Assembly (NCBI GenBank): GCA_963751455.1 | Contig: CAVVUN010000002.1 | Span: 96,001 to 160,000, forward strand | Length of the DNA: 64,000 nt | Reading direction: 5' to 3' | Origin: Nitrospirota bacterium | Lineage (GTDB): Bacteria; Nitrospirota; UBA9217 | In this document: one piece after another, positions 1-64,000 of the stretch | Position numbering within the stretch: the first letter of the stretch is position 1 | How the letters are laid out: the number at the start of each line of letters is the position of its first letter | Translations under genes and position numbers: made by a program | Notes under the pieces: model-generated | The model's input: the letters and a program-made list of their open reading frames with translations, nothing else | Database searches by the model: none | What the model was told of the DNA's origin: nothing

Positions 1-505
1 TCTGACAGCTATCGGTTCCCAAGCGGACTTCACCAAACTGACTGTTCAGAGCAGCTGGTATATCCCTGTCAGTACAGGCGTCATCGGGGCATGTCCGGGC
101 GCGGCGGCATGGCATGGACGCATAGAGACACCAGGGATATCCCTCTTCATGAGCGGTTCTACGCGGGCGGCAGCACCACGGTCCGGGGATACACGCAGGA
201 TTATGTGGGGCCGAACGCCGGAACGGTCAAAAATCCGGTCCCCCTTGGCGGAACAAGAATGGCCGTGTTCAATGCGGAATTGCGCCTGAACCCCGAGCGA
301 AGGCTTCGGTTTTGTATTGTTCTCGGACGCCGGTAAAATCTGGACTGAAGAGAACACGAATGAAGATATGCGCGCTTCATTTGGCGCAGGTATCCGTTAC
401 GGCACGCCTATAGGACCGTTACGCATTGACTACGGGCAGAAAATCCATCGCCGGCCGGACGAAAGCCCGGGAGAACTGCACTTTAATATCGGACATACTT
501 TTTAA
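1..505 (+). CDS. bamA: BamA/TamA-family outer membrane beta-barrel protein, C-terminal part (5' truncated; frameshift near 300)
   Basis: ERFYAGGSTTVRGY motif, then in the next frame GAGIRYGTPIGPLRIDYG...LHFNIGHTF with a terminal Phe. Confidence 0.8.
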
Positions 506-608
506 TGCCGCCCTCTCTCTGGACGGCAGCACTCATCAGTGGTATTATTACTATGGTAGCAGGCGCCATTTCCAGTATCTGCACAAAAACCGGTCTGCAA
601 AAAATCGC

Positions 609-2543
609 ATGAAAACACATAGAAGAATAATAGTCATGGTCTCATTAGGTCTGCTGCTTATCGTTGCGATCTCGATCCTGTCGCTGCGCATTATATCCGG
701 CGCTTTCTCGCATACCGTCGTAGGCATGCAGCGGATATCGGTCGAATTTCAGAGAATATGGGACATTGAGCGGAAATCAACGACATGTCCTATTCAGTCC
801 ACAATTTTTTAGAAAGCGGCAATCCGGTTTACAGAAAATCTTATGAAACGTCCCGCTCTGCCGTTCACCGGATTTTTGAGGAGATTTCGAGCGTTAACCT
901 CTCCCCCTCCGAACAGAATCTCATCAATGCGATAAGCTCAGACCTTGCCCGGATGGAACAGATATCCGCGCCCTTGTTCTCCCTCCCTTTGGACAAATCT
1001 TTGAACCAAAAGAGAATAATGCCGCTCGACAAATTGACCGAGTTGGACACCATAATCACATCGATAGGAAATACAATCGAACAGCATCAGCGCGAGAATT
1101 CATCCCACATGAAAAGAGTGATCGATGAACTGCATATGAACAGGGTGCGAGTCAGGATTCTTTTTCTCATTACGCTGATAACCTCCGTCAGTTTTCTTAT
1201 TGCTTTCGGGCTGTACATCCACCGAAAAGTCTCCGTCCCGCTGAACGACCTCTGGAAAGGCGCGGAAGAAATAAGCCTGGGAAATCTCGATTACCGCATG
1301 CAAGTGCCCGACGATGGGAGATATCGCCCAGCTTGCCGGGCGGTTCAACGAGATGACGCAAAAACTGAAGCTCTCGCACGCGGATCTCGAGCAGAAACTT
1401 TTTGACCGGACCCGGGAGCTTGCGGCTCTGGATTCAGTGGCACTTACACTGAGTACGGCGGGCACGCTCAAAGATCTGCTGGACAAGTCCCTGAACAAGA
1501 TCATGGAAAGCCTGGCAGGCATTCAACCCAAGGGCGGCGTGTTTCTGTGCGAATTGGAAGGCGAAACGCTCCGGCTTGTCGCGCACAAAGGACTTTCTCC
1601 GGAATTCGTGCAGCGCGAGACCGTGATAAGAATGGGTGAGTGCCTGTGCGGCATGGTGGCCAAGAACGGTGAACTGCTGTATACCGAGAACAGCTGTGAC
1701 GATAGACGGCACAGGCGCATGCCGGAAGAAGAGGGGCATTCCCATATCATCATCCCGATAAAATCGAGGGGCATAGTCCTCGGAGTTATTTTCCTCTATC
1801 CGCAGGTCGATTTCAAACTGAAGCCTTCGGATGTCCAGATGCTGGACGCCGTCGGCGCGCAGCTCGGTATGGCAGTTGAAAACTTCAGGTTTTATGCCGA
1901 GGTCAAGGAGTCGAGCGAAAAATACTGGGACCTGTTCGAGAACTCTCGCGATATCCTTTTTACAATTGATCTCAACGGCGGACTTATCTCTGTCAACAAG
2001 GAAGCCGAAAAAGTGTCTGGTTATTCCAAGCTCGAACTTTCGGGCAAAACGATTTTCGACTTTCTGACCAGCGAGGGGGTCGAGCGTGCAGCGAAAATGC
2101 TGTCCGGCGATGCGGAAGGCGCAGGCTTTCAATGGATCGAGTTCGAAGTCGTCAGGCGCGACGGGACCAGGATCTTCGCGGAAGTGAGCGCACGAAAGAT
2201 CGTGAAGGATCGGAAGCCGACCGGCTACCAGGTTTCCGCCCGGGACATAACCGAACAGAAAAATCTTCGGGTTTTGCTGGTCAAGGCCGAGCGTTTGGGC
2301 GCCATAGGCCAGGTGGGCGTTGCCGTTCGACATGAGATAAACAACCCTCTCACGACCGTGATCGGCAACGTCGAACTGTTGCTGGAGCGGTACGAGTACA
2401 AGGACAAGGAATTGACCGCACGCCTTGAGACGATCCTTCACAATGCACTGAGGATTGCCGAGATCGTCAAGCGGATCCAGAGCATCAAACAGGAGAAAGT
2501 CGTGGATTATCTCAAGGGCGTCAAGATGACGGACTTGAAATAA
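609..2543 (+). CDS. Membrane sensor: TM-periplasmic-TM-HAMP-GAF-PAS-HisKA, with no HATPase domain; split by two apparent indels (~780, ~1310)
   Basis: Three overlapping ORFs join into one domain series; GAF (GECLCG), PAS (DILFTIDLNG) and H-box HEINNPL, with the stop ~60 aa later. Confidence 0.7.
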
Positions 2544-2616
2544 AGACGACAAGCTTGAGAGACGAAGGGCGAGGGACGATGGACGAACAATACCGCGAAT
2601 TATCGATCGACGATGG

Positions 2617-3321
2617 ATGTCCGCTCGATGCGCGCGAATTGGAAGGCATTATTACTTCCAACTCATCCACGGTTTTCTATTTGCGTCCCTCGTCCATTCG
2701 TCCTTCGCTTTTTCCCTGTTTTCCCTCGTGCTTCTCATGTTTTTCTCTCCCTTCGTGGTTCATGCGGAACTCATCGACCGCGTGGTTGCCTCGGTCAATA
2801 ACGAGGTTATCACGCTGAGGGAACTCAACCAGGCAGTCAGCTTCAATGCCGGTCTTTCTGCGAGCGCCCAAAACGAACAGAAACTCCGTGCGGAAACGCT
2901 GGAAGGTCTTATCAACCGGCGGCTGCTGCTCCAGGAGGCATTCCGGATCAGGTTCGTGGAAGTTTCGGATCAGGACATAAGCGCTGAGATCAAAAAACTG
3001 AAAGAGCGGCTCGGGTCGGACAGCGATTATACCCGTTTTCTTTCTTTACTGGATAGTACTGAAGAGCAACTCGGCCGCATGTTGAGCGAGAGGCTTCTCG
3101 TACAGCGGTTCGTGGAGAAAAAGATCGGATTGTTCGTCCGTGTCAGCAGTGAGGAGGCAGAGAACTATTTCGACGATAATCCCGACGCATTCAAGGGCAA
3201 GCGGTTCCTGGAAGTGCAAAAGGCGATTACCGCTGCAATTTCCGAGCGAAAGCTGGAGCAGCAGACGGCTCAGTATCTCGACGAACTGAAGACCAGAGCG
3301 GAGATCAGGATAAACCCGTGA
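2617..3321 (+). CDS. SurA N-terminal-domain periplasmic chaperone (true start probably downstream)
   Basis: IDRVVASVNNEVIT...LINRRLLLQEA...YLDELKTRAEIRI. Confidence 0.75.
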   Translation: MSARCARIGRHYYFQLIHGFLFASLVHSSFAFSLFSLVLLMFFSPFVVHAELIDRVVASVNNEVITLRELNQAVSFNAGLSASAQNEQKLRAETLEGLINRRLLLQEAFRIRFVEVSDQDISAEIKKLKERLGSDSDYTRFLSLLDSTEEQLGRMLSERLLVQRFVEKKIGLFVRVSSEEAENYFDDNPDAFKGKRFLEVQKAITAAISERKLEQQTAQYLDELKTRAEIRINP

Positions 3322-3538
3322 ATGCAGAGACGGACTGGAAGGACGATGGATCGATGGGCAAAAAAAACGAGAAGATCGCCGGTAGTAGATTCTTTCTGAA
3401 GCTATAGCCGCTGTTTGTCCCTGTCGGGTTATATCAATGCATATCGATTAAACCTCGTCCCTATAGTGAATGACGTGAAAGTTCATCCCTCGTGCAGTTC
3501 AAGAGTGGTATTCCATCATATCAACAAGGAGGTTCACC

Positions 3539-4489
3539 ATGCAGAGAATCGTCATCATGATATGCACGGCTGTTCTTATCGCTGTTTTCAGCACCGGCTG
3601 CTTTGTTATCAAAGTAAACCTCGGCCCGGAGAGCGGACCGCTGGAGGAACAAACGATTACGGGCAAGGGCAAAGACAAGATAGTCCTGCTCGATATAACA
3701 GGAATTATAACGACTGAAGACTCGGGTTCGTTGCTGGGGGGGAAAAAGGACCTGGGTACCCTCGCTCTCATACGGGAACAGCTGGACAAGGCGCGGCGCG
3801 ACAAGAACGTAAAGGCAATTGTGGTCCGGATCGACAGCCCCGGCGGCGGGGTAACTGCCTCTGACATGCTGTATCATGAGCTGAAAAAATTCAAAGTCGA
3901 GACCGGGACGAAGATGGTAGCCCATTTCCTCGATACCGCAGCTTCCGGCGGATATTACGCGGCGCTCGCAGCGGACCGGATTACCGCTCAGCCGACCAGC
4001 ATCACGGGCAGCATCGGTGTTACCATGTTCAGGGTCGATGCGACAGGACTGATGCAGAAGATCGGGGTCCGGGCGATCGAGATATCGTCGGGCCCGCAGA
4101 AGGGGATGGGTTCTCCGTTCCGTGAAATGTCGAACGAGGAGAGAAAGATATTCGAGTCGATGATCGACTCGCTCTATGGAAGGTTTGTGAGCGTTGTGGC
4201 CGAGGAGAGAAAGATGAATACGGAACGGGTAAGAAAACTGGCTGACGGCCGGATCTATACGAGCCAGGAAGCGAAACAGGAGGGGCTCATCGACGATATC
4301 TGCTACCTTGAAGAAGCTTTCGGCCAGGCCAGAAAGCTCGCCAACCTGGAGCATGCCACCGTGGTCTCCTATGTCCGGCCGGGAGAATATCGCCCGAATA
4401 TCTATTCCATGAATATGAATTTGATCAATCTGAACCTGGGAGATATAGCGGGACCGGGGATCAGATTTACCTACCTATGGATGCCCTAG
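3539..4489 (+). CDS. sppA: Signal peptide peptidase SppA (S49), probable lipoprotein
   Basis: RIDSPGG, AASGGYY and TGSIGV motifs; AGGAGG RBS. Confidence 0.9.
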   Translation: MQRIVIMICTAVLIAVFSTGCFVIKVNLGPESGPLEEQTITGKGKDKIVLLDITGIITTEDSGSLLGGKKDLGTLALIREQLDKARRDKNVKAIVVRIDSPGGGVTASDMLYHELKKFKVETGTKMVAHFLDTAASGGYYAALAADRITAQPTSITGSIGVTMFRVDATGLMQKIGVRAIEISSGPQKGMGSPFREMSNEERKIFESMIDSLYGRFVSVVAEERKMNTERVRKLADGRIYTSQEAKQEGLIDDICYLEEAFGQARKLANLEHATVVSYVRPGEYRPNIYSMNMNLINLNLGDIAGPGIRFTYLWMP

Positions 4490-4658
4490 AAGAAGCGAAA
4501 ACTTGCAGTGTCAAAGGGTCAGAGCGTGGAGAATCAGAGAAGAATCATAATCTGCTACACGTTGATGCGTTGACGCCGTGTCTCTTCTAAAAGATAGTCC
4601 TTGAACAACGCTCCTTTTTTGTGGTAAATTTGCTACAGTTTATAAGGAGAGGCCGCGT

Positions 4659-5228
4659 ATGGGAAAAAGACTTTTGATCTTGTCCCTCATGGTGGTTGTG
4701 GCGAACAGTGTCGCCCTGGCTTCTGCCGCCCCGTCCTCTCTTCAGGAATTCCGGGACGCGGAAAAAATGTTTGTTTCAGGTCGATTTCACGAAGCAATTC
4801 CCGTGTACCGTAAGCTTCTTGTTTCTCTGCCGACCGGTGTTGCCTCAAGCACTATAAAGACCAGGATCGCTGACAGCTATTTCGGCCTTGGCTTATTTAG
4901 AGACGCGCTTGAATCGTACCGGTCAGCCATCAAAGAACAGGCAGAGCCGGAACAGGCCCAGACTCAATACTGGATTGGTTTTTCCTGTTTTCTCCTGGGC
5001 AGACACTCCGAGGCCGTGGCTGAATTTTTAAAGATACCGGAACAGCACCCATCCTCCGGGATGTGGGTAGGGACTGCCTATTACTGGGCGGGCAAGGTCT
5101 CGGAGAGAATGGGAAAAAAAGGTGAAGCCGCGGCCTACTATCGAAAGGCCGGGAGCGGCGGAAAATCAGTCCAAGGCCGGTTTGCTCTCAAGAAGGCGGA
5201 AGCGGTAACAGGGGAAAAGACCAAATAA
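4659..5228 (+). CDS. Exported tetratricopeptide-repeat protein (CpoB/BamD-like)
   Basis: Signal peptide plus TPR-like helices (QYWIGFSCF, AYYWAG). Confidence 0.7.
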   Translation: MGKRLLILSLMVVVANSVALASAAPSSLQEFRDAEKMFVSGRFHEAIPVYRKLLVSLPTGVASSTIKTRIADSYFGLGLFRDALESYRSAIKEQAEPEQAQTQYWIGFSCFLLGRHSEAVAEFLKIPEQHPSSGMWVGTAYYWAGKVSERMGKKGEAAAYYRKAGSGGKSVQGRFALKKAEAVTGEKTK

Positions 5229-5308
5229 CGGTAAGCTTGCCCTGCACCCTTGTACTTCGGCGCACTCGTAAGCACCGGGGGCAAGACTCGCGGGCAAGCG
5301 CTCGTTAC

Positions 5309-5353
5309 CGCACCCTGCATTCGCGGTCCACTCATAAACGCTGGGCGCAGGCT
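5309..5353 (-). repeat. Dispersed ~45 bp repeat (GCCTGC..TACGAGTG..CGCGAGTGCAGGGTG family); other copies at ~7493-7538 and ~13393-13437
   Basis: Three similar intergenic copies, one inverted. Confidence 0.6.
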
Positions 5354-5473
5354 GAGTGAAAGCAAATCCCACAGAATTTCAAGCGCTTGAAAATTAATCG
5401 CCGATATGTTTTCAGTAATAGAGACTGCAGCTATTTGAGCTTGTGATGTGAGATTTGGAGCCTGCTGAAAAAG

Positions 5474-7174
5474 ATGCTGAAAGAGCTGAATATTAAGAAC
5501 TTTGCCATCATCGACCAGTTGCGCGTGGAGTTTGGCAGCGGGTTGAATGTACTGACCGGGGAGACCGGAGCCGGGAAATCGATTGTCGTGGACGCCCTGA
5601 ACCTTGCCCTCGGCGAGCGCGCGAGCGGCGACCTCATCCGGACCGGCTGTCAGGAGGCAGTGGTTGAGGCCGCGTTCGAGCTGAACGGGCGCGGCAGTGC
5701 TGATGCCGGGAAACTGCTCTCGGAACACGGCATTGAGTTCGACTCCGGAGAGGACCTTATCGTGCGGCGGGTGCTCGCGGTCTCCGGCAAGAACAAGGTG
5801 TATATCAACGGGAGCCTCGCAAATCTGGCGCTGCTCTCAGCGCTCGGAAGCAGTCTGGCTGACATACACGGTCAGCATGAACATCAGTCTCTGCTGTCGT
5901 TGGACCGACAGATGGAGCTGCTTGACTCCTTCGGCGGGCTCGGCAATCTCTGCCGCGGCATCGCCGATGCATATTACCGGCTGCAGGACGTCCGGAAAGA
6001 GCTGGCCGGGCTTGAAGCCGGCGAGCGTGATCGGGCCCAGAGGGAGGACATGCTTCGTTTTCAAAAGAATGAGCTCGAGGCAGCCATGCTCAAGCCTGGC
6101 GAGGACGCTGATCTTGCAGGGGAGCAGAAGATACTGGCCAACTCCGAAAAGCTTGCAGCCGCTTCCCGTGCAGTTGACGAGACGCTGTATTCATCGGACC
6201 ATTCCGTATTGTCAGGTCTTAAAAAGGCCATGACCGGGCTGCGCGAAATCACTGCCATAGACGACCGGCTCCAGCCGGTGTTCCAGCTTTGCGAGTCGGG
6301 GAGGGCCCAGATCGAAGAAGCGGCGCGTGAAGTTTCCGCCTACGCGGAGCGAGTCGAATTCGATCCGGGACGGCTTGAACAGATCGGCGACCGGCTCGAT
6401 CTTATCCAGAAGCTCAGGAAGAAGTATGGCGCCACGATCGAAGAGGTGCTCGAATTCGGCGCAAAAGCTTCCGCCGAACTGGAACGCATGGAGCGGAGCA
6501 CCGAGGAGATAGAGCGGCTGAAAAAGGAAATTGAGGCCGTCAAATCGGAGTTGACTTCGCTCTCCGGGGACTTGAGCGTAAAACGGGGCACGGCTGCGCG
6601 CGGCCTTGAAAAAAAGATTGAAGCCGAACTGTCACACCTCGGCATGAAGAAAACGGCTTTCACCGTACAGATCTCGCAGGAACCGGGCGACGATACGCTC
6701 GACGGCCGCAAACTCGGCCCGCGCGGCGCTGACAAGGTGGAATTTCTTATTTCGCCGAATCCGGGTGAGGACCCGAAGTCGCTTGCGAAGATCGCCTCCG
6801 GCGGCGAATTGTCGCGGATCATGCTTGCGCTCAAAACCGTTCTCCTGGAAGGCGACGGGATCCCGACTCTGGTGTTCGACGAAGTGGATGCCGGCATCGG
6901 AGGGGCGGTTGCGGAAGAAGTCGGGAAAAAACTCAAACGTGTGGCAGCCACAAGACAGGTTTTTTGCATAACGCATCTGCCTCAGATCGCGAGCATGGCG
7001 ACCAGACACTACGGAGTGGCAAAGTCCGTGAAAAAGGACCGGACCAGCACGGAGGTGCGTCTGCTGAACACCACGGAACGCGTCGATGAAATAGCCCGGA
7101 TGCTGGCCGGCAAGACAGTAACAGAGGCTACGATCAGACACGCCGAGGAAATGATTGAACGGGGGAGCCTTTAA
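5474..7174 (+). CDS. recN: DNA repair protein RecN
   Basis: LTGETGAGKS, IHGQH, ASGGELSR, FDEVDAG and THLPQIA motifs; 566 aa. Confidence 0.95.
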   Translation: MLKELNIKNFAIIDQLRVEFGSGLNVLTGETGAGKSIVVDALNLALGERASGDLIRTGCQEAVVEAAFELNGRGSADAGKLLSEHGIEFDSGEDLIVRRVLAVSGKNKVYINGSLANLALLSALGSSLADIHGQHEHQSLLSLDRQMELLDSFGGLGNLCRGIADAYYRLQDVRKELAGLEAGERDRAQREDMLRFQKNELEAAMLKPGEDADLAGEQKILANSEKLAAASRAVDETLYSSDHSVLSGLKKAMTGLREITAIDDRLQPVFQLCESGRAQIEEAAREVSAYAERVEFDPGRLEQIGDRLDLIQKLRKKYGATIEEVLEFGAKASAELERMERSTEEIERLKKEIEAVKSELTSLSGDLSVKRGTAARGLEKKIEAELSHLGMKKTAFTVQISQEPGDDTLDGRKLGPRGADKVEFLISPNPGEDPKSLAKIASGGELSRIMLALKTVLLEGDGIPTLVFDEVDAGIGGAVAEEVGKKLKRVAATRQVFCITHLPQIASMATRHYGVAKSVKKDRTSTEVRLLNTTERVDEIARMLAGKTVTEATIRHAEEMIERGSL

Positions 7175-7266
7175 GAACAAACATGCAGAGAGCATGGCGC
7201 ATAGGGCATAGCTAAAACCTCATATGCTTTGCTCCATGCGCTTTGCGCTATGCAAACGGGGTGTTT

Positions 7267-7473
7267 ATGGGCAAGGTCGTCATCAATATCGAATATTGCA
7301 AAGGATGCCAGCTGTGCACGACGGCATGCGTGAAAAGGCTTCTGAAAATAAGCCCTGCGTTCAACAAGAGCGGCTATTATACGGTAGAATACCGCGGTGA
7401 AGAAGGAGCTTGCACAGGCTGCGCCTTGTGCGCCGAGATGTGTCCGGACGCGGCGATAGAAGTGTGGAAGTGA
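7267..7473 (+). CDS. 2x[4Fe-4S] ferredoxin, delta subunit of a 2-oxoacid:ferredoxin oxidoreductase
   Basis: CKGCQLCTTAC and CTGCALCAEMCP motifs; lies upstream of the OFOR alpha subunit. Confidence 0.85.
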   Translation: MGKVVINIEYCKGCQLCTTACVKRLLKISPAFNKSGYYTVEYRGEEGACTGCALCAEMCPDAAIEVWK

Positions 7474-7607
7474 ATCGATTGCGGAATGCGGAGCCTGCGC
7501 CCAGCGAATACGAGTGTAAACCGCGAGTGCAGGGTGTGCGGATTGCGGAATGAAAAATTGCAGCCGTATCGTCGTTTGGTCAATAAAAACCTTTCAGGGG
7601 CTTGTTA

Positions 7608-8726
7608 ATGGCAAAAATTCTCATATCCGGCAACGAAGCGCTGGCTGAAGCCGCAGTCCTTGCCGGCTGCAGGCGTTATTTCGGATACCCGATCACACCA
7701 CAGAACGAGATCCCTGAGTATCTTGCCCGCCGGTTGCCTGAAGCAGGCGGCACGTTCGTTCAGGCCGAGAGTGAGATTGCGGCCATCAACATGGTCTACG
7801 GTGCAGCAGCGGTGGGCGAGCGGGTCATGACGTCGTCATCGAGCCCGGGCATCAGCCTGATGCAGGAGGCGCTTTCGTTTATGACCGCATCGGAATTGCC
7901 CGCCGTCGTTGTCAATGTGCAGCGGGGCGGGCCGGGGCTCGGGAATATCTGGGCGTCCCAGGCTGATTACTTCCAGGCCGTGAAGGGCGGCGGACACGGC
8001 GATTACAAACTCCTTGTCTATGCGCCCTCAGGCATTCAGGAAATGGTCGATTTGACCATGCGTGCATTCGAGAAGGCGGACGAATACCGCAACCCCGTAA
8101 TGATCCTCGGAGACGCCGTGCTTGGACAGATGATGGAGCCGGTGGACCTTTCCGGCATCTCATGGCGAAAAATCGAAAAGCCGTGGGCATTGACCGGCGC
8201 CGGAACCGGCCCTGCAAAGGTCGTCCGGTCCCTGTTCATGCTGCCCGGCGAGGACGGAATGCTCGAGCGCCACAATTATGCGTTAAAGGCAAAATACGAC
8301 AGGATGGCCGAGCGTGAAGTGATGTACGAAGCATATATGACGGACGATGCGGAGCTCGTGCTCGTAGCTTTCGGCACAGCGGCACGCATTGTTAGAACGG
8401 CCGTCAAGACGGCCAGGAGCGAGGGCATCAAAGCCGGGCTGATCCGGCCCATTACGCTCTTTCCTTTCCCGGAGAAGATAATCGCGCAGACCGCCGAGCG
8501 GGTTGAACAACTGCTGGTTGTTGAAATGAACATGGGCCAGATGGTTGAAGATGTCCGGCTGGCGGTAAACGGCAGGGCCGATGTCTCTTTCTACGGCCGT
8601 CCGGGCGGCGCAATGCTGTCGGTTGAAGACATCATGCAGGCCATACGAAATATTCAATTCGACGTTCCAAGCTCCGAATTCGGAGTGATAAGTCCGGAAA
8701 CGGCACGGAACACGGAGAAAGGATAA
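7608..8726 (+). CDS. vorB: 2-oxoacid:ferredoxin oxidoreductase alpha subunit (VorB type)
   Basis: GYPITPQ, QAESEIAA, TSSSSPG and QRGGPGLG motifs. Confidence 0.85.
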   Translation: MAKILISGNEALAEAAVLAGCRRYFGYPITPQNEIPEYLARRLPEAGGTFVQAESEIAAINMVYGAAAVGERVMTSSSSPGISLMQEALSFMTASELPAVVVNVQRGGPGLGNIWASQADYFQAVKGGGHGDYKLLVYAPSGIQEMVDLTMRAFEKADEYRNPVMILGDAVLGQMMEPVDLSGISWRKIEKPWALTGAGTGPAKVVRSLFMLPGEDGMLERHNYALKAKYDRMAEREVMYEAYMTDDAELVLVAFGTAARIVRTAVKTARSEGIKAGLIRPITLFPFPEKIIAQTAERVEQLLVVEMNMGQMVEDVRLAVNGRADVSFYGRPGGAMLSVEDIMQAIRNIQFDVPSSEFGVISPETARNTEKG

Positions 8727-8729
8727 GTT

Positions 8730-9662
8730 ATGTCTAAAATCAAAAATATTCTGGACCTCATCGGGAATACCCCGATGATAAGGCTGAACAGAGTCGCACA
8801 GGAAGGGCATGCGGAAGTCTGGGCAAAGCTGGAAGGGGCTAATCCAGGGCGAAGCGTGAAAGACCGGCCTGCCCTTGCGATGATCGAGGATGCGGAGAAA
8901 AAGGGCAAACTCAAAAAAGGTATGACGATCGTGGAACCGACAAGCGGCAACACCGGGATCGGTCTCGCCATGGTCGCCGCAGTCAAGGGGTACCGTATCA
9001 TTCTGACTATGCCGGAATCGATGACGATCGAGCGCCGCAGGCTGCTCGAGGCGTACGGGGCGGAACTGGTGCTGACGCCCTCTGAAAAGGGCATGAAAGG
9101 CGCAGCGGTGAAGGCCGACGAGATTGCCGCATCAAGCCGGGAATTTTTTAAGCCGGACCAATTCGGCAATCCCGCAAATCCGCAGGTCCACCGGAAGACC
9201 ACCGCAAAAGAGATCCTTGCCTTTACCGGCTCGAAAAGGATCGATGCCTTCGTGGCCGGGATCGGAACCGGCGGCACGATCACGGGTGTTGGTGAAGTCC
9301 TGAAAAAGAAATTCAAGAACATCAAAATTATTGCCGTGGAGCCGGCCTCATCACCTCTGCTTTCCGGTGGCCAGCCGGGACCGCACGCGATACAGGGGAT
9401 CGGCCCGAATTTCATACCCGCGATCCTGAATACGAAAATTTATGATGAGGTCATTCAAGTTACGAACAACGACGCCGCGGACATGACAGCGCGGCTTTCC
9501 CGGGAGGAGGGCCTTCTTGTCGGGATCTCTTCAGGAGCAGCGTGCTGGGCCGCTTTGCAGGTCGCAGCCCGCCTGGGCAGGGGAAAGAGGGTCGTGACGG
9601 TATTTCCCGACGTCGGGGACCGCTACCTTACAATGGGAATCTTCGATAAAAAGAGCGGTTGA
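8730..9662 (+). CDS. cysK: Cysteine synthase A
   Basis: SVKDR (PLP lysine), EPTSGNTG, GTGGT and GISSGA motifs. Confidence 0.92.
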   Translation: MSKIKNILDLIGNTPMIRLNRVAQEGHAEVWAKLEGANPGRSVKDRPALAMIEDAEKKGKLKKGMTIVEPTSGNTGIGLAMVAAVKGYRIILTMPESMTIERRRLLEAYGAELVLTPSEKGMKGAAVKADEIAASSREFFKPDQFGNPANPQVHRKTTAKEILAFTGSKRIDAFVAGIGTGGTITGVGEVLKKKFKNIKIIAVEPASSPLLSGGQPGPHAIQGIGPNFIPAILNTKIYDEVIQVTNNDAADMTARLSREEGLLVGISSGAACWAALQVAARLGRGKRVVTVFPDVGDRYLTMGIFDKKSG

Positions 9663-10255
9663 TGAAAAGTCTGCTGTTCCGCGTAAGGAATATCCTCATC
9701 CGGCCAGGACAAGAATGGCGAGTGATCAGAGACGAACCGGCGACCTACGGCGGCATTATCCTCCGTTATGTCTGCGTGCTCGCAGTGATTCCGCCGCTTG
9801 CGGCCGTCGCAGGCCGGATCATTTTTGATCGTGATATTCCGCACGCCGCCCTCAGTTTATCCGCTGCCTATCTCGTCATCTCCAATATCGTGTGGTACTT
9901 CATGTTCCTGTCGAATGTGGTGATTGCAGGAGCGATAATTACGCTGATTGTGACACCGTCTGATTCGCGCATGAACGGCCTCCAGGGCCTGAAGATTTCA
10001 GCATACTCGTTTACCCCTCTCTTTATCGCCGGCTCTATTGCGGTCTTCCCGAAAATGGGATGGGTTTTGAATGCTGCAATTGCGTATAGTCTCTATCTGC
10101 TGTATCTCGGCATCATTGCTGTAGCGTCAATGGGGAAAAGGCAGGCTCTCGGGTATGCTGTCGGCTCATTTCTTTCTGTTGCAGTGATTGTGGGTTTTAT
10201 GAACCTTTTCGAGTACTTTCTCGAATCATTTGTTATGTCCAGGATCATGTTTTAG
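9659..10255 (+). CDS. Yip1-family membrane protein
   Basis: ILIRPGQEW N-terminus, AYSFTP motif, about five TM helices. Confidence 0.7.
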   Translation: MMKSLLFRVRNILIRPGQEWRVIRDEPATYGGIILRYVCVLAVIPPLAAVAGRIIFDRDIPHAALSLSAAYLVISNIVWYFMFLSNVVIAGAIITLIVTPSDSRMNGLQGLKISAYSFTPLFIAGSIAVFPKMGWVLNAAIAYSLYLLYLGIIAVASMGKRQALGYAVGSFLSVAVIVGFMNLFEYFLESFVMSRIMF

Positions 10256-10264
10256 CGGAGCTCC

Positions 10265-11386
10265 ATGAAACCGATCTACCTCGATTATAATGCCAGCACA
10301 CCGATCGACCCGGCAGTCCTTGAGGAAATGCTGCCCTTTCTGAAGGAGCGCTACGGCAACCCTTCCAGCAACCACAGCTTCGGGGTCGTTTTGAGGGCGG
10401 CGATTGAGCAGGCACGAGAGCGTATGGCCCTGCTGCTGGGGTGCGAGGCAACAGAGCTCATCTTCACGAGCGGGGCCACGGAATCGAACAACATGGTTAT
10501 TAAAGGCATCGCGAAGGCGGCCGGAAAGGGAAAGCATTTCATAACGTCCCGAATAGAGCACCCGGCCGTCCTGGAACCCTGCCGGCATCTTGAACGCTAC
10601 GGATATACGGTTACCTATCTCCCGGTGGACCGCTTCGGCATGGTTGATCCGTCCGAGCTCGAAAAGGCGATAACGAAGGACACTGTGCTCGTATCGATCA
10701 TGCATTCCAATAATGAAGTCGGCACCATACAGGATATAGAGCATCTGTCCGGTATCGCATCGTCCCGGGGGGTGCTGTTTCACACCGATGCCGCCCAAAG
10801 CGTCGGGAAGGTGCCTGTGCAGGCACACCAGCTGGGAATCGACTTTCTTACAATCGCGGGCCATAAGTTTTACGCTCCGAAAGGCATCGGCGCATTGTAT
10901 ATCAAGAGCGGCCGAAAACTTCAGCCCCTTCTCCACGGGGCGGGACATGAGCGGGGACTCCGGCCCGGCACCGAGAACTCCGCATCAATAGCAGGCCTCG
11001 GCGCCGCAGCGATGGCTGCGGCGCCGATTTTGAAAGAAGAAGCAGCGCGCCAGTACCGGCTGGGCACCCGCTTGTTCGAGGGGCTCAAGGCAGCGGGCAT
11101 CGATGCGCACCTGAACGGCCATCCTGAAAAGAAACTGCCGAATACCTGGAACATCAGTTTCGCGGGATTTACGGCTACCGAGGTGATGGAGGCTTTACCG
11201 GAAGTAGCGGTATCGCCGGGCGCGGCGTGCCATGGCGACATTGTAGAGCCTTCGCACGTGCTGTCCGCAATGGGAGTCGATCCGTCACTCGCCCGGGGCG
11301 CTGTACGTTTCAGCCTCGGCAGGGAAACCACGGAAGCGGAAATAGATACGGTGATAGAGATGCTGAAGAGAGGACTGAGAAAATAA
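10265..11386 (+). CDS. Cysteine desulfurase (NifS/IscS class; selenocysteine lyase activity possible)
   Basis: YLDYNASTP, HTDAAQ, GHKFYAPKG and GAAC motifs. Confidence 0.9.
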   Translation: MKPIYLDYNASTPIDPAVLEEMLPFLKERYGNPSSNHSFGVVLRAAIEQARERMALLLGCEATELIFTSGATESNNMVIKGIAKAAGKGKHFITSRIEHPAVLEPCRHLERYGYTVTYLPVDRFGMVDPSELEKAITKDTVLVSIMHSNNEVGTIQDIEHLSGIASSRGVLFHTDAAQSVGKVPVQAHQLGIDFLTIAGHKFYAPKGIGALYIKSGRKLQPLLHGAGHERGLRPGTENSASIAGLGAAAMAAAPILKEEAARQYRLGTRLFEGLKAAGIDAHLNGHPEKKLPNTWNISFAGFTATEVMEALPEVAVSPGAACHGDIVEPSHVLSAMGVDPSLARGAVRFSLGRETTEAEIDTVIEMLKRGLRK

Positions 11387-11608
11387 AGATCTCGAAGCAA
11401 GACGCGCGAATCCTAAACGAATTTGTAACTACTCAGGTCATTTCTTTATCCGCAGATTACGCAGATAAAAACAAAACCCGAATTCTGGTTTTAAAATCTG
11501 CGTCCATCTGCGAAATCTGCGGATAGAAGGCTTTTTCTCAGATTTGTCTTAATGCCGTTCTGAAAAGAAGCTGAATAGTTACACGAATTTTATAATTTAT
11601 AATTTGCA

Positions 11609-11819
11609 TTAAAAACCTTTACTTCGCATTATCTTTAAATTCGAGTCAAGTTTTTGAGAAGCTAAAAAGCATTTACCGCGAAGGCGCGAGGAGCGCGAAG
11701 GAAACCATACGACAAAATCTTATTTCTGGTTTAAACCCGTTTCAATTCCTGCTTTCCTCGCGTCCTTCGCGCCTGGTTCCAAGGTATTTTTTCATCGGTC
11801 TGAGGCCTTGCCTCGTTAA
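11609..11819 (-). mobile_element. ~210 bp non-coding MITE-like element bounded by TTAA
   Basis: Near-identical inverted copy at 52156-52371; TTAA at both ends of both copies. Confidence 0.7.
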
Positions 11820-11824
11820 CCATT

Positions 11825-13210
11825 ATGTCAGACGAAACCATACTCATAATCGATGATGAAGAAAGCGTACGGAACAGCCTTGCCGGAGTAATGAAGGATG
11901 AAGGGTACGACGTTGTGCTTGCTGTTTCCGGCAGGGAGGCGCTCGACCTGCTTCATGAGGCACAGCCCTCGGTAGCTCTTCTCGATATCGCCATGCCGGG
12001 TATGGACGGCATTGAAACACTTCGGCGGCTGAAGGAGATAAGGCCTGAGTTGCCGGTGGTCATGATAACCGGCCACGGGACAATCGAAATCGCGGTTAAA
12101 ACTACAAAAATGGGGGCGTACGATTTCATCGTGAAACCTCCGGAACTGCAGCATCTCATTCTTGTTGTCAGGCATGCGATCGATGAGTCCCGGCTCCGGG
12201 AGGAGAACGAGTCTCTCAAAAAGAGAATCGAGCGGCGTTGCCAGATCGTGGGCGAGAGTGAAAAAATCCAGACGTTGAAGCGCCAGATTTCGGTTGCAGG
12301 GCCGACGAACGGGTGGGTGCTTGTCCACGGCGAGAGCGGCACAGGCAAGGAACTCGTCGCGCGCGCCATCCACGGAGCCAGCAAGCGTGCCGGCGGACCG
12401 TTCATTGAAGTAAACTGCGCAGCGATACCGCAGGACCTCATTGAAAGTGAACTCTTCGGCCACGAGAAAGGCTCGTTTACGGGCGCGACAGGCACGAAGC
12501 GGGGCAAGTTTGAACTGGCGCACAACGGGTCCATTTTCCTGGATGAAATAGGGGACATGAGCACTGCCACTCAGGCCAAGGTGCTTCGAGTGCTTGAAGG
12601 CCAGGATTTCCAGCGCGTCGGCGGCACAAAGACTCTGAAGTCCGATATGAGGGTCATCGCTGCGTCCAATAAAAACCTCGCGGATGAGATCAAAAAAGGC
12701 GCTTTTCGCGATGACCTTTACTATCGCCTGAACGTAATTCCCCTCGATGTGCCGCCGCTTCGAGAGCGGAGCGATGACGTCGGATTGCTCGTGCGGCACT
12801 TTCTGAACGAGTTCTCGGCCGAATACGGACAGAAACCAAAGAAGATCGAGGATGATGCGCTTGCCCTCTTTTCGCACTATTCCTGGCCGGGCAACGTTCG
12901 GGAACTCCGGAACATCATAGAACGTCTTATCATCATGGTCCCCGGTCCTGTGCTTACGGTCCGTGACATACCGCCTCCGCTCAACCCCGCTCTCCGGGAA
13001 AACGTAACGGAAAAGCCGAATGGCGGCCGGGCCGCAGGCCATCATCACGCAAGTCTCAAAGCGGCCAGGGCCGAATTCGAGCGGGAGTTCATTACGCGGA
13101 AGCTCAGAGAATATGACGGCAACGTGAGCAAAACAGCCGACGCTATCGGTGTGGAACGCAGCAACCTGCACAGGAAGATTAAAACACTCGGGATCGAGAT
13201 GGACGATTAA
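11825..13210 (+). CDS. Sigma-54-dependent response regulator (NtrX/NtrC type)
   Basis: REC domain, GESGTGKE, ESELFGHEKGSFTGA and C-terminal Fis HTH. Confidence 0.9.
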   Translation: MSDETILIIDDEESVRNSLAGVMKDEGYDVVLAVSGREALDLLHEAQPSVALLDIAMPGMDGIETLRRLKEIRPELPVVMITGHGTIEIAVKTTKMGAYDFIVKPPELQHLILVVRHAIDESRLREENESLKKRIERRCQIVGESEKIQTLKRQISVAGPTNGWVLVHGESGTGKELVARAIHGASKRAGGPFIEVNCAAIPQDLIESELFGHEKGSFTGATGTKRGKFELAHNGSIFLDEIGDMSTATQAKVLRVLEGQDFQRVGGTKTLKSDMRVIAASNKNLADEIKKGAFRDDLYYRLNVIPLDVPPLRERSDDVGLLVRHFLNEFSAEYGQKPKKIEDDALALFSHYSWPGNVRELRNIIERLIIMVPGPVLTVRDIPPPLNPALRENVTEKPNGGRAAGHHHASLKAARAEFEREFITRKLREYDGNVSKTADAIGVERSNLHRKIKTLGIEMDD

Positions 13211-13265
13211 CTCTTTTATTTGGCACGGATAACGCGGATTAACACGGATAAAATCCAGGAAATAA

Positions 13266-13519
13266 TTAACGAGGCAGCGCCTCAGACCAATAAACCAAAA
13301 TCAAGACCTTTGAATCTGCCTCACACGAAGCCGCGAAGACACGAAGAAATTCCAGATTCAAAATTAAGATTCATGTTTTCTTTGTGGGCTTTGCCTGCAC
13401 CCCGCGCTTACGAGTGCACGCGCGAGTGCAGGGTGTGACTTTGTGTGAAAATTGGGTTTTGGTTTTGATCCAAAAAACTTGACTCAAACTTTCAGATGTT
13501 GGTTCGTAAAGTACTTTAA
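13266..13519 (+). mobile_element. Diverged member of the TTAA-bounded MITE-like family
   Basis: Same left end (TTAACGAGGC..GCCTCAGACC) and right end (AAAAACTTGACTCAAA..TTTAA), different interior. Confidence 0.55.
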
Positions 13520-13696
13520 CCGCGAATAAACGCGAATGAACACGATAAAAACTTGATCCAGCCGCAAAAATGCGCAAGAAGCGCAAAAATTTTTTAAAGT
13601 CCTTTTTGTGACTTTTGAGCTTTCGTGGCAAAAAGAATTTAATCTTCTATCCGTGTCCATCAGTGTGCATCCGTGGCTAAGACTATCCTTGTGATC

Positions 13697-14658
<962 letters not shown>

Positions 14659-14668
14659 AAGGTTGATA

Positions 14669-15400
14669 ATGAACTTCTACCCAATTTTCTGGAAAGAAAT
14701 GATGCTCATCCGCAAGAAACCGTGGCGCTTCCTTGCGTCGAGCCTCGTCATGCCGCTTCTTTACCTCGTTACGTTCGGCTGGGGTCTCGGGCGCAGCATG
14801 GGGGGGAGTGGACAACCGTATCTGGATTTCATCCTGCCCGGCATTCTAGCCCTGTCCGCAATGAACAACAGCTTTACCCCGGTCTCGGCGTCGATGAATA
14901 TCAGCAAGCTCTACACCAAAACTCTTGAGGAGGTGCTGGTTTCTCCGGTGACTGCATGGGAAATCGCCTTCGGAAGGAGCCTGGTTGGGCTTGTCCGGGG
15001 CTTGTTCTCGGCGCTGATGATGATGTTTGTCGGGCTCGCTTCCGGTATGCAGCTCCATCTTTCTTTTTTCTTTTTCGTTGTGCTTGCTCTTACCGCGTTT
15101 TGTTTCGGGGCGGCGGGGGTAGCAGCGGCCATGCTCGCCCGTACGCACGAGGATATGGCCAATTTCAACAGCTTTTTTATGGTGCCGATGTCGTTTCTCG
15201 CCGGAACTTTTTTTTCCCCGGAACGCCTGCCTGAACCGTTCCAAAGTCTCATTCTCGTGTATCCGCTTACGCACGCCAGCATTCTGCTGAGAGCGCTCAC
15301 GTCCGGTTTCGAGCCGTCTCCCTGGCCTGTTTTCGTACTTGCGGCATACACAGTCATGTTTTTCTCGCTTGCGGTAAGATTGATCAATATGCCTCAATAG
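14669..15400 (+). CDS. ABC-2 type permease
   Basis: Six TM helices; YLDFILPG and PMSFLAGTFF..PLTH motifs; follows the ATPase. Confidence 0.88.
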   Translation: MNFYPIFWKEMMLIRKKPWRFLASSLVMPLLYLVTFGWGLGRSMGGSGQPYLDFILPGILALSAMNNSFTPVSASMNISKLYTKTLEEVLVSPVTAWEIAFGRSLVGLVRGLFSALMMMFVGLASGMQLHLSFFFFVVLALTAFCFGAAGVAAAMLARTHEDMANFNSFFMVPMSFLAGTFFSPERLPEPFQSLILVYPLTHASILLRALTSGFEPSPWPVFVLAAYTVMFFSLAVRLINMPQ

Positions 15401-15555
15401 TGGATGGGCATCATGGACTTTTCAAAAGATGCCGACTATTTTCTCATACAACTGAATGGCTGAGAGGTTTGTGTCAGCCCATTTTTGATTGACTTTTCAC
15501 GGTCTTAAGGCTAATATTTCACCTCGTATCGAATTTCACTATAAAGGTCCTGACA

Positions 15556-17739
15556 ATGCCTAAAGTTCAATTCATCTTTGCGATCCATAACCATCAGCCG
15601 GTCGGGAATTTCGATTTTGTAGCCGAAGAAGCCTATCAGAAATCCTATCTTCCGTTCGTCGAACTGCTTGAGCGGCATCCGCAGATCAGGATAACGCTGC
15701 ATTATACCGGCATTCTTTTTCATTTTTTCGAGAAGCAGCACCCGGAATTCATCGAAAAGCTGAAGAGGATCGTTACCCGGGGACAGGCTGAGCTCCTCTC
15801 CGGCGGTTTCTATGAGCCTGTTCTTGCGGTGCTGCCCGATGAGGACAAGATCGGCCAGGTCCGGGCCCTGACCGGTTATATCGAGAAGCTCTTCGCGTAC
15901 CGGCCTGAGGGAATGTGGCTTGCCGAACGCGTCTGGGAACCACAGCTTCCAAAATTCATTGCGGCTGCAGGGATTAACCATGTGGTGGTCGATGATTTTC
16001 ATTTCAAGATGGCGGGCCTGAGCGACAACGAACTGGACGGATATTATATTACGGAGGAGCAGGAGGGCGTGATACGGATCTTTCCGGGCAGCGAACTGCT
16101 GCGCTACCTGATCCCTTTTCGTCCTGTTGAGGAGACCATCAACCACCTGAAGACCTTTCGCTCCGCAGACCGGAACAGGCTTGTGGTCATGGCCGACGAC
16201 GGCGAGAAATTCGGGGTTTGGCCGGAGACGTATCATTCCGTATACGAAGAAGGCTGGCTTGACCGGTTTTACACAACGCTCGAGGAGAATTCCGACTGGC
16301 TCGAGACCACGACCTTTTCGGAGTACCTCAAAAAAGAACCCGCTCTCGGCATAACATACCTGCCTACGGCGTCCTATATGGAAATGGGTGAATGGTCCCT
16401 TCCGGCCGTTGCCATGAAAAAATATGAGGCGGTGCTTGCCAAGGTGAAGAACAACGGGGACCTTGATTTGTTCAGGCCCTTCATCAAGGGCGGCTTCTGG
16501 AGAAATTTTTTTGCAAAGTATCCCGAGAGCAATCATATGCACAAGCGCATGATGATGGTGAGCCGCAAGGTGCATGAGGTTCTTGCCTCGAACGGGGGCC
16601 GCAAGAGCGCAGAGGCATTGCGCATGGTTGACGATTTGTACCAGTCTCAGTGCAACGACTCCTACTGGCACGGAGTTTTCGGCGGGCTTTACCTTCCTCA
16701 TTTACGGTCCGCGGTATACGAACACCTGATCAAGGCGGAATACACGGCCGACAAGGCGTTGAAGGCAGGAGGGGCGAGGGACGAGGGGCGAGAGAAAAAG
16801 AAAAAAAATCAGGCAGCTTCCTGGATCGAGATTGAGCAGGGAGACTTCGATCGGAACGGCCGCGAAGAAGTCATGATCAACTCGGAGCTCCTGAATGTCT
16901 TCATTGACCCGGCCCACGGCGGGATGATAACGGAGCTTGACTGGAAACCGCGGTCCTTCAACCTCACCAACACGCTTACGCGAAGGCCGGAAGTTTATCA
17001 CGAGAAGATCCTTCAGATGGTCCGGGAAAAGGCGGGCGCGGGGGAAGCCGGACCCAAGACCATTCACGAGCGGGTTGCCGTAAAAGAGGAAGGGCTTCAC
17101 GATCATCTCGTTTACGATTGGTACGCCAGAAGTTCGCTGCTCGACCACTTCCTGGGTTCCGGCGCGGATGTTTTGAGTGTCATGAAATCCCGCTACGATG
17201 AGGCAGGTGATTTTTTGCTCGGTCAATATCGAGTGCAGTCGAAAAAAACGAAGACAAGCGCCACGGTAACTCTGGAACGCGACGGAAAAGTATCCGGGCT
17301 CGACGTGAAACTCGCGAAAGAGCTGACGCTGCACAGCGGCATTCCGGAACTTTCGATCAGATATTCCATAACAAATGCGAACAGCGAAGAACTAAACACC
17401 AGCTTCGGTGCAGAATTCAACTTTTCACTTCTTGCTGGAAATGCTCATGACCGGTACTATGAAATTCCCGGGCACATTCTTGACAGGAGAAACCTCGCTT
17501 CGATCGGGGAAACGAACAATGTTAGCCGGGTGAGCATCATTGACGAATGGCTAAAACTGAAACTTACGCTGGCCTTCTCCCAGCCGGCTGCCCTGTGGAG
17601 GGCGCCGATCGAGACGGTCTCGCAGTCTGAAGCGGGATTCGAGCGAGTATATCAGAGTTCCATGGTTATGCCGATCTGGCGTATTTCACTCAAGCCTGCT
17701 GCAACGTGGGAAACAAAGATCAAGCTGGACGTGGAATAG
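15556..17739 (+). CDS. GH57 alpha-amylase/4-alpha-glucanotransferase
   Basis: HNHQP, GMWLAERVW, DDGEKFG and QCNDSYWHGVFGGLYLPHLR motifs. Confidence 0.9.
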   Translation: MPKVQFIFAIHNHQPVGNFDFVAEEAYQKSYLPFVELLERHPQIRITLHYTGILFHFFEKQHPEFIEKLKRIVTRGQAELLSGGFYEPVLAVLPDEDKIGQVRALTGYIEKLFAYRPEGMWLAERVWEPQLPKFIAAAGINHVVVDDFHFKMAGLSDNELDGYYITEEQEGVIRIFPGSELLRYLIPFRPVEETINHLKTFRSADRNRLVVMADDGEKFGVWPETYHSVYEEGWLDRFYTTLEENSDWLETTTFSEYLKKEPALGITYLPTASYMEMGEWSLPAVAMKKYEAVLAKVKNNGDLDLFRPFIKGGFWRNFFAKYPESNHMHKRMMMVSRKVHEVLASNGGRKSAEALRMVDDLYQSQCNDSYWHGVFGGLYLPHLRSAVYEHLIKAEYTADKALKAGGARDEGREKKKKNQAASWIEIEQGDFDRNGREEVMINSELLNVFIDPAHGGMITELDWKPRSFNLTNTLTRRPEVYHEKILQMVREKAGAGEAGPKTIHERVAVKEEGLHDHLVYDWYARSSLLDHFLGSGADVLSVMKSRYDEAGDFLLGQYRVQSKKTKTSATVTLERDGKVSGLDVKLAKELTLHSGIPELSIRYSITNANSEELNTSFGAEFNFSLLAGNAHDRYYEIPGHILDRRNLASIGETNNVSRVSIIDEWLKLKLTLAFSQPAALWRAPIETVSQSEAGFERVYQSSMVMPIWRISLKPAATWETKIKLDVE

Positions 17740-17816
17740 AGCACGTAAACATTCGCAAAGTAATCCTTGAGCGGAACGACTAAACGCTCTTGCAGATCGA
17801 AAAGAGGCATTTCTTT

Positions 17817-19586
17817 ATGAAAAAAATAGCGGTACTGTCATGCGTCTTTATATTGCTTGCTTCCTCCTACGTGTTTGCGGAGCGGCCGATCGGCACACAG
17901 GAATTCACCTCCATCGATGAACTTGCCGGAGCGGTCGCCGCATACTTCCCGAAAGCACAGGGAGAAGTGAAAGCAGTTGACAACAGCAAGCTTACCATAA
18001 CGCTCGACAGGAAAGACGGATTGACGCCCGGGATGGAGCTTGGACTCTGGAGGGAGGGCAGGGAAATCCTCCACCCCGTTACCGGCGCCGTGATCGGAAG
18101 GCAGGAAGAACATCTGGGAACGATAGAAGTAATTTCCGTGGGCGATGCGTCTTCCGTGGCTATTGTCAGGAAGAGCCTCAAGGAGCCCAGGCAGGGCGAT
18201 ACCGTGAGGATTACCCCGCGGAAGATCAAGCTCGGGATTATACCGCTGCGGCCCGATCGCCCGGACATAGTCCAGGAACTTTCGGAGCGCCTGGTAGATT
18301 ACGGGAGGTTTACGATACCCGACCAGGTGAAGACTGCGGAGTACCTCAAAGACAGGAAACAGCTCGACACGGGCCTTGTCAAGGACATGGGCCGGCAGTT
18401 CAGTCTTGACGCCGTCATTGCGCTCGGCATATACCCCATGGAAGGCAAATATCTGATTACCGCGAGAATTTTCTACACCGACGAGGCCGCCAGCACGCTC
18501 GACACGATCATAGCAACGGTGGATCTGAAATCCCGGAAAGATGCGCTTGGCGAGATTCAGCCGTTTTTTGTTCCCTCAAAGGAAGAGAAGAGCATTGCTC
18601 CGGAGCTCCCGTTTCAGGCCCGCTTCGTGAGCTGCTCCGATTTCGAGGGAGACGGGAGCCTTGAATACGCCTTCTCGGACGGGGCGCTCATCCATATTTA
18701 CCGCGACGAACCGAGCGGATGGCGCGAGGTCTGGACTGAGACCGCCCGGACTGAACGGCAGGGGATCGTACACATCAATATCGATGCGGCGGACATTAAC
18801 GGCAACGGCAAGGCCGAACTGTTCGTGACTGCCATGCTGAACGGAAGCGTATTTTCCTATGTGCTCGAGTTCCGCGATGGAATGTACAAGCAGATCGCGG
18901 ATGTTACCGCGTTTCTGCGTGTTCTAGCCTATCCCGGAAAAGGCTTACAGCTGCTGGGACAGGCATACGATCCGGCGGCCTTTTACTCAGGAGAACCGGC
19001 GCTTTATACGTGGAGCGGCGGCAAATATACCGGCGGACGCGCGTTTCCCCTGCCGAAGGGGGTGACCTTGTATGGCTTTACCGTTGCCAGGTTCGCGGAG
19101 TCGCAGCCGCTTCTTGTCGGTTTTGATGAAGAAGATCATCTGCTTGTTTTCTCCGGGGGCACTCCTCTCTGGAGAAGCGAGGAACGATATTCCGCCGTTG
19201 ATACGTATATCTACAAACCGGTGACCGGCATCGGAGCAGTTCTCGCAAAAGAAGCGCGGGAAAACGAAAAAAGCCAACGGGTGCGGATCCCGGGCAGGGT
19301 CATGGCGATCGATGCCGATGCAGACGGTAAAGATGAAATCATTGTTCCGAAGAACTTAGCCGGGTCATACCTGGGAGAATACAAAGAGGCGGAATTGAAA
19401 AGTCTGACATGGACCGGTGCCAGGCTCGAACAGCGCTGGAGCGTGAACGATATCCCGGGTGCCGTGCTTGATTTTCAGGTAATGCATCAGGAGACGGCCG
19501 GATCAAGGATCATTGCGCTGGTGCGGAACAACGGTGGAATATTCAGCAAGGACCGTATCCGCACCATGAGCTATTCGGTAAAATAA
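17817..19586 (+). CDS. Exported FG-GAP/VCBS-repeat protein
   Basis: Signal peptide; DINGNGKAELFV, DADADGKDEII and DFEGDG repeats. Confidence 0.7.
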   Translation: MKKIAVLSCVFILLASSYVFAERPIGTQEFTSIDELAGAVAAYFPKAQGEVKAVDNSKLTITLDRKDGLTPGMELGLWREGREILHPVTGAVIGRQEEHLGTIEVISVGDASSVAIVRKSLKEPRQGDTVRITPRKIKLGIIPLRPDRPDIVQELSERLVDYGRFTIPDQVKTAEYLKDRKQLDTGLVKDMGRQFSLDAVIALGIYPMEGKYLITARIFYTDEAASTLDTIIATVDLKSRKDALGEIQPFFVPSKEEKSIAPELPFQARFVSCSDFEGDGSLEYAFSDGALIHIYRDEPSGWREVWTETARTERQGIVHINIDAADINGNGKAELFVTAMLNGSVFSYVLEFRDGMYKQIADVTAFLRVLAYPGKGLQLLGQAYDPAAFYSGEPALYTWSGGKYTGGRAFPLPKGVTLYGFTVARFAESQPLLVGFDEEDHLLVFSGGTPLWRSEERYSAVDTYIYKPVTGIGAVLAKEARENEKSQRVRIPGRVMAIDADADGKDEIIVPKNLAGSYLGEYKEAELKSLTWTGARLEQRWSVNDIPGAVLDFQVMHQETAGSRIIALVRNNGGIFSKDRIRTMSYSVK

Positions 19587-19612
19587 CGAAGAACAGGCGG
19601 ATTCGACAGAAC

Positions 19613-20371
19613 ATGAACAGTAAAAACCCAACGCTCAAGGATCTTCTTTCGAAAGTCGACATGCATTCGCTTCCGAAGCATATCGCGATTATCATGGACG
19701 GCAACGGCAGATGGGCGATCCGTCGGGGGCTGCCGAGGATAGCCGGCCATAAGAGGGGAGCCGAAACGGTGCGCCTGATTACGGACCAGTGCCGTCAACT
19801 GGGCGTCTCAGTACTGACCCTGTATGCTTTTTCCGACGAGAATTGGGGCAGACCCAAGGAAGAAGTAGGTTTTCTCATGGACATGCTGAGCTCTTTTTTA
19901 AAGGCTGAGATCGAAACGATGAAAAAGAAGGGAATTAAATTCCGCACCATCGGCAACATCGAGCGTCTTCCCCGATCGGTGCAGAACTGGATAAAAAAAG
20001 CGTCATCCGAGACCAGGGATAATAAGGACCTGATATTGAATCTTGCGCTCTCATACGGAGGACGGGGCGAGATCCTCGAGGCGATCAGGCGTATGCAGAA
20101 AGCAAACGGGAATGCCGATGCGCTGAGCGAGGAAATATTCTCTTCATTTCTGGATACTGCGGGACTCCCCGATCCGGACCTGATCATTCGGACAAGCGGT
20201 GAAAAACGAATCAGCAACTTCCTGCTCTGGCAGGCGGCGTATGCGGAACTGTATTTTACGGACACGCTCTGGCCGGATTTCCATGAAGAAGACCTCCTTG
20301 CCGCCATCGTGGACTATCAGGGGCGGCAGAGAAGGTTCGGACTTACCGAGGAACAGCTCGTACAAAAGTGA
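19613..20371 (+). CDS. uppS: Undecaprenyl diphosphate synthase
   Basis: HIAIIMDGNGRWA and IRTSGEKRISNFLLWQ motifs. Confidence 0.95.
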   Translation: MNSKNPTLKDLLSKVDMHSLPKHIAIIMDGNGRWAIRRGLPRIAGHKRGAETVRLITDQCRQLGVSVLTLYAFSDENWGRPKEEVGFLMDMLSSFLKAEIETMKKKGIKFRTIGNIERLPRSVQNWIKKASSETRDNKDLILNLALSYGGRGEILEAIRRMQKANGNADALSEEIFSSFLDTAGLPDPDLIIRTSGEKRISNFLLWQAAYAELYFTDTLWPDFHEEDLLAAIVDYQGRQRRFGLTEEQLVQK

Positions 20372-20434
20372 TCGTATGACGCTCGCCTTTGTCCTCTTCC
20401 GACACGGACAGGCTTGGGTGAGGCGGAGGGTCCA

Positions 20435-20602
20435 ATGAACTGCAAGATCTGCGGCAAACAAATAGAACTCAGGGCGGGTTGACGCGTCGTCACGTTGCGC
20501 TGCACGGGATGCAGCAAGGAATACCAGATCGCCGAGTACCTCAATGAAATAGATGCACACACTTGGGAGATTATTTCGCGACGAGCCTGCAACAGAGTGT
20601 AA
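20435..20602 (+). CDS. 55-aa dual-CxxC small selenoprotein (UGA at 20480-20482); absent from the ORF track
   Basis: GGAGG RBS; MNCKICGKQIELRAG-U-RVVTLRCTGCSKEYQIAEYLNEIDAHTWEIISRRACNRV; hairpin GCTGCA-CGGGA-TGCAGC at 20499-20515. Confidence 0.8.
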
Positions 20603-20704
20603 TTGTCCGCGCTTTTTCCTTTTTCAATGAAGCAGTCCACAACCAATTAGTAAAACTCCTTTTTTATCAATAGATTTAGACGATGCTCAAATTAGAATTT
20701 TACG

Positions 20705-20739
20705 TTGACATTTCCATAATAATATAATAATGTTTGCAT
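20705..20739 (+). promoter_or_regulatory. Sigma70 promoter (TTGACA-17-TAATGT) overlapped by a candidate ArsR operator
   Basis: TTGACA at 20705; AATATAATAATGTTTGCAT at 20721-20739 matches the reverse complement of 24971-24989 at 17/19 positions. Confidence 0.6.
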
Positions 20740-20786
20740 ATAATAAGCAGCTAAAAACTTCTCCTGAAAGGAATGGACAGTTAGGA

Positions 20787-21038
20787 ATGAAACTTCACGA
20801 CCCGATAAACATCATGCTTGACTGCTGCATCCCGGACAAAAAGAGACTAATGCTCGAGTTGAGCAAATTATCTCCTGGTGAAACGCTCAAAATCGAGGTA
20901 GATAACTGCGTCATGTCCAAGGCAATGGTAGAGGATTTCGTAAAAAACAAATGGTACAGCATTGTTCAGACCGTTGAGCGGGATGATTTCACCGTTTTGC
21001 ACATACAAGCCAAGACTATAGACACGAGCACAGTTTGA
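20787..21038 (+). CDS. TusA/SirA-like sulfur carrier
   Basis: 83 aa; CCIP at the CPxP position and L..LSPGETLKIEVDN pattern. Confidence 0.6.
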   Translation: MKLHDPINIMLDCCIPDKKRLMLELSKLSPGETLKIEVDNCVMSKAMVEDFVKNKWYSIVQTVERDDFTVLHIQAKTIDTSTV

Positions 21039-21063
21039 AATCCGGGCAATTCAAGGGGCGACC

Positions 21064-21405
21064 ATGATTCCCATAGAAAAAAGAATCGAACTGTTGAAGA
21101 TAATAGCACACCCTGTGCGGGTAAAAATTCTCGAAGACCTGACGAAGAGCGTGAAGTGCGTAAGCGATTTCGAGGAGTCGCTCGACATCAGCCAGCCGAA
21201 TGTGTCCCAGCACCTTTCACTGCTTCGCTCTCACGGCGTCATAGATTTTTATATTGACGGAAGGCTGAAGTGCTATTTCCTCAGGGAGCCGCTCATTCCC
21301 GATCTGCTCGAACTATTGAAGAAAGAATATGAAGAAGATGTTCCGGCGCCGGCATGCTGCCCGGTGACAAAAAAGGGAACTTATCCAGGCGAAAGGAGAC
21401 ATTAA
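21064..21405 (+). CDS. ArsR/SmtB-family repressor with C-terminal CC
   Basis: AHPVRVKIL and SQPNVSQHLSLLR HTH; Cys in KCV, KCY and PACCP. Confidence 0.88.
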   Translation: MIPIEKRIELLKIIAHPVRVKILEDLTKSVKCVSDFEESLDISQPNVSQHLSLLRSHGVIDFYIDGRLKCYFLREPLIPDLLELLKKEYEEDVPAPACCPVTKKGTYPGERRH

Positions 21406-21410
21406 GAAGG

Positions 21411-21695
21411 ATGAAGAAACACATGATCACACTCTATGTTAACGACCCTATGGGGAAACGCTGATTATCCAATACGGAAGCCGCCGGTCGGGCGGAAACG
21501 GAATTCGGCGCACAAATCGTAGTGATCAAGAAGACATCGAATGAGTACAGCCAAGAGAAAGACCCGCCTCCGTGCCCGTCAGTAATGGTGAACGGCAGGT
21601 TCATCGCCAGGAACGACACTATCAAGTATCAGGCGCTCAAGACGGCGCTCCTGAGCGACAGCGACATAGAGGAGACGGCGTCATTATCGCCGTAA
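21411..21695 (+). CDS. Small thioredoxin-like selenoprotein, NDPMGKRU motif (UGA at 21462-21464); absent from the ORF track
   Basis: 94 aa through the UGA; PCPSVMVNG cis-Pro-like motif; SECIS-like CCGCC-GGTCG-GGCGG at 21481-21495; paralog at 32645. Confidence 0.85.
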
Positions 21696-21776
21696 CCGGT
21701 CTAAAGATGTGGTCCCAAATCGTAAGTCAGTAGCATGTATTAATTGCAGTTAAGGAAGTCACGAAAGGAGGCTGAA

Positions 21777-22133
21777 ATGTCGAAAACCGTTACTCTGTAT
21801 TTATCAACATCGCCGTATTCCTACGAGAACACCTTAACAAGTGCCCGCATTGCTGAATCGGCCTTGAACAAGGGCCATACCGTCAATCTCATTGCGTCGG
21901 CTGACGGTATCTATTGTTTCCTGACAAAACAGAAGGCGAAGGGCATACTGAATGCCGAGGAGGAATTTTCCCGGCTTATTCAAAAGGGGCTGAAGGTGTA
22001 CCTTTGAGGCGGGTGTCTCAACTTTCGCCGTGCGGCGAAAGACGATTACCTTGCAGGTTCTGAGGTCGGCTCCCTCAAGGGTTTGTTTGCAACCATGGGC
22101 GAGAGCGACGTCTGGATCAACGTCGGAGCATGA
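21777..22133 (+). CDS. DsrE/TusD-family sulfur relay protein with Sec (UxxC; UGA at 22005-22007)
   Basis: AAGGAGG RBS; SPY..ADGIY..VYL-U-GGCLNFR; readthrough gives the normal 118 aa length; hairpin TTTCGCC-GTGC-GGCGAAA at 22023-22040. Confidence 0.87.
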
Positions 22134-22175
22134 TTCAAAATGCGGATTGCGGAATTAAAACACAAGGAGGATGAG

Positions 22176-22529
22176 ATGGCTGCCATAGCAATGATTCTGA
22201 AGCGGTCGCCTTATGGCGACATCAACGCGGCCGAGGCCGTGCGGCACGCTCTCGGAGCCGTGTCAGGCGAATTGAGCGTGGACCTGATCCTGATGGACGG
22301 CGGAGTACTGCTTGCGAAGAAAGGACAGGACGACACCGGAACCGGCTTCACCAATCTCGAAGGCGCTCTCAAGGACTGCATCGACATGGGTGTAAGTGTG
22401 TATGCGGATGACTACTCCTTGAAGACCCAACGCGTAGGGCTGAGCGATGTGGTAGAGGGCGTAAAACCAGTCAGCGCCAAAAATATTGCGCAACTGGTGA
22501 ATGAGGCAAAATCGACGATGATATTTTGA
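22176..22529 (+). CDS. DsrF/TusC-like protein
   Basis: RSPYG..AEAVRHA..MDGGV..VYADDYSL pattern; AAGGAGG RBS; second gene of the trio. Confidence 0.8.
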   Translation: MAAIAMILKRSPYGDINAAEAVRHALGAVSGELSVDLILMDGGVLLAKKGQDDTGTGFTNLEGALKDCIDMGVSVYADDYSLKTQRVGLSDVVEGVKPVSAKNIAQLVNEAKSTMIF

Positions 22530-22541
22530 GAGGAGGCTGCT

Positions 22542-22823
22542 ATGCTCGTGATGATTAAAAGTGCACCCGACACGACGGATGGGGCGCTCGGCTTGACCCT
22601 TGCGAAGGAAGGCAGTGCTGATCTTGTCCTGCTGCAGAACGGAGTCTACTTTGCGCAAAAGGAACGACTCGGCGCTTTTTCCGGTGCGGTGTACGTCCTG
22701 GGTGACGACAAGAGGCTCCGAGGTCTCAAGGATTCAGAAATGGATGATCGCGCGAAGACCATTGACTACGACAAGCTGACGGACATTATTACCGGAGGAG
22801 AAAAGGTTGTGGGAATGTTTTAA
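22542..22823 (+). CDS. DsrH/TusB-like protein
   Basis: LLQNGVY..VYVLGDD..RGL..IDYDKL; 93 aa. Confidence 0.82.
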   Translation: MLVMIKSAPDTTDGALGLTLAKEGSADLVLLQNGVYFAQKERLGAFSGAVYVLGDDKRLRGLKDSEMDDRAKTIDYDKLTDIITGGEKVVGMF

Positions 22824-22900
22824 AACAGTTAAGGCTAAGGTTAAGTTAAAAAACTCAACCTCAGTCTCGGCCTAAAACCGTTACACAAGGGGAGGATACT

Positions 22901-24091
22901 ATGGCAAGGATCGTTGTTTTAGGGGGATCGTTCGGGGGATTGACAGCGGCCTTTGAGCTGAAGCGGCTGCTCGGGAAGAAAGCGGATGTAACCGTAGTGA
23001 GCGACGATGACCGGTTCGTGTTCCTGCCGTCGCTGCCGTGGCTTATTATGGGGTGGAGAAGGCCGAAGGACATCACGCTCAAGGTCGGCGATATTTTGAA
23101 ACCGAAGGGGATCGCTTTCGTCCATGAAGCCGCGAAGCAGGTTGACGCCGACGCATCGAAGGTAATCACTTCTCAAGGCAAGGAGCTGCCTTACGATTTT
23201 CTCGTCATATCGACAGGTCCGCATCTCTCCTTCGATGAAATTCCGGGACTGGGCCCGGACAAAGGGCATACGGACTGTACCTTTACACTCGACCATGCGG
23301 TAAAGACGGGTGAAACATGGAAAAAAATTCTTGAGAACCCTGGTCCGATCGTCGTCGGATCATCGCAGATGGTGAGCTGCTTCGGCCCATCCTATGAACT
23401 TGCCTTTGAAATGGATGCCGAGCTTCGGCGTCGCAAGATGCGCCACAAGGTCCCCATCATCTATCTCACGTCGGAGCCTTACCTCGGCCATATGGGCGTC
23501 GGCGGTCTCGGCAAATCAAAAACGTTCATGGAAAACGAGTTTGCCGAACGTGATATCAAGCCGTTTATTAACCAGGCAATTCAGGAAGTGGCGCCCGGAG
23601 AGATACGGCTCAAGGACGGAAACAAAATTCCCTTCAAGCTCGCGATGATTGCCCCGCCGTTCAAGGGCGTGCCCGCCGTCATGCCGCTCGGAAATCCGCG
23701 CGGGTTCATCCCGGTTGATAAAAACTACCGTCACATGAAACACAAGAATATTTTTGCCATAGGCGTTGCAATGGCCATTGCACCGCCGGAAGCTACTCCG
23801 GTGCCGACCGGCGTGCCGAAGACCGGATTCATGACCGTAAAGATGGCAAAGATCGCTGCGGCGACTGTCGCCTCGGATATTACCGGCAAGCCAGCGCCTT
23901 TGGCTGATGAACTCGGCGTGGTCTGTCTCATGGACATGGGAAACACAGCCGCGTTCATGAAAGCGTATCCAGTACTGCCTCCCCGGCAGAGTTCGTATAT
24001 GAAAAAGACGATCTGGGCAAAATGGATGAAGGTCAGGTTCGAGAAATATTTCCTGTGGAAAATGAAGAGGGGGCTTACGAATCTGCCATGA
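22901..24091 (+). CDS. sqr: Sulfide:quinone oxidoreductase-family flavoprotein
   Basis: GGSFGG Rossmann motif; SCFGPSYE, VPKTG and VCLMDMG carry the two catalytic Cys; amphipathic C-terminal FEKYFLWK. Confidence 0.8.
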   Translation: MARIVVLGGSFGGLTAAFELKRLLGKKADVTVVSDDDRFVFLPSLPWLIMGWRRPKDITLKVGDILKPKGIAFVHEAAKQVDADASKVITSQGKELPYDFLVISTGPHLSFDEIPGLGPDKGHTDCTFTLDHAVKTGETWKKILENPGPIVVGSSQMVSCFGPSYELAFEMDAELRRRKMRHKVPIIYLTSEPYLGHMGVGGLGKSKTFMENEFAERDIKPFINQAIQEVAPGEIRLKDGNKIPFKLAMIAPPFKGVPAVMPLGNPRGFIPVDKNYRHMKHKNIFAIGVAMAIAPPEATPVPTGVPKTGFMTVKMAKIAAATVASDITGKPAPLADELGVVCLMDMGNTAAFMKAYPVLPPRQSSYMKKTIWAKWMKVRFEKYFLWKMKRGLTNLP

Positions 24092-24492
24092 AAAAAGAGC
24101 TATTGAAGCTGCATGCTGATTTTTGCAAGATATTTTCAAATGCCATGCGGCTTGAAATACTCTGCCTGCTAAAGACAGGAGAGCTGACAGTCGGCGAGAT
24201 CACCGGGAAGCTTGAAATTTCAAAGGCGAATACGTCCCAGCATCTGGCCCTCATGCGCATGACGCGTATTCTGACAACGAGAAGAAAAGGCAATAATGTT
24301 TATTATGGAATCGCCAATAAAAAAATCTGCCGGGCATGCAGCCTGATGCAGGAAGGCCTGGAACAGCTTTATGGAGATGATACGACCCCACCCCGCAACT
24401 CCCCCCTTGCCAAGGGGGGATTAAGGGAGGTGTTAAAGGAGGGACAATATGACGAAGATAGTAAAAAATGTATCGATCATGTGCTTCCATGA
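24088..24492 (+). CDS. ArsR-family repressor (BigR/SqrR-like Cys in RLEILC); tail extended by a palindromic repeat
   Basis: HTH ANTSQHLALMR; Cys in helix 2 and ICRAC; ATGA overlap with sqr. Confidence 0.8.
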   Translation: MKKELLKLHADFCKIFSNAMRLEILCLLKTGELTVGEITGKLEISKANTSQHLALMRMTRILTTRRKGNNVYYGIANKKICRACSLMQEGLEQLYGDDTTPPRNSPLAKGGLREVLKEGQYDEDSKKCIDHVLP

Positions 24493-24871
24493 CGAGCTCT
24501 GCCAGGTTTACAATGCGCTCATGACTGCATTGAGCATCCTCAGGGAAGGCTCAAAAGTCACGATGTTTTTCGGATCTCGCGGAATCAACGCGGTCCACAA
24601 GGATAAGGTGAAGGACCTCAAGTGTCTGCCGGACCAGCCCAAGGAAGAAGGCGATGCAGTGATGAAAAAAATGGAGGAAATGGAACTGCCGACAGTCGAG
24701 GACCTCTTCTTCATGCTAATCGCAGAAGGGGGGGCGGTCCTCGCCTGCCCGCTGAACGTCTCCCTGTTCAATATTACTGCGGGGCAGTTGATCGACGGCG
24801 TCAAGGTGGCGGATCCTGCGAAGTACTATAAAGAAATCATGATTCCTGCGGATATGAACCTGACTTTTTAG
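24449..24871 (+). CDS. DsrE2/DsrE-like sulfur transferase
   Basis: VTMFFGSRG..ELPTVEDL..VLACP pattern; AGGAGG RBS. Confidence 0.72.
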   Translation: MTKIVKNVSIMCFHDELCQVYNALMTALSILREGSKVTMFFGSRGINAVHKDKVKDLKCLPDQPKEEGDAVMKKMEEMELPTVEDLFFMLIAEGGAVLACPLNVSLFNITAGQLIDGVKVADPAKYYKEIMIPADMNLTF

Positions 24872-24970
24872 ATGGGCTCTTGCAAAAGTCCACGCGACCC
24901 GGACCTTACTCTTCTGCGGTATGATAAAAAGTGACTTTTGCAAGAGACGCAATATTTTTTTCACCGATAC

Positions 24971-24989
24971 ATGCAAGTATTATTATATT
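24971..24989. promoter_or_regulatory. Second copy (inverted) of the candidate ArsR operator, upstream of the MMPL gene
   Basis: ATGCAAGTATTATTATATT; 17/19 identity to the reverse complement of 20721-20739. Confidence 0.55.
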
Positions 24990-25011
24990 TCTATGTATAG
25001 AGGGGGAGTAC

Positions 25012-28000
25012 ATGCGTAAATTTTCTTTAGTCGAATTTTCAGTCGACCATCCCAAGCTCATTGTCGTCCTGTCGATCATTCTTACCGTCGTCTTCATGAC
25101 CCAGTTCCCAAAAGTGAGGACGGACACGAACCCCAAGAACATGCTGCCGCCTACGTCTGCCGTCCGGGTCGGGAACGATGAAATCGAAAAGACCTTCGGC
25201 CTGTATGAGGACATGATCGTCCTCGGAATCCAGAACGAAAAGGGCATCCTGAATACGGACACCCTCGGCAAAATTCAGCGGATCACCGATGAGACCCTGA
25301 AGATCAAAGGCGTTGCGGCCCGGGACGTATCGAGCTTCACGACCATTGATAACGTCACAGTTGAGGGTGAGACGTTAATGGTGAGCCCGCTCATGACCGC
25401 GGTGCCGAAGACGGATAAAGAGCTGTCCGTCATGAGGAAGGCCCTCTTCGAGAATCCGCTCTTCATCGACCGCATCATATCGAAAGACGGCAAAACCACG
25501 GCTATCTATGTCCCTCTCGAAAAGGGCTCAAACGGAAAAGAGGTCGCGGACAAAATTCGGGAGCTCGTCAGGAAAGAGAAGGGCGACGAAAAATACTATG
25601 TTGCCGGCGATCCCGTGGCAAGGGACACCTTCGGAGCGGACATGTTCAAGCTCATGGCCGTATTCGCGCCCATAGCCGGGATGGTCATGCTGATCGTTAG
25701 ATTTCTCATGTTCAAGGACCTGTTCCTCTCAATCACGCTGATGATGGACGCCATGATCAGCATCGTATGGAGCATGGGACTCCTGATCGCTCTCGGATTT
25801 CCCATCCACATCATGAGCTCCATGGCCCCCGTGTTCCTGATGGCAATCGCAACGGACAGCATGCACATTTTTAACGAGTTCTACTTCCGGTTCCGTGAGA
25901 AGAAAGACAAGCGGGCTGCGATCATCGCCACCATGCAGGCGGTCAGCCGTCCGGTCCGGAATACCGCCCTTGCAACCGCAGCTGGTTTCGCCGTGCTATT
26001 GTTCATGAACATCATCCCGGTCAAGGTTTTCGGCGGACTTGTCGCGTTCGGGACGATAGCCCTTCGTGTCCTGAGCTTCAGCTTCATTCCCGCGATGTTC
26101 ATGTTCGTGAAGGAGGAAAAGATCGAGAAAATAGCGCGATCAGAGGACGCTGAAGCAGGCGGTTCGGTCTTCCTGAAGAAACTGGCCGGGCTCGGTATCC
26201 GCAAACCCCTGACAACCGTTCTTGTCGGGATCGTGCTGATCGTAGCCGCCATCATCGGCATTTCAAAAACGATCGTAAACAACAATATGGTGGAGTGGTT
26301 CAAAAAGGGCAGCGAAGTGCGAGTCGCCGACACGGTCATGAACAAGGCCCTGGGCGGGACATCTCTGGGCTATATCGTGGCTATCTCCGACAAGGACGAC
26401 TACATTAAAACGCCGGAAGCCATGCGATTTATCGAAGGACTTCAACGCCGCCTGGAGAAACTGCCGGTTGTCGGAAAGACTACTTCGGTTGTTGACTATG
26501 TCAAGAGGATCAACCGAGTGCTCCATAACGACAACCCCAAATTCGACGCAGTCCCCGGGACAAAGGAGATGATCGGCCAGTATCTGTTCCTTTTCTCCAT
26601 GTCGGCGAAGCCGTCCGATCTCGACAACGTCGCTGACTATCCCTTCCGCAAAGCCAATATCTGGGTGCAGCTAAAGACCTGGGATGCAAAGGCCATGGAA
26701 TCGGTAATCGCAGAAGTCAATGCATTCAAAAAGGAGAACCCGACCCCGATGGAATTCAAGCCTGCCGGGATTGCCTACTTCAACCTGGTCTGGAACCATG
26801 AAGTTCTTTGGGACATGGTAAAAGGCCTTGTTTTGGCACTCATTGTCGTATTTGCTATCCTTGCATACGATTTCCGGTCCATCAAATGGGCTGTTATCGG
26901 GTATATCCCGCTCCTGTTCACGATCCTGCTCATTTATGGGGTCATCGGTTATATCGGCAAGGATTTTGACATGCCCATCTCGGTCATGAGCTGCCTCTCC
27001 CTCGGCATGGCCGTGGATTTTGCCATCCACTTTGTGAGCAGGTTCAGGCAGCGACTGAAAGAAATTCAGGGAACGGGCGACGCGAAACAACATATAACAG
27101 ATGCCTTACTCTGGACTGCAGCTCGTCCGGGGAAGGGTATCATGCGGAACGCCATCCTGTTCGCCGCGGCTTTCGCGGTAATGCTCTTTGCTCCGCTGAC
27201 GCCGTATGTCACGGTAGGCGCCTTCATCGTGAGCATGATGATGCTGAGCGCTCTTATGACGATACTCTATTTGCCCGCCCTCATAACATTGCTGCGGGGC
27301 TGGCTCTTCCAGGGAGGTACTGACGTGAAACGTGTTGCTGCAACAGCAATTGTTCTGGCATTTGCGATATTTACATCGGCAGCGGCTGCCGCGGACAGCG
27401 GAACGGATATCATGAAAAAATCCCAGGCTGCTTTTCTTTATTCAGGCAAGGACTTCAAGGCCCGCATTCAGATGAAGCTGATCACTCAGAGCGGGCAGGA
27501 GCGGCTTCGGGAGCTGACGATGCTCAGAAAGAATTTCGGCGAGCCGGGCGGCGAGCAGAAGTACTTCATGTATTTCTTTCTGCCGGCGGATGTCAAGGAC
27601 ATGACCTTCATGGTCCACAAGCACCCCGGCAGGGACGCGGACCGCTGGCTGTTCGTGCCGGCGATCAGCATGGTCAGGCGGATCGCGGCCAGGGACAAGA
27701 GCTCAAGCTTCGTAGGCTCAGATTTTTCCTATGAAGACGTTTCAGGGAGAAATATTGACGACGATACGCACGTCCTGGTGAAGGAAGAAAAGCTCGACAC
27801 CAAAGATTGTTATGTGGTCAAGAGCACGCCCAAAGCTGCAGATGTGGATTACTCGTACAAAATGTCCTGGATCGACAAAGGCACTCATCTGCCGCTCAAG
27901 GAAGAGTACTATGACAGAAAGGGCGATCTTTACAAAGTCTTTACAGCGAATGAGATCAAAACGATAAAGGGATTTCCTACTATTACGAAGCGTACTATGA

Positions 28001-28125
28001 AGAATGCTTTGAGCGGACACCGCACGGATGTTACTTTCCTTAAGGCTGATTATGACCTGGGGATCGACGACAATCTTTTCTCTGAACGTTTTCTGAAACA
28101 GCCTCCCAAGAGGTGGATTGAATGA
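25012..28125 (+). CDS. MMPL/RND-family transporter in frame with a LolA-like outer-membrane lipoprotein-sorting domain (internal start at 27325)
   Basis: Two MMPL repeats (IATDSMH, GMAVDFAIH), then FVGSDFSYED and D.DRWLFVPA..VRRI LolA-like motifs. Confidence 0.8.
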   Translation: MRKFSLVEFSVDHPKLIVVLSIILTVVFMTQFPKVRTDTNPKNMLPPTSAVRVGNDEIEKTFGLYEDMIVLGIQNEKGILNTDTLGKIQRITDETLKIKGVAARDVSSFTTIDNVTVEGETLMVSPLMTAVPKTDKELSVMRKALFENPLFIDRIISKDGKTTAIYVPLEKGSNGKEVADKIRELVRKEKGDEKYYVAGDPVARDTFGADMFKLMAVFAPIAGMVMLIVRFLMFKDLFLSITLMMDAMISIVWSMGLLIALGFPIHIMSSMAPVFLMAIATDSMHIFNEFYFRFREKKDKRAAIIATMQAVSRPVRNTALATAAGFAVLLFMNIIPVKVFGGLVAFGTIALRVLSFSFIPAMFMFVKEEKIEKIARSEDAEAGGSVFLKKLAGLGIRKPLTTVLVGIVLIVAAIIGISKTIVNNNMVEWFKKGSEVRVADTVMNKALGGTSLGYIVAISDKDDYIKTPEAMRFIEGLQRRLEKLPVVGKTTSVVDYVKRINRVLHNDNPKFDAVPGTKEMIGQYLFLFSMSAKPSDLDNVADYPFRKANIWVQLKTWDAKAMESVIAEVNAFKKENPTPMEFKPAGIAYFNLVWNHEVLWDMVKGLVLALIVVFAILAYDFRSIKWAVIGYIPLLFTILLIYGVIGYIGKDFDMPISVMSCLSLGMAVDFAIHFVSRFRQRLKEIQGTGDAKQHITDALLWTAARPGKGIMRNAILFAAAFAVMLFAPLTPYVTVGAFIVSMMMLSALMTILYLPALITLLRGWLFQGGTDVKRVAATAIVLAFAIFTSAAAAADSGTDIMKKSQAAFLYSGKDFKARIQMKLITQSGQERLRELTMLRKNFGEPGGEQKYFMYFFLPADVKDMTFMVHKHPGRDADRWLFVPAISMVRRIAARDKSSSFVGSDFSYEDVSGRNIDDDTHVLVKEEKLDTKDCYVVKSTPKAADVDYSYKMSWIDKGTHLPLKEEYYDRKGDLYKVFTANEIKTIKGFPTITKRTMKNALSGHRTDVTFLKADYDLGIDDNLFSERFLKQPPKRWIE

Positions 28126-29414
28126 GGAAGTTCAAGACAGTAGGGCACAGATGTCAGATGACAGACTGGATCGGACTGTTTGTTTTTAGTCTGTGCTCTC
28201 TCTTCTGCGTCCTGATTTCTTCATCAGTGTTTGCAGCCGATTTTTCTTTTCACGGTTTCGCGCAGGGCAATTATTCGAGGGATACGGGTGCGGACAATCC
28301 TGACGGCAAGGAATTGAAATGGTCCGAGGAGCGGGTCCAGCTTAAGTTCGAAGCCTCGCAGGACCCGTTCCGGCTGTTTATCAAAGAAGACGTTTTTTAC
28401 GATCATCTCGATAGGGAAGCCCATGCCGAACTGCGCGAGGGTTATGCCGACTATGCCGCCGGGACGTGGGATGCTCGCGCCGGAAGGCAGATTATCACTT
28501 GGGGCCTTGGGGACCTCTTGTTCATCAACGATGTTTTTCCCAAGGACTACGAGGCGTTTTTTTCCGGCAGGCCGCTTGAATACCTCAAGAAGGGCGTTGA
28601 CGCAGTCAAAATCGGGGCCTATCCTGGCTTTGTATCTGCGGAATTTGTCCTGATTCCGATTTTCGAGCCCAACACGTTTCCTGATCCCAACCGCTTCTCA
28701 ATGTTCGATCCCTTGTCAGGCGTTACGAACAGGGCAGAGCAAAAACCGGCTTCGACCGCCGAAAACAGCGAAGTTGCGCTGCGGCTCTATCGCGACGTGA
28801 TGGGGCTCGACGGTTCCCTCTATTTCTATAAAGGATATTTCCGGCAGCCTTCAGTCCTGCCCGATAACCCAATGGCTCCGACAAAGCTCACGTTCTTTTA
28901 CCCGAAACTGAACGTCTATGGCGCAAGCCTGCAGGGAAGGGCCGTGGATGGCGTGGTGAGCCTGGAAGCCGGGTATTATGATTCAAGAGAGGACCAGTCC
29001 GGCAATAATCCCATGATCCCGAATTCCCAGACGCGGTATCTCCTGGGCTATCAAAGGCAGTTCTGGGAGGATTTCACGCTGGGCCTCCAGTACTACGGCG
29101 AGTACATGCAGGATTACGGAGAATACGGACAGAGCCTGCCTGCCGGGTTCCCTATGGACAAGCGCCTGCATCAGCTCGCAACGATCAGACTCATGCAATT
29201 TTTGAGGCACCAGACGTTGAGGCTTTCCTTCTTCGCGTTTTACGGGATTTCCGACAGGGATTACCTGATCAATCCCGAAATAAAATATAACTTCACGGAC
29301 TCTATCTGGTTTGCTCTCGGAGGCAATTTCTTCGGCGGGGAAAAACCCTGGACGCAGTTTGGACAACTGGCGAATAATGACAATGTCTATACTCAGGTAA
29401 GATATGAGTTCTAA
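28122..29414 (+). CDS. Outer-membrane beta-barrel protein (DUF1302-like partner of MMPL/LolA-like modules)
   Basis: Signal peptide; LREGYADY..RAGRQIITWG; C-terminal QVRYEF. Confidence 0.7.
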   Translation: MRKFKTVGHRCQMTDWIGLFVFSLCSLFCVLISSSVFAADFSFHGFAQGNYSRDTGADNPDGKELKWSEERVQLKFEASQDPFRLFIKEDVFYDHLDREAHAELREGYADYAAGTWDARAGRQIITWGLGDLLFINDVFPKDYEAFFSGRPLEYLKKGVDAVKIGAYPGFVSAEFVLIPIFEPNTFPDPNRFSMFDPLSGVTNRAEQKPASTAENSEVALRLYRDVMGLDGSLYFYKGYFRQPSVLPDNPMAPTKLTFFYPKLNVYGASLQGRAVDGVVSLEAGYYDSREDQSGNNPMIPNSQTRYLLGYQRQFWEDFTLGLQYYGEYMQDYGEYGQSLPAGFPMDKRLHQLATIRLMQFLRHQTLRLSFFAFYGISDRDYLINPEIKYNFTDSIWFALGGNFFGGEKPWTQFGQLANNDNVYTQVRYEF

Positions 29415-29456
29415 AAGTTCAGGATATTTCTCGGTACGGCTTATTTGGGAGCATTC

Positions 29457-30857
29457 ATGTCAGTAAAACTTACGATCATCGGCGCGGGGCCTGGCGGTTA
29501 TGTCGCCGCGATCCGCGCTGCGCAGAAAGGCGCGCACGTTACCGTTGTTGAAGACACGGAAGTGGGCGGAACCTGCCTGAACAGGGGATGCATCCCGACC
29601 AAGACGCTCATCGCCTCTGCTGAGGCGCTCAATCTGGTACGCCGGGCCGCTGACTACGGCGTCGATCTTCCAGGCGAAGCCGGATACAACCTCGCCAGGA
29701 TCCGGGAGCGAAAGGACAAGGTTGTCTCCCTGCAGGTGAAGGGCATTCGCGGGCTGTTCAAAAGCTGGGGAGTGACGGTCATCGAAGGCCGCGGCTCGCT
29801 CCTGTCTTCCGATACGGTAAGGGTCACCGGGAAAGACGGCGCGTCCGTGGACGTCAAGTCCGATAAGATAATCATTGCCACTGGTTCGAGCCCCGTAAAA
29901 TTTGCCGGTTTTCCTTTTGACGGAGAGAGCGTCATCACGAGCGACGAGGCAATCCAGCTCAAAAAAATCCCGAAGAGCCTGCTCATCGTCGGCGCAGGAG
30001 TCATCGGGTCCGAGTTCGCGTTCATCTACCGAAGCTTCGGAGCTGTGGTGTCGATCGTCGAAATGATGCCGCGCGCGCTTTCGACGGAAGACGAAGACAT
30101 GGCGGACATTATCGAGCGGGAATTCAAGAAGTCAGGAATCAAGCTTCAGACCAACGTGAAGATCGAGAACGTCGAGAAAGACCCGGAGGGCATGATCGTC
30201 GCAAAACTCTCGAACGGCCGCGAAATCCGTGCGGAGATGGTTCTTGTATCCATCGGCCGCGGCATGAACTCCGGGAACCTCGGTCTTGATGCCGTCGGAG
30301 TCGCGACGGGGAAGCGCGGGGAGATCATCGTGAATGACAGGATGGAAACTACGGCTCCGGGCGTCTACGCCGTCGGAGACGTTACCGGCAAGATCCTGCT
30401 TGCCCATGTCGCTTCGCAACAGGGACTTGTCGCCGTTGAGAACGCTCTCGGCAATGCAGAAACAATGGACTACACGGTTGTCCCGTCCGGCGTCTTCACC
30501 ATGCCCGAAATCGGCAGCGTCGGCTTACGGGAGCATGAGGCCCGAGAGAAAGGGATCAAGTACCATGTCGGCCGGTTCCCTTACCGTGCGCTCGGCAAGG
30601 CCCACGCCATGGGGGAGATCACCGGCATGGTTAAGGTGCTGTCCGATGCTGAATCGGACAAAGTCCTCGGGGTCCATATCTGCGGCGCTCACGCAACGGA
30701 CATGATCCATGAAGGCGCGCTTGCCATTCAAACGGGAACGACCGCTAAAAAGCTGGGGCAAATGATCCACGCCCATCCCACCCTTGCCGAGGCAGTCATG
30801 GAGGCGGCAGAGGACACGCATGGGTGCGCGATTCATATACCGAAGACGGCCAAGTGA
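29457..30857 (+). CDS. lpdA: Dihydrolipoyl dehydrogenase
   Basis: GAGPGGY, GGTCLNRGCIPTK and HAHPTLAE motifs. Confidence 0.92.
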   Translation: MSVKLTIIGAGPGGYVAAIRAAQKGAHVTVVEDTEVGGTCLNRGCIPTKTLIASAEALNLVRRAADYGVDLPGEAGYNLARIRERKDKVVSLQVKGIRGLFKSWGVTVIEGRGSLLSSDTVRVTGKDGASVDVKSDKIIIATGSSPVKFAGFPFDGESVITSDEAIQLKKIPKSLLIVGAGVIGSEFAFIYRSFGAVVSIVEMMPRALSTEDEDMADIIEREFKKSGIKLQTNVKIENVEKDPEGMIVAKLSNGREIRAEMVLVSIGRGMNSGNLGLDAVGVATGKRGEIIVNDRMETTAPGVYAVGDVTGKILLAHVASQQGLVAVENALGNAETMDYTVVPSGVFTMPEIGSVGLREHEAREKGIKYHVGRFPYRALGKAHAMGEITGMVKVLSDAESDKVLGVHICGAHATDMIHEGALAIQTGTTAKKLGQMIHAHPTLAEAVMEAAEDTHGCAIHIPKTAK

Positions 30858-30928
30858 TTATCGATTGCGAATTTCGGATTGCAGATTTAGGTCAAGCTGA
30901 TTATTTTGTATTGATCTCAATAGAAGAT

Positions 30929-31420
30929 TCAAGCCCTGTAAGCATACAGCATACCGGTTAATAAGAGCACTGTAATGCCCATAAAAAAGTTGATTTTCAC
31001 CAGATTCAGGGATACTGTTTGCAGCTTCTGAACTTTTTCAGGATGGCCTCCTTCCGACGACAACCGTGCTATCCCTGGTGTCAGGACCAACCCTCGGTAA
31101 AAATGAATGCACGTCATTATTACTACGAACAGAATCTTTGCAACAAGCGATCTCACCCGCAGGGCGGAAAGTCCGGGGAAACCGGTAAAATCATGCGAAG
31201 CGACACTCATGAAGATTCCGCTTGCGATGATCAGAAAAATGCTGATATTTGCCAGCGGAACAAAGCGTTTGCTCAGAGGTCCCATGATTTTACCTGGTTG
31301 GTCAAGGGTCTTCCCCGCAACCGGGATGGCAACATACAAAATAAAAAAAATTCCGCCTATCCAGACAACTGCCGATAACAGATGCACCCACATAGTTACC
31401 GTCAACAATAATCGGTCCAT
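30929..31420 (-). CDS. CopD/DUF4149-like four-helix membrane protein
   Basis: WVHLLSAVVWIGGIFF motif; four hydrophobic segments. Confidence 0.7.
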   Translation of the reverse strand: MDRLLLTVTMWVHLLSAVVWIGGIFFILYVAIPVAGKTLDQPGKIMGPLSKRFVPLANISIFLIIASGIFMSVASHDFTGFPGLSALRVRSLVAKILFVVIMTCIHFYRGLVLTPGIARLSSEGGHPEKVQKLQTVSLNLVKINFFMGITVLLLTGMLYAYRA

Positions 31421-31438
31421 TTCATAAACCTCCTGTAG

Positions 31439-31474
31439 AATTTCGTGGGGAGAATTCCTCCCCCCACGAAATTT
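31439..31474. terminator. Stem-loop between the Cys peptide gene and the copD-like gene (terminator or mRNA stabiliser)
   Basis: AATTTCGTGGGG...CCCCACGAAATT inverted repeat. Confidence 0.6.
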
Positions 31475-31480
31475 TGCCGC

Positions 31481-31594
31481 CTACTTCTTCTCCTTCATAG
31501 GTGGAACGCACCCGCAACCGCAGCCGCAGCTTGATGCCTTGGTCTCCTTTTCAACTTTCTCAGCGGTTGCGTTTTTTTCGGTCGTATCTGCCAT
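31481..31594 (-). CDS. 37-aa peptide with a CGCGCGC motif (unannotated)
   Basis: AAGGAGGT RBS; MADTTEKNATAEKVEKETKASSCGCGCGCVPPMKEKK; hairpin directly after the stop. Confidence 0.7.
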   Translation of the reverse strand: MADTTEKNATAEKVEKETKASSCGCGCGCVPPMKEKK

Positions 31595-31793
31595 CACAGT
31601 CACCTCCTTCCGCGGCGATAGCCGTTGATTTCAGATTTTTGGTGTTCATTATAAGTTCGGATTCCAGGTCTTTTTTATATTCCCTTAATCGTATGAGCAG
31701 TTCTTTTTTACTAAAAGGTTTATCGTCAATTTTTGGTTCGCCTTTGCACGGATTTTTCAACTTAATGAATTCACTCCCCTGACACATACGCAA
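31560..31793 (-). CDS. Small hypothetical protein resembling the coiled-coil tail of the adjacent ArsR
   Basis: AAGGAG RBS; LREYKKDLESEL versus LLEYRKRLESEL in the ArsR. Confidence 0.45.
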   Translation of the reverse strand: MRMCQGSEFIKLKNPCKGEPKIDDKPFSKKELLIRLREYKKDLESELIMNTKNLKSTAIAAEGGDCDGRYDRKKRNR

Positions 31794-31813
31794 CTGACTC
31801 CTTTATTAAGTTA

Positions 31814-31832
31814 ATTAGCATCAACTTATATA
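31814..31832. promoter_or_regulatory. Candidate operator ATTAG-N5-ACTTATATA (copy 1)
   Basis: Same motif at 32263-32281; both lie just upstream of minus-strand gene starts. Confidence 0.55.
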
Positions 31833-31854
31833 ATTAAGAAAAAAATATTTCTCT

Positions 31855-32250
31855 TCACTTTCTCTCAAGTTCTGAAATTCTCTTTTTAACCTGTTTCAGC
31901 TCGCTCTCAAGGCGTTTTCTATACTCAAGCAAAACTTCTTTTGGATCGGAGGCCCTTTTTTTCTTGCCGAGTTCACATCCGCACGTACAGATTTTTATCA
32001 GTTCATGCTGGCATTTGTCGAGGCTTGCTTCGTTCAACGAATAGAAAATATGATATCCTTTCCTCTCATCCATAACCAGGCCAGCCTGTTTTAATACACG
32101 GAGATGTTGCGAAACGGCGGATTGGGTGATCCCCAGTGCCTCGGCCATTATATTAACAGACAAGGGACCTGCCTTGAGTAGTTCTATAATTTTTATTCTG
32201 GTTTCTACTGAGAAAACCTTAAATGCTTCCGCTTCAATTTTCACATTCAC
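31855..32250 (-). CDS. ArsR/SmtB repressor with CTCGC motif and coiled-coil tail
   Basis: ETRIKIIELL and ITQSAVSQHLRVLK HTH. Confidence 0.88.
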   Translation of the reverse strand: MNVKIEAEAFKVFSVETRIKIIELLKAGPLSVNIMAEALGITQSAVSQHLRVLKQAGLVMDERKGYHIFYSLNEASLDKCQHELIKICTCGCELGKKKRASDPKEVLLEYRKRLESELKQVKKRISELERK

Positions 32251-32262
32251 ACCTTAAAGTAT

Positions 32263-32302
32263 ATTAGTTATTACTTATATACTGTGAGTTATATAAAGTC
32301 AA
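32263..32302 (-). promoter_or_regulatory. Promoter (TTGACT-17-TATAAG) overlapping operator copy 2
   Basis: -35 at 32302-32297; quasi-palindrome GTATATTAG..CTTATATAC. Confidence 0.55.
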
Positions 32303-32644
32303 GTGGTTTTTTCAAGCACGTAACGCACATAAGACTATTATGTATCAATAATGTTTTTCAAAAAATTACGAGGCGTTTTTTTCGGGCAGGCCAATGGAAT
32401 ACAAAAAGGCGTTGACTGCGCAAATGTATCCGTGTTTCGCTTCCTTCGAGTTCGCCAGCACACCTTCTCCATAGGCTGCCGAGATTCCGCGAGGAGAAGT
32501 GGCATCCATCTCCGCGGTTTCCAGGTTACACCATTTGTCGGCTCAAGTAGAGGTTACCCTCCTAAGTATTCATTGACTTTTACATAAAAGGAATATTAAC
32601 ATTCCAGCAGGCATCCTGTGCACCCAGGGCTAAAGGAGGCAATC

Positions 32645-32899
32645 ATGAAAAAGCGGACAATTACGATGTACATGAACGACCCGATGGGCAAGTGGTGAAT
32701 TTCGCTGATGGAGTCCGCCGGTCGGGCGGAGAAGGAGTTGGGCGCTGAAGTCGTTGTGATCAAGAAGACGTCCCCGGAATACGCATCGGAAAAGGACGCA
32801 CCTCCCTGTCCATCGGTAAAGATTGATGATTCTTTTGTTGTTAAGAGGGGCTTGGTCACCTATGATCAGCTTAAGGCCGCTGTATTAAAAGAGGACTAG
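32645..32899 (+). CDS. Second thioredoxin-like selenoprotein, NDPMGKWU motif (UGA at 32696-32698)
   Basis: AAGGAGG RBS before ATG 32645; 84 aa; hairpin TCCGCC-GGTCG-GGCGGA at 32714-32730; homologous to 21411-21695 on both sides of the UGA. Confidence 0.88.
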
Positions 32900-33063
32900 C
32901 AACCAGCTGAAAAACTCGAGAGCGTCATAGAGTGTCATTAAGAGGAGCTATCGTTGTGACGTGGCGATCTCGATTTTTGAAGTCGTTATGTAACTGCAGA
33001 TTGCTTCCTTCGCTCGCAAAGACGGCTCAAAAAAGTTTACACGTGTTTCATGAGGCAAATCGG

Positions 33064-33711
33064 ATGAACTTTAAAAAACTCAATATGCACGAATTAAACG
33101 TTCTGAATCAGAAGCGGTACGCAATCACTGCCTGGTTTTACGATATCCTGGACTACCCCTGGGAGCTTCAATACCGGAAATGGAGACCCGAGCTTCTGGG
33201 GGATTTGAGCGGAAAAGTGCTGGAAGCGGGGGTCGGGACCGGGCGAAACCTGGAATACTACCGCCCCGGAGTGAACTTGACCGCAATCGATTTCAGCCCC
33301 GCCATGCTGAAGAAGGCAGCGAAACGCTGCGCGAAAACATCCTGTAAGGTTGAGTTCGTGCATGAAGATGCCACGCATATGGAATCAATCCCTTCAGCGA
33401 GCTATGATTGGGTAGTGGCTTTTTTTCTTTGCTGCGTCCTTCCCAATGAGCTGCAGGATGAGGCGGTCTCGGAGTTCGCGCGCGTGCTGAAGCCGGGCGG
33501 CAGATTCCGGCTTCTGGAAATGAAATATTCCAAGGACCCCGTCCTGAGAAAGCGTCAGGATTTTTTTGCGCCGTTTGTCGCAAAGGTGTACGGCGCCGGG
33601 TTTGACCGGGAAACATTGAGACATATTCAATATAATAAGAAACTTAAGGTGACAGGAACCCGCTATCTGAAACACGACACGTATCTGTTGATCGATGGTA
33701 TCCGGGAGTAA
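33064..33711 (+). CDS. Class I SAM-dependent methyltransferase
   Basis: VLEAGVGTGRN, IDFSPAML and RVLKPGG motifs; FLCC. Confidence 0.85.
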   Translation: MNFKKLNMHELNVLNQKRYAITAWFYDILDYPWELQYRKWRPELLGDLSGKVLEAGVGTGRNLEYYRPGVNLTAIDFSPAMLKKAAKRCAKTSCKVEFVHEDATHMESIPSASYDWVVAFFLCCVLPNELQDEAVSEFARVLKPGGRFRLLEMKYSKDPVLRKRQDFFAPFVAKVYGAGFDRETLRHIQYNKKLKVTGTRYLKHDTYLLIDGIRE

Positions 33712-33802
33712 TGAGCATAGTGCCTCGAAAAAAAGCCCCGATATGTGATATTTGAAACAGTCGCCCTCCCTCGATACGCAGAATTCCGTCTCAACTATCC
33801 GA

Positions 33803-33831
33803 TTGACCTTTCGTGCAAAAAACAATAATAT
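33803..33831 (+). promoter_or_regulatory. Sigma70 promoter for selD (TTGACC-17-TAATAT)
   Basis: Near-consensus hexamers with a 17 nt spacer, ~120 nt before the ATG. Confidence 0.5.
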
Positions 33832-33949
33832 TCAAGTTGGCACCTGATAAACGAGCTTCATCGAAGCTTATGCCATCCGATGAGTTCGAATTACGCTGAG
33901 TATAGGCCCTCCGTTACTATTGAGGCTAATCCAAGAAAGGAGCAACTCC

Positions 33950-34997
33950 ATGGAAATAAAACTCACACACCTTTCAAGCTGCGCCGGTTGAGCCTCTAAA
34001 TTCAGCCCTGCTGATCTGTCCCAGGTCCTGGGACAATTACCGAAAATCATCGATCCCAATGTACTCGTCGGTTCCTCGAATGCCGATGATGCGGGTGTAT
34101 ACCGCATCACCGACGAAATTGCCATGGTCTTTACCGCCGACTTTTTTACGCCGATCGTCGACGACCCGTACTGGTTCGGCGCCATCGCCGCGGCGAACTC
34201 GCTCTCGGATGTTTATGCCATGGGCGGCAAGGCCCTGGTTGCCTTGAACATCGCGGCACTGCCCGGCACGCCTGATTTTGCGGAGATCAACAAGCGGATC
34301 ATGCAGGGCGGCATCGATAAAATGAATGAGGCCGGAGTGGCGATCATCGGCGGACATACCATCAAGGACAAGGAGCCGAAATTCGGATTTGCCGTTCTCG
34401 GCTCTATCCATCCCGGTAAAATACTCGATAATACCAAGGCGAAACCGGGTGATGCGCTGATTATCACGAAGCCCATCGGGACAGGGATCATTGCAACCGG
34501 AATCAAAGCCGGAAAATGCAGCCGTCGAAACAGCTGACCTCTTCACGAAGTCCATGGCAACCCTCAATAAACGGGCAAGCGAGATTATGCTCGAGGCAGG
34601 CGTGAACACGGCCACGGACATTACCGGGTTCGGCCTGATCGGTCATCTGAGCGAAGTTCTTATAGCGAGCAGGTGCAGCGCGCGGCTGTACGCAAGCAGT
34701 GTCCCGTTTTTCAAGGAAGCGATAACGCTCGCGGACATGGGCATGGTTCCGGGCGGTACACGGGCCAACCTGAAGAACTATGAATCGATCGTGGAATGGG
34801 CATCAGGTGTTTCAAATACCGAACGGTTTTTGATGAATGACGCTCAGACCTCGGGCGGGCTTCTTCTATTCGTTTCGAAGGGTAATAAAAAAAGGCTGGT
34901 GTCCGCGCTTCTTAAGGATAACATCATGGCCGCAGAAATAGGTGCACTGGTTGATACTGCTCCCATCGGGGATAAACGGATATTTGTGGAGAAATGA
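33950..34997 (+). CDS. selD: Selenide, water dikinase, Sec form (UGA at 33989-33991); one apparent indel near 34520
   Basis: LTHLSSCAG-U-ASK, DDAGVY, DFFTPIVDDP, DVYAMGG, TDITGFGL and DAQTSGGLL motifs; hairpin TGTCCCA-GGTCC-TGGGACA at 34017-34035. Confidence 0.92.
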
Positions 34998-35120
34998 AGA
35001 GACATTTTTACAATGGAGGATGAAAATTCCTTCGCCCTTCCCTGAGCCTCCGGTCAACGGAGAGGTCACAGTCTGCCTCTCCGCAAGAGAGGGACGGGGA
35101 GAGGGGGGATTTTCGAGGTT

Positions 35121-35900
35121 ATGGATATCCCTTTTGTGCTGTTTCTGGCTGCGATCGGCGGGTCTGTCGGATTTCTTTCAGGCCTGCTCGGCATAGGCGG
35201 AGGCATTGTCATGTTTCCGCTGCTGCTGTATGTACCGCCCCTCCTCGGCTGGAACAGCATTGACGTAAAGAGCATTACCGGTCTCACCATGGCCCAAGGC
35301 TTCTTCTCCGCCCTTACCGCGATGTTCTATTACAGCAAAAATGCGCTTGTCAACAAAGCACTCGTAGTAACGCTCGGCCTTTCCTTGTTTACTTCCTCGC
35401 TTGCCGGCTCGTTCTTTTCGAAGACTGTTCCGGACGGCCTCCTGCTCATGGTCTTCGGAACTTTGGCGCTCATCGCCGCGGTGATGATGCTCATACCGAG
35501 AAGTTATATGCGTGATGATCTGACCGAGGACAAGGTGTATTTTCATAAAGCGACCGCCATCGCTATCGGCCTCCTTCTGGGGTTCGCTATTGGCCTGGTC
35601 GGCCAGGGCGGCGCGTTCATCCTCATCCCGACGCTTCTCTATGTCTTGAAGATCCCGCTCAGGGTCGCGCTGGGAAGCACGCTGGCAATCGGGCTCTTTT
35701 CGTCGTCAGCCGGCCTGGTCGGCAAGGTGGCGACTCACCAGGTGCCGTTTCTCCTGGTCCTTCCGCTTCTGGCGGGCGCTGTTCCGGCTGCACGGTGGGG
35801 GAGCATGGTCGGGAAAAGAACTAATACCATTTTTTTGAAGTGGCTTCTCTCGGCGATCATCTTCGGGACGGCAATCAAAGTCTGGATCGATATTATATGA
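35121..35900 (+). CDS. TauE/SafE (TSUP) sulfite/sulfur-compound exporter
   Basis: GLLGIGGG and GLVGQGGAFILIP repeats; eight TM helices. Confidence 0.88.
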   Translation: MDIPFVLFLAAIGGSVGFLSGLLGIGGGIVMFPLLLYVPPLLGWNSIDVKSITGLTMAQGFFSALTAMFYYSKNALVNKALVVTLGLSLFTSSLAGSFFSKTVPDGLLLMVFGTLALIAAVMMLIPRSYMRDDLTEDKVYFHKATAIAIGLLLGFAIGLVGQGGAFILIPTLLYVLKIPLRVALGSTLAIGLFSSSAGLVGKVATHQVPFLLVLPLLAGAVPAARWGSMVGKRTNTIFLKWLLSAIIFGTAIKVWIDII

Positions 35901-35948
35901 AGTTATAAGCTTTCAGCTGAGTGCTGAAAGCTGACAACTGGTAATTTT

Positions 35949-36272
35949 TCAACTGACCCGTAGGCAGCAGCGAATGGCATCCAGTGCCCAAATGAGAAGC
36001 TCGTCGCTTTCATCAATGATCTCGTCAGGCACTTCATAATAATTTTTCAGCGTTTGCTTCATATTCGGACGGAAGGGCTTCATGCCCCGTTCCTGGTAAG
36101 AGGGCTGGGTGGAGGAGTCGGTCTTGAAGTAGAGCCGTCCGCCGTAGATAATCCCGAAGAAATCCGCGTCCCGGTAAAGCCCGTACCCGCCGAACATCGG
36201 CCTTGCATTCACATTGCCGAGTCCGCTCAACTGGTCCAGAATGAATTCCATGAAGCTTTCGTCTTTATGCAT
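35949..36272 (-). CDS. TfoX/Sxy N-terminal domain protein
   Basis: RPMFGGYGLY..LYFK..YYEVP motifs. Confidence 0.85.
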   Translation of the reverse strand: MHKDESFMEFILDQLSGLGNVNARPMFGGYGLYRDADFFGIIYGGRLYFKTDSSTQPSYQERGMKPFRPNMKQTLKNYYEVPDEIIDESDELLIWALDAIRCCLRVS

Positions 36273-36464
36273 TTCAGGTCACCTCACGGATATCCGGTTA
36301 GATTTTATCACAATCACAACGCTGTTCATTCCATCATTAAATTAAATTCCGGATAAAAATTGGACGCAGGTCAACGCGGAAAAAGCGGATATGAAATCTC
36401 AGGATCTGAATCTGCGCTCCTTTGGCAATTTGCCATACGTTAATCCGCGCGGCGGGATGAGCGA

Positions 36465-37355
36465 CTAGCGGGCTTTAGAAGTTGACCCGATTACATTTAC
36501 AAAAGAATTCACAAGAGTGGAAGAATTATCGCTCCGCCAGACAACGGCAAGTTTAACCGTAGGCGGAGACCCTGACAACGGTATATACTGCACACCCGGC
36601 CGCCTGATATTTTTTATATAATCCGGAAGGAGGCAGGCTCCCAGTCCGGAAGCTACGAGACCTAAAACGGTTTGTACATTACCTGCCTCCTGCGTTATTT
36701 TGGGGCTGAACCCGGCAGAATGGCATAAACTGATAAAAGCATCCCGAACAACCGGTTCTGATGATCGTGTATTCGCTATGAAAGGTTCCTGAGCAAGTTC
36801 CCTGATATGCAGCGATTTGCGGCTCGAAAAAGGGTGTTTTTTGGGCAGAACCACCATCAAGGGCGCTCGCGTGAGCGGCTGCGAAGTAAGCAGGGAATCC
36901 TGAGCATCAGGATAGAGGAATCCAACGTCAATGCGCCTGGCATGAAGCGACTTGATCTGTTCCGCGGTATTAAGCTCCTGCAAAACAAGCTCCACATCCG
37001 GGAAGCGTTCACGGAATAACCGCAGTCCCTCAGGCAAAAAAGTATGGACCACTGACCCCACAAACCCTACGGTGAGACGTCCAGCCTGTCCGCGGTATAT
37101 CCTTCTGGCTGTTTCCGCAGCCTGTTCAACATGCAAAAGCAGGTGCTGGGCTTCTTTAAGAAAATAAACACCGGCATCCGTCATTTGTATGGTTTTACGC
37201 CTCGTCCTGTCAAAAAGCTTTACCCCAAGCTCCTCTTCCAGATTCATGATTTGCTGACTTAACGGCGGCTGGGCGATATGAAGCCTCTTGGCAGCCCTGC
37301 CAAAATGCAGTTCCTCGGCCACAGCGACAAAATATTTGAGGTGTCTAAGTTCCAT
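36465..37355 (-). CDS. LysR-family transcriptional regulator
   Basis: MELRHLKYFVAVAEELHFGRAA..QPPLSQQI. Confidence 0.93.
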   Translation of the reverse strand: MELRHLKYFVAVAEELHFGRAAKRLHIAQPPLSQQIMNLEEELGVKLFDRTRRKTIQMTDAGVYFLKEAQHLLLHVEQAAETARRIYRGQAGRLTVGFVGSVVHTFLPEGLRLFRERFPDVELVLQELNTAEQIKSLHARRIDVGFLYPDAQDSLLTSQPLTRAPLMVVLPKKHPFSSRKSLHIRELAQEPFIANTRSSEPVVRDAFISLCHSAGFSPKITQEAGNVQTVLGLVASGLGACLLPDYIKNIRRPGVQYIPLSGSPPTVKLAVVWRSDNSSTLVNSFVNVIGSTSKAR

Positions 37356-37550
37356 ATCTTTAAAGTATCGATTCGATACTATCAATATATTGGACGTATG
37401 TCAATTCAATAGGTAAAATATTTTCAGAGACAACGGAAGACTTGTGGCAGGCCGTAGTAGTAAGTTAATGCGAAGAGATGAGGGGAATCATGACGTGTTT
37501 CTAATCATCCTCTCGCGCCACTAAATCCTGCGGCCAGAAGGGAGGCAATT

Positions 37551-37742
37551 ATGAACAGGACCGTTGATAAATGGACAATGGATGCTGCAAAGTATTTTAA
37601 AGAGGAAGTACTCGACATTATGCCCGATATCCCCGGGGAGGAGCTCTCTGACATGGTAGGCGCGTACATCTATTATCAGCAGGCGGATGTCAGCAAGGAT
37701 GAAGCGCATGAGGTAGTTGAGGTGACCTGCAATAAGAATTAG
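37551..37742 (+). CDS. Small acidic hypothetical protein, divergent from the LysR gene
   Basis: GGAGG RBS; 63 aa ORF. Confidence 0.55.
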   Translation: MNRTVDKWTMDAAKYFKEEVLDIMPDIPGEELSDMVGAYIYYQQADVSKDEAHEVVEVTCNKN

Positions 37743-37896
37743 CGGCGTCCCTGTCCAGTACGAAGAGAAACTCCTGAGCCTTCACTCAGTGGGGAGAGCA
37801 AATAGAGAAAGGCATTCCGGAAAAGCCGGGATTTTACATTGCAAACTGCAAGTTGAAAAATGTTATTTCTAAAAAAGGCAAGGAAGAGGGGAACAA

Positions 37897-38484
37897 TTAT
37901 CCCAGATTCGCTATCAGTTCTCGAACGGTGACGAACATATCACCGAGGATCGGGTGGACGAGGGGAGCGGGGCGCGACTGGTTCAGCTTCATGAGCGGGG
38001 CGTCGCTGTCTTTATTGAAGCAGAGGATTTCCGCGCGGGTGCCGAGGTAATCGATGTGCTGAGGTGCGCCGGAAATGCCGAGGGCGATAATGAGCTTCGG
38101 GTTGACGCGGACGCCGGTCTGGCCGATCTGGCTGTCGAGCGGCAAGAGCTTGAGATCCTGGGTGACCTTGCGGGTTGCGCCGAACATCGGCGTCAAGCCC
38201 ATTGTCTCCAGTTTTTTCTTGAACTCCTGCGCAAGCTCCAGGCCGGCCCTGTCTTTGACCCCGTACCCGAGATCGATGATGACTTCTGCCTGTGCAAGCG
38301 TAGGGGGCGTGATCGGGGGCAGCGGCATGACCCAGTCAGGGGAAACACTGAAATCGAGAATGCTTGCTTCGAATTCTTTGCTCTTGTCTGGCGCAGGGAA
38401 GTCCGCTTCCGGAGAAATCGTTACGAATGCTCTGCCGCTGTCGTAAGGATGTTCTCGGACCAGCTTGCCCTCGTATGCAGACAA
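37897..38484 (-). pseudogene. ETF alpha (FixB) C-terminal FAD domain fragment with no evident start
   Basis: QIGQTG..P.LIIALGISGAPQH..NKD..AP motifs; N-terminal domain missing. Confidence 0.65.
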
Positions 38485-38577
38485 CGAAAAAATGAGTCTC
38501 GCCGAACCATCTTTTTTAATATCAGTAACCCCTGAACAAACGAGTACTCCGTAAACTTAGTCGTTAATGGTTCAACG

Positions 38578-38665
38578 CCGTCATTCCGGCACGTTTTAAG
38601 CCGGAATCCAGGGAAATTTCGATTCAAACCTCTGGACCCCGGCTAAAGTCATGCCGGGGTGACGG
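38578..38665. repeat. CGTC-type REP doublet; related copy at 56501-56622
   Basis: CGTCATTCCGGC..GCCGGAATCCAG ... CTGGACCCCGGC..GCCGGGGTGACG. Confidence 0.7.
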
Positions 38666-38700
38666 AAAATAGAGGCGCAATACACCATCAAGAACTACCT

Positions 38701-40191
38701 TTACAGGGTACGAGTGTATGGGGGACCGATTGGCCAGGGAAGTCCGGCTGCATCGACATCCTGTCCATTTATCCTGACAACAATGCCCAGTTCCGCAGGT
38801 GTCCCTGTTTGCTTAAAGAAGTTCGTAATCCAACTCGCGAGTGTCGCAGGATTGATCAGGGATTTTATGATCGGCCCGGAGAGCCTTAGCGCCTTGACGG
38901 CGTGCAGCGTGTCGGAAGCGATTTCTTTTACCCCACGCACGGAAAGGATATGGCTTCGCAGGAATCTTCCGGTCTCGATGATCCCATGGGTTGAAAGGAA
39001 ATGAGCGCTTCCGCACGCGGCGTCAACGGTTCTTCCGAAGAGCACCCTGGACCTTCCGAAATATGATGGCCATCTCGATAGATAGTGCGCGTTTCTGCCG
39101 TATACGCTTTCCCCAAGCGGGCCGAGGTATTCCCGGGCCAGCTGTTTGGCTTCGAAAGAGCTTCCCCGCTTCAGAATGTTTTTGACTGCCCGTGCAAAAA
39201 AGAGTCCTGTTGCAGATGCTGGACCTGTAAAGTTCGGGAACGGGATATCCACGCCGAGCCCCGTCGATGCGCCGCCGACCGCGAGCCCGTCTTCGACAAG
39301 CACCGGCCGCTCGCGCCAGCCACCGCTCCTGATGATCTTTGTGCCGTAGGCCGAGAGGACCGCGCCCTCTGTCGCTTCCCTGATATAAGAAAGCTGCAGC
39401 ATCCATTCGAACAGGCTGTCGTGGCTGCCGCGATAATTATTCCTGATGTTCTCAAGGGGCGCGACGTAGCCCACGGAGAGGCTGTTGCTGTTGGTATAGA
39501 GAAATCCTCCGACATTCAGATGAGCGGTCCTGCCACCGATAGACGGGTTTCTCATGAGAAGTTCATAGGCCGCGCCCTCTCCGCGCTTCAGCCTGAACCG
39601 CTTTTCAATCTCTTCGGGTTTCAGCGAAAGCACGGCTTTCACACCCTGAAGGTAATGGGGCTCCGCGGTCTGCTCCAGCTTTTCGGACCGAACAAGGTGA
39701 GATGCATCGCCTTCTGCGATGAAGGTAACGTCGGAAAAAAGCGGTCCGCAACTTGTTTCCACGCCGGTGACCCTGCCCTCTTTTCTGATAAGCGCGGTGA
39801 CCGTTGTATCCGTAATGTGAACCGCGCCCTTTATGCGCGCGAGATGCGCAAAGTAAGGATCGTATATCGGCCTGAGCACTGTGTAGCAGTTTTTAAAGAG
39901 ACGAGCGTCGGTTACATCGACGCCGAGCAGGTCCAGCCCGTTATGCATGAGGGTTCCCCGCCTGACTACCCTGCTCTCAAACGGGGCCGCTTCCACGCTT
40001 TCCGGTCCGAAGCAATCGGGCTGCGCCAGATTCTCCGTGAAGTAAACACAGCCAGACCAGTTCTCGGCGCCCGCGTATACGCCCGCTTCAAGAAGAGCAA
40101 CCGAAATGCCGTTGCCCGCAAGCGCTCCGGCTGCTGCCACCCCTGCAGGTCCTGCACCGATTATTATGACATCGAATTTATAGTGCTTCAT
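38701..40191 (-). CDS. FixC/ETF-quinone oxidoreductase-like flavoprotein, probably C-terminally truncated
   Basis: GAGPAG, GAENWSG, APFES..RR and GGFLYTN..SLSVG motifs. Confidence 0.7.
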   Translation of the reverse strand: MKHYKFDVIIIGAGPAGVAAAGALAGNGISVALLEAGVYAGAENWSGCVYFTENLAQPDCFGPESVEAAPFESRVVRRGTLMHNGLDLLGVDVTDARLFKNCYTVLRPIYDPYFAHLARIKGAVHITDTTVTALIRKEGRVTGVETSCGPLFSDVTFIAEGDASHLVRSEKLEQTAEPHYLQGVKAVLSLKPEEIEKRFRLKRGEGAAYELLMRNPSIGGRTAHLNVGGFLYTNSNSLSVGYVAPLENIRNNYRGSHDSLFEWMLQLSYIREATEGAVLSAYGTKIIRSGGWRERPVLVEDGLAVGGASTGLGVDIPFPNFTGPASATGLFFARAVKNILKRGSSFEAKQLAREYLGPLGESVYGRNAHYLSRWPSYFGRSRVLFGRTVDAACGSAHFLSTHGIIETGRFLRSHILSVRGVKEIASDTLHAVKALRLSGPIIKSLINPATLASWITNFFKQTGTPAELGIVVRINGQDVDAAGLPWPIGPPYTRTL

Positions 40192-40511
40192 CAATGCTCC
40201 TTTTATGAACACAGCTTCACATCGATGATCTTTATGCGAGAAACGGCCGGAAAAAGCCTAGCCAAATTATATCAGATATGTTTCGGACCGAGCTGTTTTT
40301 CCCTGGATCGGGGTGAACAACGGGAAAAGGAGACTAAACGGAAGAGTATCGATTGGAGTCAATAAAAGTATTTGCCCTAAAACTGTAAAGGCAATTGATT
40401 TAAGAACCCGAATTGAAGGGGCTGCTTCATGATTTTCTTTGACAATGCTGCTCAGAAACTTTAAGATTTCCATGACGTGCTGACAATGCCCGCTTTTCCA
40501 GAAGGAATTCA

Positions 40512-41093
40512 ATGGAAGCATATCGTTATCAGCAGTTCGGGTATCTCATCATACCGGTTATAACAGGGATCGAGTTTTTTCGCTGCGCCCGATCAGACCG
40601 GAAAAAGACCGGGAACGAATCCGTATGGAGCGTTGTCATGGACCTGTGCGGTTACATCTTCCTGGGTCTCATTCCCGCCCTCTTTCTCTTTACCATCCTG
40701 AGCCTTGAATATCGGAGCTTCCCCCTTATCATGGAGCTGCTGCATCGTCTTGATCGCTATGGCGTCATGTTCTTTTTTCTCGGCTCCTGGTGGCAGGTCT
40801 TTCTTATAACCGCGCTGCGGGCGAGGCGGATGGCGGATGCAGGCGTAAAAGCAACGCTTCTTCCCGTGTGGGCTCCGTACCTGGTGCTCGGTATGTATAT
40901 TTCCGGGCTCATTCTCTGGGTAGCGCCTTTTAATCTCATGTGGGTCTCGGTTTTCTGGTTTCTTGCCACCTTCGCTTTATTTGCCGGTCTCGGACTTTCA
41001 GCCGGAAGAATATTCAAGATATTTCTCGTATTCGCCTTGGTCGTTCTGGCCGGGGAGAACATTTTTTTCATAATTCTTGACGCGATTGTTTAG
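40512..41093 (+). CDS. Hypothetical polytopic membrane protein
   Basis: About six hydrophobic segments; AAGGA RBS. Confidence 0.6.
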   Translation: MEAYRYQQFGYLIIPVITGIEFFRCARSDRKKTGNESVWSVVMDLCGYIFLGLIPALFLFTILSLEYRSFPLIMELLHRLDRYGVMFFFLGSWWQVFLITALRARRMADAGVKATLLPVWAPYLVLGMYISGLILWVAPFNLMWVSVFWFLATFALFAGLGLSAGRIFKIFLVFALVVLAGENIFFIILDAIV

Positions 41094-41116
41094 CAGGCTG
41101 TTGAAAAACGATTTTT

Positions 41117-41192
41117 CGCAGGCTAAAGCCTGCGGCTACCAAAACGTATCACATTGATAATCAACCAAGGTAGCCGCACCCTTTAGGGTGCG
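41117..41192. repeat. GTAG-type REP doublet; related doublet at 60461-60522
   Basis: CGCAGGCTAAAGCCTGCGGCTAC ... GTAGCCGCACCCTTTAGGGTGCG. Confidence 0.7.
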
Positions 41193-41267
41193 TTTATGCT
41201 GCGAGAGGGATTAGCTGTGCGTGGAATTATACTCAGGTAAATTGGACCAGGTAAGCCGGGGAAAAAG

Positions 41268-41299
41268 AAAAGCCGCGCTCAAATGAGCACGGCTGTTTA
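41268..41299 (-). terminator. Rho-independent terminator after rpsU
   Basis: AGCCG(C)GCTCA-AA-TGAGCACGGCT hairpin with a U-rich tract on the minus strand. Confidence 0.6.
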
Positions 41300-41321
41300 G
41301 CAAACGGGAAAAACGCTTCTG

Positions 41322-41519
41322 TTATCTGGCCTGCCTGCTGTTGCGCAGGCTTTTCAGTTTTCGTTTCTTCGCTTCTATCCGCTTCCGTTTCTTCTTTATC
41401 GAAGGCTTTTCATAAAAACGGCGGTTCTTCAGTTCCCTGAACAGACCGTCCGTCTGCATTTTTCGCTTGAGGAGTCGTAAAGCTTTTTCAATATTGTTGT
41501 CGTCTACTCTTATCTCCAA
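41322..41519 (-). CDS. rpsU: 30S ribosomal protein S21
   Basis: IEKALRLLKRK..RRFYEKPS. Confidence 0.92.
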   Translation of the reverse strand: MEIRVDDNNIEKALRLLKRKMQTDGLFRELKNRRFYEKPSIKKKRKRIEAKKRKLKSLRNSRQAR

Positions 41520-41866
41520 TTATTCCGACCTTTTCCGGCGCCGCGATCAAACCCCCGCTGGCCGCCCCTGCCGCCGCCTCCACCACCGCCGCCGGGTCTT
41601 CCGCCCCGTGCGCGTTCAGTCTGCGGCCGCGCCTCGCTTACATTTAATGCACGATCCATCACCGTAGTGCCGTTAAGATCCGCTATTGCCTTGTCGGCCT
41701 CTTCGTCCGATGCCATTTCAACAAAACCGAATCCTTTTGACCGCCCGGTAGCTGCGTCGGTTATAATTTTTGCTGACAGTACTTCTCCAATGGGTGAAAA
41801 TATTTCTTTGAGAGAATCTTCCGTCATCTGATACGACAAATTCCCTACATACAATTTCTTGGCCAT
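41510..41866 (-). CDS. RRM RNA-binding protein with Gly-rich tail
   Basis: KLYVGNL (RNP2) and KGFGFVEM (RNP1). Confidence 0.92.
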   Translation of the reverse strand: MAKKLYVGNLSYQMTEDSLKEIFSPIGEVLSAKIITDAATGRSKGFGFVEMASDEEADKAIADLNGTTVMDRALNVSEARPQTERARGGRPGGGGGGGGRGGQRGFDRGAGKGRNNWR

Positions 41867-42144
41867 TTTACTCCTCCTCGTGAGAATGCCCGATCTTTTT
41901 CAGAAATCACTTTAATAGGCGTTATGTGATTTTCTGCTGTATAAGTATGAAACTGCGTCGTTGTTGCTAAAAAAAATGGCTGCAAACTCTACTTTTGTAG
42001 TTTTTGCAGCCCGGCAATTAACAAAAACTCACGATCCACGCTCTGATTGTATGATTAAATAATACTCTGAATACGGCAAATGTCAACCTCTATTTCCCGT
42101 TTTTGGGTTCCTGTTTGACCTTGCAGCAAGAGAATCCTGGACAG

Positions 42145-43503
42145 TCAAGCCCTTGATTTCCGGAGTTTCACTGCAGCCTCTTCTCGTCTCCTTTTCGGGA
42201 AGATTCTTACCGGCGTTCCGCGAAACCCGAATGCTTCCCGCAGGTTATTCTCGATAAACCGCAGGTATGAAAAATGAACCCCATCCGGATAATTAACAAA
42301 AACTACGAATGTCGGCGGTTTTATCGCGACCTGCGTAATATAGAAATACTTGACCCGTCTGGAGCGGTATAGCGGCGGTTCATGGTGTGCGGCGAGTTTC
42401 TCAAAGACCCTGTTCAGTTCCGCCGTAGGCACCCGCTTTTCGCGCTCATTGATTACCAGGTCGATTTCCTCAAAGACCTTGGTAATGCGCTGACGGGTTT
42501 GGGCTGAAAGCGTTATTACCGCAGCGTAATCCGCAAACTTGAGCCTCTGCTGCACGTCCTTCATGAAGCGTTTATACGCCTCCTCTTTGTCCTGTATGAG
42601 GTCCCATTTGTTGAGGACGATTATTATTCCCTTGCCTTCCTCGTGAGCGAGCCCGACAATCCTCTCGTCCTGTTCGGTAATGCCCTCGGAAGCATCGATC
42701 AGGACAAGGGCCACATCGGCCCGGCCCAGGCTTTTCATGGCACGCATGACGCTGTACTTTTCGACACCCTGGCTGATTCGGCCCCGGCTTCTGATTCCGG
42801 CCGTATCCACGAGAATATACTTTTTGCCGTAGTATTGATACAGGCTGTCGACTGCGTCCCGTGTGGTGCCTGCAACCGGACTTACGATCATGCGCTCCTC
42901 TCCGACGAGCGCGTTTACGAACGAAGATTTCCCGACATTCGGACGTCCGATGATCGCTATTCTCGGTATTGCAACCTGCTCTCCTTCTTCCGCCGGCTCT
43001 GCAATAACCGGGAGCATGTCAGCGAGCTTATCCATGAGCTCCGAAAATCCCGCGCCATGCTGGGCGGACAGAGGAAAGAGCGCATCGGCGCCGAGACGAT
43101 AGAATTCCGGCACCATCTCTTCATGCTTCTCGGAATCCACTTTGTTGACCGCGTAAATGACCGGTTTCCCGGAGACGCGCAGGCGCTGCGAAACCTCGAT
43201 ATCGGCCGGCATGACTCCCTGTCTGCTGTCGAGCAGAAAAATGATGAAGTCTGCTTCTTCAACAGCCAGCGTTGCCTGTTCCCGGATCCTTGTGTACATC
43301 GGATCTTCGGTTTCAGGCTCGAACCCGCCGGTGTCCACGAGCAGAAAAGGTTTGCCTTCCCACTCCGCCTCGGCGTAGTTGCGGTCTCTCGTCACTCCCG
43401 GCATGTCCTCTACGATTGCGAGGTTCCTGCCGATTATGCGGTTGAACAGCGTGGACTTGCCGACATTCGGCCGGCCCACTATGGCGACGACTGGTTTATG
43501 CAT
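42145..43503 (-). CDS. der: Ribosome biogenesis GTPase Der/EngA
   Basis: Two GRPNVGKS G-domains with DTGG and DTAG; KH-like C-terminus. Confidence 0.95.
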   Translation of the reverse strand: MHKPVVAIVGRPNVGKSTLFNRIIGRNLAIVEDMPGVTRDRNYAEAEWEGKPFLLVDTGGFEPETEDPMYTRIREQATLAVEEADFIIFLLDSRQGVMPADIEVSQRLRVSGKPVIYAVNKVDSEKHEEMVPEFYRLGADALFPLSAQHGAGFSELMDKLADMLPVIAEPAEEGEQVAIPRIAIIGRPNVGKSSFVNALVGEERMIVSPVAGTTRDAVDSLYQYYGKKYILVDTAGIRSRGRISQGVEKYSVMRAMKSLGRADVALVLIDASEGITEQDERIVGLAHEEGKGIIIVLNKWDLIQDKEEAYKRFMKDVQQRLKFADYAAVITLSAQTRQRITKVFEEIDLVINEREKRVPTAELNRVFEKLAAHHEPPLYRSRRVKYFYITQVAIKPPTFVVFVNYPDGVHFSYLRFIENNLREAFGFRGTPVRIFPKRRREEAAVKLRKSRA

Positions 43504-43718
43504 GATTGATAACCGGGGGAGAGCGCAAAGCGTTAAGCGTTTTTTTGCTATGCGCCATGCCCTATACGCTATGCTTTCTTTGCGCGGAGCTGTCTTTGTG
43601 CAATGTGCCCTGTGCAAATGATACTATAACATTATTACGCTTGGCAGTTCAAGAAAAAACCTTGCGAAGGCCCGGTAATTATGTTATTTTTCATGTTCAA
43701 TACAATTACGGAGGCCGC

Positions 43719-44240
43719 ATGCGAAACCATCTCGTTCTTGCAGTGTGTTTCCTCTTGTTTTCCGCCGCTCCGTCACGGGCGGAATTCTACCGGTGGGTGG
43801 ACAAGGATGGGAAAGAGTTCTACACGAATGAGTTGAAGCAGGTGCCGCAGGAATACCGGGACCACGCCGCGGTCGTGAAGCCGGACTCAGAGCGTGTGAA
43901 CAGGGGCGGCAACGCTGTCGCTCCCGACGGACCGGGTGGACCGGTCAGGGAGCACAGGGACAAATACGGAAGAGGGGAAGAGTATTGGCGAAAACGGGCC
44001 CAGAACATTCGCCTGAAATTGCGCGACCAGCAGGATGAATATGATCTGGTAATAAAGCAGCTGGATCAGGACGAGAAGCCGAAAAAATCGGCGGGTAAAA
44101 AGAAAAAATCAGGTTCCAGCCTTGGAAACAAGAAAATAAAGCTGGAACAGGACATGGCGAAAATGAGACGTTTGCTCGAGGTGGATCTTCCCGAGGAGGC
44201 CCGCAGGGCGGACGCGTATCCGGGCTGGCTGCGGGAATGA
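43719..44240 (+). CDS. DUF4124-domain exported protein
   Basis: GGAGG RBS; signal peptide followed by FYRWVDKDG. Confidence 0.75.
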   Translation: MRNHLVLAVCFLLFSAAPSRAEFYRWVDKDGKEFYTNELKQVPQEYRDHAAVVKPDSERVNRGGNAVAPDGPGGPVREHRDKYGRGEEYWRKRAQNIRLKLRDQQDEYDLVIKQLDQDEKPKKSAGKKKKSGSSLGNKKIKLEQDMAKMRRLLEVDLPEEARRADAYPGWLRE

Positions 44241-44280
44241 TCGACACCTCCCGGCGTGAGCTTCATGGGGGCATCGGCGA

Positions 44281-44952
44281 ATGAAGGAAATAATTATTGC
44301 CCGGAGCATATTGCATTCAATAGGGGACGAAGGAACCCTCTTCAGCCGCGGAAACATCACGACCCATGCTGCCCGCAGCTCGGAGGAAATCCTGAACCTG
44401 CACGGCGTTCACAGGGCGGACCTTATCATCACCGACGTCGGGTTGCCGCTTATGGGAGCGTCAGCACTCTGCTCGGCAATACGTTCAAATCAGGATTTAA
44501 AAAACGTATCGATCATCGCTGTCTGCGAAGGGACACCGGAATCGATCGCCCAATGCCGGGATGTACGGGCCAATGCCGTTTTGCCCAAGCCGATAGACCG
44601 TGTTCAGTTTTTTTCAAAGATATCTGAACTGCTCGTGATACCTCAACGGAAAGACCTCAGGTCCCTTCTCCGCCTTTCAGTGCAGGGAAATCAAGGAGAA
44701 AACGGTTTTTTCGCAATGTCGCATAACATCAGCATTTCGGGCATGCTGATTGAGTCCGATCATGTGCTCAAGGAAGGTGATAAATTCTTCTGCACGTTCA
44801 ATATCTCCCACAGCGAGATCCGTACGGAGTGTATGATCATGCGCGCTCAGACGGTTTCCGGAAGACGTAAATACGGCGTGAAATTTCTGAATTCCGATAC
44901 GAAATCCCTTGTGATCATAGACCAGTTTGTAAAAAGCCAGACGAAGCAGTGA
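44281..44952 (+). CDS. Degenerate receiver domain plus PilZ domain protein
   Basis: DLIITD..LPKP; RKDLR and NISISG PilZ motifs. Confidence 0.8.
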   Translation: MKEIIIARSILHSIGDEGTLFSRGNITTHAARSSEEILNLHGVHRADLIITDVGLPLMGASALCSAIRSNQDLKNVSIIAVCEGTPESIAQCRDVRANAVLPKPIDRVQFFSKISELLVIPQRKDLRSLLRLSVQGNQGENGFFAMSHNISISGMLIESDHVLKEGDKFFCTFNISHSEIRTECMIMRAQTVSGRRKYGVKFLNSDTKSLVIIDQFVKSQTKQ

Positions 44953-45173
44953 CAGAGAATGCATTGCAAATCGGAAATTGTAAATATTAAAATGCAAATT
45001 TATGGAAGAAAAAGCCAACAAGTCAAAAATACTGAAAGAGCTAAGCCTTGAATGGGCACTCGATGAGACAACGCAGCTTTGTAATATTATCGGAAAATCA
45101 GTCGTGACAGCCAAGACACAGAAATAAATTTGCAATTTGACATTTGCAATTTGCAATTTCATCAGGAGGCCTT

Positions 45174-47648
<2,475 letters not shown>

Positions 47649-47649
47649 A

Positions 47650-48288
47650 ATGACTCGAGGGACGAGGGATGAAATTAAAGACGAGGGACGAAAAAGGATT
47701 ACGTCCATCGTCCGAGCGAACAAAGTGAGCGGTCGTCCATCGTCCCGCGGATTCAAAGGCGGTCGTCCATCGTACATTGTGGTCCTGCTCGCGTTTTTGA
47801 TCATGCTGACCGCCTCCTGCGCTTACCATTTTTCCGGCACCGGATCCCTTCTGCCGCCCGGAGCCGATAATATTTCCGTTCCCGTTTTCTTTAATGCAAC
47901 GAGTGAACCGTACGTGGATGTGGAAGTAACGCAGGCAGTGGTAGAGGAATTTCTTACCGACGGCAGGCTCAAGGTCATGGCCCTTGAAGAAGCCGACTTG
48001 GTTCTGCGGGGCACGATCATCAAGTATGAAGTGGTCCCGCTGTCCTACAATCCCCAATCCTTTGTTCAGCAGTATCGTGTCCGTCTGGTTGTGGAAGCCG
48101 CACTCCAGGACATACGATCAAAGAAAATCCTGTGGCAGGAAAAAGGCATCGAGTCGAATTTCATCGCGGATTATGCCGTTACCCTGGGCAATATCACGGC
48201 CACGAAGACGGCAAAGGAAGCGGCAATCAAAAAGGCGAGCCAGGATATTGCGTGGACGCTGCGAAGCAGGATTTTGGAAGGATTCTAA
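47650..48288 (+). CDS. lptE: LPS assembly lipoprotein LptE family (start uncertain)
   Basis: Lipobox LTASC followed by AYHF; conserved leuS-lptE-holA order. Confidence 0.75.
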   Translation: MTRGTRDEIKDEGRKRITSIVRANKVSGRPSSRGFKGGRPSYIVVLLAFLIMLTASCAYHFSGTGSLLPPGADNISVPVFFNATSEPYVDVEVTQAVVEEFLTDGRLKVMALEEADLVLRGTIIKYEVVPLSYNPQSFVQQYRVRLVVEAALQDIRSKKILWQEKGIESNFIADYAVTLGNITATKTAKEAAIKKASQDIAWTLRSRILEGF

Positions 48289-48402
48289 TGCCGTTCGATG
48301 CAGCATAGCGCATGGCGCAAAGCGCAGAGCGTAAACGATAAAGTCGCGAAACTGTTTGCTATGCTCTTATGCGCTCTGCCCTCTGCGGTTCTACTATAGC
48401 AA

Positions 48403-49403
48403 ATGCTCAAGTATTCCGAACTCATAGCCGGCCTGAAACAAGGCAGGATCCTCCCACTCTATCTTTTTTTCGGCGAAGAAGAATTTCTTATTCAGGAGGC
48501 GCTCGACCTCATCATCAAAAAGGTCGTAGATCCGGGAGCCAGCGACTTCAACTTCAATTCGATTTACTGCCGCGACACGCCCGCATCTGAAGTCGTCAAC
48601 CTGTGTCAGACGCTGCCGTTCATGTCTGAAAAGCGACTCGTTATCGCCAAAGATTTCGACGCGCTCAAGGCTGCCGATCTCGAAGCCGTTGTTGCCTATC
48701 TCAAGGAGCCTTCACCGAGCACATGCCTGGTAATGGTCGCTGCTATGGAAGATACGAAAAAAAGTCCATTATCTCGGCAGTGGATAAAAACGGCGCGGTG
48801 ACCAGATTTTATTCGCTCCTGGACCGTGAAATTACAGGATGGATCGAGGGACGAGCGAAGATCATGGGGTTGAGCATTCAGCGGGATGCAGCCCAATTTC
48901 TCTGGCAGACACTCGGCAATGACCTTCAAAAGATCGTGAACGAACTTGAAAAGGTCGCGATCTATAAAAAAGACAAGAAGAACGTCACCTTTGACGACGT
49001 GAAAGCGGTTGTCGGAAGCTTTCGGGAATACACCTCCTTTGATCTGGCCGATGCAGTCGGATCGAGGAACAAAGAAAAGGCGTTCCTTATTCTTACGCGC
49101 CTGGTCCAGGAAGGGGAGGCGCCCGTCGGCCTGCTCGGCTCAATTGCCTGGAATTTCCGGCGGCTTCTGCGCGCTAAATCGATGGAAGCGGCCGGCGTCG
49201 GGTTCGAGGAGATCAAGCGGAAACTGAACGTGATATTCCATCAATCAGCTTCATTTCAGGAACAGTTGCGGCGCTACACCATGAACGAATTACGGGAAGC
49301 ATTTGATGTCCTGCTTGCAGCGGACAAAACGCTCAAGTCCAGCGGTTTATCCGGAAGGCTTGTCCTGGAACGGATGATTATGAAGTTATGCGGCGTTGCC
49401 TGA
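48403..49403 (+). CDS. holA: DNA polymerase III delta subunit; apparent indel near 48745
   Basis: LYLFFGEE, TLPFMSEKRLV and GNDL..NELEK motifs; gene context. Confidence 0.88.
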
Positions 49404-49481
49404 AGGGTATTATTTCCCGCAAAGGCGCAAGAGAAGGCCTGAATCCTCGGGCATTCTTGTGCGGGCCTTGCGAGAAAAGGT

Positions 49482-49751
49482 TTACGCAGCGTTGATTTTG
49501 CTTACCTTGCTTGACAGCCGGGATATCTTGCGGGATGCCGTGCTTTTATGCACGACGCCCTGAGAGGCGGCCTTGTCATATGCCCTTGTTGCCTTGATCA
49601 ACGATTCCTTCGCAATATCGGTGTTCTTGGCTTCTACGGCCTGTTCCACCTTTTTTGCAAGCGTTTTGAGCGCGGATTTTACGGATTTATTGAGCTCGTG
49701 CTTTTTGTCGGCCTGTTTCTGCCTTTTGATTGCTGATTTGTGTGTTGCCAC
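49482..49751 (-). CDS. rpsT: 30S ribosomal protein S20
   Basis: HKSAIKR..GVVHKSTASRKISRL. Confidence 0.93.
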   Translation of the reverse strand: MATHKSAIKRQKQADKKHELNKSVKSALKTLAKKVEQAVEAKNTDIAKESLIKATRAYDKAASQGVVHKSTASRKISRLSSKVSKINAA

Positions 49752-49889
49752 TTCATGCCTCCTTAAGCGTTTAAAAACAGGTTATTCTTTTAACATAAAG
49801 ATGAGACAGGTGTCAAGTAAAAAAACCTTTTGTTACCGGGTGTTTTAAGATGATAGTACCGCTTATTTTACGAGAACAGGTGAATTTGA

Positions 49890-51458
49890 ATGTCTGAGAA
49901 TGTAAAAGTCGCGAAAGCTGCCGGGGTGGTCGGTTCAGCAACACTCGCCTCGCGCATCATGGGATATGTCCGCGATATGGTTATGTCCTGGGCGTTCGGC
50001 ACCGGCATAGCGGCGGACGCATTTTACGTGGCCTACAGGATCCCGAACCTTCTGAGGGAACTATTAGCCGAAGGGTCAATGTCGGCCGCGTTCATCCCGG
50101 TTTTTACCGAAACTCTTACCAGGGAGTCCAAGGAGAGCGCCCGACGCCTGGCCAATGCCGTCTTTGCCCGGTTGCTCGCGATCCTGGCGGTCCTGACCGT
50201 GCTCGGCATCGTCTTTGCGCCGTATGCGGTCAGGGCGATTGCGTGGGGCTTCAAGGCAGACCCCGAGAAGTATGCCACGACCGTTATGCTTACCAGGATC
50301 ATGTTTCCTTATCTCGTGTTTATCGGATTAGCCGCCCTTGCCATGGGCATGCTTAATTCCCTCCGGTCGTTTCTCGCGCCTGCTCTTTCGCCGGTTATGC
50401 TGAATATCATGACCATCTCATCGGTGGTGCTGAGTCTCTGGCTTCTGCCGAATCCCATTTACGGCGTTGCTGTCGGGGTGGTTATGGGCGGACTGTTCCA
50501 GTTCCTGATCCAGGTGCCGGGTCTCAAAAAGCAGGGGATGATGATGCGCCCCCGATTCCAGCCTACGCATCCGGGGGTGGCGAAGATCGGAAGGCTTTCC
50601 GTCCCGGTGATGCTGAGCTCCTCGGTTACCCAGGTCAACATTTTCATCAGCACGATCCTCGCATCGTTTCTTGCAACCGGCAGCATCGCGTACCTGTTCT
50701 ATGGAATGCGGTTCATCCACTTTCCGCTCGGCATCTTCGGGATCGCAATCGCAACGGCCATACTGCCCACAATGTCGGCCCAGGCCGCGCGAAAAGAGAC
50801 CGAGGCATTCCGGGAAACCCTTTCCATGGGGCTGCGGCTGGTGTTCTTTATCATGTTCCCCGCCATGGCCGGCCTGATTGCGCTTCGGGTGCCTATTGTC
50901 AATCTTTTGCTCGAACACGGCCAGTTCGACAGGGTGTCCACCATGGGGACTGCAACAGCCCTCCTGTATTATGCGATCGGGCTCTGGGCCTTCGCGGGCG
51001 TGCGTATCGTGGCGCAGGCTTTTTACTCCCTGCAAGATACAAAGACTCCTGTTAAAATCGCCGTCCTTGCCATGATTACGAATATTGTGCTCAGTATCGT
51101 ACTTATGGGTCCTCTGGCCCACGGTGGTCTGGCCCTTGCGACGTCTCTTGCGGCAATGCTGAACATCAGCCTGCTTACCATGCAACTCAGAAGGAAAATA
51201 GGCCGGATGGACGGCCGGAGAATCGCGGGATCGCTTCTGAAGATCATCCCGGCCTCGGTTGTGATGAGCGCAATCGGCTGGTGGACCAGCAAAAATCCCG
51301 TTTGGGGCCTGCCCGGGGATACCTTGTATAAATCAGGACTGCTGGTCGGCGGTATGGTCGGCAGCGTCGTTTTCTATGCGGTTATAATGCTGATACTCAA
51401 AAGCGAAGAGATGAAGTTTATATGGCAGATAGTGAAAAGAAAGAAAAGGAGCAAATAA
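49890..51458 (+). CDS. murJ: Lipid II flippase MurJ
   Basis: SRIMGYVRD and RIPNLLRELLAEGSMSAAFIP motifs. Confidence 0.95.
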   Translation: MSENVKVAKAAGVVGSATLASRIMGYVRDMVMSWAFGTGIAADAFYVAYRIPNLLRELLAEGSMSAAFIPVFTETLTRESKESARRLANAVFARLLAILAVLTVLGIVFAPYAVRAIAWGFKADPEKYATTVMLTRIMFPYLVFIGLAALAMGMLNSLRSFLAPALSPVMLNIMTISSVVLSLWLLPNPIYGVAVGVVMGGLFQFLIQVPGLKKQGMMMRPRFQPTHPGVAKIGRLSVPVMLSSSVTQVNIFISTILASFLATGSIAYLFYGMRFIHFPLGIFGIAIATAILPTMSAQAARKETEAFRETLSMGLRLVFFIMFPAMAGLIALRVPIVNLLLEHGQFDRVSTMGTATALLYYAIGLWAFAGVRIVAQAFYSLQDTKTPVKIAVLAMITNIVLSIVLMGPLAHGGLALATSLAAMLNISLLTMQLRRKIGRMDGRRIAGSLLKIIPASVVMSAIGWWTSKNPVWGLPGDTLYKSGLLVGGMVGSVVFYAVIMLILKSEEMKFIWQIVKRKKRSK

Positions 51459-52024
51459 TGATTTCGGATTGTAACATAAGTAAAACTGTTTTTCATACCA
51501 GTTTAGGGTGGGCCGGACTGGCTGTTTCCGAACAGGGAATAACCCGGGTCGTTCTGCCAAAGAAGAACAGGAGCACAGTCGAGCGGGAGCTGGCAGAGGT
51601 GAGTCATAAACAGAGAAAGTCGAATCTCCCTCAGTCCCCCTTAGTCAAAGGAGGAACCAGGCGATCTGATACGTTTACGGCAGCAGTTGAAGTTCTCCAA
51701 AAATACTTCTCCGGTAAAACCGTTGTGTCTGACGTACCTCTCGATTTACGCTATTATACGGCCTTTCAGCAGGCGGTCTGGCGGGCGGCAATCGATATCC
51801 CGTACGGCGAGACCAGGTCGTACGGCTGGATTGCGAAGAGAATAAAAAAGCCGGACGCAGCGCGGGCCGTCGGGCAGGCGATGGGCGCGAACCCCATACC
51901 GGTCATTATCCCTTGACACCGGGTTATCAACTCAGCAGGTACGCTGGGCGGGTTCTCGGGCGGGCTCGGAATGAAGAAAAAGCTGTTGGAATTAGAAAGA
52001 AAATTATATTTGGACGCAGATTAA
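51458..52024 (+). CDS. ogt: Methylated-DNA-protein methyltransferase with Sec at the active site (UGA at 51914-51916)
   Basis: IPYGETRSY, ARAVGQA, NPIPVIIP-U-HRV, LGGFSGG and KKKLLELE motifs; hairpin CTCAGC-AGGTAC-GCTGGG at 51931-51948. Confidence 0.88.
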
Positions 52025-52050
52025 CGCGGAAAATGCGGATCAGACTCACG

Positions 52051-52094
52051 TGTCGGCCGGGATTTCGCCCGGTAGACACGGCTCCTTCGGGGCA
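52051..52094. repeat. Double-hairpin dispersed repeat, with a copy at ~60395-60440; the TAGGCGTAAGCGCCTA hairpin is also shared (~52559, ~60550)
   Basis: TGTC.GCCGGGA.TTCGCCCGG.AGACA followed by C(C)TTCGGG at both sites. Confidence 0.65.
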
Positions 52095-52155
52095 AAAATA
52101 ACAACAAAAAGTCAAAGGCGTCTCGCGCAAAGCCGCAAAGAACGCAAAGAAAACT

Positions 52156-52371
52156 TTAACGAGGCAAGGCCTCAGACCGATGAAAAAAATACCTTGGAAC
52201 CGCGAAGGCGCGAAGGACGCGAGGAAAGCAGGAATTGAAACGGGTTTAAACCAGAAATAAGATTTTTTTGTATGGTTTCCTTCGCGCTCCTCGCGCCTTC
52301 GCGGTAAATGCTTTTTAGCTTCTCAAAAACTTGACTCAAATTTAAAGATAATGCGAAGTAAAGGTTTTTAA
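52156..52371 (+). mobile_element. TTAA-bounded MITE-like element (inverted copy of 11609-11819), directly followed by the left end of another family member
   Basis: Near identity over ~210 bp. Confidence 0.7.
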
Positions 52372-52651
52372 CGAGGCTACGCCTTAGACCAATAAAGCAA
52401 AAGCAAAACCTTAAAACCGGTCTCACACAAAGACACTAAGACACGGAGAAAGACAAAATCAGTTTTGCGGCGATTTGGCCTTCCTTTGCGAGCTTGGCGT
52501 CTTTGCGCGATATATTCCTGTTTTTGCATTAAATTCGTTTTAAAGATCCACAATCTTATAGGCGTAAGCGCCTAGGGTCATGAAAAAATCTGCGCTCATC
52601 TGCGCAAATCCGCGTCCCAGGTTTTTATCGTACCGAAAGGGTTTATAATCT

Positions 52652-53287
52652 ATGGTTGTCATACGACTTGTTGTTGGTCCTCTTCAGGTGAATTGCTTCA
52701 TCGTTGCAGACGAAAAGACGAAAGAAGCCGTTGTTATCGATCCCGGTGACGATGCAGGCGATATTTTGAAGATCATCAGGGAAAAGGCCCTTAAGGTTAA
52801 ATATCTCGTGAACACTCACGGCCATTTCGATCATATAGGGGCAAACAAGGCCGTCAAGGACGCAACAGGAGCGGAGTTGCTGATTCACGAAGCCGACGCG
52901 CCGGTGCTTGCCTCTGCCCCTATTCATTCAATGGCCTTCGGAATGAACTCCGTGTCATCTCCACAGGCTGACCGGTATGTCAAGCATGGCGACGTCATCA
53001 ATGCCGGCGAAGTGTCGCTCAAGGTCCTTCACACCCCCGGGCATTCGCCGGGAGGCATCAGCCTGCTGGAGCAGGGCATTGTCTTTACCGGAGATGCCCT
53101 GTTTTCGGGGTCCATCGGCAGAACAGATCTTCCCGGCGGGGATCTGATGACCCTGATCCGGTCCATTAAAACAAACCTTATGACACTGCCGGACGACACC
53201 AAGGTATGTTCGGGTCATGGCCCCGGATCAACGATTGGGGATGAGCGTGAGCAGAATCCCTTCCTGAATGAAGAGTCGGGATTTTGA
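52652..53287 (+). CDS. MBL-fold metallohydrolase (glyoxalase II/YcbL-like)
   Basis: THGHFDH, HTPGHS, GDALF..GRTD and GHG motifs. Confidence 0.9.
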   Translation: MVVIRLVVGPLQVNCFIVADEKTKEAVVIDPGDDAGDILKIIREKALKVKYLVNTHGHFDHIGANKAVKDATGAELLIHEADAPVLASAPIHSMAFGMNSVSSPQADRYVKHGDVINAGEVSLKVLHTPGHSPGGISLLEQGIVFTGDALFSGSIGRTDLPGGDLMTLIRSIKTNLMTLPDDTKVCSGHGPGSTIGDEREQNPFLNEESGF

Positions 53288-53380
53288 TAAGCGGTTTCGG
53301 AGTTGAGGTTTTTGATGCGGTATGGTAAACTAGAGAACTCGCTGATGAAGGATGAGATATCCGGTCCCCGCGTAGCGTGA

Positions 53381-54871
<1,491 letters not shown>

Positions 54872-55037
54872 TATGGACCGAGCCGACCGTGCCGGCGTTG
54901 AGGACGGCAACATGGTTGCCTTGGTCCAAAGAAATATGCGGCTGACGTCGGAGATGTCGAGTCGTTAAGTAAAGCAAACGCATTAATTTGTGTTAAATCT
55001 CCCCTGGCCCCTCTTTTCCAAAGAGGGGAATAAAATG

Positions 55038-56324
55038 GGTACAACCTGCTAACATAGGTAACAAACTAACCTATGGACATGGGTAACACGTTAAACTGCA
55101 GGGCTAGGAGGATCATCCTATGCCCTGGAGAAAGACGGAGCCCATGGAAGAGCGTTTAAAGCTAATAGCCGACTGGCTTAACGGCTACAGTATCACCGAT
55201 CTGTCGGTGATCTACGGAGTAAGCCGCAAGACCATTTATAAGTGGACCGAGCGTTACGACAGGCTCGGCCTCGATGGCCTGAAAGAACTTTGCCGGGGTC
55301 CGATCGTTCACCCGAACCAGACCGATGAGGAAATCATCAACCGTCTGGTTGAAGCAAAGCTGCTGCATATGACCTGGGGTCCCGAGAAGCTGTTAGACCT
55401 CTTAAACCGGGACGAGCCCCAGATTAAATGGCCCTCTGTCTGTACCGCCGAGAAATGGCTCAAACGGCGGGGCCTCGTCAAGAGTCGGCGGCTGAGAAAG
55501 AAGACGCCGAAATACAGCGAGCCGTTCCTGGCCTGCGATGCACCAAACAAGGTCTGGAGCGCAGACTACAAGGGCCAGTTCAAGACAGGCGACGGCCGAT
55601 GGTGCTATCCCTTGACCATTACCGACAACATGAGCCGTTACCTGCTTACGTGCAAGGGCCTTTATTCCCCTTGTCACGCGGACACCCAGCCATGGTTCGA
55701 GTGGGCTTTCCGCGAATTCGGCCTGCCGGAGGCGATCCGTACCGACAACGGGACGCCGTTTGCCGGACGCGGGGTAACGGGCCTCAGCCGATTGTCGGTA
55801 TGGCTCATCAAACTCGGTATCAGGCCGGAACGGATAGAATCCGGCAAGCCCCAGCAGAACGGGCGCCACGAGCGGATGCACCGGACCCTGAAACAGGACA
55901 CCGCCAAGCCGCCTAAGGCCAATATGGACCGGCAGCAAATCCGGTTTGATGAGTTCCGGCACGAGTACAATTACGACCGCCCGCATGAGGCGCTCAATAA
56001 AAAGACACCCGCGAGCGTTTACGAACCATCACCCAGGAGGTTCCCGGAAAAACTCCGCGAACCTGAGTACGATCATGGCATCAAGGTCCGCAAGATCCGC
56101 CTTCACGGCGAGATCCGGTTTAACAGAACTTACTACTTCATCTCCGAGCTCCTGGCCGGAGCGAGAATCGGCCTTATCGAGACTGCCGATGGAAAATACG
56201 AAATTCGCTTCGGTTTCCATCCTATCGGCATACTCGACGTCAAGCTCGGAAAAGTGGAACCTAAGTTAAAAAAAGTGTAACCCATGTCCACAGGTTAAAA
56301 TGTAACCCATGTGCATGTTGCACA
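55038..56324 (+). mobile_element. IS481-family insertion sequence
   Basis: Single DDE ORF; imperfect terminal IRs ending ...ACA; subterminal IR 55067-55089 versus 56275-56297 (21/23). Confidence 0.8.
55120..56280 (+). CDS. IS481-family DDE transposase
   Basis: MPW start, HTH, WSADYKG, IRTDNG, PQQNGRHERMHRTLK and YN..RPHEAL motifs. Confidence 0.92.
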   Translation: MPWRKTEPMEERLKLIADWLNGYSITDLSVIYGVSRKTIYKWTERYDRLGLDGLKELCRGPIVHPNQTDEEIINRLVEAKLLHMTWGPEKLLDLLNRDEPQIKWPSVCTAEKWLKRRGLVKSRRLRKKTPKYSEPFLACDAPNKVWSADYKGQFKTGDGRWCYPLTITDNMSRYLLTCKGLYSPCHADTQPWFEWAFREFGLPEAIRTDNGTPFAGRGVTGLSRLSVWLIKLGIRPERIESGKPQQNGRHERMHRTLKQDTAKPPKANMDRQQIRFDEFRHEYNYDRPHEALNKKTPASVYEPSPRRFPEKLREPEYDHGIKVRKIRLHGEIRFNRTYYFISELLAGARIGLIETADGKYEIRFGFHPIGILDVKLGKVEPKLKKV

Positions 56325-56684
56325 ATGAGCTCCCCCTTTGAAAAAAGGGGGATTAAGGGGGATTTAAGCATCAGCGATTCAACAAACAGGTAACAATATT
56401 AAATGCGTCTGTATTAGTTTAGTTGTTAAGTCGTTTAGTTGTTGAGTAGTTGCTGCTTAATCTCCCAACTGCTTAGAGTCTGTTTTTAAATGTCCTTCTT
56501 CGTCATGCCGGACTTGATCCGGCATCCAGAAGGTTATGAAAAGACTGGATTCCAGCGACTCGGCTGAGCGTTCGACTGAGCTCACGCCGAAGTCTCGTCG
56601 AAGTCTTTCGCTGGAATGACGGTACATGATGAAATGGCAGTTAAAATACAAACTTACTTGATAAGTTATCATTTGTAATGAATC

Positions 56685-56870
56685 ATGTCGAAAGTCAGCA
56701 GCTTCGATAAAGCGCGAAGCGCAAAGATCAAGAAGGTAGCGCACATGGGCAGCCCGGACGGCTTTATCCCCTGCAGCCAGGACATGACCATCTGCGGTGA
56801 CTGCGAAGAGAACCGGGCAAAGAACAAGTGCCCCAGGCTTAAGGAGTGGCTGGCGAAGAGACACGGGTGA
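56685..56870 (+). CDS. Small hypothetical protein with four Cys
   Basis: 61 aa GC-rich ORF among AT-rich repeats; C-x6-CxxC-x8-C; no clear RBS. Confidence 0.4.
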   Translation: MSKVSSFDKARSAKIKKVAHMGSPDGFIPCSQDMTICGDCEENRAKNKCPRLKEWLAKRHG

Positions 56871-57477
56871 GTGCCTTATAGAAAGCACTTTCCTGCATGG
56901 TTCATAAGAACACCCTGAGTATGGCACGGACTCAGGGTTTTTTATTCATAAACCTGGGAACGGGAGTTGGACGCAGACTTCGGCGTGAGCTCAGTCGAAC
57001 GATAAACCTAAAAAAAGCATTTGGGACGCAGAAAAATCGGATAAACGCAGATAAGGTCGGATAAAAAAACGTTCTTGTATCGTAAAAGCAGTCACCCTGC
57101 GGGTGAATTTTTTCTCTAAAAATTCTTTTGTTTGATCTGCGGTTATCTGCGTTCATCTGCGCCCAACTGCCGTTTTCAGGATAAAGGCGGAAAAGTCGGA
57201 TTAAATCGAAATTAGATCGAAGCAAGGATTGACCAAATGGTGATGATTTTCATAAAGAAGTTAGATTTTTATCTTTCTTTATCCGATGTTATCCGATTCT
57301 TCCGCGTCCAAATGCTCCTAATATTTACTGAAGAATGAAATTCTTCTCAAAATGGCAAGAAAAATTTAAAAACCTGTTTGCCATCTATGAAAAAGAATTT
57401 TTTGTTCGGGCTTGTGGTTAGGATAATTAGAGGTTTCGATCTGGAATGAAGTTGGTCCATAAGCATGGCGGTGCAGC

Positions 57478-60138
57478 ATGAACCGGGAACTGCAGGCAGT
57501 GATCATGCCCGTCGGCTCTGTCCGGCTGGAATGGGTGGAGTCGCGAGCGCGGTTCGATAAAAGCAGGGATATTCTCGAGCGGGAAATATTCAAGCGGTAT
57601 TCGGAAAATCCGGATGGCGCGTTTCTTTTTCTCGGATTTCGCGGCAGGTCGGTCTCACTTTCACCCTCGCTGGATTTTTTTCGCGGGTTTTGCGGCCTTT
57701 TTGCCAGGAAACTGAGCCATACTCCCGAGCTCGAATTCATCCGGCGTGACGTCTTCGTCCGGTTGAGCGCTGAGGAACGGGACCATGCGCTCGCATCGGT
57801 GCCCCCCATGACCGGCGGCGAGTATTTGACCGGGGTGGTGCTGGACGACCTCTGGGAACGGCTCCATGCCGAATTCCGCATGGAGATCCGGCAGTACAAG
57901 GGGACGGTCGAGGAGTTCATACAGCAATACAGCCCGGACGTGCATCTGATCGGCCGGGTATTCTTCCACCTCGTTGAAAACAAAAAAAACGATTATCCCT
58001 TCTCCTTTTTCGCAACCTATTCAACAGCGCTGAACAGAAAGGGCAAGTCGCAGCAGCTTCCGCTCAAGCACGCTCTCGACGAATACGGGAAAGACGGGAA
58101 AAAGCTGCTTGACCTGCTCTCGACCGTGTATCGCGCAGCCAAAGAAAGCAAGCTCATTACGGGACTTCTTGAGAGCGGCGCATTGTTCCATCCGCTTGCC
58201 TGGTCGGCGAAAGAGGCGTATACGTTCCTGCAGGAAATTCCGCTCTATGAGCAGTCGGGCATCCTGTGCCGCATCCCCGACTGGTGGAAAGGCGCATCAT
58301 CGAGTCTGCACGTCAATATTTCGATAGGCGAAGCCGAGCCTTCAGTGGTGGGTATGGATGCACTGCTCAGTTTCGATATCGGGCTCCATATCGAGAATGC
58401 GCCGGTATCCCTTGAGGAGGCCCGCCGCCTGCTCGAATCTGCAGAGGGTCTTGCCCTGATCAGGAATCGCTGGGTGGCTGTTGACCCCGAGAAGCTGCGG
58501 CACACGCTTGATGCCTTCGAAAAAGCGCGCGCGCTGGCTCAAGGCGAGGGGCTTACGTTCCGGGATGCGCTCCGTTTTCAAATGAACCCCGGTTCGGCGC
58601 TGGATCTTGACGGGAGTGATGCGGCGGTTACGGTTACCAGCGGCCAATGGCTTGAATCCGTCATGGCCAGGATGCGCCACCCTGCCATGATCGCTTCGGT
58701 GAAGCTGGCCCCGTCCTTCAAAGCGGAGCTGAGGCCTTACCAGGAAAAAGGCGTGAACTGGCTCTCCTTTTTACACTCCCTGAAGTTCGGTATGTGCCTT
58801 GCCGATGACATGGGCCTCGGCAAGACCGTGCAGGTGCTGGCTCTTCTTCACCTGTCGAAGCACAGGGGCGAGAAAGGCGCAAGTCTTGTTGTGATTCCCG
58901 CTTCGCTTCTCGCCAACTGGGCGAACGAGATCATGAAGTTTGCGCCGGATATCCTGTTCTATACTGCTCATCCCGCCGGGAATGATTCCCGCAGTGTGGA
59001 AGCGATAGGGGCGCGCGAGCTGGACAGCCTCGACCTCGTGATTACGACCTACTCGATGGTGCAGAAATACGAGTGGCTTAAATCCTACGAGTGGAAGTAT
59101 GTGATCCTCGACGAGGCCCAGGCAATCAAGAATCCCCGAACAAAGCAGACAAAGGCGGTCAAGAAGCTGAAGTCAGTAAACCGGATCGTCATGACCGGCA
59201 CCCCCGTGGAGAACAGGCTGTCGGACCTCTGGTCCCTGTTCGACTTCATCAACCCGGGACTGCTCGGAAGCAGCCAGGAGTTCAGCAGATTCACGAGAAA
59301 CCTGACCAGGGACCCCGAGGGGTACGCGCGGCTCAGGAAGGTCATAAGCCCTTATATTCTCAGGCGGCTCAAGACGGACAAAACGGTCATCTCCGACCTG
59401 CCGGACAAAATTGAGATGAAGACGTGGCCGTCGTTAAGCAGAAAGCAGGCAATACTCTACCAGAAACTGGTAGATGAGCTCAGGCGGACCATAGAAAACA
59501 CGGAAGGCATCCAGAGAAAAGGGATGATCCTGAGTTCACTCATGAAGTTCAAACAGCTTTGCAATCACCCTGACCAATACCTCGGTACCGGAGCGTTTGA
59601 GGAGAACGAAAGCGGCAAGTTCGGCACGCTGCGCGAGATTTGTGAAACGATCCACGAAAAACGGGAACGCGTCCTCGTATTCACCCAGTTCCGGGAGATT
59701 ACGCACCCGCTCTCCGAGTTCCTTTCAGGAGTATTCCAACGACACGGTCTCGTGCTGCATGGCGGTACGCCCGTGGGCAAGAGGAAAGCGATCGTGGCCA
59801 GGTTTCAGGACGAGGAATATGTTCCATTCATGGTGCTGTCCCTGAAAGCCGGAGGCGTCGGACTCAATCTTACCGCGGCAAACCACGTTATTCACTTTGA
59901 CCGGTGGTGGAACCCGGCTGTCGAAAACCAGGCAACCGATCGCGCCTTCAGGATCGGTCAGAAGAAAAACGTGATCGTGCATAAGTTCATCACCCGGGGG
60001 ACCGTTGAAGAGAAGATTGATCTGATGATCGAAGGAAAACTGAAGCTTTCGAAAGAGGTGATCGAGTCCGGCTCCGAGGCGTGGATCACGGAAATGAGCA
60101 ATGAGGAACTGATGGGCATGTTCAGGCTGACGATATAG
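57478..60138 (+). CDS. SNF2-family helicase/ATPase
   Basis: LADDMGLGKT, DEAQ, TGTPVEN, SLKAGGVGLNL and QATDRAFRIGQ motifs. Confidence 0.93.
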   Translation: MNRELQAVIMPVGSVRLEWVESRARFDKSRDILEREIFKRYSENPDGAFLFLGFRGRSVSLSPSLDFFRGFCGLFARKLSHTPELEFIRRDVFVRLSAEERDHALASVPPMTGGEYLTGVVLDDLWERLHAEFRMEIRQYKGTVEEFIQQYSPDVHLIGRVFFHLVENKKNDYPFSFFATYSTALNRKGKSQQLPLKHALDEYGKDGKKLLDLLSTVYRAAKESKLITGLLESGALFHPLAWSAKEAYTFLQEIPLYEQSGILCRIPDWWKGASSSLHVNISIGEAEPSVVGMDALLSFDIGLHIENAPVSLEEARRLLESAEGLALIRNRWVAVDPEKLRHTLDAFEKARALAQGEGLTFRDALRFQMNPGSALDLDGSDAAVTVTSGQWLESVMARMRHPAMIASVKLAPSFKAELRPYQEKGVNWLSFLHSLKFGMCLADDMGLGKTVQVLALLHLSKHRGEKGASLVVIPASLLANWANEIMKFAPDILFYTAHPAGNDSRSVEAIGARELDSLDLVITTYSMVQKYEWLKSYEWKYVILDEAQAIKNPRTKQTKAVKKLKSVNRIVMTGTPVENRLSDLWSLFDFINPGLLGSSQEFSRFTRNLTRDPEGYARLRKVISPYILRRLKTDKTVISDLPDKIEMKTWPSLSRKQAILYQKLVDELRRTIENTEGIQRKGMILSSLMKFKQLCNHPDQYLGTGAFEENESGKFGTLREICETIHEKRERVLVFTQFREITHPLSEFLSGVFQRHGLVLHGGTPVGKRKAIVARFQDEEYVPFMVLSLKAGGVGLNLTAANHVIHFDRWWNPAVENQATDRAFRIGQKKNVIVHKFITRGTVEEKIDLMIEGKLKLSKEVIESGSEAWITEMSNEELMGMFRLTI

Positions 60139-60690
60139 AGGATCGCGAGGCTGAAAAACGAGAACTAAGTTAATTTTTACACGAAGACACAAAGGCATGA
60201 ATCAAATTCAAAACCTAACCCGGACAAGCCGGAAAAGCTTTTCAGCCACAGAGGACACAGAGATCACAGAGAGGAACAATAACCAAGAAATAAAAGAATT
60301 TTTTAATCTTTTTTAGCCGTTCTCTGCGCCCTCTGTGAACTCTGTAGCAAAATATTCTTTCCAGTTTGACAAGAATTTGATTCGTAACTGACTATGTGTC
60401 TGCCGGGACTTCGCCCGGCAGACATGGTCCCTTCGGGACAGTTTTGAATTGAACGCCTCTGTAGGGCAAGGCTTTAGCCTTGTTGATTACCGGGAAGCCG
60501 CAACCCTGAAGGGTTGCCCTACAAACATCGACAAAAATTGTCGATGTTATAGGCGTAAGCGCCTAAGGCGTCTCTCGCAAAGCCGCAAAGTCGCAAAGAG
60601 AAGCGTAAATCTAATGTATTTTGTCTTTTCTTTCTTTGCGTCTTGGCGACTTAGCGCGAAAATTCGTTGGTGCGAAGTGCAACCCAAACT

Positions 60691-61600
60691 ATGAAGACAA
60701 TCTTGAACAATGGCTGCGAGTACCGCGAGCAGTTGGGCGCTGACGCAGATGGCCAGACCTTATTGGCTTATCTCAGCAGGCGCTACAGTCATTCTGACAC
60801 TGTAGAATGGACAGAGCGTATTGCAAACGGCCACGTGCTGATCGATTCCGTGCCCGCGCATACTGATACCGTACTGCGTAAAGGGTCCGACCTTGTCTGG
60901 CAGAGGCCTCCATGGATCGAACCGGATGCTCCCCGTACTTTCTCGGTTCTCTACGAAGATGATGATCTCCTTGCAGTGGCCAAACCGGCAGGATTGCCGA
61001 CGCTTCCCGGCGCAAACTTTCTGACCGCAACGCTCCTGCATCTGGTCCGCGCCTACGCACCTGACGCCGCTCCTGTTCATCGCCTGGGGCGCTGGACATC
61101 AGGGAGTCGTGCTCTGCGCCCGAAACCAGAAAGCCCGGGCTGAACTGATGCGGCAGTGGTCGGGCAAAGAAGTCGATAAGCGTTACCGCGCGCTGGCCAC
61201 AGGGCTTCCTGCATGGGATGAGATGACGATTGAAACGCCCATCGGCCCTGTGCCGCATGCGCTGCTCGGTTCGATACACGCGGCAGCGCCGCAGGGAAAG
61301 CCTTCCCTTTCCCGGGTCAGCGTCCTCGAACGCCGCACAGGTTCGTTCCTTTGTGATGTGCGCATTGCCACGGGCCGGCCCCACCAGATCAGGATTCACC
61401 TTGCTGCAGCGGGGCACCCGCTCGTGGGCGATCCGCTGTATGGTGCGGGTGGTTTACCCCTGCGGGATACTCGCGCGGTACCTGGCGATCCGGGCTATCA
61501 TCTTCATGCTGCTGAGCTGAGATTTCGCCATCCCGCAAGCGGGCGCGGGATTGTGATTGAGCAGGAGCCGCCGGCGCTGTTACGGGTGCAACGGATTTGA
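60691..61600 (+). CDS. RluA-family RNA pseudouridine synthase; apparent indel near 61105; catalytic HRLD reads HRLG
   Basis: [25 protein letters not shown] and GDPLY motifs. Confidence 0.8.
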
Positions 61601-61635
61601 ATAGCTACTTCATGGTGAGTTCAAAATTGGATGAC

Positions 61636-61881
61636 ATGAACGACCAAAAACATAAAGATCCTCTTCACGGTGTAACGCTGGAAATGATGCTTACCCAGCT
61701 GGTGGAGCACCATGGGTGGGAGAAACTGGGGCAGATCATCGATATCAGGTGCTTTAATAACGACCCGAGCATCAAGTCCAGCCTGCACTTTCTCAGGAGG
61801 ACCCCTTGGGCAAGAACCAAAGTGGAGGCGCTGTACCTGAAGTACCGAAGGAATGCTTTGAAAAAGCAGGAACGCAGTTAA
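61636..61881 (+). CDS. VF530/DUF2132-family small DNA-binding protein
   Basis: [32 protein letters not shown]. Confidence 0.85.
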
Positions 61882-62048
61882 GACAATAGCATGTAGCAGT
61901 TAGATCGGGTAGAGCGAACCGAAACCTGATGCAATCCAATCCTGATTCTGCCAAATAATAGTACACTTCACTTCTTTCTAACAAACGTAAAAGTTCCACC
62001 TGCCCTATTTCTTGACATCCGGTCCTTATGGGTGTACGATACCAATAA

Positions 62049-62345
62049 ATGAGACGAGCCCGTTTAGTCAGACATGTAAAGGCCATTGATGAGCGTGGAA
62101 ATATCATTGAAGTAAAGATGTGGCAGCTGGAAAAGGCGACAAAAGACAAACAGCATGGCTACAAATACTCGCTGGTTTACATAGAGAATGGCGAGAGGGT
62201 AATCGGTTATGACAATGCGCACGGCAAGGGAGACCACAGACATTCCGGAAAAATTGTGGCGCCCTATACGTTCAGAAGCCTCAGGCAGCTTACGATAGAC
62301 TTTTATAACGACATTGAAAAGTTCAAGAGAGGTGAAGAATTATGA
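62049..62345 (+). CDS. DUF6516/TumE-like putative toxin
   Basis: HGYKYSL..GYDNAHGKGDHRH motif; overlaps the HTH gene. Confidence 0.7.
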   Translation: MRRARLVRHVKAIDERGNIIEVKMWQLEKATKDKQHGYKYSLVYIENGERVIGYDNAHGKGDHRHSGKIVAPYTFRSLRQLTIDFYNDIEKFKRGEEL

Positions 62346-62707
62346 AGATTAAGAAAATCAAGGTGGGCATCAAAGACCTGAAATCCGTTCTCAATGATTT
62401 TATAAAAACAGGACAAACCATTGAACGAGGAGGAAAAGTTTCCGAGGAGAAAGGGACCTACTTTACAAGCTTTGAGGCATTCAGGAAGGCCTTGACGCCG
62501 AAAAGGCTTGAGCTGCTGCATATCATTAAGGCGAAAAAGCCGTCTTCGATTAACGAGTTGGCGAGACTGGCGAAGAGAGACGTTAAAAACATTGCCGATG
62601 ATGTAAACTACCTGGAGCAGATCGGGCTGATTCAAAAGAAGGAGACGGCACGGAAAACAGCACCGGTTATAACTTACGATAAGATAGCATTGGAGATAGC
62701 GGTGTAA
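62342..62707 (+). CDS. HTH putative antitoxin (HVO_A0114-like)
   Basis: LTPKRLELL..PSSINELAR..RDVKN..DV..L. Confidence 0.7.
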   Translation: MKIKKIKVGIKDLKSVLNDFIKTGQTIERGGKVSEEKGTYFTSFEAFRKALTPKRLELLHIIKAKKPSSINELARLAKRDVKNIADDVNYLEQIGLIQKKETARKTAPVITYDKIALEIAV

Positions 62708-62708
62708 A

Positions 62709-62870
62709 TTGAAACTCACTAAAGAGGATAACGTTAAAGTAACGATTGCCTTAAAGAAATCAAGTGTTGAATTCTTTAAGAAAGAGGCCAAGAAGCATCA
62801 CACCTCTTATCAAAAAATGATTCGTCAGCTTGTGGATTGGTATACTTCGCACCATCAAAAGAGCGCTTAA
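62709..62870 (+). pseudogene. C-terminal remnant of a CopG/BrnA-like ribbon-helix-helix antitoxin
   Basis: KVTIALKKSSVEFFKKEAKKHHTSYQKMIRQLVDWY; no RBS or N-terminus, and no toxin partner. Confidence 0.6.
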
Positions 62871-62892
62871 GGCGGTGATTTCTCACCGCCTT
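62869..62892. terminator. Palindrome AAGGCGGTGA-TTTC-TCACCGCCTT; identical copy at 63726-63749
   Basis: Perfect 10 bp stem present twice. Confidence 0.7.
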
Positions 62893-62987
62893 GTTTTACC
62901 TACTATGAATCTTTTAATTTGCAGTTCTATGCTTTTTCCGAAGCAGCCTGCCGAGATCGCTTGACACTGGTTATCAAATATGCTAAC

Positions 62988-63323
62988 ATGTCGAACATGA
63001 AGTATACCATCGAGTATTTCCATGCCCGCGTCAAAGACGAGATAGAACGCTGGCCCGATGGCATATTGGCGGATTATGCGCGGTTAGTGGAGCTCTTGAT
63101 GGAGTTCGGTCCGAATCTACGGATGCCGCATTCGCGTGCCATGGGCGACGGTCTTTTTGAATTGCGGCCACGCGGGCCTGAAGGTATTGGGCGCGCCTTA
63201 TATTGTTATGTTGATGGTCAACGTATGGTGATACTTCATGCTTTTGTGAAGAAAACACAGGAAACGCCCGAAAAAGAATTGCGTCTTGCCCGGAAAAGAT
63301 TGAAGGAGGTACGAAATGACTGA
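62988..63323 (+). CDS. RelE/HigB-like (Gp49/DUF891) toxin
   Basis: MPHSRAMGDGLFELR..RALY..LHAFVKKTQETP. Confidence 0.85.
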   Translation: MSNMKYTIEYFHARVKDEIERWPDGILADYARLVELLMEFGPNLRMPHSRAMGDGLFELRPRGPEGIGRALYCYVDGQRMVILHAFVKKTQETPEKELRLARKRLKEVRND

Positions 63324-63675
63324 TATAAAGTATAAACCCGTTTCGCATGACCATGAAGCATTCCTCAGAAAAGCCTCGAAACGGAATGGGTTCAGAACTG
63401 CATATGAGGATCTTGAAGAAGAGTACCGGCTCACCCGTGAGATGCTGGCCGCTCGTTCAAAGTTCGGCCTCACTCAGGAAGCTGTTGCAGAATTGATGGG
63501 GACGACAAAAAGCGCGGTGTCACGCTTGGAAGCCGCGGGTAAGCATGCCCCGTCTCTGACTACGCTCAAAAAGTACGCGCGGGCTGTGGGTTGTCGCTTG
63601 GAGATCAAACTCGTTCCCAACGCTCGCCTAACCAGGCGTTCAATACGGGCCGTAAAAAAACAGGCGGCTGGTTAG
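63316..63675 (+). CDS. XRE-HTH antitoxin (HigA-like)
   Basis: GLTQEAVAELMGTTKSAVSRLE; toxin-first gene order. Confidence 0.85.
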   Translation: MTDIKYKPVSHDHEAFLRKASKRNGFRTAYEDLEEEYRLTREMLAARSKFGLTQEAVAELMGTTKSAVSRLEAAGKHAPSLTTLKKYARAVGCRLEIKLVPNARLTRRSIRAVKKQAAG

Positions 63676-63777
63676 CTTCGCGCTGATTGTAGAAGTAAAC
63701 TGAGGGGTAATGATGCCGAACAGAAAAGGCGGTGATTTCTCACCGCCTTTATTGATGTACGAGCTTTAATTCCGATC

Positions 63778-64000
63778 CTACGCTTTTTCCGAAGCAGTCT
63801 GCCGGATTGCTGTTGGCGCTGATACCACATACCCCATGAGCGTGCCGATCAGGCCGCCGATCACCAGGTTCACCGCTGCTGCAGCTGCGATGCCGACCAT
63901 AATCCCGATGACCACCGCTGCCCGCACGAAGAGCGTCGGTTCCACCGCACCCATCAGCTTCTGCAGAAGAATCAAAGTCCCGAACGATCCGAAGTAGAAC
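63778..64000 (-). CDS. Hypothetical membrane protein, 3' part (runs off the window)
   Basis: Open hydrophobic frame to the window edge; stop followed by a hairpin. Confidence 0.6.
   Translation of the reverse strand, partial: FYFGSFGTLILLQKLMGAVEPTLFVRAAVVIGIMVGIAAAAAVNLVIGGLIGTLMGYVVSAPTAIRQTASEKA

Follow-up and report, generated by a model that had tools for sequence, protein, structure and literature searches.

What might a cluster of sulfur-carrier, redox and transport genes do when five of the genes in and around it are interrupted by in-frame TGA codons? The question is posed by some 15 kb (positions 20,435 to 35,900) of the 64,000-nucleotide stretch of a Nitrospirota contig analysed here (the window), which a first-pass annotation had read as one ArsR-controlled system for the handling of sulfide or metalloid, with a co-located selenium donor enzyme as part of it. 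All the parts belong to known families; their combination, of which that annotation knew no description, was found in none of the literature searched, one key paper lying outside that search.

In-frame UGA and its signals

The five genes, all predicted to encode selenoproteins, are:

20435..20602, +: dual-CXXC small selenoprotein, 55 aa, Sec16 at TGA 20480; NF041197 58 bits against a cut-off of 40
21411..21695, +: TsoC-like thioredoxin-fold selenoprotein 1, NDPxGxxU, TGA 21462; NF045708 42.3 against a cut-off of 45
21777..22133, +: DsrE-like selenoprotein, DsrE(Sec), U77xxC80, TGA 22005, true stop 22131; PF02635
32645..32899, +: TsoC-like selenoprotein 2, TGA 32696, SECIS present; NF045708 44.5 against 45
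33950..34997, +: SelD, Sec14, TGA 33989; TIGR00476

As had been claimed, all five TGA codons are in frame and each is followed by a SECIS-type hairpin (loop G, 16–37 nt past the UGA): five of five pass a rule that was modelled on a published bacterial SECIS model, with thresholds set after these five hairpins were known, against about 5% elsewhere in the same genome (113/2264 long frames closed by TGA; 191/3753 sampled Cys codons) and one of ten ordinary TGA stops in the span. Relatives retain the TGA in 62/62 scored DsrE(Sec) loci (118/123 matches in the phylum), in 18/18 scored homologs of TsoC-like protein 1 (SECIS in 17/19), in 9/9 of the dual-CXXC gene and in 7/7 of selD, and two DsrE subclades have different SECIS stems at equal spacing. 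Cys forms of DsrE exist among the homologs, the Cys aligning with the conserved TGA, and selA, selB and two tRNA-Sec genes are present in the genome. The five internal TGA codons very likely specify selenocysteine. The expectation that standard ORF calling would truncate such genes is borne out: among the best 120 database relatives listed, 77 DsrE entries end just before the UGA. With its close database copies cut in this way the operon is invisible to standard gene calling, common as it is in groundwater and sediment Nitrospirota.

A conserved core and its loose attachments

How much of the span is one unit? The neighbours listed in the first-pass annotation are all there, and the ArsR-headed sulfur-carrier theme stands, but the span as a whole is not a single unit; its conserved core is 20705–29414, comprising ArsR, TsoC-like(Sec), DsrE(Sec)-DsrF-DsrH, a type I-like sulfide:quinone oxidoreductase (SQR), DsrE2 and a trio of HAE3/MMPL, LolA-like and DUF1302-like proteins. 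Counts below are over 63 DsrE(Sec) loci unless another denominator is given. The features of this part, besides the selenoprotein genes, are:

20705..20741, +: promoter-like -35 hexamer with operator-like site 1, where ArsR1 likely binds; best genome-wide score, 40.4 bits
20787..21038, +: degenerate TusA-like ORF; PF01206 19.8 bits, below the cut-off of 28.6; 2/63 loci
21064..21405, +: ArsR1, ArsR/SmtB repressor; NF033788 above cut-off; invariant C32, C70, C98, C99
22176..22529, +: DsrF-like; PF02635; TIGR03010 30.7 against 94.15; 61/63 loci
22542..22823, +: DsrH-like; PF04077; TIGR03011 38.8 against 49.2; 58/63 loci
22901..24091, +: SQR, type I-like; 3HYV E 5.5e-98; C126, C160, C342 conserved
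24088..24492, +: ArsR2, HlyU/SqrR-like by sequence; 21/63 loci
24449..24871, +: DsrE2-like carrier; PF13686; 17/63 loci; four invariant Cys (17/17)
24969..24996, no strand assigned: operator-like site 2, immediately ahead of the MMPL gene; ranked second genome-wide at 33.9 bits
25012..28125, +: HAE3/MMPL transporter in frame with LolA-like periplasmic protein; PF03176, PF17131, TIGR00921
28122..29414, +: predicted DUF1302-like outer-membrane barrel; weak PF06980, Atlas DUF1302 cluster

The DsrE(Sec) subfamily is carried by 112 of 401 genomes of the phylum, 104 of these with selA. Across the 63 loci gene order is conserved, with SQR in 48/52 that have enough downstream DNA, ArsR1 in 52/58 and the full transport trio in 21/41 that are fully viewable, the pump being missing from 20/41; further sulfur genes are inserted within the operon (YeeE in 5, rhodanese in 4, an extra DsrE in 8, HdrD-like in 5). 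The TusA-like carrier of the earlier reading exists as an ORF, but a degenerate one whose cysteines are lost in one of its two homologs.

Around the core lie:

29457..30857, +: dihydrolipoyl dehydrogenase (LpdA-like); TIGR01350 above cut-off; paralog on contig C1
30929..32250, −: ArsR3, a 77-aa ORF and a CopD-like membrane protein, a divergent unit
33064..33711, +: SAM methyltransferase; PF13649; 3/63 loci
35121..35900, +: TauE/SafE-family membrane protein; PF01925; usually follows selD in relatives

The dual-CXXC gene is upstream of the first operator-like site with none upstream of itself, and occurs, always with a single TGA, in 31/36 family genomes, also where DsrE(Sec) was not found; it is a family-wide neighbour outside the operon. 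LpdA (4/63 loci, two of them on the other strand), the methyltransferase and selD (adjacent in 7/63) are loose attachments, not parts of the conserved core. A selenium donor as a part of the system is accordingly not supported: SelD is the only copy in the genome and therefore a housekeeping enzyme. At 34522–34523 its gene has an extra base that breaks the frame, probably an assembly error; the assembly also breaks leuS, dsrA and aprA. ArsR3, the 77-aa ORF and the CopD-like protein occur together in two relatives' loci (L033 and L218).

The carriers

The two TsoC-like proteins (55% identical), just under their cut-off and beside ArsR genes, recall the Tso operon (TsoA, TsoB, TsoC, TsoR), reportedly the subject of work by Haft and Tolstoy in 2025; among the span proteins TsoA and TsoB have no match, and the ArsRs reach at most 45.3 against 115 for TsoR.

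A fold search gives DsrE(Sec) the DsrE fold (TM 0.79 to 2HY5_A), and in an alignment with the DsrE of the genome's own dsr operon U77 pairs with the first CxxC cysteine (hhalign 97.6%); U77 also falls on TusD C78, but in a weak alignment (probability 0.4%). With DsrEFH type I (Allochromatium, PDB 2HY5) and TusBCD (2D1P) the trio shares fold (TM 0.79–0.80) and E-F-H order, yet its three subunits are below the TIGR03010-12 cut-offs, TIGR03012 finding no match in DsrE(Sec) while a control trio (genome G055) passes all three models; it occupies a separate tree branch and is in neither a dsr nor a tRNA-thiolation operon. With DsrEFH type II (cable bacteria, sulfate reducers; PMC13293266), for which the authors' criterion is >80 bits on their three HMMs and which is compared here by features only, it has in common a divergent DsrE-F-H trio outside the type I models, one reactive DsrE residue and residence in dsrAB genomes including Nitrospirota. 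Here, however, the reactive residue is a TGA codon, and the main text of PMC13293266 never mentions selenocysteine; type II has yeeE and tusA as partners, whereas here they are SQR and the MMPL trio under ArsR, with tusA in 3/63 loci and only the degenerate TusA-like ORF in this one. A DsrE-like selenoprotein family, PF02635 with UxxC, is listed in PMC13188914 with no partner subunits, operon or function. Cys relatives of DsrE(Sec) in metagenome loci are accompanied by SQR in 21/61 and by ArsR in 19/61, no pump being seen in these mostly short loci. Selenocysteine at a sulfur-carrier site would tie sulfur cycling here to selenium supply.

Repressor and operator-like sites

In a genome-wide search with a matrix trained on the regions upstream of relatives' ArsR1, the two top matches precede ArsR1 and MMPL. 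Because one operator-like motif precedes both, repressor and pump are tied together. Among relatives' upstream regions it stands before MMPL in 11/45, and before SQR in 0/55, DsrE2 in 0/25 and DsrF in 0/63. The cysteines of ArsR1 are kept in 55/55 (C32), 55/55 (C70), 54/54 (C98) and 54/54 (C99) aligned homologs. It is without the first Cys of the SqrR 41/107 pair, and with this absence of a SqrR/BigR-type pair persulfide sensing is at most putative; ArsR2 has a Cys at the SqrR 41 position, as do only 6/18 of its aligned homologs.

Does the operon then handle selenium or a metalloid such as selenide or thio-arsenic, with ArsR1 sensing through CVxD and its C-terminal CC, the selenoproteins binding or reducing, and the pump exporting? 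C32 and C98-C99, invariant here, are at what we take to be the positions used by arsenic-sensing ArsRs, and selD is joined in the neighbourhoods by YedF (4/63) and an ArsM-like gene (3/63), one relative (locus L038) having the gene of an ArsM-like selenoprotein and then selD after ArsR1. The constant partners, though, are SQR and DsrEFH, and those that vary are YeeE, rhodanese, TauE and DsrE; selD has no operator motif before it (0/8), and Cys versions keep the same layout. We consider this decidedly improbable.

Other repressor-headed clusters with SQR and sulfur carriers are the cst, SqrR and BigR sulfide-detoxification operons (PMC9774590), from which the present one differs in an ArsR1 without the SqrR-type Cys pair, the lack of a persulfide dioxygenase in the span, a DsrEFH-like carrier with Sec and the RND trio.

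SQR and the transport trio

The SQR is the only one found in the genome; it is closest to that of Aquifex, and its nearest solved relatives, in a reference set without types IV and VI, are of type I, so that it is type I-like and predicted to oxidise sulfide. The MMPL, LolA-like and barrel module had been rightly recognised, except that the first two are not separate genes but a single 1037-aa frame, with an internal ribosome site and GTG at 27313–27327; such a fusion occurs in 3/27 relatives' loci. TIGR00921 is the best family match of the MMPL part (177 against a cut-off of 352 bits), and the LolA-like part has structural matches in 4Z48, 3BK5, 3BUU and 9TP6. Homologs of the barrel match PF06980 weakly (8/8, two above cut-off), and its first Atlas match (0.99) is to a DUF1302 cluster, the resemblance to DUF1302 being distant.

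An HAE3-type RND protein, a LolA-superfamily protein and a DUF1302-type barrel also share a cassette in AmeABCD of Castellaniella defragrans (PMC6394551), whose AmeD, AmeB and AmeA are the families of an exporter of apolar monoterpenes. An export role is suggested here because the trio matches these three families, one characterised relative; other proposed roles of DUF1302/DUF1329 relatives count against it. The present version has smaller subunits, a sulfur context and the MMPL-LolA fusion, and the span contains no AmeC-like (COG4447) ORF.

Could the locus instead be an insertion hot spot whose genes form a patchwork, the pump moving membrane lipid and merely neighbouring sulfur genes? For the dual-CXXC gene, LpdA and the methyltransferase a patchwork does hold. 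The LolA-like ortholog is found in 69/401 genomes, and in 13 of the 18 LolA-only genomes fetched the trio is beside ArsR1, TauE, DsrE2, SQR, rhodanese or YeeE, the other five loci being without a sulfur gene; a distant second LolA-like/barrel pair is present on contig C1. Against a chance neighbourhood are the operator motif common to ArsR1 and MMPL, the 47 genomes that have both LolA-like protein and DsrE(Sec), 38 of them within 12 kb, and sulfur genes inserted, in some relatives, between MMPL and LolA-like. As an account of the whole we regard it as very unlikely.

What is the operon for?

We lean, a little beyond even, to an ArsR-headed operon that serves as an inducible system for handling and export of sulfide and sulfane sulfur, with activities, inducer, cargo and direction of transport all predicted from sequence. 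SQR would oxidise sulfide to polysulfide or S8, sulfane sulfur would be accepted by a DsrEFH-like complex on what is very likely a selenocysteine in DsrE, and whatever apolar sulfur is in excess would leave through the trio. Modification of its cysteines would release ArsR1 from repression at two operators, one ahead of its own gene and one ahead of the pump, and the TsoC-like selenoprotein and DsrE2 would be putative accessory redox or carrier proteins.

That this is no canonical Dsr locus, as first stated, is true locally, but the same contig carries a full dsr operon at a distance of about 200 kb, and its presence matters for the function of the span. Moreover, dsrB is present in 109 of the 112 carriers, which fits energy metabolism equally well. 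The operon might be an inducible entry point for sulfur oxidation or disproportionation that yields energy. In this scheme zero-valent sulfur, made by SQR or imported, enters through barrel, LolA-like protein and MMPL and passes via DsrE(Sec)FH to DsrC and so to DsrAB of the reductive type running in reverse, a path that has been proposed for DsrEFH type II. The reductive type is presumed for these classes after PMC11033732. The genome has four DsrC-family genes, aprA and dsrMKJOP, dsrD not being found in a search that was without a working control; in vitro, DsrEFH type II relays sulfur from TusA by way of DsrE to DsrC, and the authors of that work expect substrate range to depend on the transport system (PMC13293266). 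The YeeE insertions also fit this reading. However, the genome's dsr operon already holds its own intact Cys DsrH-E-F trio, neither dsrB nor dsrC occurs in any of the 63 loci, and the link to dsrB is confounded by kinship: 104 of 213 dsrB genomes are without DsrE(Sec), including all of families f15 (0/14) and f17 (0/11), which mostly bear selA. An energy-yielding role is in our judgement unlikely.

A bolder conjecture, which we hold doubtful, is that about half of the dsrAB-bearing Nitrospirota have a hidden pathway for zero-valent sulfur that depends on selenium and carries S8 or polysulfide through the entire envelope to DsrC. Its parts, all controlled by one repressor, would be SQR, a DsrEFH with selenocysteine and an RND/LolA/barrel shuttle that has no adaptor, and by this means presumed sulfate reducers could conceivably turn to oxidising sulfide or disproportionating sulfur. 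Were it true, the trio would be a long-sought dedicated transporter of elemental sulfur. How elemental sulfur transits the Gram-negative envelope, and sulfur oxidation by bacteria with reductive-type DsrAB (argued in PMC13293266), are wider questions for which this operon offers named, small, expressible candidates and two operator sites.

The conserved operon

What recurs among relatives is a core operon (20705-29414) encoding the regulator ArsR1, a selenocysteine (Sec)-containing TsoC-like protein, DsrE(Sec)-DsrF-DsrH, SQR, a second regulator ArsR2, DsrE2 and a pump trio consisting of an HAE3/MMPL transporter, a LolA-like protein and a DUF1302-like barrel. The operon is assembled from known families, and it is real, widespread and hidden from annotation. 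Its conservation elsewhere, on which the first-pass annotation made its reading depend, is borne out by 63 genome loci, which were found through patterns from our own alignment and are not an unbiased sample: DsrF is present in 61, DsrH in 58, ArsR1 in 55, SQR in 53, MMPL in 29, the LolA-like protein in 28, the barrel in 27, ArsR2 in 21, the TsoC-like protein in 19, DsrE2 in 17 and TauE in 13. With enough DNA in view, the figures are 48 of 52 for SQR, 52 of 58 for ArsR1 and 21 of 41 for the complete trio. Genes inserted in the operon include YeeE, rhodanese (one with Sec), further DsrE genes, HdrD-like and TauE. In-frame TGA is also seen in rhodanese genes adjoining the operon in relatives (L059:2520-2951, L222, L223), and five loci (L078, L079, L080, L083, L106) have DsrM-like and HdrD/DsrK-like insertions, mostly between MMPL and the LolA-like gene.

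The proposal that the whole 15-kb span (20435-35900) is one island did not survive: the core is smaller, the operator motif considered below is not upstream of selD or of the gene for the small dual-CXXC selenoprotein (20435-20602), and the latter is a flanking gene, present in 9 of the 63 loci and in 31 of 36 genomes of the family, some without DsrE(Sec), frequently after aspS. Also rare among the 63 are selD (7), LpdA-like (4), methyltransferase (3) and TusA-like (2) genes.

Readthrough genes and selenocysteine machinery

All five TGA codons that had been thought to be in frame are so, and reading through them yields:

TGA 20480: dual-CXXC protein, NF041197 above cut-off
TGA 21462: TsoC-like thioredoxin, score just under cut-off
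TGA 22005: DsrE with UxxC
TGA 32696: second TsoC-like thioredoxin, score just under cut-off
TGA 33989: SelD

The SECIS-like hairpin postulated after each was judged by a rule modelled on the SECIS model in PMC13188914; with thresholds set once the hairpins were known, 5 of 5 passed, against a background of 113/2264 TGA-closed long frames and 191/3753 sampled Cys codons. Homologs passed in 50/62 cases for DsrE, 17/19 for TsoC-like, 8/9 for the dual-CXXC protein and 7/7 for SelD; the stems differ between two DsrE subclades with the distance identical. The expected Sec machinery is in the genome, with selA, selB and two tRNA-Sec genes. The second tRNA-Sec is on a 9-kb contig (G000:C13:3900-9200; L047) within a second selenium cluster that holds a selenium-metabolism LysR (NF040786, over its cut-off), YedF (TIGR03527 above cut-off), pieces of a double-cubane reductase and a rhodanese-like piece; this contig may be contamination, for which the genome figure is 5.4%.

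The selD in the span, the sole copy in the genome, has one extra base compared with five relatives, likely an assembly error. The assembly is prone to indels: breaks affect 4 of 26 testable genes as well as dsrA, aprA and leuS. The only leuS (45144-47500) loses frame past ~300 codons, which points to assembly indels, and ArsR2 and DsrE2 overlap by 44 bases (24445-24492), more than in most relatives and possibly a further indel. A search of sequencing runs gave three with a small share, none RNA among those listed, and short contig pieces only; these yielded no information about expression or about the extra base in selD.

Distribution of the DsrE subfamily

By six-frame profile search the DsrE subfamily is present in 112 of 401 phylum genomes, with one TGA in 118 of 123 matches, and of the other five, two carry Cys, two are cut short and one is a weak hit. 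By record title the related loci are from Nitrospirota MAGs, apart from three records: one is from Nitrospinota, one is labelled Betaproteobacteria and one is unclassified. Of the 120 best-listed relatives in protein databases, 77 stop at the residue preceding UGA; the other 43 are full-length, with Cys forms named Chloroflexota, Bacillota and Aminicenantales among them. SelA accompanies 104 of the 112 carriers, a count confounded by kinship. In a quick-method tree (135 rows, 119 columns; limited to sequences of 108-125 aa after removal of near-duplicate database rows, no type II reference) Sec forms group with close Cys forms in a branch (support 99) that excludes both type I DsrE/TusD and the dsr-operon DsrE of this genome. 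In family f6 (L145-L147) a more distant DsrE gene precedes a type III-like SQR; two of the three genomes have a TGA in it, which may mark a separate gain of Sec. Among the 61 metagenome loci of Cys relatives that were counted (62 less one weak hit), 21 have a type III-like SQR and 19 an ArsR.

Regulation and the place of the pump

Relatives' regions upstream of ArsR1 have a common -35 hexamer and an AT-rich dyad. The derived operator matrix, built from 32 sites (34 of 56 regions yielded one), has six matches of at least 17 bits in the whole genome, at four places: the top is at 20714 (40.4 bits), the second at 24969-24996 (33.9), directly upstream of MMPL, and the next scores 21.6. In relatives, ArsR1 has a site scoring at least 20 upstream in 44 of 56 training regions and in 4 of 8 further ones. 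MMPL has one in 11 of 45 cases and DsrE in 1 of 64; none lies upstream of SQR (55), DsrE2 (25), ArsR2 (21), DsrF (63), selD (8) or the dual-CXXC gene (8). The strongest indication that the pump would lie within the ArsR1 regulon, and that the dual-CXXC gene, selD and the second TsoC-like gene would lie outside it, is where these predicted sites occur.

Is the span then a patchwork with an unrelated pump? This is very unlikely. Among the 401 phylum genomes, 69 encode the LolA-like ortholog; 47 of these also have DsrE, in 38 cases no more than 12 kb away; among genomes with LolA only (18 of 22 fetched) sulfur genes or ArsR1 are beside the trio in 13 and none in five, and the trio was unseen in the 61 Cys-relative metagenome loci, whose contigs are mostly short.

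Four cysteines are conserved in ArsR1, with C32 and C98-C99 probably at positions that arsenic-sensing ArsRs use. The SqrR/BigR pair is absent, so persulfide would be no more than a candidate inducer. A role in selenium or metalloid handling is quite unlikely. Generic promoter and terminator scans gave results near chance level, and no Rfam family matched in the window. A further copy of ArsR1, at L038:15059-18076, is followed by an ArsM-like selenomethyltransferase gene, selD and tauE.

Proteins and proposed function

The predicted DsrE structure (pLDDT 83) matches YchN, 2HY5 and 2D1P, and U77, encoded by TGA 22005, is at the reactive-cysteine position. No second SQR was found in the genome; this one has three conserved cysteines, and its closest counterparts are the enzymes of Aquifex and Acidithiobacillus. 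MMPL has HAE3 as best family (score under cut-off), the LolA-like part matches 9TP6, 4Z48, 3BK5 and 3BUU, and the last gene of the trio is DUF1302-like, its single-sequence barrel structure (pLDDT 30) being discarded. The trio belongs to the families of AmeD, AmeB and AmeA, described in PMC6394551 as an exporter of apolar monoterpenes, but an AmeC-like gene is absent here. MMPL and LolA are fused in 3 of 27 loci; assembly error was ruled out by the same junction in L051 and in-frame fusion in L053 and L096. AupAB was dropped as an analog, PMC5989066 having none of the terms sought. A distant second LolA-like and barrel pair is at G000:C1:622812-625082.

On balance we lean to the operon being an inducible system in which sulfide would be oxidised at the membrane, DsrE(Sec)FH and DsrE2 would buffer sulfane sulfur, and apolar sulfur would be exported; each activity, the cargo and the transport direction are inferences. 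Not exclusive of this, and somewhat unlikely, is that the operon supplies DsrC as the front end of sulfur oxidation or disproportionation. About 200 kb from the core are dsrAB, dsrC, dsrH-E-F (Cys), dsrT and dsrMKJOP-like genes, and dsrB is in 109 of 112 DsrE carriers versus 213 of 401 phylum genomes overall, counts confounded by kinship; dsrB and dsrC are in none of the 63 loci, and two dsrB families lack the DsrE subfamily (0/14, 0/11) though selA is in most of their genomes.

The dsr-operon trio (L043:14284-15500; G000:C2:332283-333499) is divergent, with Cys and the order H-E-F, only DsrH being above its TIGRFAM cut-off; it is possibly DsrEFH type II subtype 1. A dsrD search gave no match, the control being likewise silent. 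A limited test gave no backing to Sec truncation as the cause of the 'dsrFH but no dsrE' pattern in PMC11033732: TIGR03012 misses the read-through DsrE too, and the intact dsr-operon DsrE scores just 26 versus 89. That study annotated with DRAM; the comparison here is of TIGR03012 scores.

Our searches found no paper on selenocysteine DsrEFH with SQR or with the MMPL trio, nor one with both DsrEFH and selenocysteine terms; Haft and Tolstoy 2025 could cover a related neighbourhood, and supplement figures of PMC13293266 may show Nitrospirota clusters. Related literature comprises bioRxiv 2022.07.06.499078, PMC5322559, PMC10504309, bioRxiv 2020.07.04.188060, PMC9774590 and BSepDB (PMC13326102).

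Elsewhere in the genome, two extra dsrC genes adjoin a sulfite-reductase-like protein with a fused TusA domain (L045:7486-14218, G000:C9), and the right end of the window (55120-63675) has an IS481-like integrase, an SNF2 helicase and small HTH/Gp49-like genes.

Follow-up and report, generated by a model that had tools for sequence, protein, structure and literature searches.

The window, the whole 64,000-nucleotide stretch of DNA analysed here, carries two paralogous TsoC-like genes on its plus strand, each with a single in-frame TGA that falls at codon 18. Copy 1 (21411..21695, 94 aa) reads NDPMGKR-U18 and has its putative selenocysteine (Sec) codon at 21462..21464, a position occupied by Cys in orthologs, while copy 2 (32645..32899, 84 aa) reads NDPMGKW-U18 with the corresponding codon at 32696..32698. 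Purine-rich stretches resembling Shine-Dalgarno sequences lie 5' of both ATGs, GAAAGGAGA for the first and AAAGGAGG for the second. The homology proposed in the initial annotation, including the shared position of the TGA, was borne out by an ungapped BLASTP alignment with U read as C (47/83 identical residues, 57%, E 5e-37), which spans both flanks of the TGA. That annotation was also right in placing the only Cys in the PCP motif: C55, within PCPS and followed by P56, is the sole Cys of each protein. It occupies the cisPro-1 position (codon 21573..21575, +, in copy 1), where it may be the partner thiol of U18. These two are the only copies found by tblastn in the 5.7 Mb host genome. Since they belong to different subclades of a 69-sequence tree, a recent duplication was rejected; copy 2 clusters with NDPMGKW-U genes from three other genomes, in two of which the same methyltransferase lies downstream.

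The genes around copy 1 share its strand. An ArsR/SmtB repressor with conserved cysteines in KCV, LKCYF and PACCP (21064..21405, +) ends 5 nt before it, and beyond it lie a DsrE-like selenoprotein with the motif YL-U77-GGC (21777..22133, +; TGA at 22005-22007 with a strong hairpin, z -2.9), DsrF/TusC-like (22176..22529, +) and DsrH/TusB-like (22542..22823, +) subunits, and an SQR-like flavoprotein (22901..24091, +) whose best NCBIfam match, type III SQR, scores 105 bits against a cut-off of 525. The DsrE-like selenoprotein was overlooked by standard ORF calling. A second ArsR-family repressor follows (24088..24492, +), with FCK and AC cysteines kept in most relatives; its identification as BigR-like is not secure (53.9 bits against 155, the Cys at the BigR position being lost in relatives). 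Next come a DsrE2-like protein (24449..24871, +; PF13686) and a block at 24931..29414 (+) that comprises an MMPL/RND-LolA-like fusion and a 430-aa ORF without a Pfam or NCBIfam match, for which an outer membrane protein is a guess. On the 3' side of copy 2 are a class I SAM methyltransferase (33061..33711, +; best match PmtA-like, under cut-off), the canonical SelD (33950..34997, +) and a TauE/SafE membrane protein (35121..35900, +).

Several further frames were noted in the window. A frame 5' of the first ArsR gene (20730-21038, +) looks TusA-like by eye, has no Pfam or NCBIfam match and was seen elsewhere only at locus L082. Directly after the operon, a dihydrolipoyl dehydrogenase that scores over cut-off (29445-30857, +) is a possible electron source and is not a conserved neighbour. 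The minus-strand block at 30929-32250, repeated at locus L102, contains a divergent ArsR with a C-terminal CTCGC, a short Cys-rich frame and a CopD-like gene. Immediately 5' of copy 2, a degenerate piece of the 28122-29414 gene (32352-32465, +) suggests a past rearrangement of the operon. A promoter scan was uninformative: it gave 22 sites where 13.2 would be expected.

A search with copy 2 gave matches in 23 of 61 genomes (the host included), nearly all with one TGA, and a profile of 29 sequences matched in 75 of 401 Nitrospirota genomes, a count in which the few weakest matches are probably ordinary thioredoxins; the named relatives are Nitrospirota MAGs. Among the matching database proteins, 63 of 64 begin downstream of the UGA, as they should if the UGA were a true stop and translation began at a later Met, and a broken SelD in the host assembly (see below) would fit such a reading. 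However, the start codon, the frame 5' of the TGA and the N-x-P-x-G motif are conserved in every genomic copy displayed, copy 1 has no Met from U18 to M59, and Cys orthologs of full length exist. Because the genomic DNA retains the frame upstream, the post-UGA starts are best read as gene-caller truncations. The initial annotation had named homologs starting after the UGA, or carrying a residue other than Cys there, as evidence that would count against Sec, and this was not what the upstream frames and the full-length homologs gave: residue 18 is Cys in 36 of the 37 full-length database homologs, and the one Trp (1/37) comes from another clade.

SelA was found in none of nine genomes of family f3, whose copies lack the TGA and which are related to each other, so that they do not count as nine independent events, versus 6/6 TGA-type genomes. 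Five genomes of family f18 have SelA despite TGA-less matches; two of these matches were read, and both are Cys-type proteins from a different clade. One Cys form, P0004, is nested among TGA genes in the tree and is likely a reversion from Sec to Cys.

Both genes have a candidate bacterial SECIS hairpin 3' of the UGA, at 21481..21495 (+) in copy 1 (5 bp stem) and at 32714..32730 (+) in copy 2 (6 bp stem), with a GGUCG loop at +22 in each. The copies share the 15-mer CCGCC-GGTCG-GGCGG (32715-32729 in copy 2), which begins 17 bases past the TGA and places the first loop base at +22. With energies of -9.1 and -11.0 kcal/mol, a 5 nt loop, a stem of 5-6 bp and a spacing of 21 nt, both hairpins agree with the bacterial consensus as set out in PMC13188914 (loop of 3-9 nt, stem of 4-16 bp, spacing of 16-37 nt, a G within the first two loop bases and an MFE of at most -7.5). 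The hairpin and its loop position thus stand as first annotated, whereas the weight then given to the internal replicate does not: the 15-mer also encodes the conserved residues A/S-A-G-R-A, so its identity between the copies is weaker evidence for a hairpin. Covariation across 30 TGA homologs is the stronger evidence. In their alignment 98.7% of cells are paired, pair 21-33 (wobble-wobble) occurs as C-G, A-U, U-A and U-G with seven changes on both sides, and the covariation score was reached by 0 of 500 shuffles, with slid controls far lower; the structure having been derived from these same related sequences, we take the score as support rather than as a probability. Folding of the whole region was not unusual against dinucleotide shuffles of the window copies (z 0.09 and -0.92), and reliance was therefore placed on covariation. 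The best hairpin lies at +22 or +23 in 39 of 40 TGA genes of the clade to which the window copies belong (hereafter the PCP clade), a fair hairpin lies near the same place in 2 of 6 Cys-type genes, and the two other clades of the family have theirs at +18 and +25, the latter being the canonical TsoC position. Three clades with three SECIS registers offer a small, convenient series for work on SECIS placement in bacteria.

The host genome encodes SelA and SelB, both over cut-off, and two tRNA-Sec. Its only canonical SelD (CAG-U14), 1 kb 3' of copy 2, is interrupted near 34522, where one base has been inserted; three more genes of the assembly, out of no more than 63 tested, are likewise broken, so this break may be an assembly indel. 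In genome G216, SelD carries another indel, 17 bases from the host's insertion site. Given the retained upstream frames, the covariation of the hairpin and this reading of the SelD break, we regard a true stop at codon 18 as hardly credible; the UGA of both copies is almost certainly read as Sec. Other observations concern the wider selenium inventory of the host. The second tRNA-Sec is on a 9 kb contig (C13), together with LysR and a TusA/YedF-like gene named by eye, and this contig may be contamination. The minus strand of contig C1 contains a DsbA-like stretch, DYQ-U-PYC, that is a probable further selenoprotein. Stand-alone ArsM-like selenoproteins of about 247 aa with the motif WSQ-U-IGG occur at L079:13545-14285 and L006:8346-9089 and also on host contig C15; they score under the cut-offs of the fused double-Sec models. 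A motif hunt for more selenoproteins across the genome returned mostly noise.

The resemblance to TsoC suggested in the initial annotation proved to be real. TsoC is the NEPxGxxU motif selenoprotein of NCBIfam NF045708 (Haft and Tolstoy 2025, cited in PMC13188914), and this model was the only NCBIfam match of the two proteins, just under its cut-off of 45 with 42.3 (copy 1) and 44.5 bits (copy 2). On this basis the copies belong to a divergent sister clade of TsoC, at the margin of the described family, and not to a new family. The tree (FastTree, midpoint root, 69 sequences; the frameshifted L033 and L098 omitted, and L110 outside it because the motif pattern missed it) separates a canonical NEPxGxxU...AP group (115-130 bits to NF045708, 4/4 over cut-off), an LPKFP-type group (54-80 bits, 7/7 over cut-off) and the PCP clade with the window copies (33.4-49.2 bits, 5/29 reaching 45; support about 0.85). 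Like TsoC, the window proteins have N-x-P-x-G-x-x-U at the same place, are of the same size and match along the whole length of the profile (2-83 of 87); unlike it, they have NDP, a Cys at cisPro-1 where the canonical form has Ala, and the SECIS loop at +22 rather than +25. The motifs NDPMGKRU and NDPMGKWU thus keep the GxxU part and depart from the literal NEPxGxxU; NEP occurs in two members of the PCP clade. As far as their sequences can tell, both copies combine an in-frame UGA with Cys-containing homologs, as expected of TsoC. The joint assignment as selenoproteins of a TsoC sister clade, taken alone, is one we make with great confidence.

The Tso operon (mentioned in PMC13188914) comprises TsoA, TsoB, TsoX and TsoR besides TsoC. 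None of these four was over cut-off in the host genome, in searches run without a passing positive-control genome, and none was seen adjoining copy 1 or copy 2. Neither window protein matched Pfam; of 29 aligned members, 7 matched Thioredoxin_3, whose clusters also supplied the Atlas look-alikes. MTH895/ArsE (TIGR00412, PDB 1ILO) shares the small thioredoxin fold and gave the best PDB sequence match (E 0.029), but has CxxC where the PCP clade has GxxU and a cisPro-1 Cys; relatives score 16-31 bits to TIGR00412 against a cut-off of 62, and the window proteins did not match it. SelW/Rdx proteins (PF10262) likewise carry Sec at the second position of their CxxU motif, but their Cys lies three residues before Sec, where G15 stands in 29/29 PCP-clade members, none of which matched the Rdx model. 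The arsenic-binding CCxxGxC loop of ArsD is absent from the window proteins, and hhalign to ArsD gave a probability of 19.5% over only 31 C-terminal columns, with an ArsD profile of two sequences. P0089 and P0095 were discarded as repeat-protein noise, and the two matches of a search for fusions in longer proteins look chimeric or frameshifted. One Cys homolog, P0085, is fused to DUF5714. Two family members (PCP plus LPKFP, or tandem canonical) occur at each of L076, L078, L079, L080 and L081, which suggests that the clades have distinct roles.

An AlphaFold2 model (pLDDT 85.9) has thioredoxin topology, with elements E5-10, H16-32, E35-40, E57-60, E63-67 and H73-90, and contains the beta-alpha-beta / beta-beta-alpha core and the Pro preceding the third strand that define the fold. 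Its best structural matches are thioredoxins (Z 10.0, rmsd 1.9, 80-82 residues aligned); Foldseek gave no match at E 0.001 or better, with thioredoxins heading its list and ArsD at rank 23. Weak profile alignments (MTH895, the archaeal MTH807-type thioredoxin 1NHO, DsbA) suggest a register of the active site in which U18 falls on the second Cys of CxxC, G15 on the first and C55-P56 on the LP/VP motif. In thioredoxin I75T the cisPro-1 side chain is 3.4 A from the sulfur of the first Cys, and reduced I75C air-oxidises too rapidly to titrate, as reported by Ren et al. (PMC2665069). Given this register and these data, C55 should lie beside U18, about where the absent first Cys sulfur would be; as the CxxC loop offers Gly and Sec in place of its two cysteines, C55 is positioned as the partner of U18. 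Conservation of C55 is high, at 35 of 36 Cys homologs of full length and 79 of 82 fragments. A U18-C55 selenenylsulfide is therefore plausible; it would be long-range in sequence only and, if true, an unusual layout for a thioredoxin active site. In CxxC sites the second residue is usually buried and acts as the resolving one, so either U18 or C55 may attack first.

Sec is present in canonical TsoC and in the LPKFP clade although their cisPro-1 residue is Ala, Phe or Leu, and P0070, P0080 and P0150 have neither the Cys of C55 nor the cis-Pro, so C55 is dispensable for the family as a whole. The PCP proteins could thus be single-selenol catalysts like the members of these two related clades, with C55 merely tuning the selenolate and forming no bond with U18; tuning by the cisPro-1 residue is known (PMC2665069; compare Thr in DsbC and DsbG). 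A pure hydrogen-bond role would nevertheless suit Ser or Thr, neither of which was printed as a substitute in our searches for this near-invariant residue, and Gly at the first CxxC position leaves space for C55. We consider tuning alone unlikely, though deserving of some weight.

To place the genes in context we surveyed 53 family genes from the window and 46 loci chosen from match lists, a non-random sample with some short contigs. Around the 29 TGA-type PCP genes, at distances of up to 7 kb, we found ArsR in 24 cases (directly upstream in 20), TauE in 17, DsrE in 17, DsrF in 16, DsrH in 16, SQR-like genes in 15, DsrE2 in 14, MMPL in 10, SelD in 9 and a methyltransferase in 7. The gene usually stands after a PACCP-type ArsR and ahead of TauE, Sec-DsrE/F/H, SelD or an SQR-like gene. 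All 18 distinct DsrE neighbours scored have a TGA in a UxxC motif. DsrE/F/H or SQR was found near none of seven Cys-type genes, some of which adjoin TauE, YeeE-like or other DsrE-like genes. The DsrEFH/SQR/SelD context that the initial annotation pointed to is real, but it does not set the clade apart as had been proposed, since canonical NEPxGxxU members in Nitrospirota adjoin DsrE2 and MMPL too.

The association is not obligate. A match to Sec-DsrE, nearly always with a single TGA, occurs in 85 of 301 genomes of the phylum. Of 20 DsrE loci taken from genomes without a linked copy, none holds a family member, though most retain ArsR-DsrEFH-SQR. Conversely, family f3 has the gene in 10/12 genomes and a match to the window-type DsrE in 0/12. 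An obligate DsrEFH partnership was rejected on these two counts, and since the operon often lacks the gene, the TsoC-like gene is accessory. In 4 of the 20 gene-lacking operons (L122, L123, L129 and L130) a CxxC DsrE-like gene fills the slot between ArsR and Sec-DsrE, and remnants of such a slot gene were seen at L120, L131, L132, L137 and L138. DsrC is the textbook acceptor of DsrEFH; it is encoded elsewhere in the host genome and was present in 5/5 genomes tested, which weakens the idea that the TsoC-like protein replaces it. No partner reductase was seen as a conserved neighbour, and no natural all-Cys pair of TsoC-like protein and DsrE was found.

Taken together, the TsoC-like protein is likely a persulfide acceptor or reductase in an accessory role. 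In the scheme we propose, the U18 selenolate would attack either a polysulfide or a persulfidated protein, such as a DsrE-type carrier that has received sulfur from the SQR-like enzyme; C55 would resolve the sulfur adduct on U18 to give a U18-C55 selenenylsulfide, freeing sulfide or handing the sulfur onward; and some cellular reductase would reset the bond. The protein would be an optional helper of the ArsR-headed operon rather than a fixed subunit. Thioredoxins are known depersulfidases, such as S. aureus TrxP under sulfide stress (PMC11763069). We give the whole chain, a selenol-thiol persulfide catalyst cycling through U18-C55 and serving the sulfur-trafficking neighbours, a little less than an even chance. 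A relocation of the redox pair away from the CxxC loop, so that U18 works with the cisPro-1 C55, in a persulfide-resolving helper of a Sec-upgraded sulfide operon is put forward more tentatively, as possible rather than probable.

Two other roles would account for parts of the same neighbourhood. U18 and C55 might carry selenium derived from selenide or selenite to SelD, which would make the operon one of selenium uptake and sorting and not of sulfide detoxification. Nine loci have SelD (CAGU) within 7 kb, the only SelD found in those genomes. Among the neighbours of the family genes are TauE and YeeE/YedE-like transporters; E. coli TrxA is important for selenoprotein synthesis (PMC8538045) and YedE/YedF have been proposed as selenium-handling genes (PMC9312934). 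Yet SelD is missing from the 7 kb around 20 of the 29 loci; eight genomes with SelD linkage had been picked for that known link, and of 16 other TGA-type genomes only 3 have SelD within about 11 kb of a copy; and the Cys orthologs of family f3 keep C55 though SelA (0/9) and SelD (0/4) were not found there. We judge a selenium carrier distinctly unlikely. The alternative of a metalloid or metal chaperone for As(III) or Hg, of the ArsD/ArsE kind, in which U18 and C55 pass the ion to an exporter or methyltransferase, draws on the C-terminal CC pair of the upstream ArsR, on the ArsM-like selenoproteins at some loci and on the nearest structured sequence relatives, which are of the MTH895/ArsE type, besides the Foldseek rank of ArsD. 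In some ArsRs a C-terminal CC pair binds arsenic. The same ArsR, however, also heads DsrE-SQR operons without the TsoC-like gene, sulfur-carrier neighbours far exceed arsenic genes (ArsM-like in 2/29), and the ArsD profile match is the short C-terminal one given above; a metal chaperone therefore appears quite improbable.

What deserves attention is the cisPro-1 cysteine, together with a context that suggests substrates; the family itself is already known. TsoC was recently named; a limited literature search gave no function for it, met it only in the review PMC13188914 and showed a GxxU plus cisPro-1 Cys site in no paper. With the PCP clade the family reaches dozens of Nitrospirota genomes, in whose public annotations the protein is truncated to the part after the UGA and listed as hypothetical. 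Its natural Cys orthologs (about 83 residues) can be expressed without Sec machinery, and the context of ArsR, TauE, DsrEFH, SQR-like and SelD genes points to substrates worth testing; if the relocated pair and the persulfide helper are real, this would be a direct functional test for an uncharacterised family. Sec-TsoC-like, Sec-DsrE and Sec-SelD would together make a selenium-upgraded sulfide-handling operon.

Finally, the operon as a whole resembles known reactive-sulfur systems, namely SQR/TauE/ArsR detoxification regulons and DsrE relays. The FisR/BigR persulfide-detoxification regulons of A. baumannii, as described in PMC7315123, have SQR, PDO, TauE and YeeE, and share with the PCP loci ArsR-family repressors accompanied by SQR-like, TauE/YeeE and DsrE-type genes; persulfide dioxygenase was not among the frequent annotated neighbours of the PCP genes. 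The DsrEFH relay of A. vinosum, in the account given in PMC11094781, is like the PCP loci in its DsrE-type components. From both systems the PCP loci differ in having Sec in DsrE and an optional TsoC-like selenoprotein.

Follow-up and report, generated by a model that had tools for sequence, protein, structure and literature searches.

The dsrE-like gene considered here is interrupted by an in-frame UGA codon, and the genes that follow encode counterparts of DsrF and DsrH and a sulfide:quinone oxidoreductase (SQR). This arrangement raises the question of whether the UGA ends the protein or is read as selenocysteine (Sec), and of what a DsrEFH-type trio with Sec at its reactive position would do. 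The gene lies in a 64,000-nucleotide stretch of DNA from a Nitrospirota bacterium, called the window below. Unprefixed coordinates are positions in the window, and its features are collected in Table 1.

Under translation table 11, the dsrE open reading frame ends at 22007. When TGA is translated as U, the frame runs on to a TGA stop at 22131–22133 and yields a 118-residue protein with the segment VYL-U77-GG-C80-LNFR. Both points had been made in an earlier reading of the window from its letters alone (the sequence-only reading), and both hold. The start is the ATG at 21777, which has a good ribosome site, and the readthrough product matches PF02635 over residues 5–115 (54.2 bits against a cut-off of 22.7; E 2e-14). 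In two sets of loci that overlap and are kin, so that the counts are not independent, codon 77 is TGA in 36/37 genome loci, the remaining locus ending short of the codon, and in 80/80 metagenome loci (the best 80 of 354 confirmed). Codon 80 encodes Cys in 35/37 and 79/80 of the same loci (again the best 80 of 354). The frame past the UGA is free of stops in all 32 full-length orthologues, with a mean identity of 84%, and the codon differences there amount to 428 synonymous vs. 207 non-synonymous. Every one of the 120 best database matches to the Sec-containing DsrE ends at the UGA.

Downstream of the UGA, at +23 nt, the sequence-only reading had placed a 7-bp hairpin with a GTGC loop. This hairpin is borne out (stem 22023–22029 with 22034–22040), and one further C-G pair flanks it. 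Bacterial SECIS elements carry a G in the loop (PMC1088965), and the present hairpin lies just 3′ of the UGA and has a G opening its loop. The folding energy, which alone is weak evidence, gives z = −2.6 for 36 nt (6/200 shuffles as good) and z = −1.6 for 60 nt (11/200). The codons under the hairpin (82–85, 87, and 88) are nearly frozen among the 32 full-length orthologues: R84 is CGC and R85 is CGT in 32/32, and a single codon prevails for F83 in 31/32 and for A87 in 29/30. In the same orthologues, 40 other conserved four- or six-fold sites of dsrE reach at most 0.84. Across 20 aligned sequences, one of them a Cys form, 89% of the alignment cells pair. Five of the seven pairs vary on both sides, most such changes stemming from one divergent subfamily and hence reflecting few events. 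The covariation score was reached by 0/500 shuffles, and slid structures scored lower.

The Sec machinery is encoded in the genome. The selA and selB genes score over their cut-offs, and there are two tRNA-Sec genes, the second of which adjoins a YedF-like TusA-DsrE fusion gene on a small contig (G000:C13:3947-4670). Since codon and frame are conserved, a SECIS signal follows, and this machinery is available, the comparative evidence indicates that the UGA is almost certainly decoded as Sec. On the opposing view, dsrE is truncated, and its TGA is either a genuine stop or an error of assembly. Proponents could point to selD, which is frame-broken in the same assembly, and to an orthologue (L037:4218-4563) with a small frameshifting deletion directly after the UGA, itself a pseudogene or an assembly error. 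We consider truncation highly improbable, given that the same TGA occurs in more than 100 other loci, that the frame past it is open and under purifying selection, that a covarying hairpin lies downstream, and that natural Cys orthologues exist. Three sequencing runs contain small shares of the locus; no contig piece listed from them spans 22005–22007, and no RNA run is listed as containing the locus. A genome-wide recoding, with UGA read as Trp or similar, was also rejected: neighbour genes stop at TGA where their orthologues use TAA or TAG.

The selD gene, which has its own in-frame UGA, contains one extra base relative to four relatives. The dsrA and leuS genes are likewise frame-broken, which suggests assembly indels; leuS, the leucyl-tRNA synthetase gene at about 45150–47650, reads over several frames. 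Against this, only 1 of the 37 gene places tested is split. The break in selD is probably an assembly error. A programmed frameshift in selD is unlikely, as the three split copies are broken at different positions and the majority of copies are whole.

Table 1. Features of the Sec-dsrE region of the window, in order of position.
Feature	Coordinates	Strand	Evidence
Degenerate TusA-like gene, outside the conserved cassette	20787..21038	+	below Pfam cut-off
ArsR/SmtB regulator, C-terminal Cys-Cys-Pro, head of the cassette in most loci	21064..21405	+	profile, locus counts
TsoC-like predicted second selenoprotein, NDPxGxxU; UGA 21462–21464, hairpin 21481–21495	21423..21695	+	NF045708
DsrE-family predicted selenoprotein, 118 aa, U77-G-G-C80	21777..22133	+	PF02635, profile and fold matches
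In-frame UGA, predicted selenocysteine 77	22005..22007	+	TGA conservation; Cys-codon orthologues
Predicted bacterial SECIS hairpin, 7-bp stem, loop GTGC 22030–22033	22023..22040	+	folding, frozen codons, covariation
DsrF/TusC-like subunit, 117 aa, one Cys (68)	22176..22529	+	profile vs. 2HY5_B
DsrH/TusB-like subunit, 93 aa, no Cys	22542..22823	+	PF04077, profile
SQR, type I-like, Cys126/160/342	22901..24091	+	3HYV E 5.5e-98, 3SY4 E 4e-95
Second ArsR-family regulator	24088..24492	+	solved relatives HlyU, 6O8K-type ArsR, BigR; helix-2 Cys aligned
DsrE2-like protein (PF13686), four Cys	24449..24871	+	PF13686
MMPL/RND transporter fused to LolA-like domain, start inferred	25012..28125	+	Pfam, locus counts
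Putative outer-membrane protein, role inferred	28122..29414	+	weak Pfam match only
selD, own in-frame UGA at 33989, one-base frame break near 34530	33950..34997	+	comparison with relatives

The sequence-only reading had also described a complete E/F/H trio whose DsrE carries Sec at the position of the persulfide-bearing Cys78, and profile and structure comparisons agree with it on both counts. A profile of 30 E proteins matched only two solved sequences, YchN (E 1.8e-7) and Allochromatium (A.) vinosum DsrE (E 4.4e-4), with U77 aligned to the first Cys of the YchN CKTC motif and to Cys78 of DsrE (VCVAAA). An AlphaFold model of E (pLDDT 88) matches 1JX7_A, 2HY5_A (TM 0.87), and 2D1P_A in Foldseek. 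The equivalence of U77 and Cys78 rests on the profile alignment together with Foldseek. In the model, a strand ends at U77, and the helix after it has C80 in its opening turn. The F family profile has DsrF (2HY5_B) as its best match (E 1.4e-14), and the H profile matches TM0979, TusB, and DsrH. The single Cys of DsrF lies off the active-site-equivalent position. An alternative DsrF start at 22140 was rejected; the ribosome site and the orthologues favour 22176 as most likely.

All three equivalog scores fall below their cut-offs (TIGR03012, 15.3 vs. 89.25 bits; TIGR03010, 30.7 vs. 94.15; TIGR03011, 38.8 vs. 49.2). From these comparisons, E, F, and H likely work like DsrEFH, and we do not assign them to type I or type II. 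Of 81 full-length distant relatives, 70 already have a CxxC motif, so that CxxC predates Sec and Cys80 is inherited; as a resolving residue, Cys80 may be regarded as a candidate.

That the trio sits directly upstream of SQR, as first read, is confirmed, and the linkage is tight, with a highly conserved E-F-H-SQR order. The catalytic Cys motifs of this type I-like SQR align with those of 3HYV and 3SY4, which we take to be the Aquifex and Acidithiobacillus enzymes. Neighbours were counted with a slightly generous denominator, namely, loci with a match or with enough flank. In the metagenome loci (best 80 of 354), F was present in 73/73, H in 64/64, SQR in 50/51, and an upstream ArsR in 54/60, with lower counts for MMPL (19/27), DsrE2-like (16/30), and TsoC-like genes (19/46). 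The genome loci gave 34/34, 34/34, 30/32, and 32/34 for the first four and 17/27, 14/26, and 20/35 for the other three. SQR was also found in 15 of 20 more distant loci, and a Cys form with a different SQR type still keeps E-F-H-SQR. The TusA-like protein was rejected as the sulfur donor: its gene scores under the Pfam cut-off, the cysteines are lost in one orthologue, and a TusA-like neighbour occurs in 0/34 metagenome (best 80 of 354) and 1/30 genome loci.

Among 57 loci, the recurring neighbours are TauE (two families), another DsrE-family gene (14 loci), selD (7), and a multiheme cytochrome (5). The extra DsrE-family gene (at L019:4661-4978 and in 13 further loci) often separates ArsR from the Sec dsrE, and TauE permeases and the multiheme cytochrome are inserted at the same place in other loci. 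Two distant loci were verified to carry YeeE-type and rhodanese genes. A promoter scan returned one good promoter-like site, at 20699–20728, and counts in the terminator scan were at chance level.

Directly upstream of dsrE is a gene, missed by gene calling and absent from the sequence-only reading, for a TsoC-like protein. In the orthologues compared, the TGA occupies a matching position, and the NDPxGxxU motif is accompanied by a conserved PCP. Its predicted fold is weakly thioredoxin-like (best E 4.9e-3). A second TsoC-like copy, with a UGA at 32696 and a similar hairpin, occupies 32645–32899, upstream of a methyltransferase gene, selD, and a TauE-like gene. The window resembles the Tso (three-selenoprotein operon) system (TsoC, NF045708; TsoR, NF045707) in having a TsoC-like gene preceded by ArsR. 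It differs in that neither TsoC copy quite reaches the cut-off of 45 bits (41.7 for the copy beside dsrE, 44.5 for the other). TsoA and TsoB had no match among 14 scanned proteins.

How widely does the Sec form occur? Among the matches listed (146 weaker ones lie outside the list), internal-TGA matches are found in 111 of 401 Nitrospirota genomes. Among 20 loci that were fetched, the active-site TGA was verified in 16, and the other four are Cys orthologues (VELCGTC; 56–57% identity) with the same ArsR-E-F-H-SQR order. The latter (L068–L071) have a different, more distant SQR type, and in one of them rhodanese and YeeE-type genes come next. The idea that Cys orthologues mark genomes without Sec machinery was refuted, as all four genomes match selA.

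Again among the matches listed, selA is present in 101 of the 111 TGA genomes (101/193 selA-positive vs. 10/208 selA-negative genomes). The ten others have no selA match at E 1e-40, and four of them (G111, G321, G325, and G351) are at least 96% complete. The corresponding figures for dsrA, among the matches listed, are 105 of 111 (105/202 dsrA-positive vs. 6/199 dsrA-negative); dsrA and selA span nearly the same families, so that co-occurrence is confounded by kinship. In family f16, dsrA and selA are present in 14/14 genomes and a cassette match, a weak one, in only 1/14.

In a midpoint-rooted tree of 60 rows and 119 columns, the Sec forms group in a single clade (support 95/95), the Cys forms lie outside it, and two non-Sec database proteins nest within. 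The nearest Cys outgroups are CxxC DsrE-family proteins of Thermotogota, Chloroflexota, and Desulfobacterota. This sequence tree fits one Cys-to-Sec origin with later losses.

The second part of the question is what such a trio would do. We propose, with a probability of roughly 55%, that the Sec DsrE, DsrF, and DsrH form a carrier that takes the sulfane sulfur of SQR on Sec77 and passes it to a cytoplasmic acceptor. The proposal builds on the Cys78 chemistry of A. vinosum DsrEFH, on the same chemistry in the type II trio, and on gene order. In A. vinosum, Cys78 of DsrE binds sulfur and hands it to DsrC, as reported in PMC3397948, and the divergent type II trio is described in PMC13293266 as transferring sulfur likewise, via Cys67.

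By analogy with 2HY5 and 2D1P, E, F, and H would form an α2β2γ2 complex, and we think it very likely that they do. SQR would oxidise sulfide to polysulfide, and Sec77 would form an R-Se-S-H adduct with the sulfane sulfur. Going by general chemistry, selenium would speed both the loading and the release of sulfur. A role of the trio as sulfane-sulfur carrier, taken by itself, is somewhat better than an even proposition. The acceptor would be DsrC or else a TusA from another part of the genome, so that sulfur would be cleared or fed into the Dsr pathway; the link to DsrC in particular is tentative, and we would sooner bet against it than for it. Cys80 and the TsoC-like selenoprotein would reset an oxidised or over-loaded site, and the ArsR regulators would activate the cassette in response to sulfide or sulfane sulfur.

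Several observations count against a carrier. The closest solved relative of the Sec DsrE is YchN, a CxxC protein, and not DsrE, and the Sec DsrE scores far under the TusD equivalog cut-off. The DsrH of the window has no Cys at all, and A. vinosum depends on DsrH-Cys20 in vivo (PMC3397948). No dsrC or tusE is among the recurring neighbours in the 57 loci. The genome does contain dsrAB, dsrC, and 11 TusA-domain matches, and a dsr cluster about 210 kb from the cassette (G000:C2:327000-339200; dsrA frame-broken) reads dsrAB-dsrC-dsrH-dsrE(Cys, CEAC)-dsrF-dsrT-dsrMK, the gene names being our reading of the translations. The DsrE of this operon falls in another part of the tree than the Sec DsrE, and its Cys H-E-F trio, beside dsrC, is the more obvious DsrC partner.

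The main rival to the carrier is a persulfide reductase. In such an enzyme, Cys80 of the UxxC motif would attack the Se-S adduct and free sulfide, the resulting selenenylsulfide ring would be re-reduced by the TsoC-like protein, and the trio would strip excess persulfide or polysulfide rather than pass its sulfur along. The near invariance of Cys80, the placement of U77 and C80 in the model, and a predicted thioredoxin-fold selenoprotein upstream all speak for this, and surveys place the DsrE-like UxxC proteins among redox selenoproteins (PMC1088965). However, the thioredoxin match is weak, the TsoC-like gene is missing from many loci (see the counts above), and turning the SQR product back into sulfide would make a futile cycle, except where the two reactions run in different compartments or under different conditions. 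We therefore regard a reductase as unlikely, if clearly worth weighing.

Less likely are three further roles. Trafficking or detoxification of selenium (selenide or polyselenide), for instance delivery to SelD in the manner of the TusA-DsrE fusion YedF, seems to us quite unlikely. It is suggested by selD near the cassette in 7/57 loci and 12 kb away here, by weak matches of 19/30 E members to TIGR03527, and by the CGXC-containing DsrE domain of YedF, linked to SelD in PMC5322559. Yet most loci lack selD and SQR is a much steadier neighbour, a YedF-like gene stands apart from the cassette next to a tRNA-Sec gene, and a selenium supplier that needs Sec itself would be awkward. Metal or metalloid handling, with the vicinal C-terminal cysteines of ArsR as sensor and with UxxC and TsoC binding or reducing the metal, is less likely still. 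The Cys-Cys-Pro end of the first ArsR and an arsenic-responsive ArsR structure among its matches do point that way, and a review ties several such selenoproteins to metal resistance (PMC13188914); set against this, no ars or mer efflux or reductase genes are among the recurring neighbours in the 57 loci, and the constant partners are sulfur enzymes and transporters. Least probable of these roles is that of a TusBCD-type relay serving the thiolation of tRNA or the synthesis of cofactors. Homology to TusBCD and the IMG names would favour it, but neither tusE nor mnmA recurs among the neighbours (57 loci), the scores lie below the equivalog cut-offs, and the distribution is patchy and tied to SQR.

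The carrier proposal must also be set beside known systems. DsrE-like UxxC selenoproteins have been tabulated as predictions of unknown function since the Sargasso survey of Zhang et al. 2005 (PMC1088965), again in a 2006 survey for Desulfovibrio vulgaris (PMC1794560), and in a 2026 review (PMC13188914; WP_014524487.1). The present DsrE shares PF02635, a single Sec, the UxxC motif, and a bacterial SECIS with that computationally predicted family. Compared by description, it differs in that published members are listed singly there, with F/H or SQR linkage unstated. E. coli YchN (1JX7) and CxxC DsrE-family proteins give the best sequence and fold match, and their CxxC is in the corresponding position. 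A single gene encodes the homo-oligomer YchN, whereas in the present cassette E is followed by F and H genes wherever the flank of a locus is long enough.

The type I DsrEFH of A. vinosum (2HY5) and E. coli TusBCD (2D1P) have three homologous subunits, the E-F-H order, the same fold, and a reactive residue at the Cys78 position in common with the present trio. The latter, in contrast, has Sec in place of Cys, an extra Cys at +3, no DsrH Cys corresponding to Cys20, and 15% structural identity, and it is linked to SQR rather than to dsrC/tusE or oxidative dsr genes. Type II DsrEFH is assigned at >80 bits with three HMMs in PMC13293266 (2026). It is described there from cable bacteria and other organisms with reductive dsrAB, Nitrospirota included, and the paper argues that divergent trios let reductive-DsrAB organisms oxidise sulfur. 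The present trio is likewise a divergent EFH trio in dsrAB genomes. Compared by description, type II has yeeE and tusA as neighbours and relies on Cys67, whereas the constant partner here is SQR; TusA-like genes are nearly absent from the loci counted above, and YeeE-type genes occur in two distant loci only. The string "selenocys" has 0 occurrences in the text and supplement of PMC13293266. The DsrE-like SaoD of the SAO system, in the description available, is never a selenoprotein, the main text of the BSepDB paper has no mention of DsrE or Nitrospir, and we found no paper on a Sec-DsrEFH/SQR cassette in listings from an open-access library. The DsrE-like UxxC selenoprotein type is thus known, which limits the surprise, and apparently new is a Sec-bearing EFH trio linked to SQR.

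It is tempting, if speculative and on balance doubtful, to see in the cassette a third, selenium-based DsrEFH type of anaerobic Nitrospirota that arose by one Cys-to-Sec change and would couple SQR directly to cytoplasmic sulfur trafficking. If so, it would be the first DsrEFH with sulfane sulfur on selenium, and about half of the dsrA-positive Nitrospirota would gain a concealed path by which sulfide could reach DsrC and a Dsr pathway running in reverse. DsrEFH serves as a genomic marker of sulfur oxidation, and surveys that rely on it are likely to miss a trio whose key residue lies behind a stop codon. With correct annotation, the sulfur metabolism inferred for many Nitrospirota of groundwater and sediment could change. 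According to PMC11033732, most Thermodesulfovibrionia with reductive dsrAB have dsrFH but lack dsrE; truncation of dsrE at the UGA could explain this, and the divergent Cys dsrE of the dsr operon could equally do so. As the carrier occurs in nature both with Sec and with Cys, selenium's contribution to sulfane-sulfur transfer could be tested directly.

A divergent Sec subfamily (L072–L076 and L087; about 40–45% identity; UTGC motif) occurs in the same cassette with its own DsrF. Its DsrH and SQR can be 83–88% identical to those of the window, an apparent swap of the E-F pair. L072 comes from a complete genome; there, the genes for Sec-E, F, and H seem to be whole, and only fragments are left of the SQR, MMPL, and outer-membrane genes.
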